Below, piece after piece: positions 1-64,000 of a stretch of 64,000 bases of DNA. The translations under genes were made by a program, and so were the position numbers. The notes under the pieces are model-generated. The model made no database searches. It had not been told where the DNA came from and saw only the letters and a list, made by a program, of their open reading frames with translations. The first letter of the stretch is position 1. Each line of letters opens with the position of its first letter. Source of the stretch: a candidate division FCPU426 bacterium (GTDB lineage: Bacteria > Oederibacteriota > Muellerivitia > Muellerivitales > Muellerivitaceae); assembly GCA_963796105.1 (NCBI GenBank), contig CAWCKJ010000007.1, positions 134,662 through 198,661 of the forward strand, given 5' to 3'.

Positions 1-465
1 CTCGGCAAAGGTGTCATGCCACCAAAAACGGCCGTACTTGAAAAGCACCCAGTGGAATAACGCCCCGGTGCGCCAGCCGTACCAATTACCGGAACCATCC
101 TGGTAATGGCAATAGTCCCAAGCCTGGAATTTATGCCAGTTATATTCCCCGGATTTTTTCTCGGTCTTGTTGAATCCCTCGATTTGCCCGAAAAAAGCCG
201 GGTCCACCAGGTTAGCCAGGGCCGGGCCCCAATAGGCCTTTTCATCGTTGTATTTTTTCCAGGCTGTCCCGTCCGGGCTTTTCTTGGGGGGTTTGGGAAA
301 GTGATGCCCCTCGGAATCACCGATCCTCTCCTGGGTTTGAAGGACAAGGGGTTTGGGAAGAGCGTTTGAGTCCGCCGGGGTCGGCGTTATACCCTGGCCC
401 AGGGCCGCCGGTAGGTTGATCCCCAAGCAAAGCAAGGCAAATACCCCGCCGCAATATTTCCTCAC
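1..465 (-). CDS. Secreted Trp/Tyr-rich hypothetical protein, partial (runs off the window start)
   Basis: Not in the ORF track. Manual translation from GTG 465 (RBS GAGGGG): MRKYCGGVFALLCLGINLPAALGQ...YNWHKFQAWDYCHYQDGSGNWYGWRTGALFHWVLFKYGRFWWHD, open to base 1, signal-peptide-like N-terminus. Confidence 0.75.
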   Translation of the reverse strand, partial: MRKYCGGVFALLCLGINLPAALGQGITPTPADSNALPKPLVLQTQERIGDSEGHHFPKPPKKSPDGTAWKKYNDEKAYWGPALANLVDPAFFGQIEGFNKTEKKSGEYNWHKFQAWDYCHYQDGSGNWYGWRTGALFHWVLFKYGRFWWHDTFAE

Positions 466-497
466 GAATTTCCCCCTCGAAAAAGATCCAAATCCAA

Positions 498-3096
<2,599 letters not shown>

Positions 3097-3580
3097 ATAA
3101 AACCTCAATCATTTTATTTATTCATGGGCTAGGAAGCGGATTCGAACGCCATTATTGCTGATCAATAGGATCATTTTATAACGGTTAAACCTACATCAAG
3201 GTAAGGTTCAAAATAGTTTCTTTCAATAAACGAATTTGAATTTTAAAGCGTCCATTGAGTTTAAATAAGCCGCATGATTTAGCGGACCTTTATAATGAAC
3301 CACCCGACTAAAAAATATCCATCAAGAGAAAAATAAACCACGGTGGTATTTGGACTCGGTATTTCTCTTACCGGCAGGTTGGATGAAAACCACATAGCAA
3401 AAATGAAAAAAACCTTTATTTTTTTAATTAAACCGGTTTTAAAAACCACCTTTTTTCAGTAGTTTATGCCTGTGTTGGTTTTTAGCCATGATGTCAAAAA
3501 TCACATTTCATTATTTTCATTATGTTATAATCTGCCTTCCTAAAAACGGTTTAAATTTCCCTTGAAGGGGGTTCTTTTCA

Positions 3581-5374
3581 ATGTCAACCGCCACCCAAGT
3601 CATTAGTGGAATCCAATTTGAGAAAGTCATGGAAGGGGTGGACGCTGAGACCAGAACCATCGTTGAGAACTGCCTTTTATTTTTCGCGGACGACACGGAC
3701 ACCTCCACGACAGCGGAAAAAGCCCGCTCGGATAAATTGAGGGCCGCCTATAACACCCTCGTGGATTTTCTTGTTTCCAACCGCCTCAATGAGCTGAATC
3801 CCCAGCAAACAGCCTTCCTTTGCACGGGAGCCCTGGCCGACAACATCGCGGTTCAATCCGGCACCCCCCGGGCGGTTGAAATGTTTCCCTCCGAGCTTTA
3901 CAAGCACTTGGTGGATATCTTTTCCAAGCCCGCTTCTCCCGACGCCCCTTTCTGCGTTTTTTCCGCCATGGACAAATATACCGCCATCGCCAAGGGCGAG
4001 CTTTTAGCCTTGACCCTCGGCGACGACCGCAAAAAGGACCTCCGCAATTCGCCCCAGGACCAGAAGCGCATGAAGGACGAGTGGAAGCGCCGGATGGACC
4101 AGTTGAAAAGCGAAATTTCCATGTCCATCTCCCAGATCGACATCTATTACCCAAAGATGCTTAACTGCCTGAACGATAACTCATTGAAGAACGCCAAGGT
4201 CGGTTTGGAAATGATGAAGAAGGTCTCGGCCGCCTGGGCCAGGGGCGAGGCCGCCACGCCCCAGGAAAAAGCCCTGATCAAGGCTTTCGAGGTGAAAATC
4301 GGGGATACCGCCGCCGCCATGAGCCGCTGGATGGAGGAGATTTACGGTTACGTCGGAAAAATCCTGGATAACAGCAAGTTGATCGACGAGAAACACCAGG
4401 GCGTGGTCAAATCCATCAATGAGATCGCCAAGATTGACAACGCTTCCCCGGTCATCGCGGACACAGGGGGGCTCCTGTTCAATTCGGACGCCATCTCGAG
4501 CATCCGCACCGACATCGACACCACCAACAGCGTGAGTGTCAGGGTGGCGGACGCCTCCCCCATGAAGGTCTCTTACAGCGCCTCCCGTATCCTGGTGAGC
4601 AAGCAGTTCAACGAGGGGGAAGACTTCAGGGACCGCCTTTGCACGAGGGAAAATATACTGGCGGGCCTGGAAAAGGTCGTCAAAATCCACACCAACCTAT
4701 TCCCCAAGGATTTCGAGGGCCGCTTCATCGTTCCCCATATCTTGATTGAGCCGTTGCGCAATTTCGCGGACTTCTTCCAGGACAGGTTCATCATGTCCTT
4801 CGTCTCGGGGGAAACAGCCCGGAAAGGCGCCATCTTGACCTTCACCCCGGTGGATGTCCAGGTATTGCGGTTGTGCGCCCTTTTCCTGACCAAGGACCCC
4901 ATTTATGACTACCGGGGGGATGTAAAGGTGGGGACCTTCATGGGGGATTATGTCGGTAAAATCGACAAGCAGACAAAGGTCAAATGGACGGGCCAAGAGA
5001 AGAAATTCACCCTGGCCGTCACCCAGAGCATGCAGGACACCGCCAGCCGCGAGGACGCGGTCACTGACTATATCGACTTCATCGTCGCCATGGCCAACGG
5101 CAGTCCCACCAACCCCAAGGTCAGCAAGCGGAAGATCAATATTCTTTTAAAGTACGTCCTCATGGACAAGCTGGAGAAGAACATCGCCGGCATCCTGAGG
5201 CTGGTGGCCCAAACGGACCCAGCCGAGGCCAAGGATTCCATCATGTTCTTCGCCAAGGACAACAGTGACACGGCCAAGGACATGATCAGGGCCGCGGTCA
5301 AGTCCGACCCGCAAACTTCCAAGTTATTCAGCGATAACACCGATTTCGCCATCATGAGGGTCTTCGGCCGCTGA
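3581..5374 (+). CDS. Hypothetical cytoplasmic protein, 597 aa
   Basis: Long ORF with genome-typical codon usage; extended -10 (TGtTATAAT, ~3523-3531) upstream; no motif recognised. Confidence 0.85.
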   Translation: MSTATQVISGIQFEKVMEGVDAETRTIVENCLLFFADDTDTSTTAEKARSDKLRAAYNTLVDFLVSNRLNELNPQQTAFLCTGALADNIAVQSGTPRAVEMFPSELYKHLVDIFSKPASPDAPFCVFSAMDKYTAIAKGELLALTLGDDRKKDLRNSPQDQKRMKDEWKRRMDQLKSEISMSISQIDIYYPKMLNCLNDNSLKNAKVGLEMMKKVSAAWARGEAATPQEKALIKAFEVKIGDTAAAMSRWMEEIYGYVGKILDNSKLIDEKHQGVVKSINEIAKIDNASPVIADTGGLLFNSDAISSIRTDIDTTNSVSVRVADASPMKVSYSASRILVSKQFNEGEDFRDRLCTRENILAGLEKVVKIHTNLFPKDFEGRFIVPHILIEPLRNFADFFQDRFIMSFVSGETARKGAILTFTPVDVQVLRLCALFLTKDPIYDYRGDVKVGTFMGDYVGKIDKQTKVKWTGQEKKFTLAVTQSMQDTASREDAVTDYIDFIVAMANGSPTNPKVSKRKINILLKYVLMDKLEKNIAGILRLVAQTDPAEAKDSIMFFAKDNSDTAKDMIRAAVKSDPQTSKLFSDNTDFAIMRVFGR

Positions 5375-5477
5375 GTCTTCCGGGAAACCCGTTCAAGCGG
5401 CTCCCTATCTGCGTTTTTCCTTTTCCGGGAGATTCCGCTAGAATGTCCCGCGTCCATAGAAAGGTGGGTTTCCTCCC

Positions 5478-6026
5478 ATGAAAAAACTCGTAGCCTTGTC
5501 CGCGATCGGAAAAGACCAGCCCGGCATCGTAGCAGCCCTGTCGAGAGTCCTTTTTGAGGCCGGCTGCAACCTGGAAGATTCCAGCATGACGAGGCTCCAA
5601 GGCGATTTCGCCGTGCTGCTCTTGATTTCCCTGCCTGAAAAACTGTCTTTGGACAAACTCAGGCAATCCCTCCAGGAAAAGACAGGCTCTTTCCATTTGA
5701 CCCTGGCCCTGAGGGAGCTCTCCGCGGAGGAAACCAACGGCGCGCCCGGTCCCGCGTCCCTTCCCTTCACTCTGGTCGTTTACGGGGTCGACCATCCCGG
5801 CATCGTTTATAGGGTCACCCAGGCGGCCTCCGAGGAAAAAATCAACATCACCGATTTGAGGACCAAGGTCACCTCCAACCAGGGAACGCCGATTTATTCC
5901 CTGGTCGTCGAGGTCGAGATTTCCGATGAGAAGACCGTCAAGCTCTTCGAGAAAAAGCTTGAAGCCCTGAAAGGGGAACTCAAGATCGATATCCTCCTCA
6001 AGCCCGTGGAAGCGGACGAACTTTAG
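5478..6026 (+). CDS. Tandem ACT-domain protein (GcvR-like)
   Basis: Two ACT motifs: GKDQPGIV...NLEDSSM and GVDHPGIV...NITDL. Confidence 0.85.
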   Translation: MKKLVALSAIGKDQPGIVAALSRVLFEAGCNLEDSSMTRLQGDFAVLLLISLPEKLSLDKLRQSLQEKTGSFHLTLALRELSAEETNGAPGPASLPFTLVVYGVDHPGIVYRVTQAASEEKINITDLRTKVTSNQGTPIYSLVVEVEISDEKTVKLFEKKLEALKGELKIDILLKPVEADEL

Positions 6027-6028
6027 AC

Positions 6029-6562
6029 ATGGCGGTATTACCGATCCTGACCTACCCCCACCCCATGCTGAAGAAAAAATCGGGGGAATTGGGAATCCAA
6101 AACCCGGAATGGGACGGGATTTTGCGAGACCTCCATGAGACCATGTTGAGCCACCAGGGCTGTGTCGGCTTGGCCGCCCCCCAAATAGGGCATCTGTTCC
6201 GTTGTTTGGTGGTGGATGTTTCCCGTTCCCCCCGACCCGGCGAGAATCACGGTCTTTTAAGGCTGGTCAACCCCCGAATTCTCGAGGCCAGCCAGTGGAA
6301 AATCAGCCGGGAAGGCTGCTTGAGTTTTCCCGATCTTTTGGCTAACGTTAAAAGGGCCCAAAAAATCCAGATCGACGGTTTCAATGAGAAAAAGGAAAGA
6401 ATACAGTTGAGTTGTTTTGGTTTCGAGGCGGTAGCCATCCAGCACGAAGTCGATCATTTGGATGGGATTCTCTTTTTGGACCGGATCCGGTCCTCGAAGG
6501 ATCTTTTCGAGAGAAGGATAACGGCCCCAATAGCGGAGTCCGGTCATTCCCCGCTTTCCTGA
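6029..6562 (+). CDS. def: Peptide deformylase
   Basis: Motifs GLAAPQIG, EGCLS, QHEVDHLDG. Confidence 0.95.
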   Translation: MAVLPILTYPHPMLKKKSGELGIQNPEWDGILRDLHETMLSHQGCVGLAAPQIGHLFRCLVVDVSRSPRPGENHGLLRLVNPRILEASQWKISREGCLSFPDLLANVKRAQKIQIDGFNEKKERIQLSCFGFEAVAIQHEVDHLDGILFLDRIRSSKDLFERRITAPIAESGHSPLS

Positions 6563-6583
6563 GGTTTAATTGAAAGGAACCGC

Positions 6584-7129
6584 ATGAACTCCCCAAGCGC
6601 GACAAACCTGGTCTGGATGGATTTGGAGATGACGGGTTTGGACCCTAAAATTTGCACGATCCTGGAGATCGCGACCCTCATCACGGATAAGGATTTGAGC
6701 GTGGTCGCGCAAGGCCCTGTCCTGGCGATCCGTCATACCCAGGAAGATCTGGAAAAAATGGATGAATGGAACCAAAAACACCATTCCCAATCCGGGCTCC
6801 TGGAAAAAGCCAGGAATTCCTCGATTTCCGCCCAGGAAGCGGAGCGCTTGACGCTGGATTTCATATCCCAGCACTGCAAACCCAACAGCAGTCCCTTATG
6901 CGGCAATACGATCTACCAGGATCGAAGGTTTTTGATCGAATACATGCCGAAACTGGAGGGTTTTCTTCATTACCGTTTAGTGGATGTGAGTACGATCAAG
7001 GAGCTCGTCAAACGCTGGTACGGCCCGGAATACCAGGCCCCTGCTAAAAAACAGAAACACATGGCAATGGAAGACATCCTGGAAACCATCGAGGAGTTGA
7101 AGTTTTACCGAAAGACAGTCTTCAAATGA
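6584..7129 (+). CDS. orn: Oligoribonuclease
   Basis: LVWMDLEMTGLDP, PLCGNTIYQDRRFL, HYRLVDVSTIKEL (DEDDh family). Confidence 0.95.
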   Translation: MNSPSATNLVWMDLEMTGLDPKICTILEIATLITDKDLSVVAQGPVLAIRHTQEDLEKMDEWNQKHHSQSGLLEKARNSSISAQEAERLTLDFISQHCKPNSSPLCGNTIYQDRRFLIEYMPKLEGFLHYRLVDVSTIKELVKRWYGPEYQAPAKKQKHMAMEDILETIEELKFYRKTVFK

Positions 7130-7382
7130 TGGATCTCAACGTTTGATTGACAGAACACAATTTATTCGACGCTTTTTCCGATTTCCCGCCAAGGTCTAAT
7201 GCTTTCTATTGAAAATTCGGAAAAAGTTTCAATATTGTTGCATTAAGAGCCATTACGGCAAATAACGCGCCTTTTCTCAAACCGCGCCTTCAGGAAAACA
7301 TTTTCCAAAATAGTTGTATTTCTGTCTTTTCAGCCATGCTCCTTTGAACAATAATACAACGAACTCCTTCCCAACACCCCAA

Positions 7383-7407
7383 TTCCCTGTATTGAAATTA
7401 CAGGGAA
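7383..7407. promoter_or_regulatory. 9-bp inverted repeat upstream of the GGDEF gene (operator or hairpin)
   Basis: TTCCCTGTA-N7-TACAGGGAA. Confidence 0.4.
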
Positions 7408-7445
7408 ACATATAAAAAATCTCAGCATCTTAAAAGAGAAAAATA

Positions 7446-8504
7446 GTGTCCCCTAATTCGAAGGAAGTCTTATCGCCCGAGATGCTTATCCTCAGCCAAG
7501 GCTTGATGTCATTGTATCACGCGAGCGCTGATCTGCAGTTTTCCAAACCCCTTCCAGCCCTTCTCAAATCCATCCTTCGCGGGTTAAAAAGCGGAACGAA
7601 AATCACGAAGGCCGCCATTTTCATCAAGGGGGATCTGGATAACCAATTGAACGGCATGGTGGGCGTGGGATTGAATGATAAAAAAGTCTCCGAAATGATC
7701 CTCTCGCTTACCACCGCCGAGGAAGAAGAACTTCTGCGGATTAACTCAACACCCAAAACCGATTCTGCCCCCGTGTCTTTGAGCCGATTGTCCCAGCTGC
7801 TGGAAACCCAGCTGGATTTGAAAAAATGCGAAATTCTTCCATTGGAAATAAGGGACCGTTTGGTTGGAATTTTGGCATATGAAAAAACCTTGGATATCCT
7901 CTATCGGGAAATTCTATTCATATTTTCCCGCCAAGCGGCCTTGACCATTGATAACGCCAAACTTTTCGCGAAGGTGGAAGAGATGGCTTTGAGAGATACC
8001 CTCACGGGCCTCTATAACCGCCGATATTTTTTACAGATTCTTGAATACGAATTAAATAGGTCCAAGCGCTACCGCCAACCCCTCTCCCTGATCTTTCTGG
8101 ACATAGACCATTTCAAGAGTATCAATGACACCTACGGGCATTCCATGGGAGACCAGTTCCTGAAACAAATTTCCCAGAAATTGTCCTCGTTATTCAGGAC
8201 CACAGACTTGGTCGCCCGTTACGCCGGCGATGAATTCGTGGTCATCCTCCCGAGCACACCCAAGGAAGGCGCCATGATTTTGGCCCAGAGGATACAACAA
8301 ATCTTGGGAAATTACCAAATGATGGTCCGGGGAAGGACCCTTCAAACATCCGTGAGTATCGGCGTGGATACCTATGAGGGCGCGGAGGGAATCCGGAGCA
8401 TGGGTTTCATCGACAGGGCTGACAAGGCTATGTATGAAGCCAAGGCAAACGGCCGTAATTGCGTCAAGTTTTACCAGGAAAGTCAAAAGGCCCTAGCGGT
8501 TTAG
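7446..8504 (+). CDS. GAF-like + GGDEF diguanylate cyclase
   Basis: DTLTGLYNRR, DIDHFKSINDTYGH, RTTD I-site, RYAGDEF active-site variant. Confidence 0.9.
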   Translation: MSPNSKEVLSPEMLILSQGLMSLYHASADLQFSKPLPALLKSILRGLKSGTKITKAAIFIKGDLDNQLNGMVGVGLNDKKVSEMILSLTTAEEEELLRINSTPKTDSAPVSLSRLSQLLETQLDLKKCEILPLEIRDRLVGILAYEKTLDILYREILFIFSRQAALTIDNAKLFAKVEEMALRDTLTGLYNRRYFLQILEYELNRSKRYRQPLSLIFLDIDHFKSINDTYGHSMGDQFLKQISQKLSSLFRTTDLVARYAGDEFVVILPSTPKEGAMILAQRIQQILGNYQMMVRGRTLQTSVSIGVDTYEGAEGIRSMGFIDRADKAMYEAKANGRNCVKFYQESQKALAV

Positions 8505-8693
8505 GTTTTTCCCCTTATCTTTTCACCATCCCAAGAGTTCACTACCCTTAAATTCCCTTAATCATCGCTATTGCCTCATTTGGGTTCAAACCAATGCAAA
8601 TGAAAACAAGGGATGGATTTAAAGAAGAATATCGCGGTAAAGACGGTTTGAATGAAGGATGGGGGCCGATCGTGATGTTACAGGGCTTAAAGA

Positions 8694-10214
8694 TTAACCA
8701 ACTGCGAAAAGTTTTTTCTGAGTGCCTGTGGAAGAGGGCAAATCCTCCAGCACTTTGATGGTTTGTAATTGCCCGTCCGATTGCCCGTTGATCCGGGCCC
8801 CGGAATCCAGCAAATTCATGAGATAACTGTAAATCTCCTGGGTAATAACTTCGCCGGGGCAAAGAACTGGAACACCCGGGGGATAGGGACAAACAATCTC
8901 GGCGCAAATTTTTCCGACGGATCTTTTAAAGGGGATTTTCCGGGTCAATTTAGTCAGGGCTTCGCGCGGATTAACCTCCTTTTTAGGCACGAAATGCGGA
9001 AAGACAACCCGTTTCCTTTTCTTTTGATTCATGAACATATCCTTATAGTCCACCACGATTTTCCGAAGGGCCGCGATGAACCTTTTCAGGTCTTTGGGCA
9101 CGTTTCCAATCGAGACAAAAAGCAAAACACTTTGGAAATCGGACAATTCCGTTTGAATCCCGTATTCCGAATTTAAAATCTTGGCCATATCGTAACCAAC
9201 GCAGGGCAAACCCTTGGTGGAAATGGTTAATTTCGTCACATCCAGGTCCAATCCAGGTATTTTCCGGACTTGATCCCTCGTCAGGCAGCTCAATCCCGTG
9301 ATCTGGTTGATGGCCGATCGGGTCTTCTCGCAGAGTTGAATGATCTCGTTCAGGAGTTTTTCCCCCTCATGGACCATTTGGTGCCGTGACACATCCAGGG
9401 AACCTAAAATCACGTAGGAAGGACTCGTGGTTTGAAGCATTTGAAGTGTTGTTTTCAAGCGCAGGATGTCCACCCTGACTCCCTTGACGTGAAGCATGGA
9501 TCCCTGGCTTAAGGCTGAAAGATGCTTGTGGGTCGATTGAACGCACATATCGGCGCCCGAATCCATCGCTGATTTCGGGAAAGTGGGATGGAAATGGAAA
9601 TGACCGCCATGAGCCTCGTCCACCAGGAGGATCTTGTCGTGCTGGTGGACTACCTCCGCGATAGCCTCCAAATCAGCCGTTAAACCGAAATAGGTCGGGC
9701 TGGTGACCAAAACGGCTTTCGCGTCGGGGTGCTGGCGGCAGGCCTCGTCCACCTGCTCGGCGGTCAGGTTCAGGATCAAGTCGGAGGTCTCGTCGATTTT
9801 CGGCATGATGTAAATGGGCTCGGCGTCCGCGAGAATCACGGCGGAAATGACGGATTTATGCGCGTTTCGGGGAATGATGATTTTGTCCCCCGGGTCGCAT
9901 GTGGAAAGGATCATCGCCTGATTGCCGCCCGTCGTGCCGTTGACAAGGAAGAATGAATAATCCGCCCCGTTGGCCTTCGCGGCGAGGATTTGGGCTTCTT
10001 TGATGACCGAATTGGGCTCGTGGAGGGAATCCACCTCGCTCATGACCGACAAGTCGAGCTTGAAAACATTTTCACCCACATAGGACCTGAAGGCTTTCGG
10101 AATGCCCTTGCCGTGCTTGTGGCCGGGCGTGTGGAAGGAAACCTTATTGTCATTGGCGTAGCGAATGATCGCGTCAAAAAGCGGAGTTTTGTCCTGCCCG
10201 TCGTATTTTGACAT
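8694..10214 (-). CDS. PLP-dependent Orn/Lys/Arg decarboxylase (Bacillus SpeA-like)
   Basis: FHTPGHK, LVNGTTGGN, VDEAHG, QSTHK (PLP lysine), TTSPSY, PYPPGVP; directly after speE. Confidence 0.9.
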   Translation of the reverse strand: MSKYDGQDKTPLFDAIIRYANDNKVSFHTPGHKHGKGIPKAFRSYVGENVFKLDLSVMSEVDSLHEPNSVIKEAQILAAKANGADYSFFLVNGTTGGNQAMILSTCDPGDKIIIPRNAHKSVISAVILADAEPIYIMPKIDETSDLILNLTAEQVDEACRQHPDAKAVLVTSPTYFGLTADLEAIAEVVHQHDKILLVDEAHGGHFHFHPTFPKSAMDSGADMCVQSTHKHLSALSQGSMLHVKGVRVDILRLKTTLQMLQTTSPSYVILGSLDVSRHQMVHEGEKLLNEIIQLCEKTRSAINQITGLSCLTRDQVRKIPGLDLDVTKLTISTKGLPCVGYDMAKILNSEYGIQTELSDFQSVLLFVSIGNVPKDLKRFIAALRKIVVDYKDMFMNQKKRKRVVFPHFVPKKEVNPREALTKLTRKIPFKRSVGKICAEIVCPYPPGVPVLCPGEVITQEIYSYLMNLLDSGARINGQSDGQLQTIKVLEDLPSSTGTQKKLFAVG

Positions 10215-11159
10215 TTAGGAGAAATCCTTCTCCTCTCCGATCAAACGGTACGTCAAGGGTTTATCATCCTTGATGATTTGTTTTATTCTCACGAATCCAT
10301 CCCGAATGTATTTTGGGACAAAAAAGATGCCCTCATGGGTCTCGCCGTCGTAATACTTCAATTTTCCAACATTCCGTTCCTTCAAAATCCGGTCCGCTTG
10401 CTCCCTTTTGATGTTTTTGGGATCAATGGATTTTGAGGCCATGGTAAAGCTCCAGGGTATATCAAAGGACGGGACGTTCGCCGCCCAGGAATAGACCAAT
10501 GGAAATACCCGCTTAAGGGTGTGATGGATGGCGGCCAGGCAGGTCAACTCCTTCTCAGCCGAGCAGCCGGATTGAAGGGCGACCATACCGTCTGGATTCA
10601 GTTTCTTCGAGACGATTTTGTAAAATTCCTCCGTATAAAGCAGGTAAGCCGGCCCCTCCTCAACGGGTTCAGGGATGTCCACAATGATGACATCGAATTT
10701 CTCATCGGTTTTCTCAAGGAACTTCCTTCCATCCTCGAATAGCAAAACCGTTCTTTTATCCTGAAAAGCCCCCCGGTGCCATTCCTCCATGTGTTCCATG
10801 CACAATTCCACGACCCTTTGATCGATATCAATCATCCAGGCTTTTTCCACCGTTTTATGCCGGAGAACCTCATATAGGGTCGCTCCCTCCCCGCCCCCGA
10901 TGATTAATACTTTTTTCGGGTTGGGGGAGGATACCATGGCTGGGTGAACAAGATTCTCATGGTAAATAAACTCATCCTGCTGCGCGGATTGCATATGGCC
11001 GTCCAAAATAAGGCATTTGCCATAATGGCTGGACTGGATCACCTCCACTTGCTGGTAGGGGGTTTTCTCGGATGCGTAAATTTTGGTAATACCCCTCATA
11101 TGAGCCTCATCCGGCGCGAAAAACTCGATATGCCAATGGGGACTGATCATGTTTGCCAT
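10215..11159 (-). CDS. speE: Polyamine aminopropyltransferase (spermidine synthase)
   Basis: YHENLVHP, VLIIGGGEGATL, FDVIIVD motifs. Confidence 0.93.
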   Translation of the reverse strand: MANMISPHWHIEFFAPDEAHMRGITKIYASEKTPYQQVEVIQSSHYGKCLILDGHMQSAQQDEFIYHENLVHPAMVSSPNPKKVLIIGGGEGATLYEVLRHKTVEKAWMIDIDQRVVELCMEHMEEWHRGAFQDKRTVLLFEDGRKFLEKTDEKFDVIIVDIPEPVEEGPAYLLYTEEFYKIVSKKLNPDGMVALQSGCSAEKELTCLAAIHHTLKRVFPLVYSWAANVPSFDIPWSFTMASKSIDPKNIKREQADRILKERNVGKLKYYDGETHEGIFFVPKYIRDGFVRIKQIIKDDKPLTYRLIGEEKDFS

Positions 11160-11393
11160 TTAAAAAACTCCGTTTTTTTCAATTTTATTAAAAGATAAAT
11201 CTCGTTTCTCCGATGATAACCCATTAAAAATAATTTGAAACCCCTGAAAAACTATTAAAAAACGGCCAACAAAGGTTTCGACCCCAAAGATTTCCGCAGT
11301 AAATGGCGGGGTTTCCATAAATTTCTTCTGAAAAAGGAGGCGAAAACCGACTTTTTCAGAGGTTACAATTGTATATCGGGACAAGAAAACATT

Positions 11394-11425
11394 AAAAAGG
11401 CGACAGTCCCTACCGGGATGCCGCC
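11394..11425 (-). terminator. Intrinsic terminator-like hairpin in the speE 5' leader
   Basis: Minus strand GGCGGCATCCC-GGTA-GGGACTGTCGCC followed by TTTTT. Confidence 0.55.
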
Positions 11426-11593
11426 GCGGGAACAATAGGTTTGTGGGAATGAAGCCCATTTGGAGTTGGGGTAAACCGCGTCTCAATCATCATAAACCTT
11501 TTAGCGCTATTAAAAAACTCGGTAGGAAAACTTAATCCAATATTCTCCAATATTTTTTCTTTCCAAATTTATTTTTGTTATGAATTTTTCTTA

Positions 11594-11621
11594 AGTATAA
11601 AACGATACGATATACTGTCAA
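11594..11621 (-). promoter_or_regulatory. Sigma70-type promoter facing speE
   Basis: TTGACA-16 nt-TATACT on the minus strand. Confidence 0.6.
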
Positions 11622-11718
11622 GAAAAAACGGATTCGGGCTCGCTTTAAATAATTTTTAAAAATTTTTTTCTAACATCCAAACGTTTAAAATAAATTTGAT
11701 TTTAAAAAAGGAAAATTT

Positions 11719-14082
11719 TTGTTCGAATCAAAAGTAACCACAAAACTAAAAGAATTGACCGTTCTTTTGGCTCTTTTTTTTACTCCCTTGCTGTTTTTCA
11801 CCTCATCCCACGATCAATTCGAGCTTCCTAAAATCACTTTTTTATCCGTCCTCTGCCTTCCCCTTTTGATTTTGAGCCTTTTGAGCAAAAAATACGTTCC
11901 ACCCAAACCCGTGGTGATTGCGGTGCTCATATTTGTGTTCACGCAAATTCTTTCCTCAACCCCATGGATCAGCTTAAGCATGTCCACCAGCCTATTAGGT
12001 GAGTATGAGAATTTTTCCGGATTGACCACTTTGTTGGTTTACCTGGCTTGGTTCCTCGTTTTATTTCATTCCCCGAACAGCTTAAAAACCGGTAAATATT
12101 TTCTATTCTCCATTTTATCCGCTTTCCTTTTATCCCTTTACGCTCTGGGCCAGCATTACCAATTTGATTTCGTTCAATGGAACCCGGAAAGCATTAATTC
12201 ATCGAGGGAATTCGGCTCATTAGGCAACCCGAATTTCCTGGCCGCCTACTTGAGCATGTGCATTCCCCTCGTCTTGGGTTTCTCCATGAAACGCGCATTT
12301 TCCCCAGGGACGGCCCAAACTTCCTCCCCTTTACTATCCCTTTTTTTGATGTCGGCCGGCTTGTGTTTCCTGATTTTAGGCACCTTCCGGATGAGCCAAT
12401 CCTTCCACATTTCGGATTGGAAATGGTCCCTGCTTATGTCTCTCTCCCTGGGTTTATTCATGTTTTCGTCCGGCTTTTTACTCCTGATACATTCAAATAA
12501 TTTGATCTTTTCATTTCTCTCCTTGTTCATTCTGGGATTTGGGCTCTTCAGCACAGGAAGCCGCGGTGGTTTTTTAGCAACTTTTATGGGAATAATGGTT
12601 TATATCTTTTTCATAGTCCGGAAAGAAAATTCTTTTCACGAATTTAACGAGAAATTAAAAGCCATCCCGAAAATAAGGATAGCCGGTTGGCTATCGGCGG
12701 CTTGTCTGGTGGCGGTTTTTCTGTTAAATTTCGGTTCTCCATTTTTGATGCGTTTGAAAACCTCGATTTTCCATATTGGGGAGAGCCTCGCGACCTCCCG
12801 TCTTCATATTTGGATTCCCGCCCTAAGAATGATTCACTCCCATCCCCTGCTGGGAGTGGGCCTCGACGCCTTTAAAATCGCTTTCCCTTATTACAGCGGC
12901 ATCGAGTTCAACCAAATAGACGGACAGTTCGTCAGTTCGCGCACCGCTCACAATGAAATCCTTCAAGTCGCGTCCACGTCAGGTCTTTTGGGCATGGCCA
13001 TTTATCTTTGCGTCATTTATTTCTTCACGGCCTCATGGTTGAAGGCTTACAGGAAATCTATTCCAACTGGGAAATTTTTTCTCATCGGAATTCTCTCTTC
13101 CGTAGTCGCTTACCACACCCAGAACCTGTTTAGTTTCGATGTTGTTTCACTTTGCGTCCTTTGGTACGCCAGCATGGCCCTGATCGCGAATGGGAATATG
13201 GATTCTCCACAACTTCCCGGCCCCCCAAGCGTTCAAAAAGGGGGGCACAAACCGTGGAACGTTTTAATGGCCCTTCTATTTTCAATCCTCGTTATCTACG
13301 CTCTTTTCTTTCCCCTGCAAAGACTGGGCGCGGACATCGCGTTCGCGAAAGCAAGCGCTTATTCCGACTACTTGAAAAAACCGGATCCCGAGTCGGCGCC
13401 GTCCGCTCTCCAATATTATTCAGGCTTGCAAATTTCATATATGAGAAGGGCCGTCGCATTAAACCCATTGGAAGTTAAATATCACCTTTACTTGGGTTTG
13501 GCCTATGAGCAAAACTCAGCCATCGAGGGTTCCCATACGAAGGAATCGCTTTTAACGGCCCTGGATTCATATCAAAATGCCGTCAATTTGAGCCCCTTTA
13601 ACGCTTATTACTACAATGACCAGGGCCGTGTTTTTAAAACCCTCGGACGCCGGGATCGGAATTACCTCAAGAGCGGGGAGGCCGCGTACCGAAAAGCCGT
13701 TCAATGGGCGCCCTCCAGCCCCTACTTTCTCGTGAACCACGCCCATTCCCTGGCGGACATAGGGGACTCATCCGCCTGCAAAGCTGAGCTGGAGAAGGCG
13801 TTTCAATTGGATCCGTCCTTCACCTCGGGAATATTGTCCCAAGTCGGCCTGGAGGAATTTCGGACGGGTCAAAAGGAAATAGCTTTCGGCGATTTAAATG
13901 AGGCGATCCAGGGTAATCCTTCAAACGCGGAGGCTTACTATTACCGGGGCCTTCTCTATCTGGTTGAGAAAAAGAAATCCAAGGCGTTAAAGGACTTTTT
14001 AACGGCGAAAAAACTGATGCCCAATCCCCCTCCCGGTTCCCGGATAAAGTCCCTGGATGACTTGATCCAACAATCCAAATAA
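11719..14082 (+). CDS. O-antigen ligase/Wzy_C-family membrane protein with C-terminal TPRs
   Basis: Many TM segments, GSLGNPNFLAAYL, TGSRGG, HPLLGVG, AHNEILQ; TPR-like C-terminus. Confidence 0.85.
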   Translation: MFESKVTTKLKELTVLLALFFTPLLFFTSSHDQFELPKITFLSVLCLPLLILSLLSKKYVPPKPVVIAVLIFVFTQILSSTPWISLSMSTSLLGEYENFSGLTTLLVYLAWFLVLFHSPNSLKTGKYFLFSILSAFLLSLYALGQHYQFDFVQWNPESINSSREFGSLGNPNFLAAYLSMCIPLVLGFSMKRAFSPGTAQTSSPLLSLFLMSAGLCFLILGTFRMSQSFHISDWKWSLLMSLSLGLFMFSSGFLLLIHSNNLIFSFLSLFILGFGLFSTGSRGGFLATFMGIMVYIFFIVRKENSFHEFNEKLKAIPKIRIAGWLSAACLVAVFLLNFGSPFLMRLKTSIFHIGESLATSRLHIWIPALRMIHSHPLLGVGLDAFKIAFPYYSGIEFNQIDGQFVSSRTAHNEILQVASTSGLLGMAIYLCVIYFFTASWLKAYRKSIPTGKFFLIGILSSVVAYHTQNLFSFDVVSLCVLWYASMALIANGNMDSPQLPGPPSVQKGGHKPWNVLMALLFSILVIYALFFPLQRLGADIAFAKASAYSDYLKKPDPESAPSALQYYSGLQISYMRRAVALNPLEVKYHLYLGLAYEQNSAIEGSHTKESLLTALDSYQNAVNLSPFNAYYYNDQGRVFKTLGRRDRNYLKSGEAAYRKAVQWAPSSPYFLVNHAHSLADIGDSSACKAELEKAFQLDPSFTSGILSQVGLEEFRTGQKEIAFGDLNEAIQGNPSNAEAYYYRGLLYLVEKKKSKALKDFLTAKKLMPNPPPGSRIKSLDDLIQQSK

Positions 14083-14092
14083 CGAATTGATT

Positions 14093-17000
14093 TTAAAGCT
14101 CGATTTGGATCTGGTCTTCTCCCAAAAGATCGTAAACGGCTTTTAAAAATCCTTTGGAGGGTTTGACCTTCAATTCAGGGCCCGCCTCCACCACCACCAA
14201 ACCGTGATGCGCCGTCTCCATTTGGAAATAAACGAGGGCCTGCCCCGGGAAATTCTCGCAGACATTTTTCACCTTCGGCAGGAGCGCGTCGTCCCAACCC
14301 ACGACATTCATGTCCAGCCTTACGCCTTTCGCCCATTTAGCGGCGATCTCGTTTAAATCGATCACTTCGTTGGCGATCACCTGCAGGCGGTTCCCCGATT
14401 TATCCAGCCTTCCCCGGATGGCCACCAGCCGTTCCTTTTCCAGGATCCCCAGGTGATTCCTGAAAGTTTCCGGCCAGGCGATAACTTCCACGTGGGTATG
14501 GAGGTCCTCCAGGACGAACCGGGCGAAAGTTTCCTTGGTACGCTTGGAGACGGTCTTGGATAAACTGCGGATCAATCCCGCCACCCGGATTTCCGCGCCA
14601 TCCGGCAGTTCCTCCAGCTCATGCAGGGGCGTCACGTAATGCTCCAATTCCCATTCATGCTCCGAAAGGGGATGTCCCGAGATATAAAAGCCCAAGACCT
14701 CCTTTTCTCCGGTCAAGACCTGCGCGGGGGACCATTCCGGAACCTGCGGAAGTTCCTTCTCCCTCTCATCGCCGCTCATCCCAAATAAGGAGGTCTGTCC
14801 CGCCTGGAAATCGGCCTGCATCGTTTGGGCCTGCTTGAGGATGGAATCCAGGGATTGCTTCATGGCGGAGCGGTTGGATCCCGTGAAATCGAAGGCTCCC
14901 GACAGGATGAGGGATTCGAACATTTTGGCCGTGAAGGACCTCAAATCGACGCGCTTGCAGAAATCGCCAAGAGACTGGAAATTCCCCCCCTTATTCCTGG
15001 CTTCCAGGATCGATTGGATGGCCGGGGCCCCGAGGTTTTTGATGGCTAAAAGGGAAAAACGGATCTGCCCCTCGGAAGTCACCCAAAAAACCTCCCCGCT
15101 TTGATTGACGTCCGGCGGGAGGATTTTCAAATTCATCCTTTTGCACTCGAAAGCGTACTGGGAGATCTTGTCCCGGTTGCCCGCTTCGCTCGTGAGAAGC
15201 GAGGCCATGAACTCGGGCGTAAAATGGGTTTTCAAGTAGGCCGTTTGGTACGCCACCAGGGCATAGGCCGCGCTGTGGGACTTGTTGAAGCCGTAGCCCG
15301 CGAATTTCGAAATCTGGTTGAATATGGCGGATGACGCTTTCGCGTCAATCCCGCGCTGGGCGGCCCCCTCCAGGAACCGGCTCCGCATTTTTTCCATTTG
15401 CTCCAGGTTCTTGCTTCCCATGGCCCTTCTCAGAAGATCCGCCTGTCCCAGGGTGAAGCCCGCCAAATCCTTCGCGATGCGCATGACCTGTTCCTGGTAC
15501 AAAATCACCCCGTAGGTGGTCCTCAAGATGGTCTCCAGTTGGGGGTGAAGATACCCGACTTTGATCTGCCCCTTTTTCCGGTGGATGAAATCGTCCACCA
15601 TATCCGAGCCCAAGGGGCCGGGCCGGTAGAGGGCATTCAGGGCCGTGAGATCCTCCATATTTTCAGGCCCGAGTTTTCGAAGGTAATCCCTCATCCCCCT
15701 GGATTCCAACTGGAAAACACCCAGGGTCTTCGCCTCGCTTAAAAGTTTGTAGGTCTCAAGGTCCTCCATGGGAACGGCGGACAATTCGATTTGGATTCCT
15801 TTTGTTTTCCGAACCAACTGGAGGGTATCGTCAATAACGGTTAAGGTTCTCAAGCCTAAAATGTCCAGTTTGAGAAGTCCCACGTCCTTCAATACATTCA
15901 TGTCATATTGGGTCAGGATCTCGCCGTCCGTTCCCTTGCAGAGGGGAATTTTCTCCAACAGCGGCTGGTTCCCGATAATGATTCCCGCCGCATGGGTGGA
16001 AATATGGCGCACCAATCCCTCCAGGGCCTTGGAAACATCTAAAAGTTTTCTAAACGGCCCTTCCTCCGTGGCCATCGCCTTGAACTCAGGGACCCGCTCT
16101 TCCACGTCCGCCAGTGTGATTTTGGGCTCAAAGGGAATCAGCTTGGCGATGCGGTCCACATCCTCCAGGGACACCTCTAAAACCCGTCCCACATCCCGGA
16201 TGGAGGCCTTGGCCGCCAGGGTTCCGAAAGTGACGATGGAAGCCACGTGATCCTGGCCGTAGGTCTCAGCGATATATCGCAAAACCTCATCCCGCCTGCG
16301 GTCGCAGACATCCACGTCGATATCCGGGGCGCTGACACGCTCGGGATTGATGAACCTCTCGAACAACAAATCGAATCGGATGGGGTCCACCTCGGTGATC
16401 CCCAAAAGATAGGAAACCATGCTGCCAGCGGCGGATCCCCGCCCTGGTCCGACGGGAATCCCTTTTTTCCGCGCGGCGGAGATAAAATCCCAAACAACCA
16501 AAAAGTAGCCGCTGAACCCCGTCTTCCGGATGATGGATAGTTCCTCAAGCATCCGGCCCTTGATCTCAGGATCATAAGCCTTGGAGCCGTAACGCCTTTC
16601 CAGGTTTTCCTGGCAGAGTTTCTCCAGGAACTGGTCCTCACTCGTGTCCTTAACCGGAACGGGGAATTTAGGCATTTGCGGTTTTTCCAGCTCGAACACG
16701 ACATTGCACCTTTGCGCAAGCTCGACGGTGTTCTGGAGGGCCTCAGGCAATTCGGAGAAGAGTTTCGTCATTTCCTCCGCGGATTTCAGGTAATACTCCC
16801 CTGTCTCGAGACGGCCGTGGCGGGGATCGGATAATACCTCCCCCTTTCCCAGGCAAAGAAGCACCTCGTGATTCGGGGCGTCTTCCCGGCGCAGATAACG
16901 GACATCATTGGTGGCCAAGAGCGGTATTCCCGTCCGCTTGGCTATTTCCAAAAGCGGCTGCCGGACAGCCCTTTCCGCTGCTGTCCCATGATCCTGGATT

Positions 17001-17527
17001 TCCAGGAAATACTTGTCCTTTCCAAAAATATCCTGGAATTGACCGGCGATTTTCAACGCGACCGGCATTTCCCCCTTCTCAAGAAACCGGTCCACCTCCC
17101 CTTTCGGACCCCCGGACAAGGCGATGAGGCCCTTGGAGTGCCTCGAGAGCAGGTCCTTGTCCACCCGCGGGTCTGGGGTTGAACCCCTTAAATACCCGGC
17201 GGATGAGATCTGCATCAGGTTGTTGTAACCTTCCTGGTTCTCCGCCAAAAGCACGATGGGATAAGCCGTTTCTGGACGGCCGGAAGCTTTCTCAAACCGC
17301 GAGCCATTGGTCAACAGCACTTCGCATCCCAGGATGGGTTTCAAGCCATGCGAATGGCAGCTTTGATAGAAAGGAATAGCCGCGAACAAGTTGGCCTTGT
17401 CCGTTAGGGCCACCCCCGGCATCTGGAGTTCTTTGAGGCGTACCATGAGGGATTCCAGCCGGACGGTGCTTTCCAGGAGGCTGAACTGGCTGTGGAGATG
17501 TAAATGGATGAAACGGGCATGGTTCAT
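14093..17527 (-). CDS. dnaE: DNA polymerase III alpha subunit
   Basis: PHP N-terminus, GPGRGSAAGS, PDIDVD, FAGYGFNKSH, OB fold. Confidence 0.97.
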   Translation of the reverse strand: MNHARFIHLHLHSQFSLLESTVRLESLMVRLKELQMPGVALTDKANLFAAIPFYQSCHSHGLKPILGCEVLLTNGSRFEKASGRPETAYPIVLLAENQEGYNNLMQISSAGYLRGSTPDPRVDKDLLSRHSKGLIALSGGPKGEVDRFLEKGEMPVALKIAGQFQDIFGKDKYFLEIQDHGTAAERAVRQPLLEIAKRTGIPLLATNDVRYLRREDAPNHEVLLCLGKGEVLSDPRHGRLETGEYYLKSAEEMTKLFSELPEALQNTVELAQRCNVVFELEKPQMPKFPVPVKDTSEDQFLEKLCQENLERRYGSKAYDPEIKGRMLEELSIIRKTGFSGYFLVVWDFISAARKKGIPVGPGRGSAAGSMVSYLLGITEVDPIRFDLLFERFINPERVSAPDIDVDVCDRRRDEVLRYIAETYGQDHVASIVTFGTLAAKASIRDVGRVLEVSLEDVDRIAKLIPFEPKITLADVEERVPEFKAMATEEGPFRKLLDVSKALEGLVRHISTHAAGIIIGNQPLLEKIPLCKGTDGEILTQYDMNVLKDVGLLKLDILGLRTLTVIDDTLQLVRKTKGIQIELSAVPMEDLETYKLLSEAKTLGVFQLESRGMRDYLRKLGPENMEDLTALNALYRPGPLGSDMVDDFIHRKKGQIKVGYLHPQLETILRTTYGVILYQEQVMRIAKDLAGFTLGQADLLRRAMGSKNLEQMEKMRSRFLEGAAQRGIDAKASSAIFNQISKFAGYGFNKSHSAAYALVAYQTAYLKTHFTPEFMASLLTSEAGNRDKISQYAFECKRMNLKILPPDVNQSGEVFWVTSEGQIRFSLLAIKNLGAPAIQSILEARNKGGNFQSLGDFCKRVDLRSFTAKMFESLILSGAFDFTGSNRSAMKQSLDSILKQAQTMQADFQAGQTSLFGMSGDEREKELPQVPEWSPAQVLTGEKEVLGFYISGHPLSEHEWELEHYVTPLHELEELPDGAEIRVAGLIRSLSKTVSKRTKETFARFVLEDLHTHVEVIAWPETFRNHLGILEKERLVAIRGRLDKSGNRLQVIANEVIDLNEIAAKWAKGVRLDMNVVGWDDALLPKVKNVCENFPGQALVYFQMETAHHGLVVVEAGPELKVKPSKGFLKAVYDLLGEDQIQIEL

Positions 17528-17657
17528 GGCGGCATTATATCGGAAAATAATTCTTTGTTTTAGAAAGGCGGAGGAAAAGTTTAATTTGCCCCGGGGTTTA
17601 TAGGCCTAAGAGAGTTTCGAGAGGAGTCATTCCCTTAAGGGAATTAGAAAACCAGTC

Positions 17658-17698
17658 TTATTCCCATTTGATGGTGGCAGGAGGTTTGCTTGATATGT
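17658..17698 (-). repeat. Diverged duplicate of the guaA 3' end (att-like scar)
   Basis: 35/41 identical to 17772-17812; reads [12 protein letters not shown] versus [12 protein letters not shown]. Confidence 0.8.
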
Positions 17699-17771
17699 AC
17701 TGATTTATTTATGAGTTTTCAGGGTAACCAGCGCTATATCAAGCTCCCTTTTCTTAAATCGAATGGTCGCT

Positions 17772-19322
17772 TCACTCCCATTCGATAGTGGCTGGGGGTT
17801 TGCTTGATATGTCGTAAACGACCCGGTTGATGCCCCTCACCTCATTGATAATCCTGTTGGAGATAAGGCCCAAAACCTCATAAGGAAGCTTGACCCAGTC
17901 GGCCGTCATTCCATCGGTGGAATGAACCGCCCGAATCACGCAGACGTGCTCGTAGGTTCTCTCATCCCCCATAACCCCCACCGTTTTTAATGGAGTCAAC
18001 ACCGCGAAAGACTGCCAGATGGAATAATAAAGCCCCGCCTTCCGGATTTCCTCCGCGACAATGGCGTCGGCCTTGCGCAGCATGTCCAGCCTCGGACGGT
18101 CCACGGCGCCGATCAGCCTCACCGCCAAACCGGGACCGGGGAAAGGCTGCCGGTAAAGCATCTCGCGGGGAATGCCGAGCCTCAAACCCAATTCCCGGAC
18201 CTCATCCTTGAATAGTTCCCTCAAGGGTTCCACGAGCTTGAACTTCATGTCCTTGGGAAGCCCCCCCACGTTATGGTGGCTTTTGATCGTGGCTGAGGGT
18301 CCCTTCACCGAAACGCTCTCGATGACATCCGGATAAAGGGTTCCCTGGGCCAGGTACTCAAAAGGGCCCTGCTTTTTTTGGAGATTCTTGGCCTCCCGCT
18401 CGAAAACCCGGATGAAGGTCCGCCCTATGATTTTCCGCTTTTTTTCAGGCTCCTCCACCCCCTTGAGCGGGGTCAGGAACTCTTTTTCCGCGTCGCTGTA
18501 GTGAAGGGGAATCCTTAACTTCCCCCGGAAGGTGGATCGCACCTGCTCCGCCTCCTGGTGGCGCAAGACTCCGTTGTTCACGAAAACACAGTTCAATTGC
18601 CTGCCGACGGCGCGGTGAACCAGGACCGCCGCAACGGTGGAGTCCACGCCGCCGGAGACCCCGCAAAGCACGCGACCTTTTCCCACCTGCGCGCGGATCT
18701 TGAGCACGGCCTCCTTCGCGAAGGATTTCATGTTCCAGGTCGGCCTGCAGCGGCAGATCTTGCGGGCGAAATTCTCCAGGACTTTTTTCCCCTTTTCGGT
18801 ATGCACGACCTCGGGATGGAATTGGACGCCGTAAATATTCCTTTTTTCGTTTATCACCGCGGCAAAAGGGCAGTTGGCGGTGGAGGCCAGGGTCCTGAAC
18901 CCGGTGGGAAGCGCCGTCACATGGTCCCCGTGGCTCATCCAGACCTTGGCGTGTTTGGGAAGTCCCGCCAGAAGCCCCTTCTGGTTCCTGATCTTGAGCT
19001 CCGCCAGTCCGAATTCCCTTTTTCCGGCGTTGCGGACCTTCCCTCCCAATAAAAACGAGGCGAGTTGGAGGCCGTAGCAGATGCCGAGGATCGGGATGGG
19101 AAGATCGAAGAGGGCTTTATCCACATGGGGCGCCCCTGGGGCGTAAACGCTGGCCGGGCCTCCTGAAAGAATGAGGCCCTTGGGTTTTTTTTCCATTATT
19201 TTTTCGATGGGCGTGGAGAAAGGCAGGATCTCGCAATAGACCTTGCATTCGCGGACCCGGCGCGCGATCAACTGGCTGTACTGGGCTCCGAAATCCAAAA
19301 CAAGAATGGTGTCATGCTTCAA
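17772..19322 (-). CDS. guaA: GMP synthase (glutamine-hydrolysing)
   Basis: [40 protein letters not shown]. Confidence 0.98.
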
Positions 19323-19497
19323 AGGGGACTCCCGAAAAAGGATGAGTTATTAAATATCCGCTCAAAAATTCAGGTTGAGGTGCAGCTCGGCTTAAATCTT
19401 TTTCCCGAGTCAGGTGATTCAGGAATGGATTAGCCCGCCGGAATGAGAATACTGATTCCGCGGCCAGCAATCGGTTTATCCCTTTAACCGGGAAAAC

Positions 19498-19788
19498 TCA
19501 CTCGAAATTTCCGTAAAACGCCTTGATGACATGGGGCCGGAGCACGAAATCGATCGTCCCGCCTTCTTTCAACCGTTCCACGGACTTCTGGTCGGCCGCC
19601 TGGAAATTCTCCAAGGTGTCGTACTCGCAAAGAACCATGAAAGTATCCACGTTATTGAGGGCTTTCCTCACATAGGCCTTGATGCAGCCCTTCGAGGATT
19701 TCTCGCCAGTGACATACTTATTCAATATTTCAAGAACTTGATTGTCATGTCCTTTCCGGATGGTGACGACGGCGAGTGAGACGATCAT
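19498..19788 (-). CDS. Antibiotic-biosynthesis-monooxygenase (ABM)-like small protein
   Basis: 96 aa with a dimeric alpha-beta barrel pattern (GCI...TFMVLCEYDT); RBS AAGGAG. Confidence 0.6.
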   Translation of the reverse strand: MIVSLAVVTIRKGHDNQVLEILNKYVTGEKSSKGCIKAYVRKALNNVDTFMVLCEYDTLENFQAADQKSVERLKEGGTIDFVLRPHVIKAFYGNFE

Positions 19789-19808
19789 ATCTGGCTCCTT
19801 TAACCTTT

Positions 19809-21305
<1,497 letters not shown>

Positions 21306-21307
21306 TT

Positions 21308-21336
21308 AATATAAACTCATAAAAAAAGCCTGTCAA
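21308..21336 (-). promoter_or_regulatory. Sigma70-type promoter of guaB
   Basis: TTGACA-17 nt-TATATT on the minus strand. Confidence 0.7.
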
Positions 21337-21403
21337 CCGGCCTTCTTTTGAAATAAACCAAATGGTTTCGATAAGGGAAATTAGGCAGGGACCCCGAAGG
21401 CGC

Positions 21404-23149
21404 TCAGTGCCAGAGGGCGAAATCGGCTTTGTAGGCGGGAATATCCTTCTTGACTAGGAACGTCCGCAAGTGATCCGAAAGGGCCGCCATGTACCTGTTT
21501 TCACTCATTATTTGGGTCTGCAAATCCCGGCCCTGTTTCATCTTGTCCACGGCCGCCACATGCTTGACATAAAGCTGGTCCGGGGAGTCACCCGGGTAAA
21601 ACCCGCTGATATGCTCATCCGTTTCCTGGGCGGTTCCATCCCAGCCGTTGGTGGAGAGCCAGGTCCCGTTGGTGAATACCGTCACGAAGGAAAGGTGGGG
21701 GGTGATTTGACCGGGGGTTTTCAGGATCTCCGCGTAAGTTCCGATATCCTCCTTCATGCTGACATCGAAAAAATTCGGGGAGGGCAGCTGGGGTATGGTC
21801 ATTTGGAGGATGGAGGTAAACCCCATTTTTTGGATCTGGCCCTGGAGGTCGGAATAAGTGGTGACGTCCATTTCCCCGATCTGCCCCGCGTTGACCTGGA
21901 CGATATGGATCGGCGGGATGGTATCCGCAAGGGCCACGGAAGGCCTGTGAATAAGGGTAATGATGCCTGTCAACAGGGCCGCGGAAACCGCCGCCAACAG
22001 GATCAGGAAAACATAGGTCGGGAGCTTCAATTTTTTGGCTGTCGGCTCGAAAATCTCATAGGAACGCCGGCCTAGAAACTTCAGCCAAATTTTTCCCAAC
22101 AATAGGATTTTATGCTTTTTTTTGACCGGCGTGACGGGTATGGGCGGAACGGGACCCGATGGAAATGGAAGATGGGACGGAACGGGAGAGGCGTTGGGTT
22201 CAGGGGCATGGGCTTCCGGGAACGGGGGCCGCAGGGGTTTCGGCTCCTGAATGAGCGTTTCCAAATCGTAAGGCAAGGGCTGTTTCTTGGCCGCCTCAGG
22301 GGCCTTCGCAACAGCATCCATCTGGGGCGCCGGCTGCTTGGGGACTGCTCCTAAGGAAGATAATCCCAAATCGGGCTTTAAAGGGGGTTCAACCGCGGGC
22401 TTTTTGGTTTCAATCGGCGGTTCGACCGGCTTGATGACCATGGCCGGTGGTTCAACCGCTGGTTTCACGGATGGTTCCGGAGCTGGTTTCGCGGGGGCGG
22501 AAGGACCGCCGAAAAGCCCGAGCGGATCGTCCCCTAAATCTTTGCCCTTGAAACTAAGCGGCGAGGAGCCGGTGGTGGCGGCAGGAGCGGGTGTGGGGGC
22601 CTTCATGACCGGCGCTGGATTGGCCTTGGACAGGGGGGCCAAGTTGGGAGAAGAAAAGTTGATCGGCGCCTGGGCAACGGGTTTGGAAGCGGTCGGCGGC
22701 ATCACGGGACTGATTTTCGGCGCGGCGGGATTCAGGTTAATAGGCGGTAAATGCACAGGAGCGGGAACGGCCGGTTTGGAAGGGGCCGGTGGGGCGCCGG
22801 GATTGGCCTTCGGCGGAAACGGATTCATGTCCAGGATCGGGGATGGGGGAAGGGTGGTCTGGATGATCTTGAGAGGGTCGCTCTTCGCGTCGAAGCCCCC
22901 CAAAGGCATCTTGGAAGCCTGCGTGCCCGGGGCGGTCATGGGGGGATCTTTCTTCTCGACCGGATTGATCAAAGGCGGCGGGGCCTTGGGGACCGCCGGC
23001 ATCGCGCCCGCTTTCTTTCCCTTGCAATTGACGCAAAGGGGCTGCCCTAACTCCAAATCCAGGCAATCCAGGCAAACGGGGTTATTGCATCTGGAACAAA
23101 AACCGACGGCGGTTCTGTCGAAATGATTGACGCAGTTGTTTTCCGGCAA
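21404..23149 (-). CDS. Membrane protein with B-box-like Zn finger, long Pro-rich linker, one TM and an extracytoplasmic domain
   Basis: CVNH...CSRC...CLDC...CVNC N-terminus; about 300 aa Pro/Ala/Lys-rich; hydrophobic segment YVFLILLAAVSAALLTGIITLI. Confidence 0.75.
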   Translation of the reverse strand: MPENNCVNHFDRTAVGFCSRCNNPVCLDCLDLELGQPLCVNCKGKKAGAMPAVPKAPPPLINPVEKKDPPMTAPGTQASKMPLGGFDAKSDPLKIIQTTLPPSPILDMNPFPPKANPGAPPAPSKPAVPAPVHLPPINLNPAAPKISPVMPPTASKPVAQAPINFSSPNLAPLSKANPAPVMKAPTPAPAATTGSSPLSFKGKDLGDDPLGLFGGPSAPAKPAPEPSVKPAVEPPAMVIKPVEPPIETKKPAVEPPLKPDLGLSSLGAVPKQPAPQMDAVAKAPEAAKKQPLPYDLETLIQEPKPLRPPFPEAHAPEPNASPVPSHLPFPSGPVPPIPVTPVKKKHKILLLGKIWLKFLGRRSYEIFEPTAKKLKLPTYVFLILLAAVSAALLTGIITLIHRPSVALADTIPPIHIVQVNAGQIGEMDVTTYSDLQGQIQKMGFTSILQMTIPQLPSPNFFDVSMKEDIGTYAEILKTPGQITPHLSFVTVFTNGTWLSTNGWDGTAQETDEHISGFYPGDSPDQLYVKHVAAVDKMKQGRDLQTQIMSENRYMAALSDHLRTFLVKKDIPAYKADFALWH

Positions 23150-23169
23150 GTGGATCAGCCTTTCCCAGC

Positions 23170-23556
23170 TTAAGTCTTTAAAGCGATCACATCCATCTCC
23201 ACCCTGGCGCCTTTGGGCAGGGCCGAAACCTGTACCACCGACCTGGCGGGCGGGTCTTTCGCGAACCGCTCCGCTAAAATCTTGTTCAAGGATCCGAAAT
23301 CAGCGAGATCCGTCAAATACACCGTAAGTTTCACGGCGCCTGAAAGCGAGGACCCAGAAGCCTTCAATACGGCCTCCAGGTTGTCCAAAACCCGGGTAGC
23401 GAGAATCTCAATGGACCCTTCTATCATACCGCCTGTAGAGGGTTCCAAGGGGATTTGCCCGGAACAAAATACGAAGTCCCCCGCCTCCACCGCCTGGGAA
23501 TAGGGGCCGATGGGCTTCGGCGCGCTTTCCGAAAAAACTGTTTTCCTGTCCACCAT
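23170..23556 (-). CDS. ridA: RidA/YjgF-family enamine deaminase
   Basis: APKPIGPYSQAV, SGQIP, PPARSVVQVSALPKGARVEMD; start moved to ATG 23556. Confidence 0.9.
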   Translation of the reverse strand: MVDRKTVFSESAPKPIGPYSQAVEAGDFVFCSGQIPLEPSTGGMIEGSIEILATRVLDNLEAVLKASGSSLSGAVKLTVYLTDLADFGSLNKILAERFAKDPPARSVVQVSALPKGARVEMDVIALKT

Positions 23557-23703
23557 TTTAAAAATCCCCCACATTTCTTGCAATGAAACCTTTGTTAAAT
23601 TGAGCCCCGTTCCTGTTCCGAAACCGGTTTGCCTCGCTTGATTCCAATACACTGGATTCTTGGCAAAGACATTCCGCGCAAGGCTTCAACCACCCTCCCT
23701 TAT

Positions 23704-25911
23704 TTATCTGGGCTCGATCCTGCGGGCATTCGAGACGCCTTTGACTCTTTGGAGTTTCTTCAAGACCTTGTCCAGCTGGTCGGAGGAGGAAATGACGATG
23801 AGGAAATAACCCTGCGCCCATCCTCCATCCAGGGCTTTGGCGTTGGCTTCATTAATGATGACGCCCTCCTCGGAAATGGCCAGCAATAGATCGGCCAGGA
23901 GTTTTTCGCGGTTTTTGGCCTTCACTTCCAGCGCCACCTCGTACATCTGTCCCGCGTTTCCTTCCCAGGCCACCAGGATCTTGCGGCCCTCCCATTCGGG
24001 CAGCTGGAGGGTGTTGGGGCAGTCGTTGCGGTGGATGGAGACGCCCCTTCCCCGGGTTACATAACCCACGATGGGATCGCCCGGAACCGGCGTACAGCAC
24101 CTCGCGAACCGGATGAGGAAGTCCTTCTGGCCCCCGATGGAAATTCCTTTGACCGGGGCCGCGGAGCCTGGGGCCGCCTGGCCCGCTCCCCTGGTTTGCT
24201 TTGTCTCGGGGGCCTTCGCCTCGTTTTTTTCTCCCTTTAAGGCCGGCGCAGGAGGGTGAATCTTGGCCTCGATCTTGTTCAAGATCATTTTCGGGGATAT
24301 TTCCCCGTGGCCCGTGTTGGCCAGGAGCTCGTTGACCGTGTGGCACCCGAAAACATCCAGCATCCCCTCCAAAACCCCGGACTTGAGCGCCCCGTTGAAA
24401 TCCACATCCATTCGCTCGGCTTCCTTTTCCAGGAGGTTCTTGCCCTTGTCGATTTCATCGGATGAAAGATGGGTCCTGAACCAGTGCCGGATCTTGTTCT
24501 TGGCCCGGCTCGTAGTGACGATTTTCAGCCAGTCCCTGCTGGGCGTCCGGGAGGATTGGGTCAGGATTTCCAGGATGTCCCCGTTCTTGAGGACGTAACG
24601 CAACGGCACCATTTGCCCGTTCACCTTGACGCCCATGCAGTGGTTGCCCAGGTCCGTGTGGACCGTGAAGGCGAAATCCAGGGCGGTGGCGCCCTTGGGA
24701 AGCTCCTTGACCTCGCCCTTGGGCGTGAAAACGAACACCTCGTCGTCGAAGATGTCCACCTTCATGGCCTCGGAGAACTCGGTGGAATCTTTGATATCCT
24801 GCTGGAGGTCCAGCAACTGGCGCATCCAGGCGTATTTCTCGTCCTCCTTCTCGACGGTCCTGCCTTCCTTGTATATCCAGTGGGCCGCGATCCCCTCCTC
24901 CGCGGTTTGGTGCATGTCGTAGGTTCTGATCTGGATTTCCAGGGGCTGGCCGTTGGGTCCCATGACGGTCGTGTGCAGGCTCTGGTACCTGTTCCCTTTG
25001 GGTATGGCGATGTAGTCCTTGATGCGCCCGGGAAGGGGTTTCCAGATGGTATGAATGGTTCCCAGGGCGGCGTAGCATTCCTTGATGGTGGTGACCAGGA
25101 TCCGCACCGCCATCAAGTCGTAGATCTCGTCGAAACTTTTCTGCTGGGTGACCATTTTGTTGTAAATGCTGGCGAAATGCTTGGACCGGCCCTGGACCTG
25201 GGCGTGAATGCCGGCTTCCTTGAGCTTCCCCTCGATCAGGCTCTTGACATCCTCCAGCATGGTGTCCCGCTCGGTCCTCTTCATGGCGACTTTCTTGACC
25301 AGGTCGGCGTAAACGTCGGACTGCAGGTATCTCATGCAGAGGTCTTCCAGCTCGCTCTTCATCTTGGAAATCCCCAGCCTGTGGGCCAGGGGGGCGTAGA
25401 TATCGATGGTTTCCCTGGCGATCTTCTGCTGCCTCTCGGGGCTCAGGAATTCCAGCGTCCTCATATTGTGGGTGCGGTCGGCCAGCTTGATGAGGATGAC
25501 CCGGACGTCCTTGGCCATGGCCACCAGCATCTTGCGGGTGCTCTCGGCCTGGTGGAGGTTCGCGTCCTGGAATTTACGCTTGGAGATTTGGGTGACGCCC
25601 TCCACCAGATTGGCGATTTCCTCGGAGAATTCGGTCTTCAGCTGTTCGTAGGTGACCGGGGTGTCCTCCAGGACATCGTGCAAAAGGGCGGCGGCGATGG
25701 TGACGGAATCCATGTTGAGCGAGGCCAGGATATCCGCCACCTCCACCAGGTGGGTCAGGTAATCCTCGCCGGAGAGGCGCTTTTGGCCCTCGTGGGCCTT
25801 CTTGGCGAAATCAAAGGCTTTTTGGATGAGGGCCTTGTCCAGGGAGGTTTCTGGCGTGGTGGCGCCTTGTTGGTTTTGGGAATATTTATCGAGTATCGCT
25901 CGGATAACCAT
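23704..25911 (-). CDS. relA: Bifunctional (p)ppGpp synthetase/hydrolase (Rel/SpoT)
   Basis: Intact HD motif (LLHDVLED), KLADRTHNMRTL, YQSLHT, TGS and ACT domains. Confidence 0.95.
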   Translation of the reverse strand: MVIRAILDKYSQNQQGATTPETSLDKALIQKAFDFAKKAHEGQKRLSGEDYLTHLVEVADILASLNMDSVTIAAALLHDVLEDTPVTYEQLKTEFSEEIANLVEGVTQISKRKFQDANLHQAESTRKMLVAMAKDVRVILIKLADRTHNMRTLEFLSPERQQKIARETIDIYAPLAHRLGISKMKSELEDLCMRYLQSDVYADLVKKVAMKRTERDTMLEDVKSLIEGKLKEAGIHAQVQGRSKHFASIYNKMVTQQKSFDEIYDLMAVRILVTTIKECYAALGTIHTIWKPLPGRIKDYIAIPKGNRYQSLHTTVMGPNGQPLEIQIRTYDMHQTAEEGIAAHWIYKEGRTVEKEDEKYAWMRQLLDLQQDIKDSTEFSEAMKVDIFDDEVFVFTPKGEVKELPKGATALDFAFTVHTDLGNHCMGVKVNGQMVPLRYVLKNGDILEILTQSSRTPSRDWLKIVTTSRAKNKIRHWFRTHLSSDEIDKGKNLLEKEAERMDVDFNGALKSGVLEGMLDVFGCHTVNELLANTGHGEISPKMILNKIEAKIHPPAPALKGEKNEAKAPETKQTRGAGQAAPGSAAPVKGISIGGQKDFLIRFARCCTPVPGDPIVGYVTRGRGVSIHRNDCPNTLQLPEWEGRKILVAWEGNAGQMYEVALEVKAKNREKLLADLLLAISEEGVIINEANAKALDGGWAQGYFLIVISSSDQLDKVLKKLQRVKGVSNARRIEPR

Positions 25912-25996
25912 TGCGCTGCCCTTGGGAAGAGAGATTCAATTTGATTTCGAGTTTAGTTCGTTTAATTTAACACCCGGAGACAACTGAAACAATCGC

Positions 25997-27790
25997 TCAA
26001 GGCTTTGAGTTCTCGAGAGCCTGGATTTTCCCATTGATTTCAGCGGCCTTTACCGTGTCGCCCTGCTTTTGGTAAGCGTCCGCTAGCCGTGACAAATACA
26101 TATCCGCGTTGTCCCGTTGGCCCTGCAGGTAGGAGACCATCGCCAAATTGTTCAAGGCCAGCTCATGGCTGGGCGTGATCGCCAATGCCTTCTCCCCGGC
26201 TTCCTGGGCCTCGGCCCATTTTTTTTGTTTTCCGTAATACATGCAGAGGCTGGCCCTGGCGTCGGCGTCATAGGGAAAGGATTTGATTTCCTGGGTGATG
26301 GTTTGGACCGCCGCCTCCTCCCGGCCCAGGTCATCCAAAAGGATGGCTTTTTGTTTTAGGACGCGGGAATCGAGGTAATTAAAGCAGGCCTCGGACGGGG
26401 AAAAGTCCAAAAGTTTCAATGCCGGGTCATATTGCTGGGTGTTGGTGAGGTCGATGGCTTTATGCAGGCGCGCGTTTTGGGCCCCAACCAGGAAGGCTTG
26501 GCCGCAAGCAAAAAGCAGGATCAACGCCGCCGCCCATTTCCTTATTCCCTCTGGTTTTGGTGAAAAAGATTCCATGGGTTTTAATTCCCAACTTGGATTG
26601 AATATCAGCGCCATGGCGCAGGATGTCGGCACCACCGACATGGGAAAATCAAAGAGGGAAAGGACGCCCATCCCCGCCATCAGGGCCAAATCGCTCCTGG
26701 AAAAAGGTTCACCCGAAGTTCGAATTCTCCTCAGGACCAAGCCCCACAAGAAAATGCCCCCAAAGATGAATCCGGCTAATCCCCTCTCGGCCAGAACCTC
26801 CAGGTATTCCTCATGAGCGTGGTATGAGGTCCAATAGGGCCTCTGGGGTTCTTTTTGGCTTATCTGGGATTGGATACGGTGGAAATGGTTGGCGTAGCCC
26901 CCAGGTCCCTGGCCCAGCCAGGGTTTTTCCTTCCATTGATCCCAAGCCACCCGCCACATGAAATAACGCCCCTGGGCGTCGGCGCTTTGGACGTGGAAAA
27001 CTGACTCCGCCCTTTCCCTTAAGGAAGGAATCCCGAGGATGATGAGGAGAAACCCGATCGCGCAGATCATCGCCCATCTCCAAAGGTTGTTCTTCTTCCA
27101 AAACAACAAGGTGTAAACAGCCGCTTCCGCCATAAAACCCAGCCAGGCTCCCCTGGTCTTGACGGCCAGGAGGCTGATTAGTAAAACAATCAAACAGGTT
27201 ATCCAAAGCGCCTTTTCTTTTTTATCCTTGGAGGAGAGGAGAAGTTGCAGAGCGCAGGGTATGGAAAGCAATACCTGCCCCGCCCAGAAAATCGGGTTTC
27301 CCAGGGTTGAGAAACCCCTCCCCCCGAAATTCCTGTCCCATCCGCTCAGGTCCAGGCCCAGGACTTGGAATAAGGCGTAGAGGGAGCAAATAACGGTGGA
27401 AGCCGTGATAAAAGCCAGGAGTTTCCTTTTATCCATGTATTGGCCGATGGGAGCCAGGAATAGGAAAGCCGAAAGAACCCAAAGGTAATTCTGGGTCGGA
27501 AAAAAGAAAGTGACATCCCGAAATTCACGGATGAAGGAATAGATTCCCAAAGCTATAAATGCCAAAAAGCTGAGGTAAATCAAACGGTTATTAGTTACTG
27601 GTACCCTCCAGCTTGAGGATGGGAGGGCTAGATATAGGAAGGATCCGGCGAAAAGGGTCAGCAAGGCCTGGGTCAGCTCAAAGCCGTCTTCCAGGGAAAT
27701 GGAAAAGGTAAGAGGAACGGTGAAAACAATGAATAGGACCGCCAGGGCGGCGGCCCTTGGGCGGGCCTGACCCGGAATTGAAGATGCCAT
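25997..27790 (-). CDS. O-antigen ligase-family membrane protein with TPRs
   Basis: STLGNP, TRGAW, PWLGQGPG, HAHEEYLE; TPR C-terminus. Confidence 0.85.
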   Translation of the reverse strand: MASSIPGQARPRAAALAVLFIVFTVPLTFSISLEDGFELTQALLTLFAGSFLYLALPSSSWRVPVTNNRLIYLSFLAFIALGIYSFIREFRDVTFFFPTQNYLWVLSAFLFLAPIGQYMDKRKLLAFITASTVICSLYALFQVLGLDLSGWDRNFGGRGFSTLGNPIFWAGQVLLSIPCALQLLLSSKDKKEKALWITCLIVLLISLLAVKTRGAWLGFMAEAAVYTLLFWKKNNLWRWAMICAIGFLLIILGIPSLRERAESVFHVQSADAQGRYFMWRVAWDQWKEKPWLGQGPGGYANHFHRIQSQISQKEPQRPYWTSYHAHEEYLEVLAERGLAGFIFGGIFLWGLVLRRIRTSGEPFSRSDLALMAGMGVLSLFDFPMSVVPTSCAMALIFNPSWELKPMESFSPKPEGIRKWAAALILLFACGQAFLVGAQNARLHKAIDLTNTQQYDPALKLLDFSPSEACFNYLDSRVLKQKAILLDDLGREEAAVQTITQEIKSFPYDADARASLCMYYGKQKKWAEAQEAGEKALAITPSHELALNNLAMVSYLQGQRDNADMYLSRLADAYQKQGDTVKAAEINGKIQALENSKP

Positions 27791-27812
27791 TCCCTTCCCC
27801 TTTTGACTGCCC

Positions 27813-28217
27813 TTAAAGCGGATAAATTTCCAAGTCTAATCGCCCGAAATGACGCCGATTGAAAGTACCGACACTTGCCCCTTCTCTGACCGCGCTGACC
27901 GCGATATAGGCATCGGCAAACTCAATCCCGGCATTTTTGGCCAAATCCAGGGCCTCAGTAACTAACATGGCATCGGTTATTTTAAGACCTGGCATTGCGA
28001 CAATAGCCGCCAAGACTTCCAAGACTTTTTCATTGGGTTGGCGATAGGCGGTTCTTAGAGTCCAAGCCACTTCAAAAAGAACGGGAGGACCCGCAAGGGC
28101 CTGAAGGCGGCCTTCCGTAACCTTGCGGAAGAAAGAAACAGCCTTTTGGTGGTGGGTTTCGTCATCACTCGTGAAAAACCGCAGGAAAAGAATCGAATCC
28201 ACAAAAACCGGTTTCAT
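27813..28217 (-). CDS. vapC: PIN-domain toxin (VapC-like)
   Basis: VFVDSILFLRF...EVAW...FADAYI; ATG overlaps the antitoxin stop. Confidence 0.85.
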   Translation of the reverse strand: MKPVFVDSILFLRFFTSDDETHHQKAVSFFRKVTEGRLQALAGPPVLFEVAWTLRTAYRQPNEKVLEVLAAIVAMPGLKITDAMLVTEALDLAKNAGIEFADAYIAVSAVREGASVGTFNRRHFGRLDLEIYPL

Positions 28218-28456
28218 TTACCCCGGCCTTTTACATGGGCCGCTACGCCTTTCTTCATTAGTTCCCGCTCTTCCCGGGCGTAAAGGGCTTTGCCGGCAAA
28301 TCCCTCATATTCGAAAAAATCCTTGGCCTTCCGGATAACAATAGAGTTTCCCTGAGTTTCCAACACGATTTTCTCTGAAATACCTATCCCTAGTTTTTTC
28401 CTCATTCCCGCTGGCAGTGTAATCTGCCCTTTTGAAGAAACCGTTGCCGTGACCAT
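28214..28456 (-). CDS. AbrB/MazE-fold antitoxin
   Basis: ATVSSKGQITLPAGMRKKLGI. Confidence 0.9.
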   Translation of the reverse strand: MVTATVSSKGQITLPAGMRKKLGIGISEKIVLETQGNSIVIRKAKDFFEYEGFAGKALYAREERELMKKGVAAHVKGRGK

Positions 28457-28470
28457 ACCGCACCTCCATC

Positions 28471-28501
28471 AAAAGTAAAGCATATATTTAAAAGTAAAGC
28501 A
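28471..28501. promoter_or_regulatory. 12-bp direct repeat over the TA promoter region (putative autoregulatory operator)
   Basis: AAAAGTAAAGCA at 28471-28482 and 28490-28501. Confidence 0.45.
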
Positions 28502-28588
28502 ATATTAAATTCGCTTTGATTGTTTCCCGTTTTTCGATCCATCATGAACGCCCAAGACCAGTGCAGCCTCCAACTCAATCGTTGAATA

Positions 28589-29038
28589 TCAGGCCCCACT
28601 TAACCCTCCAAGCTCTAAAACCTCCAAAAGTTCCGTAAATTCCGTTTCGAGAAACACCCTGGGTGAGACGACTCGTATATTTTTAATCCTCCCAAGCACC
28701 AGCAAATCCTGGTCCCCCGTAGCGAGATAATCGACCCCTGTTCCAGCTGATAGAGAGCATAGGAATTGGTCATGAGCATCCCTTAACCTCGGAACTGAAA
28801 CGGGGGTTTCCTTGCCTGGCAAGGTGAAGCTCATCAAGTCGCGTACAAGTACTTCAATCTGCGCCTCAGTCAAGCGGAAATTCTTGCCTTTCAAAGTTCG
28901 GGAAAATTCACTGAAAATATTAGGGGAAGCGTAAAGGGCCAGGACATCATGCCGGGCCAGGTTGAGGACCATCCGGTTTAAACCAGGCCAGAATATCCCG
29001 GAGATATAGACATTGGTATCGGCAACCACCCGGATCAA
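28589..29038 (-). CDS. PIN-family putative toxin
   Basis: IRVVADTNVYISG...RDAHD...YLATGDQDLL; TTG start overlaps the upstream TGA. Confidence 0.85.
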   Translation of the reverse strand: MIRVVADTNVYISGIFWPGLNRMVLNLARHDVLALYASPNIFSEFSRTLKGKNFRLTEAQIEVLVRDLMSFTLPGKETPVSVPRLRDAHDQFLCSLSAGTGVDYLATGDQDLLVLGRIKNIRVVSPRVFLETEFTELLEVLELGGLSGA

Positions 29039-29319
29039 AGACTGCGGCTTTCCCTGACCAGGCGGATCACGTCTGCTTCCTTGAGGTGTGAAAAGCCCTT
29101 CTTCTTGGAAAGTGTCTCGGCCCAACGGTAGAAATTCTTGGAACTGTTTTTTTCCGAAACACCTTTTTGCTTGAGAAACGATCCCAGGGATTCCTCGATG
29201 ACTTGCCCCAGCGTCTTATCCTGTTCTCGGCTGTATTTTTTGGCCTGCCGTAGCAGTTCCCGATCCAAGCGTAACGTCGTTTTGAGATAAGATTCCATGG
29301 CGCCCTCCATGATTGCCAT
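29035..29319 (-). CDS. RHH-like antitoxin
   Basis: KTTLRLDRELLRQAKKYS...LGQVIEESL; coupled to the PIN gene; real start may be the MESYLK ATG. Confidence 0.75.
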   Translation of the reverse strand: MAIMEGAMESYLKTTLRLDRELLRQAKKYSREQDKTLGQVIEESLGSFLKQKGVSEKNSSKNFYRWAETLSKKKGFSHLKEADVIRLVRESRSL

Positions 29320-29399
29320 ATTGACGGCTAGGATTCAAAAGGAGAGGTTATGAAAAGCCTGGATGTTTAAAATGTAAATTCTGAACCTAGAGAATTAGC

Positions 29400-30215
29400 T
29401 CACTTAGGTTCTTGAAGTTTTCCGCCTTTTAAGAAGTCCTCGGGGCTCAATTGGAAAATGGCGTCCATCAGGTTCATCCGGAACCGCCCGATTCCCTCGT
29501 TGCCGCCTAGGCCCTGGTGGGCCTTTTCCCCCGCCAAGCCCATGGCCATGATGCCGGCGCAGGAAGCCAGGTAGTAATCCTTCGTCACCCCCATGAAGCA
29601 CCCGATCAGGGAGCTGGCCATGCATCCTGTGCCTGTGACATGGGCTAGAAGCTTGTGGCCGTTGTCGATGAGGGCGGTTCTGGTTCCGTCCGTGATGACG
29701 TCACGGGCGCCGGTGATGGCGACCGTACAGTGGTATTTCTTGGCCAGGGAAACGGCGATATCCCTGCCACCCGAGGAATCATCGGTTGAATCCACGCCCC
29801 TGGTCGTCCCAGCGGAACCGGCCAAGGTCTTGATCTCCGACATATTGCCCCGAAGCACGGCCAGCTTGATTTCTGCGAGGAATCGCTCAGCGGTTTTTGT
29901 TCTCAAGGAAGTCGCGCCAGCACCCACCGGGTCCAAAAGGACCGGAACACCCATTTCGTTGGCTTTTTTACCTGCCGTGAACATCGAAGGAATGGTTCTC
30001 TCATTGAGCGTCCCGATATTAATGACCAAGGAGGAGGCGATCTTTACCATTTCAGAAACTTCCCCGGAATCATCCGCCATCACGGGAGACCCCCCCAGGG
30101 CCAGGACGATGTTGGCGCAGTCGTTGGCTGTGACGTAATTGGTCAGGTGGTGAACGAGCAGCTTCTTGGCTTTGACCTCATTGAGCAACTGGGCGATTTG
30201 TTTGATGCTTTCCAT
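29400..30215 (-). CDS. thiM: Hydroxyethylthiazole kinase
   Basis: LVHHLTNYVTANDCAN, LVINIGTL, LDPVGAGAT, RGNMSEI, VTGTGC. Confidence 0.95.
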   Translation of the reverse strand: MESIKQIAQLLNEVKAKKLLVHHLTNYVTANDCANIVLALGGSPVMADDSGEVSEMVKIASSLVINIGTLNERTIPSMFTAGKKANEMGVPVLLDPVGAGATSLRTKTAERFLAEIKLAVLRGNMSEIKTLAGSAGTTRGVDSTDDSSGGRDIAVSLAKKYHCTVAITGARDVITDGTRTALIDNGHKLLAHVTGTGCMASSLIGCFMGVTKDYYLASCAGIMAMGLAGEKAHQGLGGNEGIGRFRMNLMDAIFQLSPEDFLKGGKLQEPK

Positions 30216-30917
30216 TTGAATACTCCTGAATTTGTTTCGTGCATTATGGTAAAGGGAGTCCCTATTTTCCAGACTTTATGCACTAAATCTCCGGAAAGTT
30301 TTTTTGTAATGGGTCTTTAAGCTGATTGAAATAACCGAGAAGAGGTTCAGGAATCACGAATTAATCAATCTATGCCAAATGGGAAGATGCATATTGGGAA
30401 AGTACAAACCTGTTTGGTTTGGTTCATCAGTTTTAGGAATAGGTCAAGTAATGGATAACGTGGCCCAATAGGGTTCATTAATCGGCAACCAAAAGTCCAC
30501 AAGTCCGCCGCCGTCAACGCCTCGGCTGATTACGCAGCTTTTACTACCGGGAGGATATTTTAATAATTAAACTTTATGGAATTTTTGAAATTCTTCGCGA
30601 AAGTGAACTTTTCTTATGATCCACCGGATTATGGTTTTTCAATATCAAAAATCTCTTCGAAGAAATTAAAATGGCATAAAGCCAATTTTTAATTGGATCC
30701 TATCAGATAAGAATGACCCAAATTACCACCCCTAACTCTCATGCCAGCTTTCAATCTACATATTAAGGTGGCATCTGTTCCATAGCTTCAACCAAGGCGC
30801 TTGATATGGCAACGCCGGTTTCACCGTGAAACCGGCCGTGCGCAATACCAATCCGAACTTGTTTTCCCGACTAATCGGCAATTATATTTTCCCGATTAGG
30901 GTTTTCATTTAATTCTT

Positions 30918-31937
30918 CTAAAATTTAATCTTATCGATTTGGGCCTTGACCTTTTCAACCAATGAATCCGGCAAGGGAGCGTAATATAAGTCCGCCGCCA
31001 TGCTTTCCCCCTCCGATAAATACCAGGCCAGGAAATCCGTAATGGCCTTTCCATTCCCGGCGTTCGAGATTGCTTTCGGAATCAATAGCCAGGTGAAACC
31101 GCATATGGGATATGCGCTCTCGCCGCCCGCGTTGGTAATCATCACGCGGAAATCTTTCGGCATGTGCTTAAGCGCGCCAGCGGCCGCCGCGGTGGTGGAG
31201 GCCAGGGACGGGTCCACGTAAACACCCGCCTTGTTTTTCATGGACGCATAGGGCAGCTTGTTCTTGACCGCGTAGGCCAGTTCCACGTACCCGATGGTCC
31301 CTGGAATCTGCTGGATCAAGCCCGCCACACCCTCATTGCCCTTGCCCCCGACGCCTACCGGCCATTTCACCGATGTGCCAAAACCCACGCTGGAGGCCCA
31401 CTTGGTGCTGACCTTGGTGAGATAATTGGTAAAAATGTTGGTGGTTCCGCTGCCATCCGAGCGGTGCGCCACGGTGATGACGGTATCCGGAAGGGCCGCC
31501 CCGGAATTCAACTCGGCAATGGCTGGGTCGTTCCATTTCGTGATGGCGCCGCTGTAGATCCCCACCAAAACCTCGGAGTTCAACTTCAGTTTTTCCACCC
31601 CAGGGACGTTATAGGAGATGGCCACGGCACCCGCCACGGTCGGGAAATGCAGGACCCCCCCGCTTATTTTCCCCATTTGCTCGTCCGATAAGAATGCGTC
31701 GGAAGCGCCGAAATCCACTGTTCCGTTCGTCAACTGCTGGATTCCCCCCCCTGAGCCTATGGAGGCGTAATTAATCTGCACGCCGGTCTTCTTGTTGTAC
31801 TCGTAGAACCATTTGGAATAGATGGGATAGGGAAAAGTGGCCCCCGCCCCATTCAAGGATGCCGCCGCGGCTTTCCCCCCTCCAAACAACGTGGCGCCCA
31901 TGAGCGCCGCTGCCAGAAACCTCGAAAATTTGTTCAT
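30918..31937 (-). CDS. pstS: Phosphate ABC transporter substrate-binding protein
   Basis: GAGATFPYP, IGSGGG, DFGASD, HRSDGSGTT, GKGNEGVA, YPI. Confidence 0.95.
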   Translation of the reverse strand: MNKFSRFLAAALMGATLFGGGKAAAASLNGAGATFPYPIYSKWFYEYNKKTGVQINYASIGSGGGIQQLTNGTVDFGASDAFLSDEQMGKISGGVLHFPTVAGAVAISYNVPGVEKLKLNSEVLVGIYSGAITKWNDPAIAELNSGAALPDTVITVAHRSDGSGTTNIFTNYLTKVSTKWASSVGFGTSVKWPVGVGGKGNEGVAGLIQQIPGTIGYVELAYAVKNKLPYASMKNKAGVYVDPSLASTTAAAAGALKHMPKDFRVMITNAGGESAYPICGFTWLLIPKAISNAGNGKAITDFLAWYLSEGESMAADLYYAPLPDSLVEKVKAQIDKIKF

Positions 31938-32122
31938 TACTTTCTCCTTTTATTTTACTTTGCCTCATCCAAGCCCGAGAGATCCCCCCCTAAAATCCCC
32001 CTGAGCCCCCCTTTGGGCGGGGGGCTAGGAGGGGAGAGGGGGTCGGCCCGGTTCCCTGATTGCCGGGCGGCCCCTTGGAATGATTTCCATCAGACAGGGA
32101 TTACTCCAAATATTCGTTAATA

Positions 32123-33505
32123 CTAGAAACGGTACCAACTGCTCATCAGGACGCGGTTGTCATAGGCGATGTTATCCAGGCCCTTCCCTGTGTTATAGGG
32201 AGCCAGGTAATGGGTTTGCGCGAAGTCGTACTCAATGGCCACGCGGACCTCGTTGGTGACGTCCTGCATGATATTGGCGATAAAATTGTTGTCATCGTTG
32301 TAGCTTGCTCCCGTAAAGGTCCCGATATTGTCGGAATACACTTCCCCATAAGCGCCGGTCACGTAGGTCCCCCAACTCTTGGGAAAATGGAACTGCAATT
32401 GCGCGTTCCAGCTTTGCGCGTCGATCAGGCCAAATGTTCCGCCCACGGTCTTGAAGCCGGCGATACCGCTGTCAGCGATCACCTCGTTGCCGGCCGCGGT
32501 CACCGGAGTGGCCCCGCCCGACCAACCATTAAGCTCGTCACCTGCCCCCTTGCTCATCGTGCATTCACCCGCGATCACCAGGCTGCAATCATCATTGTCC
32601 GTGGCAGGAAGGACCGGAATCATGGCGTCCACCGCCACCCCAGAGCCCTCGTAATTGGTGTTGGTCCAGTTGTTGGCGGCCGTCGCGCCGTCGGCGTAAT
32701 TGCGGATGGTTCCGGAGATGCCTAGGCTCAGGGGGACGATCTTCGTAGCGCCAGTGGCGTAGGAGAAAGCTCCTTTCCAGTCGCTCAACAGGAATCGGAT
32801 ACCCCCGTTGAAATTAGGGTAAGCGGAAAGGGATTCTTCCGGGCGTTCCGCATCAACGGCGATCTGCACCTGGAAATCGTCGCCCAAGGTCTTCATGACG
32901 CCCAAGCGGGGGGTTCTCTCATAGAAAGTCCCCATCACCGGCTGGGGTTGGACGGAAGCGATGACATAGTCCATGTTCCAGCCGAAAAGGGTCCAATATT
33001 GCCCGGCCATGATGTCCCAACCGTCCTTCAAGGCTTCAAGGTAGGCGTGCCGGATACGGAATGTCGGCGCGACATACAAGTTGGACTCGGCGGTGTTGGA
33101 GGCCCCCAAAAAGTCGCCCTCGACATAGCCTTTTGTCAGCCATCCCCCCACTGTATCCTTGGCCAGGAAATCCACCCGGCTGTTGCGCAGGGAGAATTGT
33201 GTCTGCTCCGACTGGCCTGCCAGAGTCCCCTGCTTGGCGAGTGCCTTGTTGGAGATGTACTCGTTCATCCCGGTGGTCTCGGAGTCGGTGATGTAGTCCG
33301 ACTCGGCGAATCCGTGGATTTCAATCTGAGCTCCCTGTTTTTTCTCCACATCCGCCAAACGGTTCGTCATGGAACCCAGGGCTGTATTCATATCCTCCAT
33401 CATGTAGCTGGAACCAGCCGCTTCGTCATCGGCGTAAACCGCGGTGCTCAGGGCCGCCGCGAACGTTCCGGCCGTCAAAAGCGCCAACCATAAAAAGCGT
33501 CTCAT
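32123..33505 (-). CDS. Outer-membrane porin-like beta-barrel (probably for phosphate uptake)
   Basis: Signal peptide, N-terminal coiled coil, FRIRHAY, GQYWTLF, C-terminal YRF; upstream of pstS. Confidence 0.7.
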   Translation of the reverse strand: MRRFLWLALLTAGTFAAALSTAVYADDEAAGSSYMMEDMNTALGSMTNRLADVEKKQGAQIEIHGFAESDYITDSETTGMNEYISNKALAKQGTLAGQSEQTQFSLRNSRVDFLAKDTVGGWLTKGYVEGDFLGASNTAESNLYVAPTFRIRHAYLEALKDGWDIMAGQYWTLFGWNMDYVIASVQPQPVMGTFYERTPRLGVMKTLGDDFQVQIAVDAERPEESLSAYPNFNGGIRFLLSDWKGAFSYATGATKIVPLSLGISGTIRNYADGATAANNWTNTNYEGSGVAVDAMIPVLPATDNDDCSLVIAGECTMSKGAGDELNGWSGGATPVTAAGNEVIADSGIAGFKTVGGTFGLIDAQSWNAQLQFHFPKSWGTYVTGAYGEVYSDNIGTFTGASYNDDNNFIANIMQDVTNEVRVAIEYDFAQTHYLAPYNTGKGLDNIAYDNRVLMSSWYRF

Positions 33506-33627
33506 AACCCCTCCTCAAATTTTTAATTTTTACAGCTTTAGAAACACCAAATCATCCCGATGATCGGAGGCAACAAGGTTTCTCCCTCATCGTGCGGAGA
33601 TTTTTAATCTTTATCGGGATTCGGAGT

Positions 33628-33667
33628 GTTATTTTTTGATTTCTACAATGTTACGAGGAGGTAACAG
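33628..33667 (-). promoter_or_regulatory. Putative Pho-box array upstream of porin-pstS
   Basis: Heptamers CTGTTAC, TCGTAAC, TAGAAAT, AAATAAC at exact 11-bp periodicity. Confidence 0.45.
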
Positions 33668-33717
33668 GAGGCGGGAAACGGGAAGATTTGGAAGGAAGGC
33701 TGGGGGATCTAGGAGGA

Positions 33718-35076
33718 TCAAGACCCCGGGGTTTTGGAGGGTGGATGAGCGGGGAAATCACTTGCCTGGGGGTTGACCTGCCCCCCGTTCAACAGTCTCT
33801 TTCCGCCTGCGGCCGCCAAAAAGTCCGTTTGGGCGTCATTCATTTCCGTCTCGATACGGGCGATATTCCTGACAGACTCCTCCAAATCGGTCACGGTCCC
33901 GAGGAATTTCAGGTAACGGTCCTTGGCCAGTGAAAAATTCCGGGTCGCGGCCACGTACTGGGGTCCCAGGGACAAGACTTGTTCGCGGGCGTATTCGATG
34001 GCCTCGTCAAGTTGGGCGTTTAAATCCTCCACCTGGAGCTGGGTCGCCGAAAGGCGGTCGCTTTTCTCCCGCAGGGAAGCCTGCGCCCTCTTCTCCTCAG
34101 AGGCGATCCGGAATCCCTCGAAGACCGGGATGGATATCCCGGCCCAACCAGAATAATCGCTCTGCTTAACCAACCGCGAGCTGTCCATTAATCCGACGCT
34201 TCCGCTGACGTAAAGACGGGGAAGGCGTTCCGCGGATGCGCTGGAGGAGAGAGCCTTGGCGGCCAGGACCTCGTCCTGCGCGAAGTCCAGGTAGGGGTTT
34301 CGTTCGGGCTCCTGGATGGCGGCGATCGTGCTTTCATCCAGATCGGCCGGCTCCGGCAGGCGGATGGAGGCGCTTTCCATTCCCGCCGCCAGCGCCAGCC
34401 GCCTCAGGGTGGCCTGGTACCTCTGGTCGTAGCCGTCCTCGGTCAACTGCGCCTGGTCCATCTGGTCCCGAAGCAGGAGCAGTTGGACTTCGTTATACCT
34501 TCCCTGCCTCACGAAGTTTCCCACGATCTCCTGGATAGGCTTGATCCTATCTACGACCCCTTGCCAAACCTGTTTCAACCCTTGGAAGCGGCAGGCGTCC
34601 AGGTAAAGCCCCAAAACCTTCTGGTCGACCTGCGACCTGGTGATGCGTGTTTGTTCCTGGGCGGATTTTTCCCCATATCGCGAGGCGGTCAGGGAATAAC
34701 CCCGGCTCGCGTCCAGGAGAGTCAAGGTGCCCACCGCGTCCCCGGCCAACCCGGAGCGGTAGGGGGAATTCACAAGGCCCCCAAAGCCCTCCGGGCTGGG
34801 CGAACCGGAGCCAGGAAACCCCGTGCTGTCCACGCCAGCCAAGTCCAGGTGGGGCAATGCGTAGGCGGTGAGGATTCCCGTATTGGCCCGGGCCTGGGTT
34901 TCCCTTTCAAATTGGGCCTGGAGGTCCGGGCTCACCTTCTCAGCCAGCAACAACGCTTGGCCAAGGGTTAACACTGGCGGTAGCGCCTTATCCTGCGCCC
35001 GGGAATAACCCGTGAGCCATAAAAAGGCCAGGGAAAAAAGTCCCAATGTCTTTAAGCGGGTGGGCTCATGGTTCAT
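33718..35076 (-). CDS. TolC-family outer membrane efflux protein
   Basis: Signal peptide, LTLGQALLLA...SPDL, ISIPVFEG OEP-type repeats; overlaps the RND stop. Confidence 0.85.
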   Translation of the reverse strand: MNHEPTRLKTLGLFSLAFLWLTGYSRAQDKALPPVLTLGQALLLAEKVSPDLQAQFERETQARANTGILTAYALPHLDLAGVDSTGFPGSGSPSPEGFGGLVNSPYRSGLAGDAVGTLTLLDASRGYSLTASRYGEKSAQEQTRITRSQVDQKVLGLYLDACRFQGLKQVWQGVVDRIKPIQEIVGNFVRQGRYNEVQLLLLRDQMDQAQLTEDGYDQRYQATLRRLALAAGMESASIRLPEPADLDESTIAAIQEPERNPYLDFAQDEVLAAKALSSSASAERLPRLYVSGSVGLMDSSRLVKQSDYSGWAGISIPVFEGFRIASEEKRAQASLREKSDRLSATQLQVEDLNAQLDEAIEYAREQVLSLGPQYVAATRNFSLAKDRYLKFLGTVTDLEESVRNIARIETEMNDAQTDFLAAAGGKRLLNGGQVNPQASDFPAHPPSKTPGS

Positions 35077-38000
35077 GGTTGTTCCCTTCGTAAAACGCGC
35101 TGGAAGGATCAATGGGGTCCAATGAAGCCGTATGGGTTGGCTTGTCATGGTGCACGATCGCGTAAATGATCGGCATGATCAGGAGAGTCGTTACCGTTGA
35201 TCCCAGGAGGCCCCCGATCACCGCCCGAGCCAGGGGCGCGGTTTGCTGGCCGCTTTCACTCAAGCCCAGGGCCATGGGGACCATGCCCACGATCATGGCG
35301 ATGGCTGTCATCAGGACCGGCCTCAACCGGCTCTGGGCCCCGTGGACCGCCGACTCCCAGGAATGCCTGCCGGAGCGACGCGTCAGGTCCGCGAAGGTCA
35401 CCAGCAGGATGGAATTGGCGACCGACACGCCCACCGCCATGATGGTTCCCATGAAGGATTCGATGTTCAGGGTGGAACCGCTTATATAAAGAACGAGCAG
35501 GGCCCCCGACAGGACCGCAGGGACGTTGGAGATGACGATGGAGGCGATGGGAAACGACTCAAAGCTCCCGGCTAGGAGCAGAAGGATGACCACGATGGCG
35601 AACGCCAGTCCCGCGAGCAGGCCATCCGTCATGTCGGTCAGGGTCTTGATCTGCCCCCGAACCCACATTTGGATCCCCTTGGGTATTTTTTCGCGGATGG
35701 GCTTTAGAATATCGTCCAATTTCCCCGCAGCGTGGCCCAAATCTATCCCCTGCAGGTTGGCTTGAACCGAGGCCATTCGGACGCTGTTATAACGGTCGTA
35801 TTCGGCCACTTCCGTTCCCTTCCAAACCCGGGCAAAGTTTCCCAAGGGAAGAGAGCCCGTATTGACAGGGATGGGTACCTTTTTCAGGTCCTCCACGGAC
35901 TTGACGTCGCTGGGTGGCACTTCCACCTGTACCTGGTAATTCACACCATCCTTGAGGTCCTCCCAGAAGTTGGGTAGGGTGAACCGGCTGGAGGAAGTCA
36001 CCGGCACCAGGGCCCTTCCGATATCCGTGACATGAACACCCCGCAAACCCGCCTTTTTCCGGTCCACATCCACTTCAAGGGTGGGATAGTCCCAGGGCTG
36101 TCCATATTGCAGGTCCCGGATTCCAGGGAGGGCGGATGCCAGGGCTTTCTTGATCTGGTCCGCCACCTCCCGGTCCTTATCCAAATCGTGTCCGTTGACG
36201 TCCACCTCGATCTGGGTGGGCGCCCCGGCGCTCATGACCTTGTCGATGAGGCCGCTGGGTTCGAATGTCACGCGGATGTCCGGCAGTTCCTTTTGGAAAA
36301 CTGTCCTGAGTTTTTCCTTCAGTTGGGCGGTCGAGATGCCCGAGTCCTTCTTGAAGGCCACTTGTAAAACCGCCTCCTGGGGCCCCGCGGTCCACAGGAG
36401 AATGGTGTTGATGGCGTATTGGGTAGGCTGGGTGCCAACGTAACCCAGGGTGGTATCGACATTTTCAGGGCCGGCCGTCCGCTTGATGAGGTAGATGACT
36501 TGGAGCAGGTCCTTCTCGGTTTTATCAATATAGGTTCCCACCGGGGCGCGGATTCTCATCTGAAGTTCATGGCTCTCCACTTTGGGGAAGATTTCCCTTC
36601 CAATATGGCTACCCAGGCCGCCGATGAGAGCCAGAGCCCCTAGGGCGTAGCCAGCCTGGAATAGGACCCGGTGCCGGTAGATGTATTCCAAAAGGGCGCC
36701 ATGCGCCCTCTTCATCTTGTCCAGGAACGTCTCTCCTGTTTTGGCATGGCCCTGTTCCTCCCTTAAAAGCCAGGTCGCCAGGATGGGCACCAGGGTCATG
36801 GAAAAGAAAAAAGCCCAGACGATGGAAAAACCGACCGAAAGGGTCAGCGGCACGAAGAGGGCCTTGGACATACCGCCCATGAAAAAGGCCGGGATGAATA
36901 CCGCCAGGATGCAAAGCATGGTCAGGAAGGCGGGATTGAATATCTCGCTGGTACCGTTGATGGCGGCAGTGGCCAGCTTTTCCCCCTTCGACAGGCGCAC
37001 GTGGATGTTCTCGATGGTGATGGTACTCTCATCTACAAGGATGCCGATGGCCAAGGCCAGGCCCCCCAGGGTCATAATGTTGATGGATTGGCCCGCGATG
37101 TTCAGGCTGACGATGGCGCCCATCAATGCCAGGGGGATGTTGATGATGACGATCAGGGCGCTGCGCCAGTCGCCCAGGAAAAGGAAGACCATCAGGCCCG
37201 TCAGGAGGGCCCCCATGATTCCCTCGAAGGAAAGGGACTTGATGGAATCCTTCACGACCCCCGATTGGTCGAACTCGTAACCCACCTTAATGTCGTCGGG
37301 CAGGACGTCCTGGAACAAGCGCATGTTGTCCTTGATCTCCTGGACGACCGTGAGGGTGGAGGAATCTGATCTTTTAATGACCGGCAGATAGACGGTCCTC
37401 CGGCCGTTCAAGAGGGCGTAACCCGTTGCGATATCGGAGGAGTCCCTCACCACGCCGATATCCCTCACGAAAACCGTGGGATAGGTCCCCAGCCTGAGGG
37501 GCACGTTCAAAAGGTCGTCGATCTTCCTGACGATGGAATTCATGGGCACGGTGGGGTACTGGTCGCCGATTCGGATCTTTCCGGAGGGCTCGATTTGGTT
37601 GGCCTTGGCCAGGGCTTGAACAACGTCCTCGGGGGAAAGGCTGTATTCCCGCAGTTTATTCGGATCCACCTCGATGACGATAGCGCGCGGGCTTGAGCCG
37701 AAATGGTCCGAAACCAACACGCCCGGCAAAGTGGCTACCAGGGGTCTAACGTAGACGTGGACGTAGTCCTCGATGTCCTCCAGGCTGCGAGTCGGGCTGG
37801 AAAAGACCAGGTCCCCGACGGGCAGGTTGCCGCTATCGAACCGCAGGATGAGAGGCGGCAGGGTCCCGGGGGGCATGGTTTTGAGGGCCCTCGTGGAACG
37901 GGACACTACTTCCCCCATTGCCGAGGACATGTCGGTGTCCGGGTGGAACTGGAGCTTCAACATTGTCACTTCGCCGATGCTCTTGGACTCGATGTGCTCG

Positions 38001-38281
38001 ATCCCATTCACGTAGGAAAACTGCTTCTCGAAGTTGTAAGCGAAGAAGCTTTCCATCTGGGCCGGGTCCATGCCCCCGTAGGGGGAAACCACGAAGATGC
38101 TGGGTGTTCCCAGGCTGGGGAAGATGTCGAACTTCATGTGGAAAAGGCTGTTCACCGCCCCCAGGGCGACAGCCACAGCCAAGACGACCACGGTAATGGG
38201 GCGGCGCATGGCCAGTTGGACCATCCAGACGCGGAAGATCCTCTGTGGATTCTCGTGGTTTAAATCGGGCTCAGGGTTCAT
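35066..38281 (-). CDS. RND efflux permease (AcrB/CusA superfamily)
   Basis: RRPITV, LAIGILVDE, NSILLV, RLRPVLMT, PLARAVIGGL; 1071 aa. Confidence 0.93.
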   Translation of the reverse strand: MNPEPDLNHENPQRIFRVWMVQLAMRRPITVVVLAVAVALGAVNSLFHMKFDIFPSLGTPSIFVVSPYGGMDPAQMESFFAYNFEKQFSYVNGIEHIESKSIGEVTMLKLQFHPDTDMSSAMGEVVSRSTRALKTMPPGTLPPLILRFDSGNLPVGDLVFSSPTRSLEDIEDYVHVYVRPLVATLPGVLVSDHFGSSPRAIVIEVDPNKLREYSLSPEDVVQALAKANQIEPSGKIRIGDQYPTVPMNSIVRKIDDLLNVPLRLGTYPTVFVRDIGVVRDSSDIATGYALLNGRRTVYLPVIKRSDSSTLTVVQEIKDNMRLFQDVLPDDIKVGYEFDQSGVVKDSIKSLSFEGIMGALLTGLMVFLFLGDWRSALIVIINIPLALMGAIVSLNIAGQSINIMTLGGLALAIGILVDESTITIENIHVRLSKGEKLATAAINGTSEIFNPAFLTMLCILAVFIPAFFMGGMSKALFVPLTLSVGFSIVWAFFFSMTLVPILATWLLREEQGHAKTGETFLDKMKRAHGALLEYIYRHRVLFQAGYALGALALIGGLGSHIGREIFPKVESHELQMRIRAPVGTYIDKTEKDLLQVIYLIKRTAGPENVDTTLGYVGTQPTQYAINTILLWTAGPQEAVLQVAFKKDSGISTAQLKEKLRTVFQKELPDIRVTFEPSGLIDKVMSAGAPTQIEVDVNGHDLDKDREVADQIKKALASALPGIRDLQYGQPWDYPTLEVDVDRKKAGLRGVHVTDIGRALVPVTSSSRFTLPNFWEDLKDGVNYQVQVEVPPSDVKSVEDLKKVPIPVNTGSLPLGNFARVWKGTEVAEYDRYNSVRMASVQANLQGIDLGHAAGKLDDILKPIREKIPKGIQMWVRGQIKTLTDMTDGLLAGLAFAIVVILLLLAGSFESFPIASIVISNVPAVLSGALLVLYISGSTLNIESFMGTIMAVGVSVANSILLVTFADLTRRSGRHSWESAVHGAQSRLRPVLMTAIAMIVGMVPMALGLSESGQQTAPLARAVIGGLLGSTVTTLLIMPIIYAIVHHDKPTHTASLDPIDPSSAFYEGNNHEP

Positions 38282-38421
38282 AGTTTACTTTCCCTCCCAA
38301 ATCCAAGCTATAAACAGCTATGGGAACAAAGGGGTATGAAGGCGTATTCGATAGGTTTTAACAGGCCCCTTTTAAGCCGGCCCCTGCAGGAAGGCGGGGG
38401 CCGGCTTGGGGAAAATGCCTG

Positions 38422-39174
38422 TTACTCGATTTTGCCCAGGTCGCTCTGGAGCTTTTGGCTTTGTTTTTCCGCCTGGGCCAATTTTTGCTTTTCAGGCGCG
38501 TTCTTATTGGACTGGTAATCGGCCCATGCGTTTTCGGGGTTGTTGAAGTAACCGGCGGAAACATAAACGAGGAAATTCCCCGACTCATAGTCGGGGTTGT
38601 AGGTCGGTTGGGTATCCCCCAGTTCGTTGTTGTTGTCGTAATGGCTGGAGGCCGTGACCAAAAAGACCAGGGTTCCCGGGCTTTTCTCATACTGGGCGTA
38701 TTCGTAATCCATCATCTTCCAGCCGAATCCCGTTTGCTTCCATTGGGCATCGTACGACTTGAACCCTTTCCTCGGGTATTTCGCGTCCAAGGCCTTTTTT
38801 ACGGCATCCAGGTCGGAATGATGGATGGGAACAGCTGCCAGGCAATACTTTTTCCCGTAAAAAACGAAGTGGGTTTCGTCCCCGTTGATTTTTTCCACGT
38901 TGATTTTGACGGGTCTTGCCGCGTCGCTCGAATCAACCTCGTGGAAATTCATCAGCAGGTAATCCAATCCGGTTCCCATCAACCGGTCAAGCGAACGCTC
39001 GATGGTGGAATTCTTCGCGGACCTGAAATCGCCAAGCAAAGTCCCCCAAGCGGTATCGTGATAACCCTCAATGGCAACTGCTTTCGTCTCGGTTTGGGCC
39101 GAAGCGGCCGGTTTCCATCCCAACACTAAAAATCCCATGATCAATAAGCAAACAGCAAATTGTTTCGTTTTCAT
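38422..39174 (-). CDS. Secreted hypothetical protein
   Basis: Signal peptide MKTKQFAVCLLIMGFLVLGWKPAASA; RBS AGGAGG. Confidence 0.8.
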   Translation of the reverse strand: MKTKQFAVCLLIMGFLVLGWKPAASAQTETKAVAIEGYHDTAWGTLLGDFRSAKNSTIERSLDRLMGTGLDYLLMNFHEVDSSDAARPVKINVEKINGDETHFVFYGKKYCLAAVPIHHSDLDAVKKALDAKYPRKGFKSYDAQWKQTGFGWKMMDYEYAQYEKSPGTLVFLVTASSHYDNNNELGDTQPTYNPDYESGNFLVYVSAGYFNNPENAWADYQSNKNAPEKQKLAQAEKQSQKLQSDLGKIE

Positions 39175-39202
39175 GTCTTCCTCCTAAAGTTGTAAATTAG
39201 GT

Positions 39203-39655
39203 TTAACTGGCTTTTACTAGGTTCTGGTTCGAATTCTGTTCCATCATTAACAATCTTTGGTACTTTTGGACTTTCCCAGGATCCTTTAAGGTTTCCTGGA
39301 TTTTCCGGCGAAGCGTCCAGGCGGTGTTATAGGACGTGAGTTCCAGGCGGTGCTGTAACTCCTGGGTTGAGATGCGGCCATTCCGGTTGATCATCCAATA
39401 GATGGCGCGAAACCAGGTAGAAAGGGATACCCTGGAATTCTCAAAGATCGTTCCAGGACGAAGGCGGATCTGCCTTAGGCAATCACAGCAGGTCCTTACC
39501 TCGGGGCGGGAATGGTGCCTGTAATATTCCTTTTCCCCGCAATTGGGACAGGTGAATGGCCCGTCATTCAATTTCAAAGCCCAGGCCCATTCCCTGGCCC
39601 TCTCCTCGCTTAAGTAATGGATTTTCGCGTTGTTTTTCAATTGTTCTCGTGTCAT
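39203..39655 (-). CDS. IS1595-transposase N-terminal Zn-ribbon/HTH-like protein lacking the DDE domain
   Basis: CPNCG...CCDC...GTIFENSRVSLSTWFRAIY...TAW...KI, then stop; ATG 39655 with RBS CAGGAG. Confidence 0.75.
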   Translation of the reverse strand: MTREQLKNNAKIHYLSEERAREWAWALKLNDGPFTCPNCGEKEYYRHHSRPEVRTCCDCLRQIRLRPGTIFENSRVSLSTWFRAIYWMINRNGRISTQELQHRLELTSYNTAWTLRRKIQETLKDPGKVQKYQRLLMMEQNSNQNLVKAS

Positions 39656-39660
39656 CGGTG

Positions 39661-39794
39661 ATCTCCTGATTTTCGGCCGTGTGTCCGCCGGTTGATTTGA
39701 GCAAACGGAGTTTTCCCTTGGGGCTAGGGGCCTGATGAGTCCCACAGGACGCACAGGTTTCCCGAAACCAATGGGGAAAATTAATTCAGGAGAT
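39661..39794 (-). promoter_or_regulatory. Anti-SD/SD sequestering structure after LRI leader 1
   Basis: mRNA AUCUCCUGA 4 nt after the stop is a perfect complement of UCAGGAGAU, the RBS of the 39655 gene. Confidence 0.7.
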
Positions 39795-39798
39795 TTTT

Positions 39799-40146
39799 TT
39801 AAATGCGGAGAATGACCGGATGGAAGGTAGGTACAGCTGCGATTTTGGCCTGGGTTTGTTCCCAAACCCCAAAACCGGAAACCAAGCTAGACGAATCGAT
39901 AAAATAACGGGTAATAAGGACCGACACGACGGTCCTCTTATCCTCAATCCCGAAGGAGCATCGCACCGCGCGATGGTTGTTCTCCGCGGGGAGATTTTTT
40001 CCCAATCGGCAGGTAGTTGAATAATGGGCCTGTGCCGCCAGCAAATGGTTGAATACCAACCGGGTTGTGGCGTTTGGCTTTAAGGAAAGGAAAAGCAAAC
40101 ACGAAGCCAGAAAAAGCCTCACGGAGAATTTAAGTGTTTTATGCAT
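39799..40146 (-). CDS. LRI-ending leader peptide 1 (putative arrest peptide)
   Basis: 115 aa, basic plus hydrophobic N-terminus, ends HPVILRI*. Confidence 0.7.
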   Translation of the reverse strand: MHKTLKFSVRLFLASCLLFLSLKPNATTRLVFNHLLAAQAHYSTTCRLGKNLPAENNHRAVRCSFGIEDKRTVVSVLITRYFIDSSSLVSGFGVWEQTQAKIAAVPTFHPVILRI

Positions 40147-40328
40147 TTACCCTTTTCCTCAAATAGGTCTTCAATTATCCAAAGTGATTATCCGAATCAC
40201 GCATATCCATTTCAACGGACAGGGTATTTTTCCTATCCTGTTGGCGCATAAGGAAATGCTTGTTGTTTATAAACACGAGGTGATAAAACTGGTTTAAATC
40301 CGGCTCCGTTGAATCCCATGGGTTTTCA

Positions 40329-41300
40329 TTATTCTTCCTTCCCGAATTTTCCCTTCCCTGATATCCATTCCAAATATTGTTTCCGCGAGGACTGGTTTCG
40401 CCCGGTGAGCCATCTGCCGCAATATTCAAAAACCGCCGGATCTTCTTTCGTGACAGCCAATTCCTTCCGATATTGTTCAGTTTTCGCCAGGATGCCTAGT
40501 CGCCGGCACAAGTCATAACAATTTGCTAAGGCGCAAAAATCGGTTGGGTGTCGGGAAAGGAAATCCTCAAAAAACGCCAATTCCTTTGAGGACTCAGCAT
40601 CGGTCGAATGGAGGGGATCATAGAACTGGACCCGGTCCAAATAACCATCCTTGGCCCTGACAAACCCACTGCCGTTCCATTTGAAGGGCCTCCCATAATA
40701 AATTGGAAAATCCTGGTTGATCGTGGCCCTTTGGTAATCCACCAGAATAGGCCTGCCGGATGAAACAAAAACCCGGGGACCCATCGCGAAACCCTTAATG
40801 GACGCTTTCTTTTCAAAATGACCGTTGTTATGGAATTGGTAAATATCCGCGAATTGGGTCGTGGCCGAAGAGGAATAAACCACCAACTGGTCCACCCCCT
40901 GGTTAAATAGGTCCGCCCCTTCGAAACCCTTGTATTTTTTTCCTTCGGCCATTTCCACCTGGATGAGTTTCCAATCGTCTTTAACTTTGTGGAAATAAGC
41001 GAACCCCGATCCGGCGTCCTTGACCATTTGGCGCCCGTTGTTGTAAACAACCCCGGTGTCGATGTAGCCCGCGAGGCCGATGATCACGTCGCTTCTTGGG
41101 GCTCTTGTGAAATCATGGTAGGCATCGCCGGATATATTCCAAAAAACACCCTTTTTCCGCGGGTATTCCTGGTCGATCCGAGCGTTGATTTCCCCCAGGC
41201 GGATCTGGCCGTAAGCGATCAGGATGGAGGCTGTTTCATCCACCGCGAAAACGGAAAACACCGGAAAAAGAATTAAAACCAGCGCAAGAATTTTTATAAT
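40329..41300 (-). CDS. Secreted hypothetical protein, paralog of 47015-47986; probable ATT start
   Basis: High similarity to the 47015 protein along its length; the signal peptide is restored only from ATT 41300 after GGAGGG. Confidence 0.8.
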   Translation of the reverse strand: MIKILALVLILFPVFSVFAVDETASILIAYGQIRLGEINARIDQEYPRKKGVFWNISGDAYHDFTRAPRSDVIIGLAGYIDTGVVYNNGRQMVKDAGSGFAYFHKVKDDWKLIQVEMAEGKKYKGFEGADLFNQGVDQLVVYSSSATTQFADIYQFHNNGHFEKKASIKGFAMGPRVFVSSGRPILVDYQRATINQDFPIYYGRPFKWNGSGFVRAKDGYLDRVQFYDPLHSTDAESSKELAFFEDFLSRHPTDFCALANCYDLCRRLGILAKTEQYRKELAVTKEDPAVFEYCGRWLTGRNQSSRKQYLEWISGKGKFGKEE

Positions 41301-41321
41301 TTTTCCCTCCGCGTTAAATAA

Positions 41322-41489
41322 TTAACGCGTCATTACGAAATCAATCATGATGATGAGGAATAAAACCAGCCCGCAAAAGACCAGGACGCCGACTTTTAAT
41401 TGGCCCTCGGCCATAGCTCCCGCTAAAAATAGGATGCTTCCAACAATCAATAAACGTCTTTTCCAGTTTGTTTGGGTATCGTCGATCAT
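41322..41489 (-). CDS. Small 2-TM membrane protein, 55 aa
   Basis: Below the track cutoff: MIDDTQTNWKRRLLIVGSILFLAGAMAEGQLKVGVLVFCGLVLFLIIMIDFVMTR*; RBS GAGGG. Confidence 0.6.
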   Translation of the reverse strand: MIDDTQTNWKRRLLIVGSILFLAGAMAEGQLKVGVLVFCGLVLFLIIMIDFVMTR

Positions 41490-41593
41490 ATTCCCTCAGT
41501 CATCCGGAATCCTTGGCTCAAACTTCCAAATCGTCACATCATAGCCCCGGGTTCACGGGTTCCCGGCAAATCCACAAATCAGTTAAATGATTG

Positions 41594-41782
41594 TTACTCA
41601 TTAACGGAGTTGGTCGGTTTTTGTTTGCCCTGTCCCGCTGGGAATTCCATCTTGATTTCCCTATCCAACAAGAAACAGTCGGCACAATCGTTAATGTGCT
41701 CCTCAAAATCCGCCTTTTGCCGTGGGGACAATTGATCCTTCAGGTGCTTTCGGAACAACCGCCGAATGTCCTTGCATTCCAT
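41594..41782 (-). CDS. Stand-alone zf-HC2/ZAS zinc-finger protein
   Basis: MECKDIRR...L...FEEHINDCADC (C...HxxxCxxC). Confidence 0.75.
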   Translation of the reverse strand: MECKDIRRLFRKHLKDQLSPRQKADFEEHINDCADCFLLDREIKMEFPAGQGKQKPTNSVNE

Positions 41783-41908
41783 TTGGGTCACCTCATTTCT
41801 TTTGTCCCTAGGCTGATGCTAAAACTCTCATCCAAACCCGCCTGGAAATCGGGGAAACCCGGTCCCCCGGCGGGTTCCCCGGGAATCCCCAGGGCCCGGA
41901 CAACATCG

Positions 41909-42106
41909 TTACTTGGCAGATGGCGTAGCGCTTGAAGTTCCGGCTTTTTTCGCCTTCTTACCTTTTTTCACCTTTTTATGGGCCTTCTTATGTTTCATGG
42001 CCTTGGCTGCGTGTGTCGAAGCGGGTGTTGGTTCCTGCGCGAAAGCAGGTACTGAAACCGCCGCCAAGAACATCACGGTTGCCAATGATGCGATCAACTT
42101 TTTCAT
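41909..42106 (-). CDS. Secreted Lys/His-rich small protein (Asr-like composition)
   Basis: Signal peptide ending PAFA, then QEPTPASTHAAKAMKHKKAHKKVKKGKKAKK; RBS AAGGAGG. Confidence 0.8.
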   Translation of the reverse strand: MKKLIASLATVMFLAAVSVPAFAQEPTPASTHAAKAMKHKKAHKKVKKGKKAKKAGTSSATPSAK

Positions 42107-42177
42107 GACTTCCTCCTTATAAAAATTAAACGGCAGGGGATCCACCCTTTGGGAGGGTGGATTCACCCCTATTACCG

Positions 42178-42262
42178 TTTCCATTTCCCCGGACCGGAGA
42201 CCGGGGTTGGATCAAACGCCCGGCCATGAAAGGCCGGGCTGGGCCCGGGCTCCCCCCGGGCC
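42178..42262. repeat. GC-rich multi-hairpin intergenic element, copy 1 of 3
   Basis: TTTCCATTTCCCCGG...GGGTTGGAT...CGCCCGGCC...GGCCGGGCTGGGCCCGGG; similar to 50596-50682 and 50737-50823. Confidence 0.65.
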
Positions 42263-42273
42263 GGAAATATTGG

Positions 42274-42816
42274 TTATTCATCTAGACTTTTTTTCAGTTG
42301 TTCTAAATGCTCCGCAAGGCGATCAAAAGTTCCGTCAAATTCGCCCATCATGTCCCCCATACCAGCCTCGAATGCCTTTCGTTCTTCAGGGTTATCGTGT
42401 ATGGGGCCAGCCTTTAAAGCCATTCCTGTTTTCCCCCCGAAATCCAGGAACGTCACCCGGTTCAGGATTTCCAGGGGCCAATTGGGATGAAGGGGGTGCC
42501 GGCTAACCCGGCCTTTCTCATCCAAAAAAGAACTGATGAAAATGATCTTTTCGGGAGCGAGGACTTCCTTGAACAGGTGTTTTCCCCACCAAGTATCAAA
42601 TCGGTTTGCGCGTCTCAGTCCGTAAATAAAGGAACCGCCCGGCCGCGGGTTCAAGCTGGCGTTCATCAAGGTGGACCCGATGGGGCCCCACCATTTATCC
42701 AGTTGTTCCAGTTCAGTCCATGCCCTGAATACCGCTAGCCGGGGCGCCGCAAAAACGCGCCTGATGATGAATTCACGGTCCCGGACTATCAAATTTCCCG
42801 TGTTTATTCCAATCAT
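42274..42816 (-). CDS. SRPBCC/AHSA1-family protein
   Basis: REFIIRRVFAAPRLAVFRAWT...WWGP...PEKIIF...WPLE...TFDRLAEHL. Confidence 0.9.
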   Translation of the reverse strand: MIGINTGNLIVRDREFIIRRVFAAPRLAVFRAWTELEQLDKWWGPIGSTLMNASLNPRPGGSFIYGLRRANRFDTWWGKHLFKEVLAPEKIIFISSFLDEKGRVSRHPLHPNWPLEILNRVTFLDFGGKTGMALKAGPIHDNPEERKAFEAGMGDMMGEFDGTFDRLAEHLEQLKKSLDE

Positions 42817-42819
42817 GTT

Positions 42820-43137
42820 TCACCTCGTTCCAATGGCAGTGGGTCCTGGGCGAACCCCTGGACCGTTGATATTTTCCAGGAGACCTTCCTCCAGGTATTT
42901 CCGGATGGCCTCCAAAGCCTCAAGGGCGTCCGCGCCGTCGATATAAACGGCCAGTTCGGTACCTTCACGGGCCTCTAATGTCAAAAGGCCCAACAAGCTC
43001 CTGCCATCGACCCGCGCGTCCCCCTTTTGGACCTTGATCCTGCAATGAAACTTCTGGATGACCTTGATTAAATTTGCGGCGTCTCGCAAATGAAGCCCTA
43101 GGGAACGCTGGACTTTAACTATTTTGAATAATTTCAT
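42820..43137 (-). CDS. HPr-family phosphocarrier-like protein
   Basis: GLHLRDAA (His15 equivalent), VDGRSLLGLLTL (Ser46 equivalent), GTEL...DGADA. Confidence 0.88.
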   Translation of the reverse strand: MKLFKIVKVQRSLGLHLRDAANLIKVIQKFHCRIKVQKGDARVDGRSLLGLLTLEAREGTELAVYIDGADALEALEAIRKYLEEGLLENINGPGVRPGPTAIGTR

Positions 43138-43142
43138 GGAAA

Positions 43143-43233
43143 CTCCTTTCGTGATTTGATTTCGGGCGTGGATGGGACGCGCGAATACCCGCCGGGTTGA
43201 AACAGGACCCAGCCGGGAACTACACGGAAGAAA
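43143..43233 (-). promoter_or_regulatory. Anti-SD/SD multibranch structure after LRI leader 2
   Basis: UUUCUUCCGUG pairs with CACGAAAGGAG (HPr RBS; one mismatch, G-U pairs), enclosing two hairpins. Confidence 0.7.
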
Positions 43234-43236
43234 TTT

Positions 43237-43563
43237 TCAGATTCGGAGGATGAGGAAACTCTGCGGGGATGAATTGCCGGGGGCAAATACCAGGCTTATA
43301 CGGCTGTCCGAGAACGAAGGGGCCTTCGCCTTGGTGATACATGGAACCAAAACCACGGAATCCGGGGCCTCCCGCGCGATATGACGCAGGGTAGTATGGG
43401 GAACAGAAATTTCCTCATTCTGGTGGGAAAAAGAACCGATTTCGTCCTGCAAATTTTGGTAAGAAGAGCTGTTGTGGACGCAAACCACGACTGGCCGCAG
43501 GATGAAAGCTGGCAGTAAAACCATTATGAATAACCGGATAAGGATGTTCATTTTATTAACCAT
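43237..43563 (-). CDS. LRI-ending leader peptide 2
   Basis: 108 aa; LRPVVVCVHN, HTTLRHIAREAPD, ends PQSFLILRI*. Confidence 0.8.
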   Translation of the reverse strand: MVNKMNILIRLFIMVLLPAFILRPVVVCVHNSSSYQNLQDEIGSFSHQNEEISVPHTTLRHIAREAPDSVVLVPCITKAKAPSFSDSRISLVFAPGNSSPQSFLILRI

Positions 43564-43882
43564 GAAACCATGCCTGATTTAAGGTTGTAAATCCCATCTA
43601 TGCTATTCCTTTTTTTATTTGGAAATCAATACCACTCAAATATCGGCTTATCACAATAAATAACCAATATATTTTGGACGTCTGAAAAAGATAATTAGTT
43701 TCGTCTTTAAGGGACAGTCCAATACCACGCATTCCTTTGTTCCGTGTCTTAAATCAAAAAAACCCCCGGGCGGAGCGGGCACGGATTATTCAACTGTTTT
43801 ACCGCTTGTTCGACCCGTTGACCGCTAAAACCGATTCCACGCCCCATCTTTTCATTTACATTTATCATGCGCGTTTCTTCCT

Positions 43883-44728
43883 TTAACGGATCTCAAGTTT
43901 CACCCCATTCCGTCCGTTATTCTTAACCTCAGAAGCCAATAAATCCGCCTCATGGATGATTTGTTCCAGGGAACCCTGGGGTTCCAGGTACACGACGCAA
44001 CCGATACTGAAAGTCACGGGCCAATTTCCCGCCTGCATCCTACCGTTCAAATGCTGGCGGAATTCCTTCATCTTATTCCTGAACTCATAGATGTCGATTT
44101 TCGGCTGGAATGCCAGGAACTCATCCCCTCCCACACGGCTGGCGAGATCGGGTGAATGGAAACTGGTCTTCATGGCAGTAGCCACTGCCCGAAGGGCCCT
44201 GTCCCCTTCCAGGTGCCCCATCTTGTCGTTCACCTCCTTGAAATGGTCCATATCCAGGTACAACATGGCGATGGCGTCCCCGTGCTTCCTCGCCTGCTCC
44301 AAGCGTTTTTCAGCCAAACCGAAAAATCCCCGCAAGTTCAACAGCCCCGTATGGGGATCAGTCGCCGCCATTTTGGTTTGCCGAAACAATTCCCATTGGA
44401 ACATTTGGATGAATATCGCGAACACCGTGAAAACGAAATAGCGTATGCCTGTGTTCCAATAAAGCGCATGCAGGTCCTGGATGGGCTGGATTGCCAGGTA
44501 ATAATTCATCACCCCGCTCAAGGAGCCGCAAAAGACCGCGACAGAAAGCCCCCAGGCGTAACCGAACCACCAGGTGCATAAACCCACCGGAAGCAGGTAA
44601 AGGAAGGAAAAAACGACGTCGGTCAGGAGAAATTTCGGGAGCGCAATGAAACAAATGAGCGCGAGAATCACGAATCCCCTAAGCCAACCGCTTGAAAGAG
44701 TCCCCTGTATGTTTTTTTTGATACTCAT
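43883..44728 (-). CDS. Membrane-anchored GGDEF diguanylate cyclase
   Basis: About 4 TM segments; DPHTGLLN, DMDHFKEVND, RVGGDEF. Confidence 0.9.
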   Translation of the reverse strand: MSIKKNIQGTLSSGWLRGFVILALICFIALPKFLLTDVVFSFLYLLPVGLCTWWFGYAWGLSVAVFCGSLSGVMNYYLAIQPIQDLHALYWNTGIRYFVFTVFAIFIQMFQWELFRQTKMAATDPHTGLLNLRGFFGLAEKRLEQARKHGDAIAMLYLDMDHFKEVNDKMGHLEGDRALRAVATAMKTSFHSPDLASRVGGDEFLAFQPKIDIYEFRNKMKEFRQHLNGRMQAGNWPVTFSIGCVVYLEPQGSLEQIIHEADLLASEVKNNGRNGVKLEIR

Positions 44729-44829
44729 GTCCACCCCGTTTAAAGATTTCGACTCACAAGCACCTGCGCCGCGGGTTCGACCCCTTACGCCTCCGGGTTT
44801 TTACCGGACCAAGCTGGAGCCCCGAACAG

Positions 44830-45300
44830 TTAAAATTTCCCCAAGAGCCCCTCCAACCTGTCCATTGATTTACCCGCCTCCGCCTCCATCTCGGAACGGA
44901 ACATTTCATCCCGGTCCTCGACACTTTGGAAGACGGAAAGGTGCATCAACAGCGTCTTTCCGCCAAGTTCCTCCAGAATCAATGTTTTCAATAATACATG
45001 TCCCGGCATTCCTCCGAATTCGCAGGTATAAACCAGGCGTTTGGGCCTCTCAACTTCGTGATACACGCCGAAAAATGCACAACCCTGGCCGTCCTCATCA
45101 AGCTGGACTAATCTCCATAGGCCGCCAATTCTCAAATCCATCTTTTCAACCACCGCCGTCTTTTTCCCTGTTCCCCACCACTGGGGCAAGCTTTGGGGGT
45201 CGGTGATGACCTTGAACAGTTGATCCCGTGTTTGGTCGAACACGCGCGTGATGACGATCTCTTGTTTGCCAGCCTCGGCAATCAAGTGAGTTTTTGCCAT
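44830..45300 (-). CDS. SRPBCC/AHSA1-family protein
   Basis: QEIVITRVFD...PQWWG...DLRIGGLWR...RPKRLVYT; ATG 45300 with RBS AGGAGG. Confidence 0.9.
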   Translation of the reverse strand: MAKTHLIAEAGKQEIVITRVFDQTRDQLFKVITDPQSLPQWWGTGKKTAVVEKMDLRIGGLWRLVQLDEDGQGCAFFGVYHEVERPKRLVYTCEFGGMPGHVLLKTLILEELGGKTLLMHLSVFQSVEDRDEMFRSEMEAEAGKSMDRLEGLLGKF

Positions 45301-45397
45301 TTGAATTCCTCCTAGCACACCGCCCAAAGGCCGGGTCGGTTTTACCGCCCGGGCCTCACGGGACAGTGACGTGGAATTAAAAACATTAACCCAAGCC

Positions 45398-45928
45398 TCA
45401 CTCCTGAAGATGCTCCAACCGGCCTGCCAGTTGGTCGAAAGTCCCCTCCAAGTCCTTCTTGACTTCCCCCAACTCCGCCTCGAAGGTCTTGCGTTCATCC
45501 TCCGTTGCATGCAGGGGCTCGACCCGGTAGGTTACGGTTGTTTTCCCGTCGCGTTCCTGGAATGTCAGCGTATTCAGGATTTCCAGGGGCCAGGTTGGAA
45601 TGAGGGGATGGCGGGTGATTCCCCCGTTTTCATCCGAGAAAAAACTGACGAACAGAATCCTCTCGGGCGCGGTGATTTCCCTATAAACAGCCCGGCACCA
45701 CCAAGTAAGGGTCCGAAGGGACGGATCCTGGCCGGGGGATGGGTCTCCCCCCGTCTTCGGGGCCGGCTGGGCCCCTTTCGCCGGAAAACCTTGCGGTCCC
45801 CACCAATAGGCCAAGTGTTCCATCCCGGTCCATGTTTTGAAAACAACTTCCCGCGGGTAGTCGTAAGAGCGCCGGATGACGAGTTCCCGCTTCTGGTTGA
45901 GCGTCATAGAGATATTTTTATTCGCCAT
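45398..45928 (-). CDS. SRPBCC/AHSA1-family protein
   Basis: RELVIRRSYDYPREVVFKTWT...WWGPQG...HPLIPTWPLEILN; ATG 45928 overlaps the HPr end. Confidence 0.85.
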   Translation of the reverse strand: MANKNISMTLNQKRELVIRRSYDYPREVVFKTWTGMEHLAYWWGPQGFPAKGAQPAPKTGGDPSPGQDPSLRTLTWWCRAVYREITAPERILFVSFFSDENGGITRHPLIPTWPLEILNTLTFQERDGKTTVTYRVEPLHATEDERKTFEAELGEVKKDLEGTFDQLAGRLEHLQE

Positions 45929-46250
45929 GGGCCACCTCGGACATAGGGACGGCTGGTCCGGTAAAAATTCCCAGCCCGGAGAAATTTTCACCCGGTTCTT
46001 CTTCCAGGAATGCCCGGACTGCCATGGAAGCCTCGGCTGCGTCCTTGCCGTCGAAATAAAGCGCCAGTTCGCTTCCGGTCTGGGCCCCAAGCGTCAAAAG
46101 ATCCAACAGGCTCCGGGCATCGACCCTGATTTCGCCCTTTTGGATCTTGATCCGGCATTGGAACTCCCGGGTGATTTTGACCAGATGGGCTGCCGTTCGT
46201 AAATGAAGCCCTAATGTGCGGCGGATAGTGATTTTTTCAAATAATTTCAT
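45918..46250 (-). CDS. HPr-family phosphocarrier-like protein
   Basis: GLHLRTAA, VDARSLLDLLTLGA, GSEL...DGKDA. Confidence 0.88.
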   Translation of the reverse strand: MKLFEKITIRRTLGLHLRTAAHLVKITREFQCRIKIQKGEIRVDARSLLDLLTLGAQTGSELALYFDGKDAAEASMAVRAFLEEEPGENFSGLGIFTGPAVPMSEVAHGE

Positions 46251-46389
46251 TCTTCCCTCCTCTATTGAATGGTACTACCGGAAAATCCCAAGGGTTGGAT
46301 TCCAGTTTATTTACGGCCGGTTTGCCGTAACCTGCCCGATGGAACGGGAAGTAAACCTGGACACTTGATGAGAATTTAGGTTGTTTCAC
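46237..46389 (-). CDS. Putative 50-aa coupling ORF between leader 3 and HPr
   Basis: GTG after AAAGGAG; MKQPKFSSSVQVYFPFHRAGYGKPAVNKLESNPWDFPVVPFNRGGKNEII*; overlaps the HPr start. Confidence 0.4.
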   Translation of the reverse strand: MKQPKFSSSVQVYFPFHRAGYGKPAVNKLESNPWDFPVVPFNRGGKNEII

Positions 46390-46394
46390 GCGGA

Positions 46395-46484
46395 CTCCTT
46401 TCAGGATTTGGTTTCGCGCGCGGATGGGCGCGCGGATAACCGCCGGGCTGAAACAAGGCCCGGCTGGGGCTTACAGGAAAGGAA
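46395..46484 (-). promoter_or_regulatory. Anti-SD/SD multibranch structure after LRI leader 3
   Basis: UUCCUUUC pairs with GAAAGGAG; inner hairpins GCCGGGC/GCCCGGC and GCGCGC/GCGCGC. Confidence 0.7.
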
Positions 46485-46487
46485 TTT

Positions 46488-46814
46488 TCAGATTCTGAGG
46501 ACGAGGAAACTTTGCGGAATTGAATTTCCGGACGCGAAATTAAGGTTCAAACAGCTTTCCGAAAGCGAAGGAACCTTCATTTTGGAGAAGCTAGGAACCA
46601 AAACCGTCAAATCCGGCGCCTCGCGCGCGATGTGACGAATGGTTGTATGGGGGGCCGAAAGTTCTTGAGAATGCTGGGAATAAACCCTGACTTCATCCTG
46701 TAGATAAGGTCGGGACGCGCCGTTTTGAACGCTCACCACAACAGGACGCAATACGATGGCCGTTAATAAGGCCAGCACGGATAAGCGTAAGAGCCTGTTC
46801 ATTTTTTTATGCAT
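46488..46814 (-). CDS. LRI-ending leader peptide 3
   Basis: 108 aa paralog; HTTIRHIAREAPD, ends PQSFLVLRI*. Confidence 0.8.
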   Translation of the reverse strand: MHKKMNRLLRLSVLALLTAIVLRPVVVSVQNGASRPYLQDEVRVYSQHSQELSAPHTTIRHIAREAPDLTVLVPSFSKMKVPSLSESCLNLNFASGNSIPQSFLVLRI

Positions 46815-47014
46815 CGCGACAATCCCGAACTAATAATGATAGTGCTGTCATCTAAAGCAACTTTTTAAAGCCATATCAATATCCCTTCAAAAATCCATTA
46901 CACTCCAGTGTCCTGTTTTCTTAAGACCTCCGGTGGTGATACCAGGCACCCCGCCCAAATAAAATTATTTCTTCTCCACGGGAAATATAAACCCTTTATT
47001 AAGACACCTTGGAA

Positions 47015-47986
47015 TTATTCCCCTTTCCCCCCTGCTCTCTTTCCCATAATCCATTCCAGGTACTGTTGGTGGAAGGATTGGTTTCTCCCATCAAGCCATT
47101 GGCCGCAATATTCGCAAAGAAGGGGGTCATCCTTCATGGATACCAATTGCTTGCGGTATTGGTTCATTTTTTCGCCGAGATCCAGCCGGCGGCTCAGGTC
47201 GTAACAATTGGCGAGGGAACAAAAATCCTTCGGGTGGCCGGCTAAGTAATCCTCGAAAAACTCAAGGTCCTTCGAGGACTCGTCGTTGGTGGAATGGAGG
47301 GGATCGTAGGATTGGACCCGGTCCAGGAACACATCCTTTGCCCCAAGGAATTCATGGCCATTCCACCGGAACGGACGCCCGTAATAAACCGGGAAATCCT
47401 GGTTGACCGTTGCCCTTTGGAAATCCACCAGGATAGGCTTGCCGAATTCCTCGGCAACCCTGGGGCCCTTCCCGAAACCGAGGAGGGATGCCTTTTTTTT
47501 GAAGCGGCCGTTGTTGTCCATGCCGTAAATGTCCGCGACTTGGGTCGTGCCGGAGGAGGAATAAACCACAAGCTGGTCCCTTCCCTGGCCGGTCAAGTCC
47601 GCGCCCTCAAAACCCTTGTATTTTTTCCCATCCGCCATCTCCACTTGGATGAGCTTCCAAGCTTCCCTGTCCTTGTGGTAATAAGCGAATCCCGACCCCG
47701 CGTCCTTGACCAATTGGCGCCCGTTGTTGTAAGTCAAGCCGATGTCCAGGTAGCCGGCCAGGCCGATGATCACGTCGGTCTTCGGGATCTTCGTGAAATC
47801 ATGGTAGGCATCCCCGGAGATGTTCCAAAAAACACCCTTTTTACCGGAGTAATCCTTGTTGATACGGTCGTTGATTTCCCCCAAGCGGATCTGCCCGAAA
47901 GCAATGAGGTCGCAGGCGGTATCGTCCACCGCGTAAGCGGAAAGGGCAGGTAAAAACACGATTATCAACGCGAATATTTTTCCCAT
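47015..47986 (-). CDS. Secreted hypothetical protein, 323 aa, paralog of 40329-41300
   Basis: Signal peptide MGKIFALIIVFLPALSAYA; DLTGQGRDQLVV (FG-GAP-like) and a TPR-like C-terminus. Confidence 0.8.
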   Translation of the reverse strand: MGKIFALIIVFLPALSAYAVDDTACDLIAFGQIRLGEINDRINKDYSGKKGVFWNISGDAYHDFTKIPKTDVIIGLAGYLDIGLTYNNGRQLVKDAGSGFAYYHKDREAWKLIQVEMADGKKYKGFEGADLTGQGRDQLVVYSSSGTTQVADIYGMDNNGRFKKKASLLGFGKGPRVAEEFGKPILVDFQRATVNQDFPVYYGRPFRWNGHEFLGAKDVFLDRVQSYDPLHSTNDESSKDLEFFEDYLAGHPKDFCSLANCYDLSRRLDLGEKMNQYRKQLVSMKDDPLLCEYCGQWLDGRNQSFHQQYLEWIMGKRAGGKGE

Positions 47987-48126
47987 TTTTTTCCCCACAA
48001 CTTCACTGTAGTGATCCCCCGAGAAGCTCCGGCTGCGCCTTAGCGGTGTTTCTTGTTTCATGGCCTCATCCCTTTCAATTCCGGGTGCCGCTCCATGGCC
48101 GGGCGGCATCCACCGCCGGTCCCGGC

Positions 48127-49272
48127 CTAAGCCCCCTTCAGGGACTCCCCCTCCGAGTTAAAGTTATCCACCGAGCCGTCCCGCAGGGTCAATTGGATTT
48201 TCAAGTTCCAACCGGAACCGCTGAACCGAACTCCCTTTACTCCCGTTTCCAGGAAAACGGGTTTGAACGATTGCGAATCCTTGTCGTATAAAAATGCGTC
48301 CCCAGCCTCACCCACCAGCTTCACGAAGCGGCTGGAACCGCCGCTCTGGAAGTCAATCCCGCTGTCCTGGGATGCCCGGCCTGGGTCCTGATGATTGAAC
48401 CGGTCCGGCCCGGTCCCGCCGTTGGACGGGGGCTCCTGGTTACTGTTATCCCCCTGCGCCTGGGCGTTACCGTTGTCCGGGACATAATCGCCGTTTTCAT
48501 AGGCATATACCGTCTCGTTCACGGGATTCCGCCAGCACCAATTGCCCGAGTCCCAATAACACCAGTTGCCATAATTGGGGTCCTGCCACCACCAATTGCC
48601 GCCGTAATATTGGGCCCAGAAGAAACCCGCGCCGCAATCCCATCCCCACCAGTTCCCCCCCCATGCGTCGTAATAATTGCAATAGTTGAAGCCGTTCCAA
48701 TTGTGCCAGTAGTAATGGTTGCGCAGGTATCCCCCATTGAAGCCGCCGATCCTGCCGATCGCCTTGTTCCCGGCAAGCGCGGCCATCCGGTTTTTCACCA
48801 ATGGGGAGCCGGCCATCCTTGGTGAAACCCTCGCGGCCGTGAGAGAGCGCCCCAAGGGTCCCCTGGAGGGGACCGTTGGCCCCTGGCGGTTAAAAGCCGC
48901 GCGTGATTGGGTATTTCCGGTCCCGTTCGCCCTGTTGAATCCATTGGAACGGTTGAAATGGTTCCGTGCGCCTCCGTTCCATCCAGAACCCCTGTTCCAG
49001 GGGCTGCCGCGGAAGGACCGGTTGAAATGGCCGCCGTTTCGAAATCCGCGATAATTCGAAAAGTTTCTCCCTCCCCCGCCGTTCCACCGGCTGGTACCGC
49101 CCCAACCGCCCCTGGAACCCGATCCCCAGCCGCCGGACCTTCCACCTCCGCTCCAGCTTCCACCGCCGCTGGAACCTCCACCGCGCCCGGAACCACCGCC
49201 GCCCCTGGCGTCCAAAGCCGTTGTTCCGGTAAAGATTAGGATGACAGCCATTGCCAACATTGTCTTTTTCAT
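48127..49272 (-). CDS. Secreted Gly/Arg-rich protein with a Trp/Tyr-rich domain
   Basis: Signal peptide, RGGGGSGRGG low-complexity stretch, YYWHNWNGFNYCNYYDAWGGNWWGW domain. Confidence 0.8.
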   Translation of the reverse strand: MKKTMLAMAVILIFTGTTALDARGGGGSGRGGGSSGGGSWSGGGRSGGWGSGSRGGWGGTSRWNGGGGRNFSNYRGFRNGGHFNRSFRGSPWNRGSGWNGGARNHFNRSNGFNRANGTGNTQSRAAFNRQGPTVPSRGPLGRSLTAARVSPRMAGSPLVKNRMAALAGNKAIGRIGGFNGGYLRNHYYWHNWNGFNYCNYYDAWGGNWWGWDCGAGFFWAQYYGGNWWWQDPNYGNWCYWDSGNWCWRNPVNETVYAYENGDYVPDNGNAQAQGDNSNQEPPSNGGTGPDRFNHQDPGRASQDSGIDFQSGGSSRFVKLVGEAGDAFLYDKDSQSFKPVFLETGVKGVRFSGSGWNLKIQLTLRDGSVDNFNSEGESLKGA

Positions 49273-49415
49273 CGCAAGAACCTCCATGGACCAAAGCCGG
49301 CCATAACTTCCGGTTTTAATCCTCCCATCAGATAAGACTTTCTAATTCCGCCGATTGATTCTTACCGCCCTGGGCGCGGACCAGATAACCTTTTCCCGCT
49401 CGATTCGGTACCGGT

Positions 49416-49955
49416 TCATCGCTGGACACCGGTTTTGCCCGCCAAATATATGGCAAGCTGGTCGAAAACCCCCTCGAAAACCCTCGTCATCAAAACAGCC
49501 ATTCTTTCGAAGGTCGTCCTCTCTTCCTCCGTGGCAAAAATGGGTTCGGCCTTGAACGTGATAAATGTTTTTCCGCCTACCTCAACGAATGTCAGGGTAT
49601 TCAGGATTTCCAGGGGCCAAGTGTCAACGCGGGGATGCCTTGTGATGCCGCCTACCTCGTCCGAATAAGAGCCGGTGAAAACTATCATTTGCGGTTCGGA
49701 AACCTCCCGGAAAATGAATTTTCCCCACCAGGTCCCGGGGCTGTCGGGGGAGACCAAACCGAAATGAAAGGATCCACCCGTCTTGAATTGCATCCGCGCC
49801 TCCCGGAGGATAAACCCCCCGGGCACCCACCAAACCACCGGGTATTCAAGATTCGCCCAGGCCCTAAACACCGCTTCCCGCGGTGCGTCAAAAAGCCGTG
49901 AAAGGGCGAAGCCCCTGTTCAAATTCGCGCTGTTGTATTTGCCCTTAATTCCCAT
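49416..49955 (-). CDS. SRPBCC/AHSA1-family protein
   Basis: LSRLFDAPREAVFRAW...WW...TWWGKFIFREV...TWPLEILN; RBS AAGGAGG. Confidence 0.88.
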   Translation of the reverse strand: MGIKGKYNSANLNRGFALSRLFDAPREAVFRAWANLEYPVVWWVPGGFILREARMQFKTGGSFHFGLVSPDSPGTWWGKFIFREVSEPQMIVFTGSYSDEVGGITRHPRVDTWPLEILNTLTFVEVGGKTFITFKAEPIFATEEERTTFERMAVLMTRVFEGVFDQLAIYLAGKTGVQR

Positions 49956-49975
49956 TTTTTCCTCCTTTAAAAAAC

Positions 49976-50185
49976 TCACCCGAATACGCGTTTATCAGGT
50001 TCGAGCGCGGGGTTATTCCGCGGCTGTTCATGGTAATCACCCATAAAAATCCCCCGCCCTTCCCAATTCAAAACGAAACAATCGGCGCAATCACTTATGT
50101 GTTCCCTGATCCTCGCCTCTTGCTGGGGGGTTATTTTCCCCTCAAGGGAACTTCGGTATAAAAGCTGGATATCCGTACATTCCAT
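49976..50185 (-). CDS. Stand-alone zf-HC2/ZAS zinc-finger protein (paralog of 41594)
   Basis: MECTDIQ...IREHISDCADC. Confidence 0.72.
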   Translation of the reverse strand: MECTDIQLLYRSSLEGKITPQQEARIREHISDCADCFVLNWEGRGIFMGDYHEQPRNNPALEPDKRVFG

Positions 50186-50314
50186 CTGGACCACCTCACC
50201 TTCATTTTCCACTCCGGGGGTTGAGGAACTCATTTCCAAACCCGCCCGATAATCGGCGGAAAACCGATTCCCCGGCGGGTTCCCCGGTATTCCCCCGGGG
50301 CCCGGAAAACATCT

Positions 50315-50512
50315 TTACTTGGCCGTGGGCGTCGAATTGGACGTTTCGGCCTTTTTCGCCTTTTTCCCCTTTTTCACTTTTTTATGCCCCTTCTTATGTT
50401 TCATAGCCTTGGCTGCGTGCGTTGGTGCCGGCGTGGGCGCCTGGGCGAATGCGGGTCCCGATACCACCGCCAAGAACATCACGGTTGCCATGGATGCGAT
50501 CATCTTTCTCAT
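50315..50512 (-). CDS. Secreted Lys/His-rich small protein (Asr-like), paralog of 41909
   Basis: MRKMIASMATVMFLAVVSGPAFAQAPTPAPTHAAKAMKHKKGHKKVKKGKKAKK; same 65-aa length. Confidence 0.8.
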   Translation of the reverse strand: MRKMIASMATVMFLAVVSGPAFAQAPTPAPTHAAKAMKHKKGHKKVKKGKKAKKAETSNSTPTAK

Positions 50513-50595
50513 AACTTCCCCCTTTAAATTTAAAATGAACGGCCTGGAGGCCCCCACTTACGGTGGTCGGGCTTATCCCTGTCCCGGAAGGCCGT

Positions 50596-50823
50596 TTCCA
50601 ATTTCCCCGGCCGAAAGACCGGGTTTGGATATACCGCCCGGCTTTTGAGGGCCGGGCCGGCCCGGGGTCCAGTCGGGCCTGACAACAGGAGGACTTTTCA
50701 CAACAGGCGGCAGGGCCTCCAAAATTTATCCGCCGCCTCCAAATTCCCCGCCTTTGGCCGGGTTTGGATTAATCGCCCGGCCGTTCCAGGGCCGGGCTGG
50801 GCCCGGGTGCCTCCGGGTCCTGA
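50596..50823. repeat. GC-rich multi-hairpin element, copies 2 and 3 (about 50596-50682 and 50737-50823)
   Basis: TCCAAWTYCCC...CCGGGTTTGGAT...CGCCCGGC...GGCCGGGCYGG repeated. Confidence 0.65.
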
Positions 50824-50832
50824 AACGAGGTT

Positions 50833-51264
50833 TTAAAAATAATCCACCGGCAAAGTCGCCCTCGGCTTGGTATGGGGCGCATACTTTGGGGTAGCCATGG
50901 CCATTTTCCTCGCGTAATTCTTTTCCCCAACGGAAGCCCCTTTTTCGACCTTTATGTCCTGACGGGGGTAAATCAGATCCGGGTCCTTGATTTCATCCCG
51001 GTTGGCCTTGAAGAGGAGGGGCCACTCCAGCGAATCGCCGTAAATCCCCGGTTTCCCGGCGATCCCCCATAAACAATCGTGATTTTGGACGAAGTAATGA
51101 TCCAGGGGCTTTAATTCCGCCTTACGCATCGGGAATTCCTCGTTCGACATGGGTTTTTTCGGGATTTCCGTGCTCTCAATTCTCTTCGCGCTTCCACAAC
51201 CAATAAGCGCCAAAGCCAAAAACACGAATCCGCCTAATTGGGCGATTTTTTTGGAATTCGGCAT
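50833..51264 (-). CDS. LysM-domain lipoprotein
   Basis: Lipobox LIGC; YFVQNHDCLWGIA...IYGD...WPLLFKANRDEIKDPDLIYP. Confidence 0.85.
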   Translation of the reverse strand: MPNSKKIAQLGGFVFLALALIGCGSAKRIESTEIPKKPMSNEEFPMRKAELKPLDHYFVQNHDCLWGIAGKPGIYGDSLEWPLLFKANRDEIKDPDLIYPRQDIKVEKGASVGEKNYARKMAMATPKYAPHTKPRATLPVDYF

Positions 51265-51398
51265 AACAGTCCTCCTTTTTTGGTAGAACTCATGGAAAAA
51301 CCCGCGGGGAGTTGATTCCGCACCCGATGGACAATCTCGACTAGGATGCTGATAAATGTTGTTCAGGTTTTTTTAGTGATTTTTTCAAGGCGGAATTC

Positions 51399-51487
51399 TC
51401 CTTTCGCGGTTTATTTTCGTGCGAGTGGGTGGCGCACGAATACCCGCCGGGCCGAAACAAGGTCCGGCCGGGGACTGCTCGAAAGGA
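51399..51487 (-). promoter_or_regulatory. Anti-SD/SD multibranch structure after LRI leader 4
   Basis: UCCUUUCG pairs with CGAAAGGA; inner hairpin UUCGUGCG/CGCACGAA. Confidence 0.7.
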
Positions 51488-51491
51488 TTTT

Positions 51492-51815
51492 TTAAATTCT
51501 TAAAACGAGAAAATTCCGGGGGGATGTATTGCAAGAAACTGCTTCCAGGCTTAAACGGCTTTCCGAAAGCGAAGGGGCCTTCGCCTTGGTGATACAGTGA
51601 ACTAAAACCATGGAATCCGGGGCCTCGCGCGCGATGTGGCGGAGGGCAGTATGGGGTGTGGAAAGTTCCAGGGAATGAAGGGTAAAAGTGCTGATTTCAT
51701 GGTTGATGGGTTGAGTGGCGCCGTTATGGACGCAAACAACCACAGGCCGCAGGATTAAAGCTGGTAATAGGGCCAGCAGGGATATTCGGAAAAGTTTTTT
51801 AAACTTCTTGCCCAT
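51492..51815 (-). CDS. LRI-ending leader peptide 4
   Basis: Start at MGKKFKKLFR by paralog alignment (107 aa); HTALRHIAREAPD, ends PRNFLVLRI*. Confidence 0.8.
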   Translation of the reverse strand: MGKKFKKLFRISLLALLPALILRPVVVCVHNGATQPINHEISTFTLHSLELSTPHTALRHIAREAPDSMVLVHCITKAKAPSLSESRLSLEAVSCNTSPRNFLVLRI

Positions 51816-52232
51816 TTTCCCGCTTCCTAACGGTAATAAAATGAAACTCTGTATTTTCGACGTTTGGATATGCCAAAAGGTTTCATGTCCCAAAAGTTTC
51901 CGATATTATCTGGAAATTTCATGTTAAACGCTTTTCCCCTTTTTATTACGGGATAAACAGGTCCAACAGGAAAATATTCCACTCCATTTTAGAGGTTAGA
52001 AATAGGTGTTTTGATCGTTTCTCCGCGCGTAAATATCAATCGATTCCTGGGGCCATTCACATCGAAACATCTAAAAACCTTTAAAGGGTTCATTTAAAAC
52101 CCGGGAACTCCCATAAGTAAATAAATCCTGTCGCAAGCCTTGAGAAAAAAAACCTGGCCATCTTAAATTAAGTCGGATTTCATTCCGGGGTTGAATAGTT
52201 TATTTTTTCCCAGGAAGTAAATCCCAAGGAGG

Positions 52233-52553
52233 ATGGTCATGCCATATGTGATAACCGAAAAATGCCTGGGTGAGGTTTACGCGCAATGCGTGGATGTTTG
52301 CCCCGTGAACTGCATTCATCCCGGCCAATACCTGGAACAGCCCTTCATGGTCATCGACCCTGAGGAATGCACCGAATGCACAAGCTGTTACTCCGCCTGT
52401 CCCATCGGGGCCATTGTGGAAAGCGCGGATGTGGATCCGAAATACGCCAAGATCAACGCGGAGCTCGCGCCATCCTTCAAAAATAATTCCCCGGTCCAAT
52501 CCAGGCCGTCGAATGACCCGCCCAAGCGGTCCGTAAATAAATTGGTCAATTGA
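52233..52553 (+). CDS. Ferredoxin (dicluster, 7Fe-like)
   Basis: CVDVCPVNCI and CTECTSCYSACP. Confidence 0.9.
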   Translation: MVMPYVITEKCLGEVYAQCVDVCPVNCIHPGQYLEQPFMVIDPEECTECTSCYSACPIGAIVESADVDPKYAKINAELAPSFKNNSPVQSRPSNDPPKRSVNKLVN

Positions 52554-52606
52554 ACCGTGAACGGAGAAAATTCGAGCCATCCATTCCGGAAAAAGGAAGG
52601 TGGGAA

Positions 52607-53212
52607 ATGAAAAAATTCCTCGGATTTTTGTCCTTGGTTTTAATCCTGCCGGCCGCGCCGGCCCTGGCGGGCGTGTTCGAGGACTGGGCGAATATCTTGG
52701 TGGATCATAACACCGCGGCCTACACCGACGAATACGGTTCCAAGATCGATATTGGGATGGATGATGGCCCTGGCGGCTCAAAAGCCCTCAAGCTAACCGC
52801 CGACCTGGTCCAGGGCGGTCACGGTGGAATTTGGCGCAACCTCTCGGTGGATTTATCCAAATCTACCGCTTTGAGATTCCAAATTAAAACGTCGGTGCTG
52901 GGTGAAATGAGGATGACCTTGAAAGACGCGTTTAACGTCCAATATGTGGCGGATTTCCAGATTCCCACCCAGGGCGGTACCTATTCCTGGGAGGAGGTAA
53001 CCCTTCTGCTTTCCTCTTTCAACAAGGACCCCGACTATACCCCCCCTGACGCCATCCCAGGCCATCCCCCGGATTTTTCCAATATCACCCGAATGAAATT
53101 TGAGCCGAAAATAACGGGACCCGTGGTGATTGAGGTGGGTCCTGTTGAGGCCGACGGTAGCGCGGTTCCCCTTACGGCTGGCAATGCGCCTGTAACCGCT
53201 GGAGGTAAATAG
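52607..53212 (+). CDS. Secreted CBM11/CIA30-like carbohydrate-binding protein
   Basis: Signal peptide MKKFLGFLSLVLILPAAPALA; DLSKSTALRFQIK...WEEVTLLLSSF. Confidence 0.65.
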   Translation: MKKFLGFLSLVLILPAAPALAGVFEDWANILVDHNTAAYTDEYGSKIDIGMDDGPGGSKALKLTADLVQGGHGGIWRNLSVDLSKSTALRFQIKTSVLGEMRMTLKDAFNVQYVADFQIPTQGGTYSWEEVTLLLSSFNKDPDYTPPDAIPGHPPDFSNITRMKFEPKITGPVVIEVGPVEADGSAVPLTAGNAPVTAGGK

Positions 53213-53290
53213 GAAGTTATTTCGGCGAAGCGAACCAGGGTTTCTATCACGCCGGAAAAATTCCAAAGTCAAACAAAACGATCTTGTGAA

Positions 53291-53791
53291 TCAAAATAAA
53301 TTTTCTTCCCGGAAATCCGAGAACTTGCCCGTTTGGACGTCGTAGTTCAAGGAAAATGCGGTTACTTCAACGCCCGGGGTCGCCTGGATCTTGCTTCTTT
53401 TCCATTTCCCGTGGCCGTAATGAAAGAACACGGCGAGGATTTTCCTCCCGTGTATATAAAACCCGGAATACTCGCGGTAGTATTTTGGCAATTCGCCGGA
53501 AAAATTCTCGGCATCGATTTTCGACAGGACATACTTCGGCAAACCTTTTTCAAGCCTTGCCACCTCATTCTTCGAGGGTTTCCAACAAGTCCCCTTGGCA
53601 ATACCGGCATTGCCGCAATCCTGGATGAAGCCCTGGTAATTCCGGCCTAAAACTCCGCCTCTTGCCTCAAAACTCGGGTTTTCCTCGGGGATGGGGGCGG
53701 TGAATTTGATTTGCGCGAATGAGTCCGACGCGGGCAAAACGAATAATATCGGCAGCAGGATTAAAAACCGGGAACTTATCCTTAGGTTCAT
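53291..53791 (-). CDS. Secreted hypothetical protein
   Basis: Signal peptide ending SFA; WKPSKNEVARLE...YYREYSG. Confidence 0.7.
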   Translation of the reverse strand: MNLRISSRFLILLPILFVLPASDSFAQIKFTAPIPEENPSFEARGGVLGRNYQGFIQDCGNAGIAKGTCWKPSKNEVARLEKGLPKYVLSKIDAENFSGELPKYYREYSGFYIHGRKILAVFFHYGHGKWKRSKIQATPGVEVTAFSLNYDVQTGKFSDFREENLF

Positions 53792-53952
53792 AATTCACCA
53801 TTTCTTGACCGCAATTGGTTCTTGACCAATTCTTTATAAATCTTAAGTAACTTCCAGGCTGGATTTCAAGGAGGCCGCCCCTGGCCAGCCATGCCATAAC
53901 GTTTTGGCAATAGGGGACGAAAAGGCCAAAACAATAAACTTCGGGGCCCATC

Positions 53953-53981
53953 TTGACGTTGAAATTAGAAATAACTAACTT
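53953..53981 (+). promoter_or_regulatory. Sigma70-type promoter implying a leaderless transcript for LRI leader 5
   Basis: TTGACG-17 nt-TAACTT, then 6 nt to ATG 53988; no SD. Confidence 0.55.
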
Positions 53982-53987
53982 AAAAAC

Positions 53988-54347
53988 ATGTTAATCAGGT
54001 GGAGATTTTACAACCGGCTTACCCTCATTTGCCTGCTGACGGCTGCGCTGTCCACTTTAGCGGGCCGCTCGTTTTTAGTATTTGCCCAGCATTTATCAGC
54101 GCCTATTTCCGCGCTCACTCATACCGGCGGGGGCCAATCCCGCCACATCCCCGGAAATTTTAACCGCGCATTGGAGTCGCCAACCCAATGGGAAAATAAT
54201 AGGTACCACGTTTCGCTCTTGGCTCAATCCGCCCTTTCAGGAAATCAGAAACTCCCATGCTCCTTTAAATTTTCAAGTCCCAGCATTCATCACCATCCGC
54301 ATTTGGCCGCTTTTCCTTCCGGCTTCTCAGTTTCCCTTCGAATTTAA
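53988..54347 (+). CDS. LRI-ending leader peptide 5
   Basis: 119 aa, signal-like N-terminus, HHHPH, ends PSGFSVSLRI*. Confidence 0.72.
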   Translation: MLIRWRFYNRLTLICLLTAALSTLAGRSFLVFAQHLSAPISALTHTGGGQSRHIPGNFNRALESPTQWENNRYHVSLLAQSALSGNQKLPCSFKFSSPSIHHHPHLAAFPSGFSVSLRI

Positions 54348-54443
54348 TTTCCCCCGCGAATTTACTCCCGGCTGCCGTTAGCCGCCGGTATTCCCACATC
54401 CATTTTCCAATGGAATAAATCATTCAAACTTGCGCGGAGGAAA
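54348..54443 (+). promoter_or_regulatory. Anti-SD/SD structure after LRI leader 5
   Basis: UUUCCCCCGCG directly after the stop pairs 10/11 with CGCGGAGGAAA (RBS of ATG 54448). Confidence 0.7.
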
Positions 54444-54447
54444 TCAA

Positions 54448-54741
54448 ATGAATCAAAAAATCGAAGTCACCAATACCTCGGAACTCTACCTGAAATTCCT
54501 AAGCGATATTCAGACGGTAGCGTGCCGCTTTGAATCCCGTATTACCATCCAAAAAGGGGAGGTTACGGTGAACGCCAAAAATTTCGAGGAAATTTTGAAA
54601 TTAATCGGAACCAAGGGTACCAAGCTTGAAATCACCGTCGAGGGTAAGGACGCCAAAAAAGCCCTGGCCGCCATATGCCGTTTGGCGGAGCAAAATTATC
54701 TCAGGTTAAATCACGAGCTTTTATTCCAAAACAATAACTAA
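54448..54741 (+). CDS. Degenerate HPr-fold protein
   Basis: HPr pattern (FESRITIQKG...VNAK...GTKLEITVEGKDA), but His15 is Tyr (ELYLK) and Ser46 is Asn (NAKNF). Confidence 0.8.
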   Translation: MNQKIEVTNTSELYLKFLSDIQTVACRFESRITIQKGEVTVNAKNFEEILKLIGTKGTKLEITVEGKDAKKALAAICRLAEQNYLRLNHELLFQNNN

Positions 54742-54814
54742 CAGGCGGAAACGACTTTGGGCGGGGTACTGAATTAAATTCGTTTTTTAAATACGCATTT
54801 TTGGGGGGTGGACG

Positions 54815-55576
54815 ATGAAAAAGAGTTCATGCTTTGCATTCACGCTTGTTTTAGGGCTCCTAACCTCCTTGGGTTGCGGGAGCAAGGATGAGGATGAATT
54901 AGGCGGTGGAAACGTACCAGCGGTCACTGCCCAAATGGGGACGGCTGTCATTGGCGGAAAAGTGGTTTTGAACGGCAAGCCCCCGGCAGGGGTACCCATC
55001 AATTTCGCCGCGGACCCCGTTTGCATGTCCCAACACTCGGGTAAAGTTTTGGACGAAACAGTCCAGGTGGATAAAAAAAACGACTTGGTCAACGTGCTGG
55101 TTTATGTTAAGGACGGCGCGGCTGAGTATCCGGCACCTTCCGGGGCGGTTACCCTCACCCAAAAGGGTTGCCAATATAGCCCCCACGTTTTCGGCATCCA
55201 GGTCAACCAACCGTTGGAGATCGTCAATGATGATCCTACCCTCCACAACGTTCACGCGATGCCGGTCACAAACGACGCCTTCAACGTTGGCCAGCCCAGC
55301 CGGGGAATGAAAACAGAGAAGAAATTCGCCAAACCCGAGGTCCCGGTAAAGTTTAAATGCGACGTGCACAGCTGGATGCACTGCGTCGCCGGGGTTTTCA
55401 CCCATCCTTTCTACGCGGTGACGGGTGCGGACGGGACATTTAAGATCACCGGCCTTCCGGCCGGCAGTTACACTTTGGCGGCGTACCAGGAAAAATACGG
55501 TGAATCCGCCCCCTCAAAGGTGGATTTGAAAGACGGGGAAACGAAATCATTGGATTTCGCGTTTAATGCCCAATAA
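54815..55576 (+). CDS. Lipoprotein with cupredoxin-like and carboxypeptidase-regulatory-like domains
   Basis: Lipobox SLGC; QKGCQYSPHV, LHNVH, KCDVHSWM, GTFKITGLPAGSYTL. Confidence 0.75.
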   Translation: MKKSSCFAFTLVLGLLTSLGCGSKDEDELGGGNVPAVTAQMGTAVIGGKVVLNGKPPAGVPINFAADPVCMSQHSGKVLDETVQVDKKNDLVNVLVYVKDGAAEYPAPSGAVTLTQKGCQYSPHVFGIQVNQPLEIVNDDPTLHNVHAMPVTNDAFNVGQPSRGMKTEKKFAKPEVPVKFKCDVHSWMHCVAGVFTHPFYAVTGADGTFKITGLPAGSYTLAAYQEKYGESAPSKVDLKDGETKSLDFAFNAQ

Positions 55577-56055
55577 CTTTCCCCAAGTGGAGTCATGAAC
55601 AATATTCGAATTACATTCCAAAAACCAATACCACTTATATGTTTCTAACTATTTCCGCCATTAATTTCGGGCTCGATTTTTCCACGGGAACCTAGCCAAG
55701 GGAATTAAAGTCGCGGATTAAAGACTCTAGGACAAATGGGAAGAAGCGAATTCGGAAGAGCAAGGGATTTTTTTTGAAATAATTTGCCACGGCTTTGCCA
55801 CAAGATGATCGGGAATTCAATCGGGGGGTTGAAGAAGAAGTAGAAAGATCGGCTGGAATAAGTCTGTCAAGCCTTAATCAAGCCCTGACCCTAACGTCTC
55901 TTCAAGCTGGTTATTGAGACCTCAATTATCGGTCAAGCCTAAATTTGAGAGGTTTAAATTCAGATTAAGGAACCCCTAGCCCCACGGGGGTACTAACCCA
56001 GGCAAGCAAAGACCCGATATTGAAAGTTTAAAAACCCCATAGGAAACAAGAAAGT

Positions 56056-59000
56056 TTAATGAATGACTGCAACTTTCCCGGTTTTCGTCGTTATTGAGGT
56101 CCCATCATCCATCCGCAGGACATAGATGTACAAACCGGTGGCCACTGTTTCGTTGGCTTTGTTTTTGAGATTCCATGTAAGTCGGGTTGTTCCCTCGGCG
56201 CCTTGTGTATGGGCCTGATAGACACTTTCACCCATGATGGTATATAGGGAAAGTTGGATTTCGTTTGGTTTGTCCAATTTTACGATGAATTGTACCAGTT
56301 CCCCGTTCCGTGAAATGTTTGGAGCCGCTATCACAGAGGATGATTTTAGGATTTCCATTGTAGGCGTGGCTGTGAACCGATCTGACACGATGTCCGAGGA
56401 TAATTCCGCGCCTTTCCCGGCGGGGGTACAGGTGGGCAGGGGCCTGCAGGATGGAGGTACCCCACCCGAGGCCGTCACCAGGTTTCCTTTAAGGTAGATG
56501 GCGTAATGGGTATTGGCGGTATAAGTCTGGGCCGTCAAGCACGGGCTATACCAAAAGCTTGTACCAGGCGAGAAATTCGCGTAATCCGTCCGATGTACGG
56601 TTGTTTGAATACCCACCCAGCTTACTCCGCCAGTTATAACAGTATTATCTGTGTTGGAAACTGTGAATTCCCAGTTGGCCTGGTGATTCGGATCAGGACC
56701 ACAGGCCGGGGTGAAATGGATTGCCGATAGAGTGGCACCCGGCACCTGATGGAAACAGCTCGGGTTCATCAAACAGCCACCATAATTAACCGTACCCGTC
56801 AAACTAACCCCAGAAGTATCATCCGCCCAGAATTTGATTGTGATATCCGAAAGTGTTACCGCCGATCCATTGTTGATAATTTCAAAAGTATCCAAAACTT
56901 GGTTATCAACACAGGCGCTTGTAAGTTCATATAACTTTAGATTGGCCGAACTGGTCCCGCAAGGAGAAGTGGGCGAAGGAATCGGTGTGAGGGTGTAAGT
57001 CCGGGTTGGCGGGGGGGTTATAGTAAGAGTAATAGTGTTCGTAGCGGTTTTAGTTGCGGTATTCGTGGGTGTTTTAGCAAGCGGTGCTGTCGGAGTTGGC
57101 GTATTAGTGCGTGTCGGGGTGGGTGTCGGAGTAGGCGTGGTGGTATTCGTAAATGAGTTGGTTGGAGTCGGAGTTTTGGTGGAGGTGGCAGTGTGGGTAG
57201 GCACCGCGCAGGTACAACTGGAAGTCGGGGTGACCGTGTTGAACGGGGTATTCGTTGGGGTAATTGTCGGGGTACGAGTCACCGTCGGTGTGTTAGTGAA
57301 GGTGCTCGTGGAAGTATTGGTGGGCGTTAGGGTAAGCGCGTTAGTTGGAGTCAAGGTCGGAGTTGAAGTCGGCGAGGGGGTGGGGGTGTTGGAGAGCGTA
57401 GGCGTGTTGGTATTGCTGGGGGAAGCCGTGGAAGTAGATGTCAATGCCGGGGTGGGCGTTGGTGTGGCCACGGGTCCCTGTACGACAAGACGGTAATCGG
57501 CGCTCGGGGCGTTGTCCGAAGCCGCGAAAACCACCACGGTATATTGGGTCCCGCCTGTTAATCCCGCGGTCACTTGGTCCAAGGGATCGTTCCCGGCGGA
57601 ACTGATCACCAGGTTATTGTTGGAATCAAACAAGTCAAAAGACACGCGGGCCTTGCCCGTGCCGTCGTCAAAGCAGTCCAGTGAGACCACATAAGCCCCG
57701 CTGGTCCCTGCCGTGAAACTCCAGCTGTTCGTGTACTCAAAATCGTACTCCACGTGGCCCGTTCCCACGGCGTCCACCCCGCCCATGACCATCCCCAGGC
57801 TGTTGGGACCGCTGGGGGCTCCTAAGGCCGCCGGCGTTGAAATGGGGGTCAGTGAGCAGGCAGGGGTGAACGTCGAAAGGCCAAGGCTGAAAGGACCGTA
57901 ATCCCCCGGCCCGTACCCGTCCACGATCACATAATAAGTGCCGGGCTGGAGGATACCTGTCACCAGGGAGGAGGAAGTCCTGTTACAAAAGGCCGAATCG
58001 TCGTCCAGTGCAATAGTTGTGCTGGGATCGGTGGGATTCGACCTCAAATAAAGAACCGAGTCGAACTGCACCCCGCAAAGATTAATGAAAAGGCTCTTGG
58101 GATTTGTAAGCGTGAATTGATAAACAATATCCGGGGCGCTAAGACCATAGGTGACGGACCCATCTGGGATTGCTTGGCTGTTGCTGTCAGGTAGGTTTGT
58201 CGTATCCCCCGTCACGGGCGCGCCGTTAATATATGAGGAAATGTCCTGCGCGGTAACCGGTGTGGTCGTAATAGTGGGGGTAGTGGTCGCGGCCGCGGGA
58301 ACACCGATTGTCCAAACCGAAAAGTGGTTCGTCACCACCGTCAGGGTGTCATTCCCTTCATTTAAGTTCGCGGAAACGGTCACCCATGCGGAACTGGCGG
58401 TGTCGTAATAAAACACCTGTAATTGGTTGGCGTTATCACCCGTGGGTATCAGTGAGGGGTTGTAGGTAAACACGAGGGTGACGGAGTTGCTAAAAGTGGC
58501 TCCGGCAGAAGAAGTGAAAGAATATATGTTCCCCATAACTTGGTAGCCGGAAGAAAGAGGTATTCCAAGAGCCGCTGTTTCGGAGATAGAGATAGTCGTA
58601 TCCGTGGTGACCGCGCCCGCCGGGATATCCACGCCCGTTCCATTGCTTAGGAATACTGTGGCGGGTGCCGAAGCGGTGACAGCCTGCGAGACCGTTTCAA
58701 TAGGAGTAGACGTCGGTGTAATGGTCGCGGTCAGCGTAAGGGTCACGTTAGGCGTATGGGTCGGCTTTGCGTTTACGCTTTGGCCGGGGATCGGGACCGC
58801 CATAGTTGCTGTCGGAGTGGCGGTCATCGTGGGAGTGGACGAAGGGGTGGGGGTAAAGGTCGACGTCGGGATTACACTGCCGGTAATTTGCACGTCATCC
58901 AGGTAAATGTTGCCCACCGCACCGGCCGCTAGATTGTCTAACTGAAAGCCTAACACTAGAACCTGTGTGCTGTTTTCTCCCGAGTTGCTCCAGGTCGGCG

Positions 59001-62000
59001 TGAATGTCACCGGAAACCATCCCCCCAATACCGGAATATTCGTCCAGGCGGATTCCCAGTAATACCCTGATCCACTTTGCACGAATAACTGGCCCCCGGG
59101 GCTGCCCCCATTGGACAAGCTTGGATCAACATAAACCCACGCTGTGATAGTCTTACCGGTCAAATCCTGGGGTGGATTAAAAGGAAGATCGAACTGCATT
59201 GTGCCATTGGACGGGCTTCCGGATACCGATGCAAACATGGCTCCCGGACTGCCGTTATGCGTTTGCGTTCCGGTGATCCCCCAATTGGCCACTGTGACAC
59301 CGCTATAAGAATCAACCCTCCAGCAATTCAAACTGCCGTTGAAGTCATAGAGGGGCAGCACGCTCGACGCCGAGCAGGGGGTGGCTGTGATGGTAGGGGT
59401 TCCAGTGGCTGTGGGAAGGGTTCCCGTAGCGGTGGCTGTGAAAGTCGGGGTGGATGTAGGGGTGGAAGTCGGAGTAGAAGTCATGATTACACTGCCGGTA
59501 ATTTGCACGTCATCCAGGTAAATGTTGCCCACCGCACCGGCCGCTAGATTGTCTAACTGAAAGCCTAACACTAGAACCTGTGTGCTGTTTTCTCCCGAGT
59601 TGCTCCAGGTCGGCGTGAATGTCACCAGAAACCATCCCCCCAATACCGGAATATTCGTCCAGGCGGATTCCCAGTAATACCCTGATCCACTTTGCACGAA
59701 TAACTGGCCCCCGGGGCTGCCCCCATTGGACAAGCTTGGATCAACATAAACCCACGCTGTGATAGTCTTACCGGTCAAATCCTGGGGTGGATTAAAAGGA
59801 AGATCGAACTGCATTGTGCCATTGGACGGGCTTCCGGATACCGATGCAAACATGGCTCCCGGACTGCCGTTATGCGTTTGCGTTCCGGTGATCCCCCAAT
59901 TGGCCACTGTGACACCGCTATAAGAATCAACCCTCCAGCAATTCAAACTGCCGTTGAAGTCATAGAGGGGCAGCACGCTCGACGCCGAGCAGGGGGTGGC
60001 TGTGATGGTAGGGGTTCCAGTGGCTGTGGGAAGGGTTCCCGTAGCGGTGGCTGTGAAAGTCGGGGTGGATGTAGGGGTGGAAGTCGGAGTAGAAGTCATG
60101 ATTACACTGCCGGTAATTTGCACGTCATCCAGGTAAATGTTGCCCACCGCACCGGCCGCTAGATTGTCTAACTGAAAGCCTAACACTAGAACCTGTGTGC
60201 TGTTTTCTCCCGAGTTGCTCCAGGTCGGCGTGAATGTCACCAGAAACCATCCCCCCAATACCGGAATATTCGTCCAGGCGGATTCCCAGTAATACCCTGA
60301 TCCACTTTGCACAAATAACTGGCCCCCGGGGCTGCCCCCATTGGACAAGCTTGGATCAACATAAACCCACGCTGTGATAGTCTTACCGGTCAAATCCTGG
60401 GGTGGATTAAAAGGAAGATCGAACTGCATTGTGCTATTGGACGGGCTTCCGGATACCGATGCAAACATGGCTCCCGGACTGCCGTTATGCGTTTGCGTTC
60501 CGGTGATCCCCCAATTGGCCACTGTGACACCGCTATAAGAATCAACCCTCCAGCAATTCAAACTGCCGTTGAAGTCATAGAGGGGCAGCACGCTCGACGC
60601 CGAGCAGGGGGTGGCTGTGGGGGCAGGAGTGATTGTGTTTGTCGGGGTGGGGGTTACGTACACACCCTGGACCACCAAGTGGTAATCAGAGCTCGGGGCG
60701 TTGTCCGAGGGGGAATACACCACGACCGTATACACCATCCCTGCGATCAATCCCGCCGATACCTGGTCCAAGGGGTCGTTCCCGGCGGAGCTGATCACCA
60801 AGTTATTATTGAAATCATATACGTCAAATGCCGCGCGGGCCTTACCCGTGCCATCATCGAAGCAGTCCAGCGATATAAGGTACGATTCACTTGTCCCTGC
60901 CGTGAAACTCCAGCTGTTCGTGTACTCAAAATCGTACTCCACATGCCCGGAACCCACGGCGTCCGAACCTGCCTGCACTGTCCCCAGGGAATTTGATCCA
61001 TTAGGGGAAGCCAAAGCTACGGGTGTTGACACAGGGGTCAATGTGCAGGTTGGATTAAACGTCGTTAGGCTTAGGTTGAAAGGCCCGTAATCCCCCGGCC
61101 CGTACCCGTCCACGATCACGTAATAGGTGCCAGGCTGGAGAACTCCCGTCACCAGGGAGGAGGAAGTCGCGTTACAAAAGGCCGAATCGTCGTCCAGCAC
61201 AATAGTGGTACTGGGATCGGTGGGATTAGTTCTCAAGTAAAGCACTGAGTCGAATGATGCTCCGCAGAGGTTGATAAAGAGGTTGGTGGATTGTGTCAGG
61301 CTGAACGAGTAAGCGATATCCGGAGCTCCGACCCCATAGGTGACGGACCCGTCGGGGATCGTTTGGCTGTAATTATCATTCAGGTATGTCGTATCCCCCG
61401 TCACGGGCGCGCCGTTGATATATGAGGAAATGTCCTGCGCGGTAACCGGTGTGGTCGTAATAGTGGGGGTAGCGGTCGCGGCCGCGGGAACACCGATTGT
61501 CCAAACCGAGAAGTGGTTCGTCACCACCGTCAGGGTGTCATTCCCTTCATTTAAGTTCGCGGAAACGGTCACCCATGCGGAACTGGCGGTGTCGTAATAA
61601 AACACCTGTAATTGGTTGGCGTTATCACCCGTGGGTATCAGTGAGGGGTTGTAGGTAAACACGAGGGTGACGGAGTTGCTAAAAGTGGCTCCGGCAGAAG
61701 AAGTGAAAGAATATATGTTCCCCATAACTTGGTAGCCGGAAGAAAGAGGTATTCCAAGAGCCGCTGTTTCGGAGATAGAGATAGTCGTATCCGTGGTGAC
61801 CGCGCCCGCCGGGATATCCACGCCCGTTCCACTGCTCAAAGTCACGGCCGCTGAAGCAAAGGCACTGACGGCCTCCGAGACCGTTTCAATGGGAGTAGGT
61901 GTTGGTGTAAGGGTAGCGGTTAAGATAAGGGTCGAACGGGGGGTATTGGTCGCCTTGGGATAAACCCTTGGAGTCGGGGTTGGGGTGGCTGTCACAGTGG

Positions 62001-64000
62001 GCGTTATGGTGGCCGTAGGGGTGTTGTAGAAAGACACATCACCCACCCAAAGGTCATAGGGTCCGGGGGAATCAATCTGCCAATGAGCGTCCATCAGCTT
62101 GGTCGGGTCGAATGGAACGGACGTCCCCCATCCCTGCTGCCTCAAGGAAGAGTAGGGTATTTGGTACAGCTGCCAGTCGGTTCCAATTGCGACGACTTCC
62201 TGGTAGGAGTCATAACAATTACTCACGCATCCGCCATTGGCGGTGACCGGCACGGTCAAGTAGGTCTCCACTTGAAAGAAAAGCGTTACGGGCGTCGCCG
62301 CCTTCGCGTAAAAGCTGATTCCATTGAAACCGGACCCGTCGTAAGGCGCGTCCGGACTCGTAAAGGAGAACCCCATTGCCGGCCATCCACCTGAAACCGA
62401 GGTTCCGGTGATCCTGGCGGCGTAATTCGAACCTCCATATCCCGGTATGCTCATGGTAAATGGGGCGTTAATGAGAGGCCACACCGTCGAACCAGCCGTG
62501 TCATCGTAGGTGTACCATGCCCCGTTCCTGCACAATTGAGGGATGATCAAATTGTTTCCATCCGCCATGTCGTCAATCAAGCCGGGCGTCGTGGTGGCCG
62601 TGCAGTTGGGCGTGGGGCTTAAAGTTGGGGTGGCTGAGCCGGTGGGCGTGAAAGTCGCGGTGGCAGTTCCGGTCGGCGTGATAGTGGGAGTGGGGGTTAT
62701 GGTGGCCGTAGGGGTGTTGTAGAAAGAAACGTCACTCACCCAAAGGTCATAGGGTCCGGGGGAATCAATCTGCCAATGAGCGTCCATCAGCTTGGTCGGG
62801 TCGAATGGAACGGACGTCCCCCATCCCTGCTGCCTCAAGGAAGAGTAGGGTATTTGGTACAGCTGCCAGTCGGTTCCAATGGCGACGACTTCCTGGTAGG
62901 AGTCATAACAATTACTCACGCATCCGCCATTGGCGGTGACCGGCACAGTCAAGTAGGTCTCCACTTGAAAGAAAAGCGTTACGGGCGTCGCCGCCTTCGC
63001 GTAAAAGCTGATTCCATTGAAACCGGACCCGTCGTAAGGCGCGTCCGGACTCGTAAAGGAGAACCCCATTGCCGGCCAGCCACCTGAAACCGAGGTTCCG
63101 GTGATCCTGGCGGCGTAATTCGAACCTCCATATCCCGGTGTGCTCATGGTAAATGGGGCGTTAATGAGAGGCCACACCGTCGAGCCAGCCGTGTCATCGT
63201 AGGTGTACCATGCCCCGTTCCTGCACAATTGAGGGATGATCAAGTTGTTTCCATCCGCCATGTCGTCAATCAAGGCGGGCGTCGTCGTGGCTGTGCAGTT
63301 GGGCGTGGGGCTTAAAGTTGGAGTGGCTGAGCCGGTGGGTGTGTAAGTCGCGGTGGCAGTTCCGGTCGGCGTGATAGTGGGAGTAGGGGTTATGGTGGCC
63401 GTGGGAATGTTGTAGAAAGACACATCACCCACCCAAAGGTCATAGGGTCCGGGAGAATTGATCTGCCAATGAGCGTCCATCAGCTTGGTAGGGTCGAATG
63501 GAACGGACGTCCCCCATCCTTGCTGCCTCAAGGAAGAGTAGGGTATTTGGTACAGCTGCCAGTCGGTTCCAATGGCGACGACTTCCTGGTAGGAGTCATA
63601 ACAATTACTCATGCATCCGCCATTGGCGGTGACCGGCACAGTCAAGTAGGTCTCCACTTGAAAGAAAAGCGTTACGGGCGTCGCCGCCTTCGCGTAAAAG
63701 CTGATTCCATTGAAACCGGACCCGTCGTAAGGCGCGTCCGGACTCGTAAAGGAGAACCCCATTGCCGGCCATCCACCTGAAACCGAGGTTCCGGTGATCC
63801 TGGCGGCGTAATTCGAACCTCCATATCCCGGTGTGCTCATGGTAAATGGGGCGTTAATGAGAGGCCACACCGTCGAGCCAGCCGTGTCATCGTAGGTGTA
63901 CCATGCCCCGTTCCTGCACAATTGAGGGATGATCAAGTTGTTTCCATCCGCCATGTCGTCAATCAAGGCGGGCGTCGTCGTGGCCGTGCAGTTGGGCGTG
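56056..64000 (-). CDS. Giant modular surface/secreted protein (>2636 aa, 5' end outside the window): CBM11-like repeats, ZU5-like, PPC-like, CBM-like repeats, CBM3-like, C-terminal FlgD-Ig/T9SS-like sorting domain
   Basis: Open frame to the window end; Thr/Pro linkers; [20 protein letters not shown] (CBM3-like); IYTIMGE-like YTIMGE...[21 protein letters not shown]-terminus. Confidence 0.88.
57480..61830 (-). repeat. Intragenic duplicated ZU5+PPC block (about 57480-58650 and 60670-61830, offset 3189 bp)
   Basis: Identical shadow ORFs at 58449 and 61638; near-identical DNA in the ZU5-like part. Confidence 0.85.
58870..60619 (-). repeat. Three near-identical 615-bp tandem repeats (205-aa module)
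   Basis: Identical shadow ORFs at 59257, 59872, 60487. Confidence 0.92.
62005..64000 (-). repeat. At least three near-identical 693-bp tandem repeats (231-aa CBM11-like module)
   Basis: Shadow ORFs at 62083, 62776, 63469; the repeat continues to the window edge. Confidence 0.92.

Follow-up and report, generated by a model that had tools for sequence, protein, structure and literature searches.

Small leader genes that end in LRI-stop, each followed by a predicted RNA helix over the next Shine–Dalgarno (SD) sequence, probably serve as export-monitoring arrest-peptide switches for the operons behind them. Five such leaders head five gene modules (Table 1) in the stretch of DNA analysed here (64,000 nucleotides, hereafter the window). 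A preliminary description of this DNA had named these modules, the gene order within each, and a parts list of three HPr, four SRPBCC, two ZAS, two Asr-like, and two 323-aa genes, all of which stands; a Pfam scan of the window ORFs returned PTS-HPr three times, AHSA1/SRPBCC four times, zf-HC2 twice, and GGDEF, ACR_tran, and OEP. The reported absence of sigma factors and two-component systems likewise held, as no such family was matched by the 32 ORFs scanned. Tentatively, LRI-stop may even represent an unrecognised, proline-independent class of termination-arrest motif, spanning phyla, carried by unrelated exported sensors (export/envelope monitors and copper binders) and shifted from one operon to another as a plug-in unit; an envelope-stress regulon would then be run by stalled ribosomes rather than by a sigma factor.

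Table 1. Features of the leader-headed modules (duplex energies in kcal/mol).
Positions	Strand	Feature	Basis
33718..35076	−	TolC-family outer-membrane channel	PF02321
35066..38281	−	RND permease	PF00873
38422..39174	−	250-aa secreted protein	homologs in related islands
39203..39655	−	IS1595-derived Zn-ribbon/HTH protein	profile match, genome copies
39656..39798	−	predicted RNA switch of leader 1	duplex −14.3
39799..40146	−	leader 1, 115 aa, end HPVILRI-TAA	
40329..41300	−	323-aa secreted protein, copy a	
41322..41489	−	55-aa hydrophobic ORF	sequence
41594..41782	−	ZAS stand-alone finger, copy 1	PF13490
41909..42106	−	small secreted Lys/His-rich (Asr-like) protein, copy 1	
42274..42816	−	SRPBCC/AHSA1 protein	PF08327
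42820..43137	−	HPr paralog 1; His15, Ser46 positions retained	PF00381, alignment
43138..43236	−	predicted RNA switch of leader 2, hides HPr1 SD directly	duplex −11.3
43237..43563	−	leader 2, family A, 108 aa, end QSFLILRI-TGA	
43883..44728	−	GGDEF membrane protein, motif intact	PF00990, sequence
44830..45300	−	SRPBCC/AHSA1 protein	PF08327
45398..45928	−	SRPBCC/AHSA1 protein	PF08327
45918..46250	−	HPr paralog 2; His15, Ser46 positions retained	PF00381, alignment
46390..46487	−	predicted RNA switch of leader 3	duplex −10.9
46488..46814	−	leader 3, family A, 108 aa, end QSFLVLRI-TGA	
47015..47986	−	323-aa secreted protein, copy b	
48127..49272	−	Gly/Trp-rich secreted protein	homologs in corresponding islands of relatives
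49416..49955	−	SRPBCC/AHSA1 protein	PF08327
49976..50185	−	ZAS (zf-HC2) stand-alone finger, copy 2	PF13490
50315..50512	−	small secreted Lys/His-rich (Asr-like) protein, copy 2	
50833..51264	−	LysM lipoprotein	NCBIfam PRK11198
51389..51491	−	predicted RNA switch of leader 4	duplex −11.9
51492..51815	−	leader 4, family A, 107 aa, end RNFLVLRI-TAA	
53988..54347	+	leader 5, family C, 119 aa, end FSVSLRI-TAA	
54348..54447	+	predicted RNA switch of leader 5, hides HPr3 SD	duplex −16.0
54448..54741	+	HPr-like protein (HPr3), without His15 and Ser46	PF00381, alignment
54815..55576	+	lipoprotein, weak blue-copper-domain likeness, carboxypeptidase-regulatory-like domain	domain matches

Leader Genes and the LRI-Stop End

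The LRI-stop end noticed earlier is present in all five window leaders, whose products (107–119 aa) match nothing in Pfam, NCBIfam, or Rfam. Their N-termini are basic and then hydrophobic by hydropathy alone (Kyte–Doolittle 11-mer 2.5–3.0 in the window leaders), and 94–113 residues separate the start of the hydrophobic segment from LRI-stop, where the filter for leader collection allowed about 81–140. Leader 1 is a distant family-A branch tied to RND-TolC, and an identical copy of leader 2 lies on contig C12. LRI forms the last residues in 64 of 67 profile matches and in 41 of 43 matches of the Cys-rich family B, counts in which LRI-bearing matches were favoured because the search profiles included LRI; it also ends 13/13 aligned family-A leaders (24–59% identity). 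Four leader groups have this end in common, and they do not align with one another once the last six residues are removed. Genome-wide, 213 small ORFs have a hydrophobic stretch 92–115 residues ahead of the stop; seven of these carry the LRI end, where about 0.06 would be expected. Since six Leu, six Arg, and two Ile codons are used to encode LRI, selection acts on the peptide. Leader dN/dS values range from 0.18 to 0.40 (leader 4 versus leaders 2 and 3: 0.24–0.40), and the stop codons of 52 leaders are TGA (34), TAA (17), and TAG (1). A search of the published literature turned up no LRI motif.

Family B, unrelated to family A, carries CxxC, CC, and often PP, and precedes cusCBA-type genes (TolC-CusB-CusA). 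It alone has a Cys/His metal-binding motif, at C4:410097, outside the window; Cys numbers average 1.8–2.6 in the window leaders and in families A and C, where no common motif is seen. Within the last 15 residues, PP or RAPP occurs in none of the five window leaders, in 6/30 leaders of family A, 3/17 of family C, and 8/10 of family B; PP is present in 24 of the 43 family-B matches. Copper-gene leaders with the LRI end and the predicted helix are also encoded in one Acidobacteria-group genome and one Pseudomonadota genome.

Predicted RNA Switches

Translational control, as proposed in the preliminary description, is borne out computationally by a predicted SD-hiding stem directly after the stop of each window leader (5/5; −10.9 to −16.0 kcal/mol). 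Translation may be the main level of control, as suggested there; a promoter scan performed at chance level. Behind leader 1, the predicted partner of a 9-bp arm is the Zn-ribbon gene's SD, the best among 30 possible partners. The predicted cost of opening the ribosome-binding site (RBS) falls from 9.1 to 4.4 kcal/mol for leader 2 once the arm is masked, and from 14.1 to 4.1 kcal/mol for leader 5. HPr2 and the LysM gene do follow leaders 3 and 4 as described, but the first ORFs under control are short ones preceding them: the SD predicted to be hidden is that of a 50-codon GTG ORF (46237–46389) overlapping the HPr2 start for leader 3, and that of a 15-codon TTG mini-ORF (51341–51388), paired with the post-stop arm, for leader 4.

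Among 52 leaders gathered without a complementarity filter, 39 have an arm/RBS duplex of −8 kcal/mol or lower, versus 17.6% of 358 control gene pairs from this genome. The mean duplex is −10.6 with the own partner versus −7.7 when swapped (0/10,000 permutations equally low), and in 24 aligned rows 79% of the cells pair, 16 of them compensatory, with the named register scoring highest; as the genomes are kin, these statistics overstate the effect. Two of five covariation measures were no higher than shuffles, and RNAalifold on the MAFFT alignment predicted zero pairs. Masking 9 nt after the stop lowers the median predicted RBS opening from 10.0 to 5.7 kcal/mol. Pairing within the 16 nt tested is weak for 13/52 leaders, namely seven before HPr-like genes, two of group D, one other, and three without a good start in 150 nt.

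Proposed Mechanism and Alternatives

The switch that we consider probable would start from the leader as a conserved coding gene, with its basic–hydrophobic N-terminus ~94–113 residues ahead of LRI-stop, and from post-stop bases +2 to +14, which are predicted, with covariation, to pair with the SD of the next gene. LRI in the exit tunnel would slow peptide release at the stop, probably release by RF2 in view of the near-absence of UAG stops. The footprint of the ribosome there would cover the anti-SD arm, leaving the helix open and the operon on. Pull on the exported N-terminus would free the stall, which slow export, or a ligand bound outside, would lengthen. At about 100 bases plus the leader gene, the cassette is portable between operons.

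An unlikely alternative is plain coupling, in which any ribosome that terminates at the leader stop opens the helix for a moment, and LRI serves the finished, exported protein as a C-terminal tag (a protease or PDZ ligand, or a sorting signal) instead of a stall motif. Proteases and PDZ domains can recognise hydrophobic C-termini, and the position of the helix is explained equally well. In the accessible parts of the respective reports, an arrest-defective mutant retained basal induction (PMC10987492) and CutF is rapidly degraded once exported (PMC9973294), both as coupling would have it. Left without explanation, however, are LRI at the stop in four unrelated leader groups, the tight spacing, and the near-absence of TAG, and the CutF-like metal motif of family B requires a stall for its readout.

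It is more doubtful still that the leader stalls with mainly transcriptional output, in that termination within the 100-nt spacer, whether intrinsic or by Rho, is prevented, in the manner of CruR or TnaC, and SD pairing is a secondary matter. CruR acts via Rho, according to the accessible text of PMC9426467, and the seven weakly pairing leaders before HPr-like genes could use such a route; moreover, since nothing but short ORFs is under the control of leaders 3 and 4, and each useful gene has an SD to itself, survival of the mRNA may play a part. Against this stand the covariation of the arm with its own SD, the high degree of structure predicted for the spacers, and the occurrence of terminator-like sites at chance level. 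Highly structured RNA is a poor Rho loading site.

Duplication and Cargo

By copying, the cassette has come to head various envelope genes and small regulatory genes, which makes a translational regulon of multiple operons. Duplication and shuffling, suspected from the first, are supported by the clustering of leaders 2–4 in a tree (86/89, not starred), by a near-identical 1.1-kb block on contig C12, and by intergenic DNA duplicated alongside the genes; the same parts recur, reshuffled, in at least nine related genomes, and combinations of genes are found again in relatives. Leaders were found in 21/31 family genomes, with up to seven cassettes per genome. For 18 paralog or ortholog pairs with measurable dS, dN/dS is 0.08–0.40, or dN = 0; values so far below 1 contradict neutral decay. 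That the modules are accumulated duplications in decay, in a genome rich in IS elements, with the common leader end a relic of one ancestor, is exceedingly improbable and already contradicted: an IS1595 fragment inside module 1, first targets shrunk to 50 codons (leader 3) and 15 codons (leader 4), a 323-aa copy without ATG, and the missing family-A match in the same-genus genome G001 (93% complete) would suit it, but not the dN/dS values, the spread of the leaders over the family, an IS-derived gene retained behind the same leader in three genomes, or an LRI common to non-homologous leaders.

That gene, earlier taken for a Zn-ribbon gene, instead encodes the DNA-binding N-terminal portion of an IS1595 transposase. 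The profile match covers positions 1–56 of 215; the protein shares 42% identity with some 60 IS copies of this genome, has no DDE catalytic domain, and stops ahead of that region in the full copies. G042 has the gene intact and G043 has it frameshifted, each time at this position after the same leader; pN is 0.31 versus pS 0.78, and domestication is likely.

The LysM lipoprotein (PRK11198, E 7.8e-9, under the cut-off of that model) is encoded behind a family-A leader in many relatives and is the core gene of the ancestral family-A operon. His15 and Ser46, missing from HPr3, are also missing in 10/10 aligned HPr-like proteins (family-C-type modules and G007); a canonical HPr copy adjoins enzyme I on contig C11. 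The ZAS fingers keep HxxxCxxC in 8/8 and weakly match RsiW and DdvA, with no adjoining ECF sigma gene among the 32 ORFs scanned. The Asr-like copies (82% identity, dN/dS 0.08) resemble Asr in composition, but no Asr family of Pfam or NCBIfam was matched. As for the 323-aa copies (69% identity, dN/dS 0.17), copy a is present as described but without ATG, its full frame running from ATT at 41300 behind GGAGG, while copy b is predicted to fold into propeller-like beta sheets with a helical C-terminus (AF2 pLDDT 92), and structural comparison gave no standout match. No relative of the 55-aa ORF was found within this genome. The label cupredoxin-like for the lipoprotein behind HPr3 has as its basis a weak blue-copper domain match (E 0.033) and a ligand pattern that we take to be of cupredoxin type.

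Signal

Genes behind the leaders encode LysM, OmpA, HPr-like, RND/TolC, and CusCBA-type proteins; no secA, secDF, or yidC was found behind the leaders examined. Copper is the likely signal of family B, and the state of export or of the envelope is the likely one of families A and C; for family A this is a guess, because that family has no metal motif and no sec or yidC gene follows the leaders examined. Envelope, acid, and metal stress had been suggested as stimuli. The first agrees with a cargo of LysM, OmpA, Skp, and RND/TolC genes, and metal sensing suits only the Cys-rich leader family outside the window. A CLC gene lies near some modules and is, together with the Asr likeness, the sole basis for an acid signal.

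Comparison with Known Systems

To our knowledge, export-coupled arrest peptides mostly use proline motifs and serve one operon each. If the proposed reading is true, termination would be blocked in a new way, by a proline-free three-residue stop motif that four or more unrelated leader groups have in common, and regulons could be built by copying a translational switch in the manner of a promoter. Many unannotated small genes would then come within reach of a simple search rule (hydrophobic N-terminus, ~100 residues, LRI-stop, anti-SD), and LRI would offer an alternative stall site in some CutF-like leaders, where stalling is currently ascribed to PP alone.

No match to PF11162 (DUF2946) was obtained with the five window leaders (E 0.05) or three others (E 0.001). 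TnaC is said to arrest at its stop codon through a blocked release factor. PepNL, too, is arrested at the stop by a release-factor block, with a critical C-terminal-proximal Ile (PMC11890864); unlike the present leaders, both are, in the accessible accounts, short and cytoplasmic, without export segment or post-stop anti-SD helix. CruR/DUF2946 of Bordetella pertussis (CXXC and RAPP, elongation arrest, Rho-mediated output) is an exported-type uORF at an operon head, described in the accessible text as regulating in cis (PMC9426467), as would the leaders here.

The hidden-SD layout has been proven in leaders of the SecM type and in CutF (PMC10987492, PMC9973294), and so has arrest of NSP-, NAP-, and DGMK-stop peptides while a stop codon occupies the A site (PMC10987492), as far as the accessible parts of these sources extend. 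With the monitoring substrates of the latter report, as portrayed there, the present leaders share a small unannotated uORF, an N-terminal hydrophobic segment that may direct export, a long spacer, a conserved motif at the C-terminus that lies over 30 residues beyond that segment, and a predicted stem over the next SD. They differ in the motif, which is LRI and does not require proline, in an arrest that is here proposed, and in their targets, which are envelope lipoproteins, efflux pumps, and HPr-like proteins instead of secA/secDF/yidC. CutF of Rhodobacter capsulatus, an exported protein of about 118 aa ending in PEPEGPPPRL, stalls on prolines, and the stall switches its target on from beneath a stem over the downstream SD (PMC9973294, PMC8456105, accessible portions), as is proposed for the leaders here. 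Family B matches the description of CutF-like leaders (CxxC, CC, often PP, ahead of TolC-CusB-CusA) in the available text of bioRxiv 10.1101/2025.02.05.636593; the window leaders, unlike CutF as there portrayed, are devoid of metal motifs and mostly of PP, and LRI is invariant where PP varies. The cassette has the SecM/CutF architecture with another motif, and looks like an apparently undescribed variant of the known arrest-peptide switch.

Organization of the Window

The anatomy of the window proposed in the preliminary description is correct. All five gene strings were found in the ORF list and in the sequence, each behind a leader of 107–119 aa ending in LRI–stop (5/5; leaders 1–4 on the minus strand, leader 5 on the plus strand). 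Pfam matches reproduced the count of parts, with three HPr, four AHSA1/SRPBCC, and two zf-HC2 domains together with one GGDEF, one RND, and one TolC. The two 323-aa paralogs share 69% identity and, in agreement with the intergenic duplication claimed earlier, spacer DNA has been copied along with the genes. An Rfam search of 30–58 kb of the window gave no matches, and a promoter and terminator scan did no better than chance (12 vs 13.6 and 37 vs 32.4).

Coordinates of features in the window, in its genome (G000), and at related loci (L numbers)
Feature	Location	Observation
Phosphate-uptake and porin-like genes	window 30918-33505	adjoin the island; PstS-type by Pfam (window only)
Uptake and porin-like genes	L204:195-6992; L191:7839-13238; L021:12741-15236	labelled by sequence likeness
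RND permease and TolC	window 33718-38281; L194:2144-9915	periplasmic adaptor gene neither between nor beside
IS1595 DNA-binding region	window 39203-39655	without catalytic domain
323-aa gene, copy a	window 40329-41300	apparent ATT start after GGAGG; signal peptide without ATG, GTG, or TTG ahead
323-aa gene, copy b	window 47015-47986	
Spacers flanking Asr-like genes	window 41783-41908, 42107-42273, 50186-50314, 50513-50832	duplicated, GC-rich, multi-hairpin; predicted folding −55 to −147 kcal/mol
Ferredoxin	window 52233-52553	in the leader 4–leader 5 interval, next to a CBM11-like secreted protein
HPr-like proteins without His15	window 54448-54741; L190:8988-9257	family downstream of family-C leaders
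Secreted protein, 2636 aa	window 56056-63966	domains triplicated, Thr/Pro linkers
C4 leader locus	G000:C4:403767-410453 (L095)	seventh LRI–stop leader, Cys/His-rich, with SPP
C12 locus	G000:C12:16082-18043 (L096)	second set of leader 2, HPr1, SRPBCC, Asr-like, ZAS; then a CLC-like gene

A good model of the 323-aa protein was obtained from the alignment, whereas single-sequence folding reached a pLDDT of only 36. With the aligned model, a Foldseek search at E 0.001 was without matches, and VIA-align returned generic propeller matches only (best Z 10.3, rmsd 4.3, 175 aligned). An atlas look-up of the protein yielded FG-GAP-like leads at 0.90. The hairpin-rich spacers around the Asr-like genes (small secreted Lys/His-rich peptides) could possibly serve as mRNA stabilizers. 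Three close paralogs of the ferredoxin lie in other parts of the genome (74–81% DNA identity).

The RND–TolC pair likewise lacks an adaptor gene in the relatives G002, G016, and G042, and G013 carries two RND genes in tandem. The IS1595-derived gene stands behind the same leader, with a matching anti-SD, also in G042 and G043, and is likely a domesticated regulator of the RND–TolC genes. IS1595-family elements number about 60 in the genome; these near-identical copies are of two types and are spread over many contigs.

Islands in Related Genomes

Leaders 2–4, with leader 1 as a distant branch, belong to family A, whose 13-sequence profile found matches in 21 of 31 genomes of the bacterial family and none in the same-genus genome G001. 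The commonest order in the relatives is a leader, one or two uncharacterized genes, a LysM lipoprotein, a Lys/His-rich peptide, and an OmpA-family lipoprotein, to which some genomes add Skp/OmpH, CLC, TPR, or ExbBD/TonB-like genes. In G016, the string of leader, X, Y, LysM, Asr-like, ZAS, SRPBCC, Gly/Trp-rich, 81-aa ORF, and 323-aa gene is the leader-4 module of the window. In nine genomes (G002, G006, G013, G016, G018, G021, G042, G043, and G045), these parts are arranged in different orders within islands that hold between one and five LRI leaders. Therefore, the parts list and its shuffling are traits of the lineage.

As in the window, the island adjoins phosphate-uptake and porin-like genes in G006; sulfate-uptake and porin-like genes take this place in G002 and G016. 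A His15-less HPr-like gene directly precedes a stand-alone ZAS finger in G002, G004, G006, G013, G018, and G045, and with a gap in G021; genomes with such genes have up to nine HPr matches each.

Duplication and Selection

The preliminary description had considered decaying duplications, which would show gene combinations absent elsewhere and dN/dS near 1; neither sign is seen. The same parts recur in the islands of relatives, and Nei–Gojobori estimates for 23 pairs give dN/dS values of 0.08–0.40 in 17, while one further pair has dN = 0 with a small dS. In four pairs dS is saturated and pN lies well under pS; the remaining pair is identical. The leaders themselves are conserved as coding sequences (dN/dS 0.18–0.40). 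In a tree with 21 relatives, leaders 2–4 form one side of a branch, a candidate grouping with support of 86/89.

Two LRI leaders of the genome lie outside the window. An identical copy of leader 2 is found on contig C12, where about 1.1 kb (leader 2, spacer, and HPr1) is near-identical within a repeat that is otherwise more diverged, a pattern suggestive of recent gene conversion. The other, on contig C4, is followed by TolC, CusB-like and CusA-like proteins and a single heavy-metal-binding protein, and connects the leaders of the window to CutF-like copper sensors.

The LRI–Stop Motif

Among 213 small ORFs of the genome with a hydrophobic stretch 92–115 residues before the stop, seven end in LRI, for an expectation of about 0.06. 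The motif is present in 13/13 family-A leaders aligned at 24–59% identity. As the search profiles include LRI, LRI-bearing matches are favored in the database counts, where 64 of 67 matches in a library of 1.84 billion representatives end in LRI (the others being one LKI, one FSP, and one false match of 1127 aa) and, for the Cys-rich family B, 41/43 do so, with PP within the last 15 residues in 24/43. Family B precedes TolC at 10 loci. The occurrence of LRI in groups that cannot be aligned is independent of this bias: without their last six residues, 61 leaders fall into mutually non-alignable groups of 30, 17, 10, and 2, plus two singletons. The 17-member group stands mostly ahead of HPr-like genes, and His15 is absent in all 10 such proteins aligned.

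A constraint on LRI at the DNA level is ruled out, since synonymous codons vary freely (the motif is written with six Leu, six Arg, and two Ile codons). Leader stops are TGA in 34 cases, TAA in 17, and TAG in one, compared with a TAG share of about 16% among long ORFs, crudely counted; the naive p of 0.001 for the TAG deficit is overstated by the kinship of the genomes.

A Predicted Helix over the Shine–Dalgarno Sequence

When stop-to-start spacers were folded, most of 30 showed an outer helix joining the bases just after the leader stop (the arm) to the next Shine–Dalgarno (SD) sequence. Because two of the 30 had originally been found via the complementarity pattern, the analysis was repeated on 52 leaders (43 sequences) from protein or HPr-neighborhood searches without a complementarity filter. 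An arm/SD duplex of −8 kcal/mol or better is predicted for 39 of the 52, vs 17.6% of 358 similarly spaced gene pairs of the genome; the other 13 pair weakly. The mean duplex is −10.6 with the own partner vs −7.7 with swapped partners, 43/52 beat their row mean, and 0/10,000 permutations were as low. The median cost of opening the ribosome binding site falls from 10.0 to 8.4, 6.8, 5.7, and 5.4 kcal/mol when 4, 6, 9, and 12 post-stop bases are masked. For the five leaders of the window, the duplexes reach −10.9 to −16.0 kcal/mol.

RNAalifold on the plain spacer alignment gave no consensus pairs, likely due to arms lying out of register between rows; per-sequence tests took its place. Across the 24 rows aligned, pairing holds in 79% of cells (0/500 shuffles) and 16 cells are compensatory (4/500 shuffles); neither covarying pairs nor pair types exceed shuffles in number.

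Range Beyond the Family

A loose LRI–stop pattern applied to 99 genomes of the phylum had many matches but was unusable for range, its reversed control also matching often; the same search brought family B to light. A strict pattern run against all GTDB genomes gave 43 matches, comprising six from this family, two leader-like genes elsewhere, and a chance-like remainder. Both outside genes have Cys/His-containing bodies, LRI–stop, and strong predicted helices, although strict patterns select for complementarity and their matches cannot test it. The first, in a Vicinamibacteria genome, precedes a multicopper oxidase, and 70 relatives yielded one near-identical copy. The second, in a Pseudomonadota genome, precedes an unnamed membrane protein, and the surrounding cluster is presumably copper-related, judging by sequence likeness; 60 relatives gave weak matches only (E 0.002–0.05). 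Thus, under the strict patterns used, LRI leaders are cross-phylum but patchy. Among 80 metagenome loci examined (from >120 matches), eight have open frames of at least 85 codons and six are leader-like, three resembling family A and three Cys-rich.

Possible Mechanism

A ribosome with the stop codon in its A site would cover a stretch that includes the start of the arm, which lies 2–5 bases past the leader stop. Arrest at termination would be the simplest reading of this layout, with a possible preference for RF2 at the leader stop, and pulling on the leader during export may release the arrest. The cargo of LysM, OmpA, Skp, and efflux genes makes export or envelope state the favored signal for families A and C (the latter comprising leader 5); copper is favored for family B. 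HPr paralogs, ZAS fingers, and SRPBCC, the cytoplasmic part of the cargo, probably relay the signal onward.

Comparison with Known Systems

Literature searches for the LRI motif brought up nothing relevant, and the motif is absent from the consulted portions of the arrest-peptide literature (PMC10987492, PMC9973294, PMC8456105, PMC9426467, PMC12992588, PMC11890864, bioRxiv 2025.02.05.636593, and bioRxiv 2026.10.26.761930), a coverage with subscription journals largely outside its scope. Among the matches listed in the supplements of PMC10987492, VLRI and ILRI are confined to internal positions. The logos of CutF-like clusters (PMC9973294 Fig. S6), or File S1, may show LRI ends, in which case family B would already be known as a group, its motif having gone unremarked.

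An LRI–stop leader with a predicted anti-SD helix is of the kind known from SecM and CutF, but without the features that mark those groups, since the leaders of the window lack a sec target, RAPP or PP, and a metal motif. As in monitoring substrates and CutF, a presumably exported N-terminus, a long spacer, a conserved C-terminus, and a helix (here predicted) over the SD come together. Judged by this architecture, the unifying element, the LRI–stop leader with its predicted anti-SD helix, would be SecM- or CutF-like in its working.
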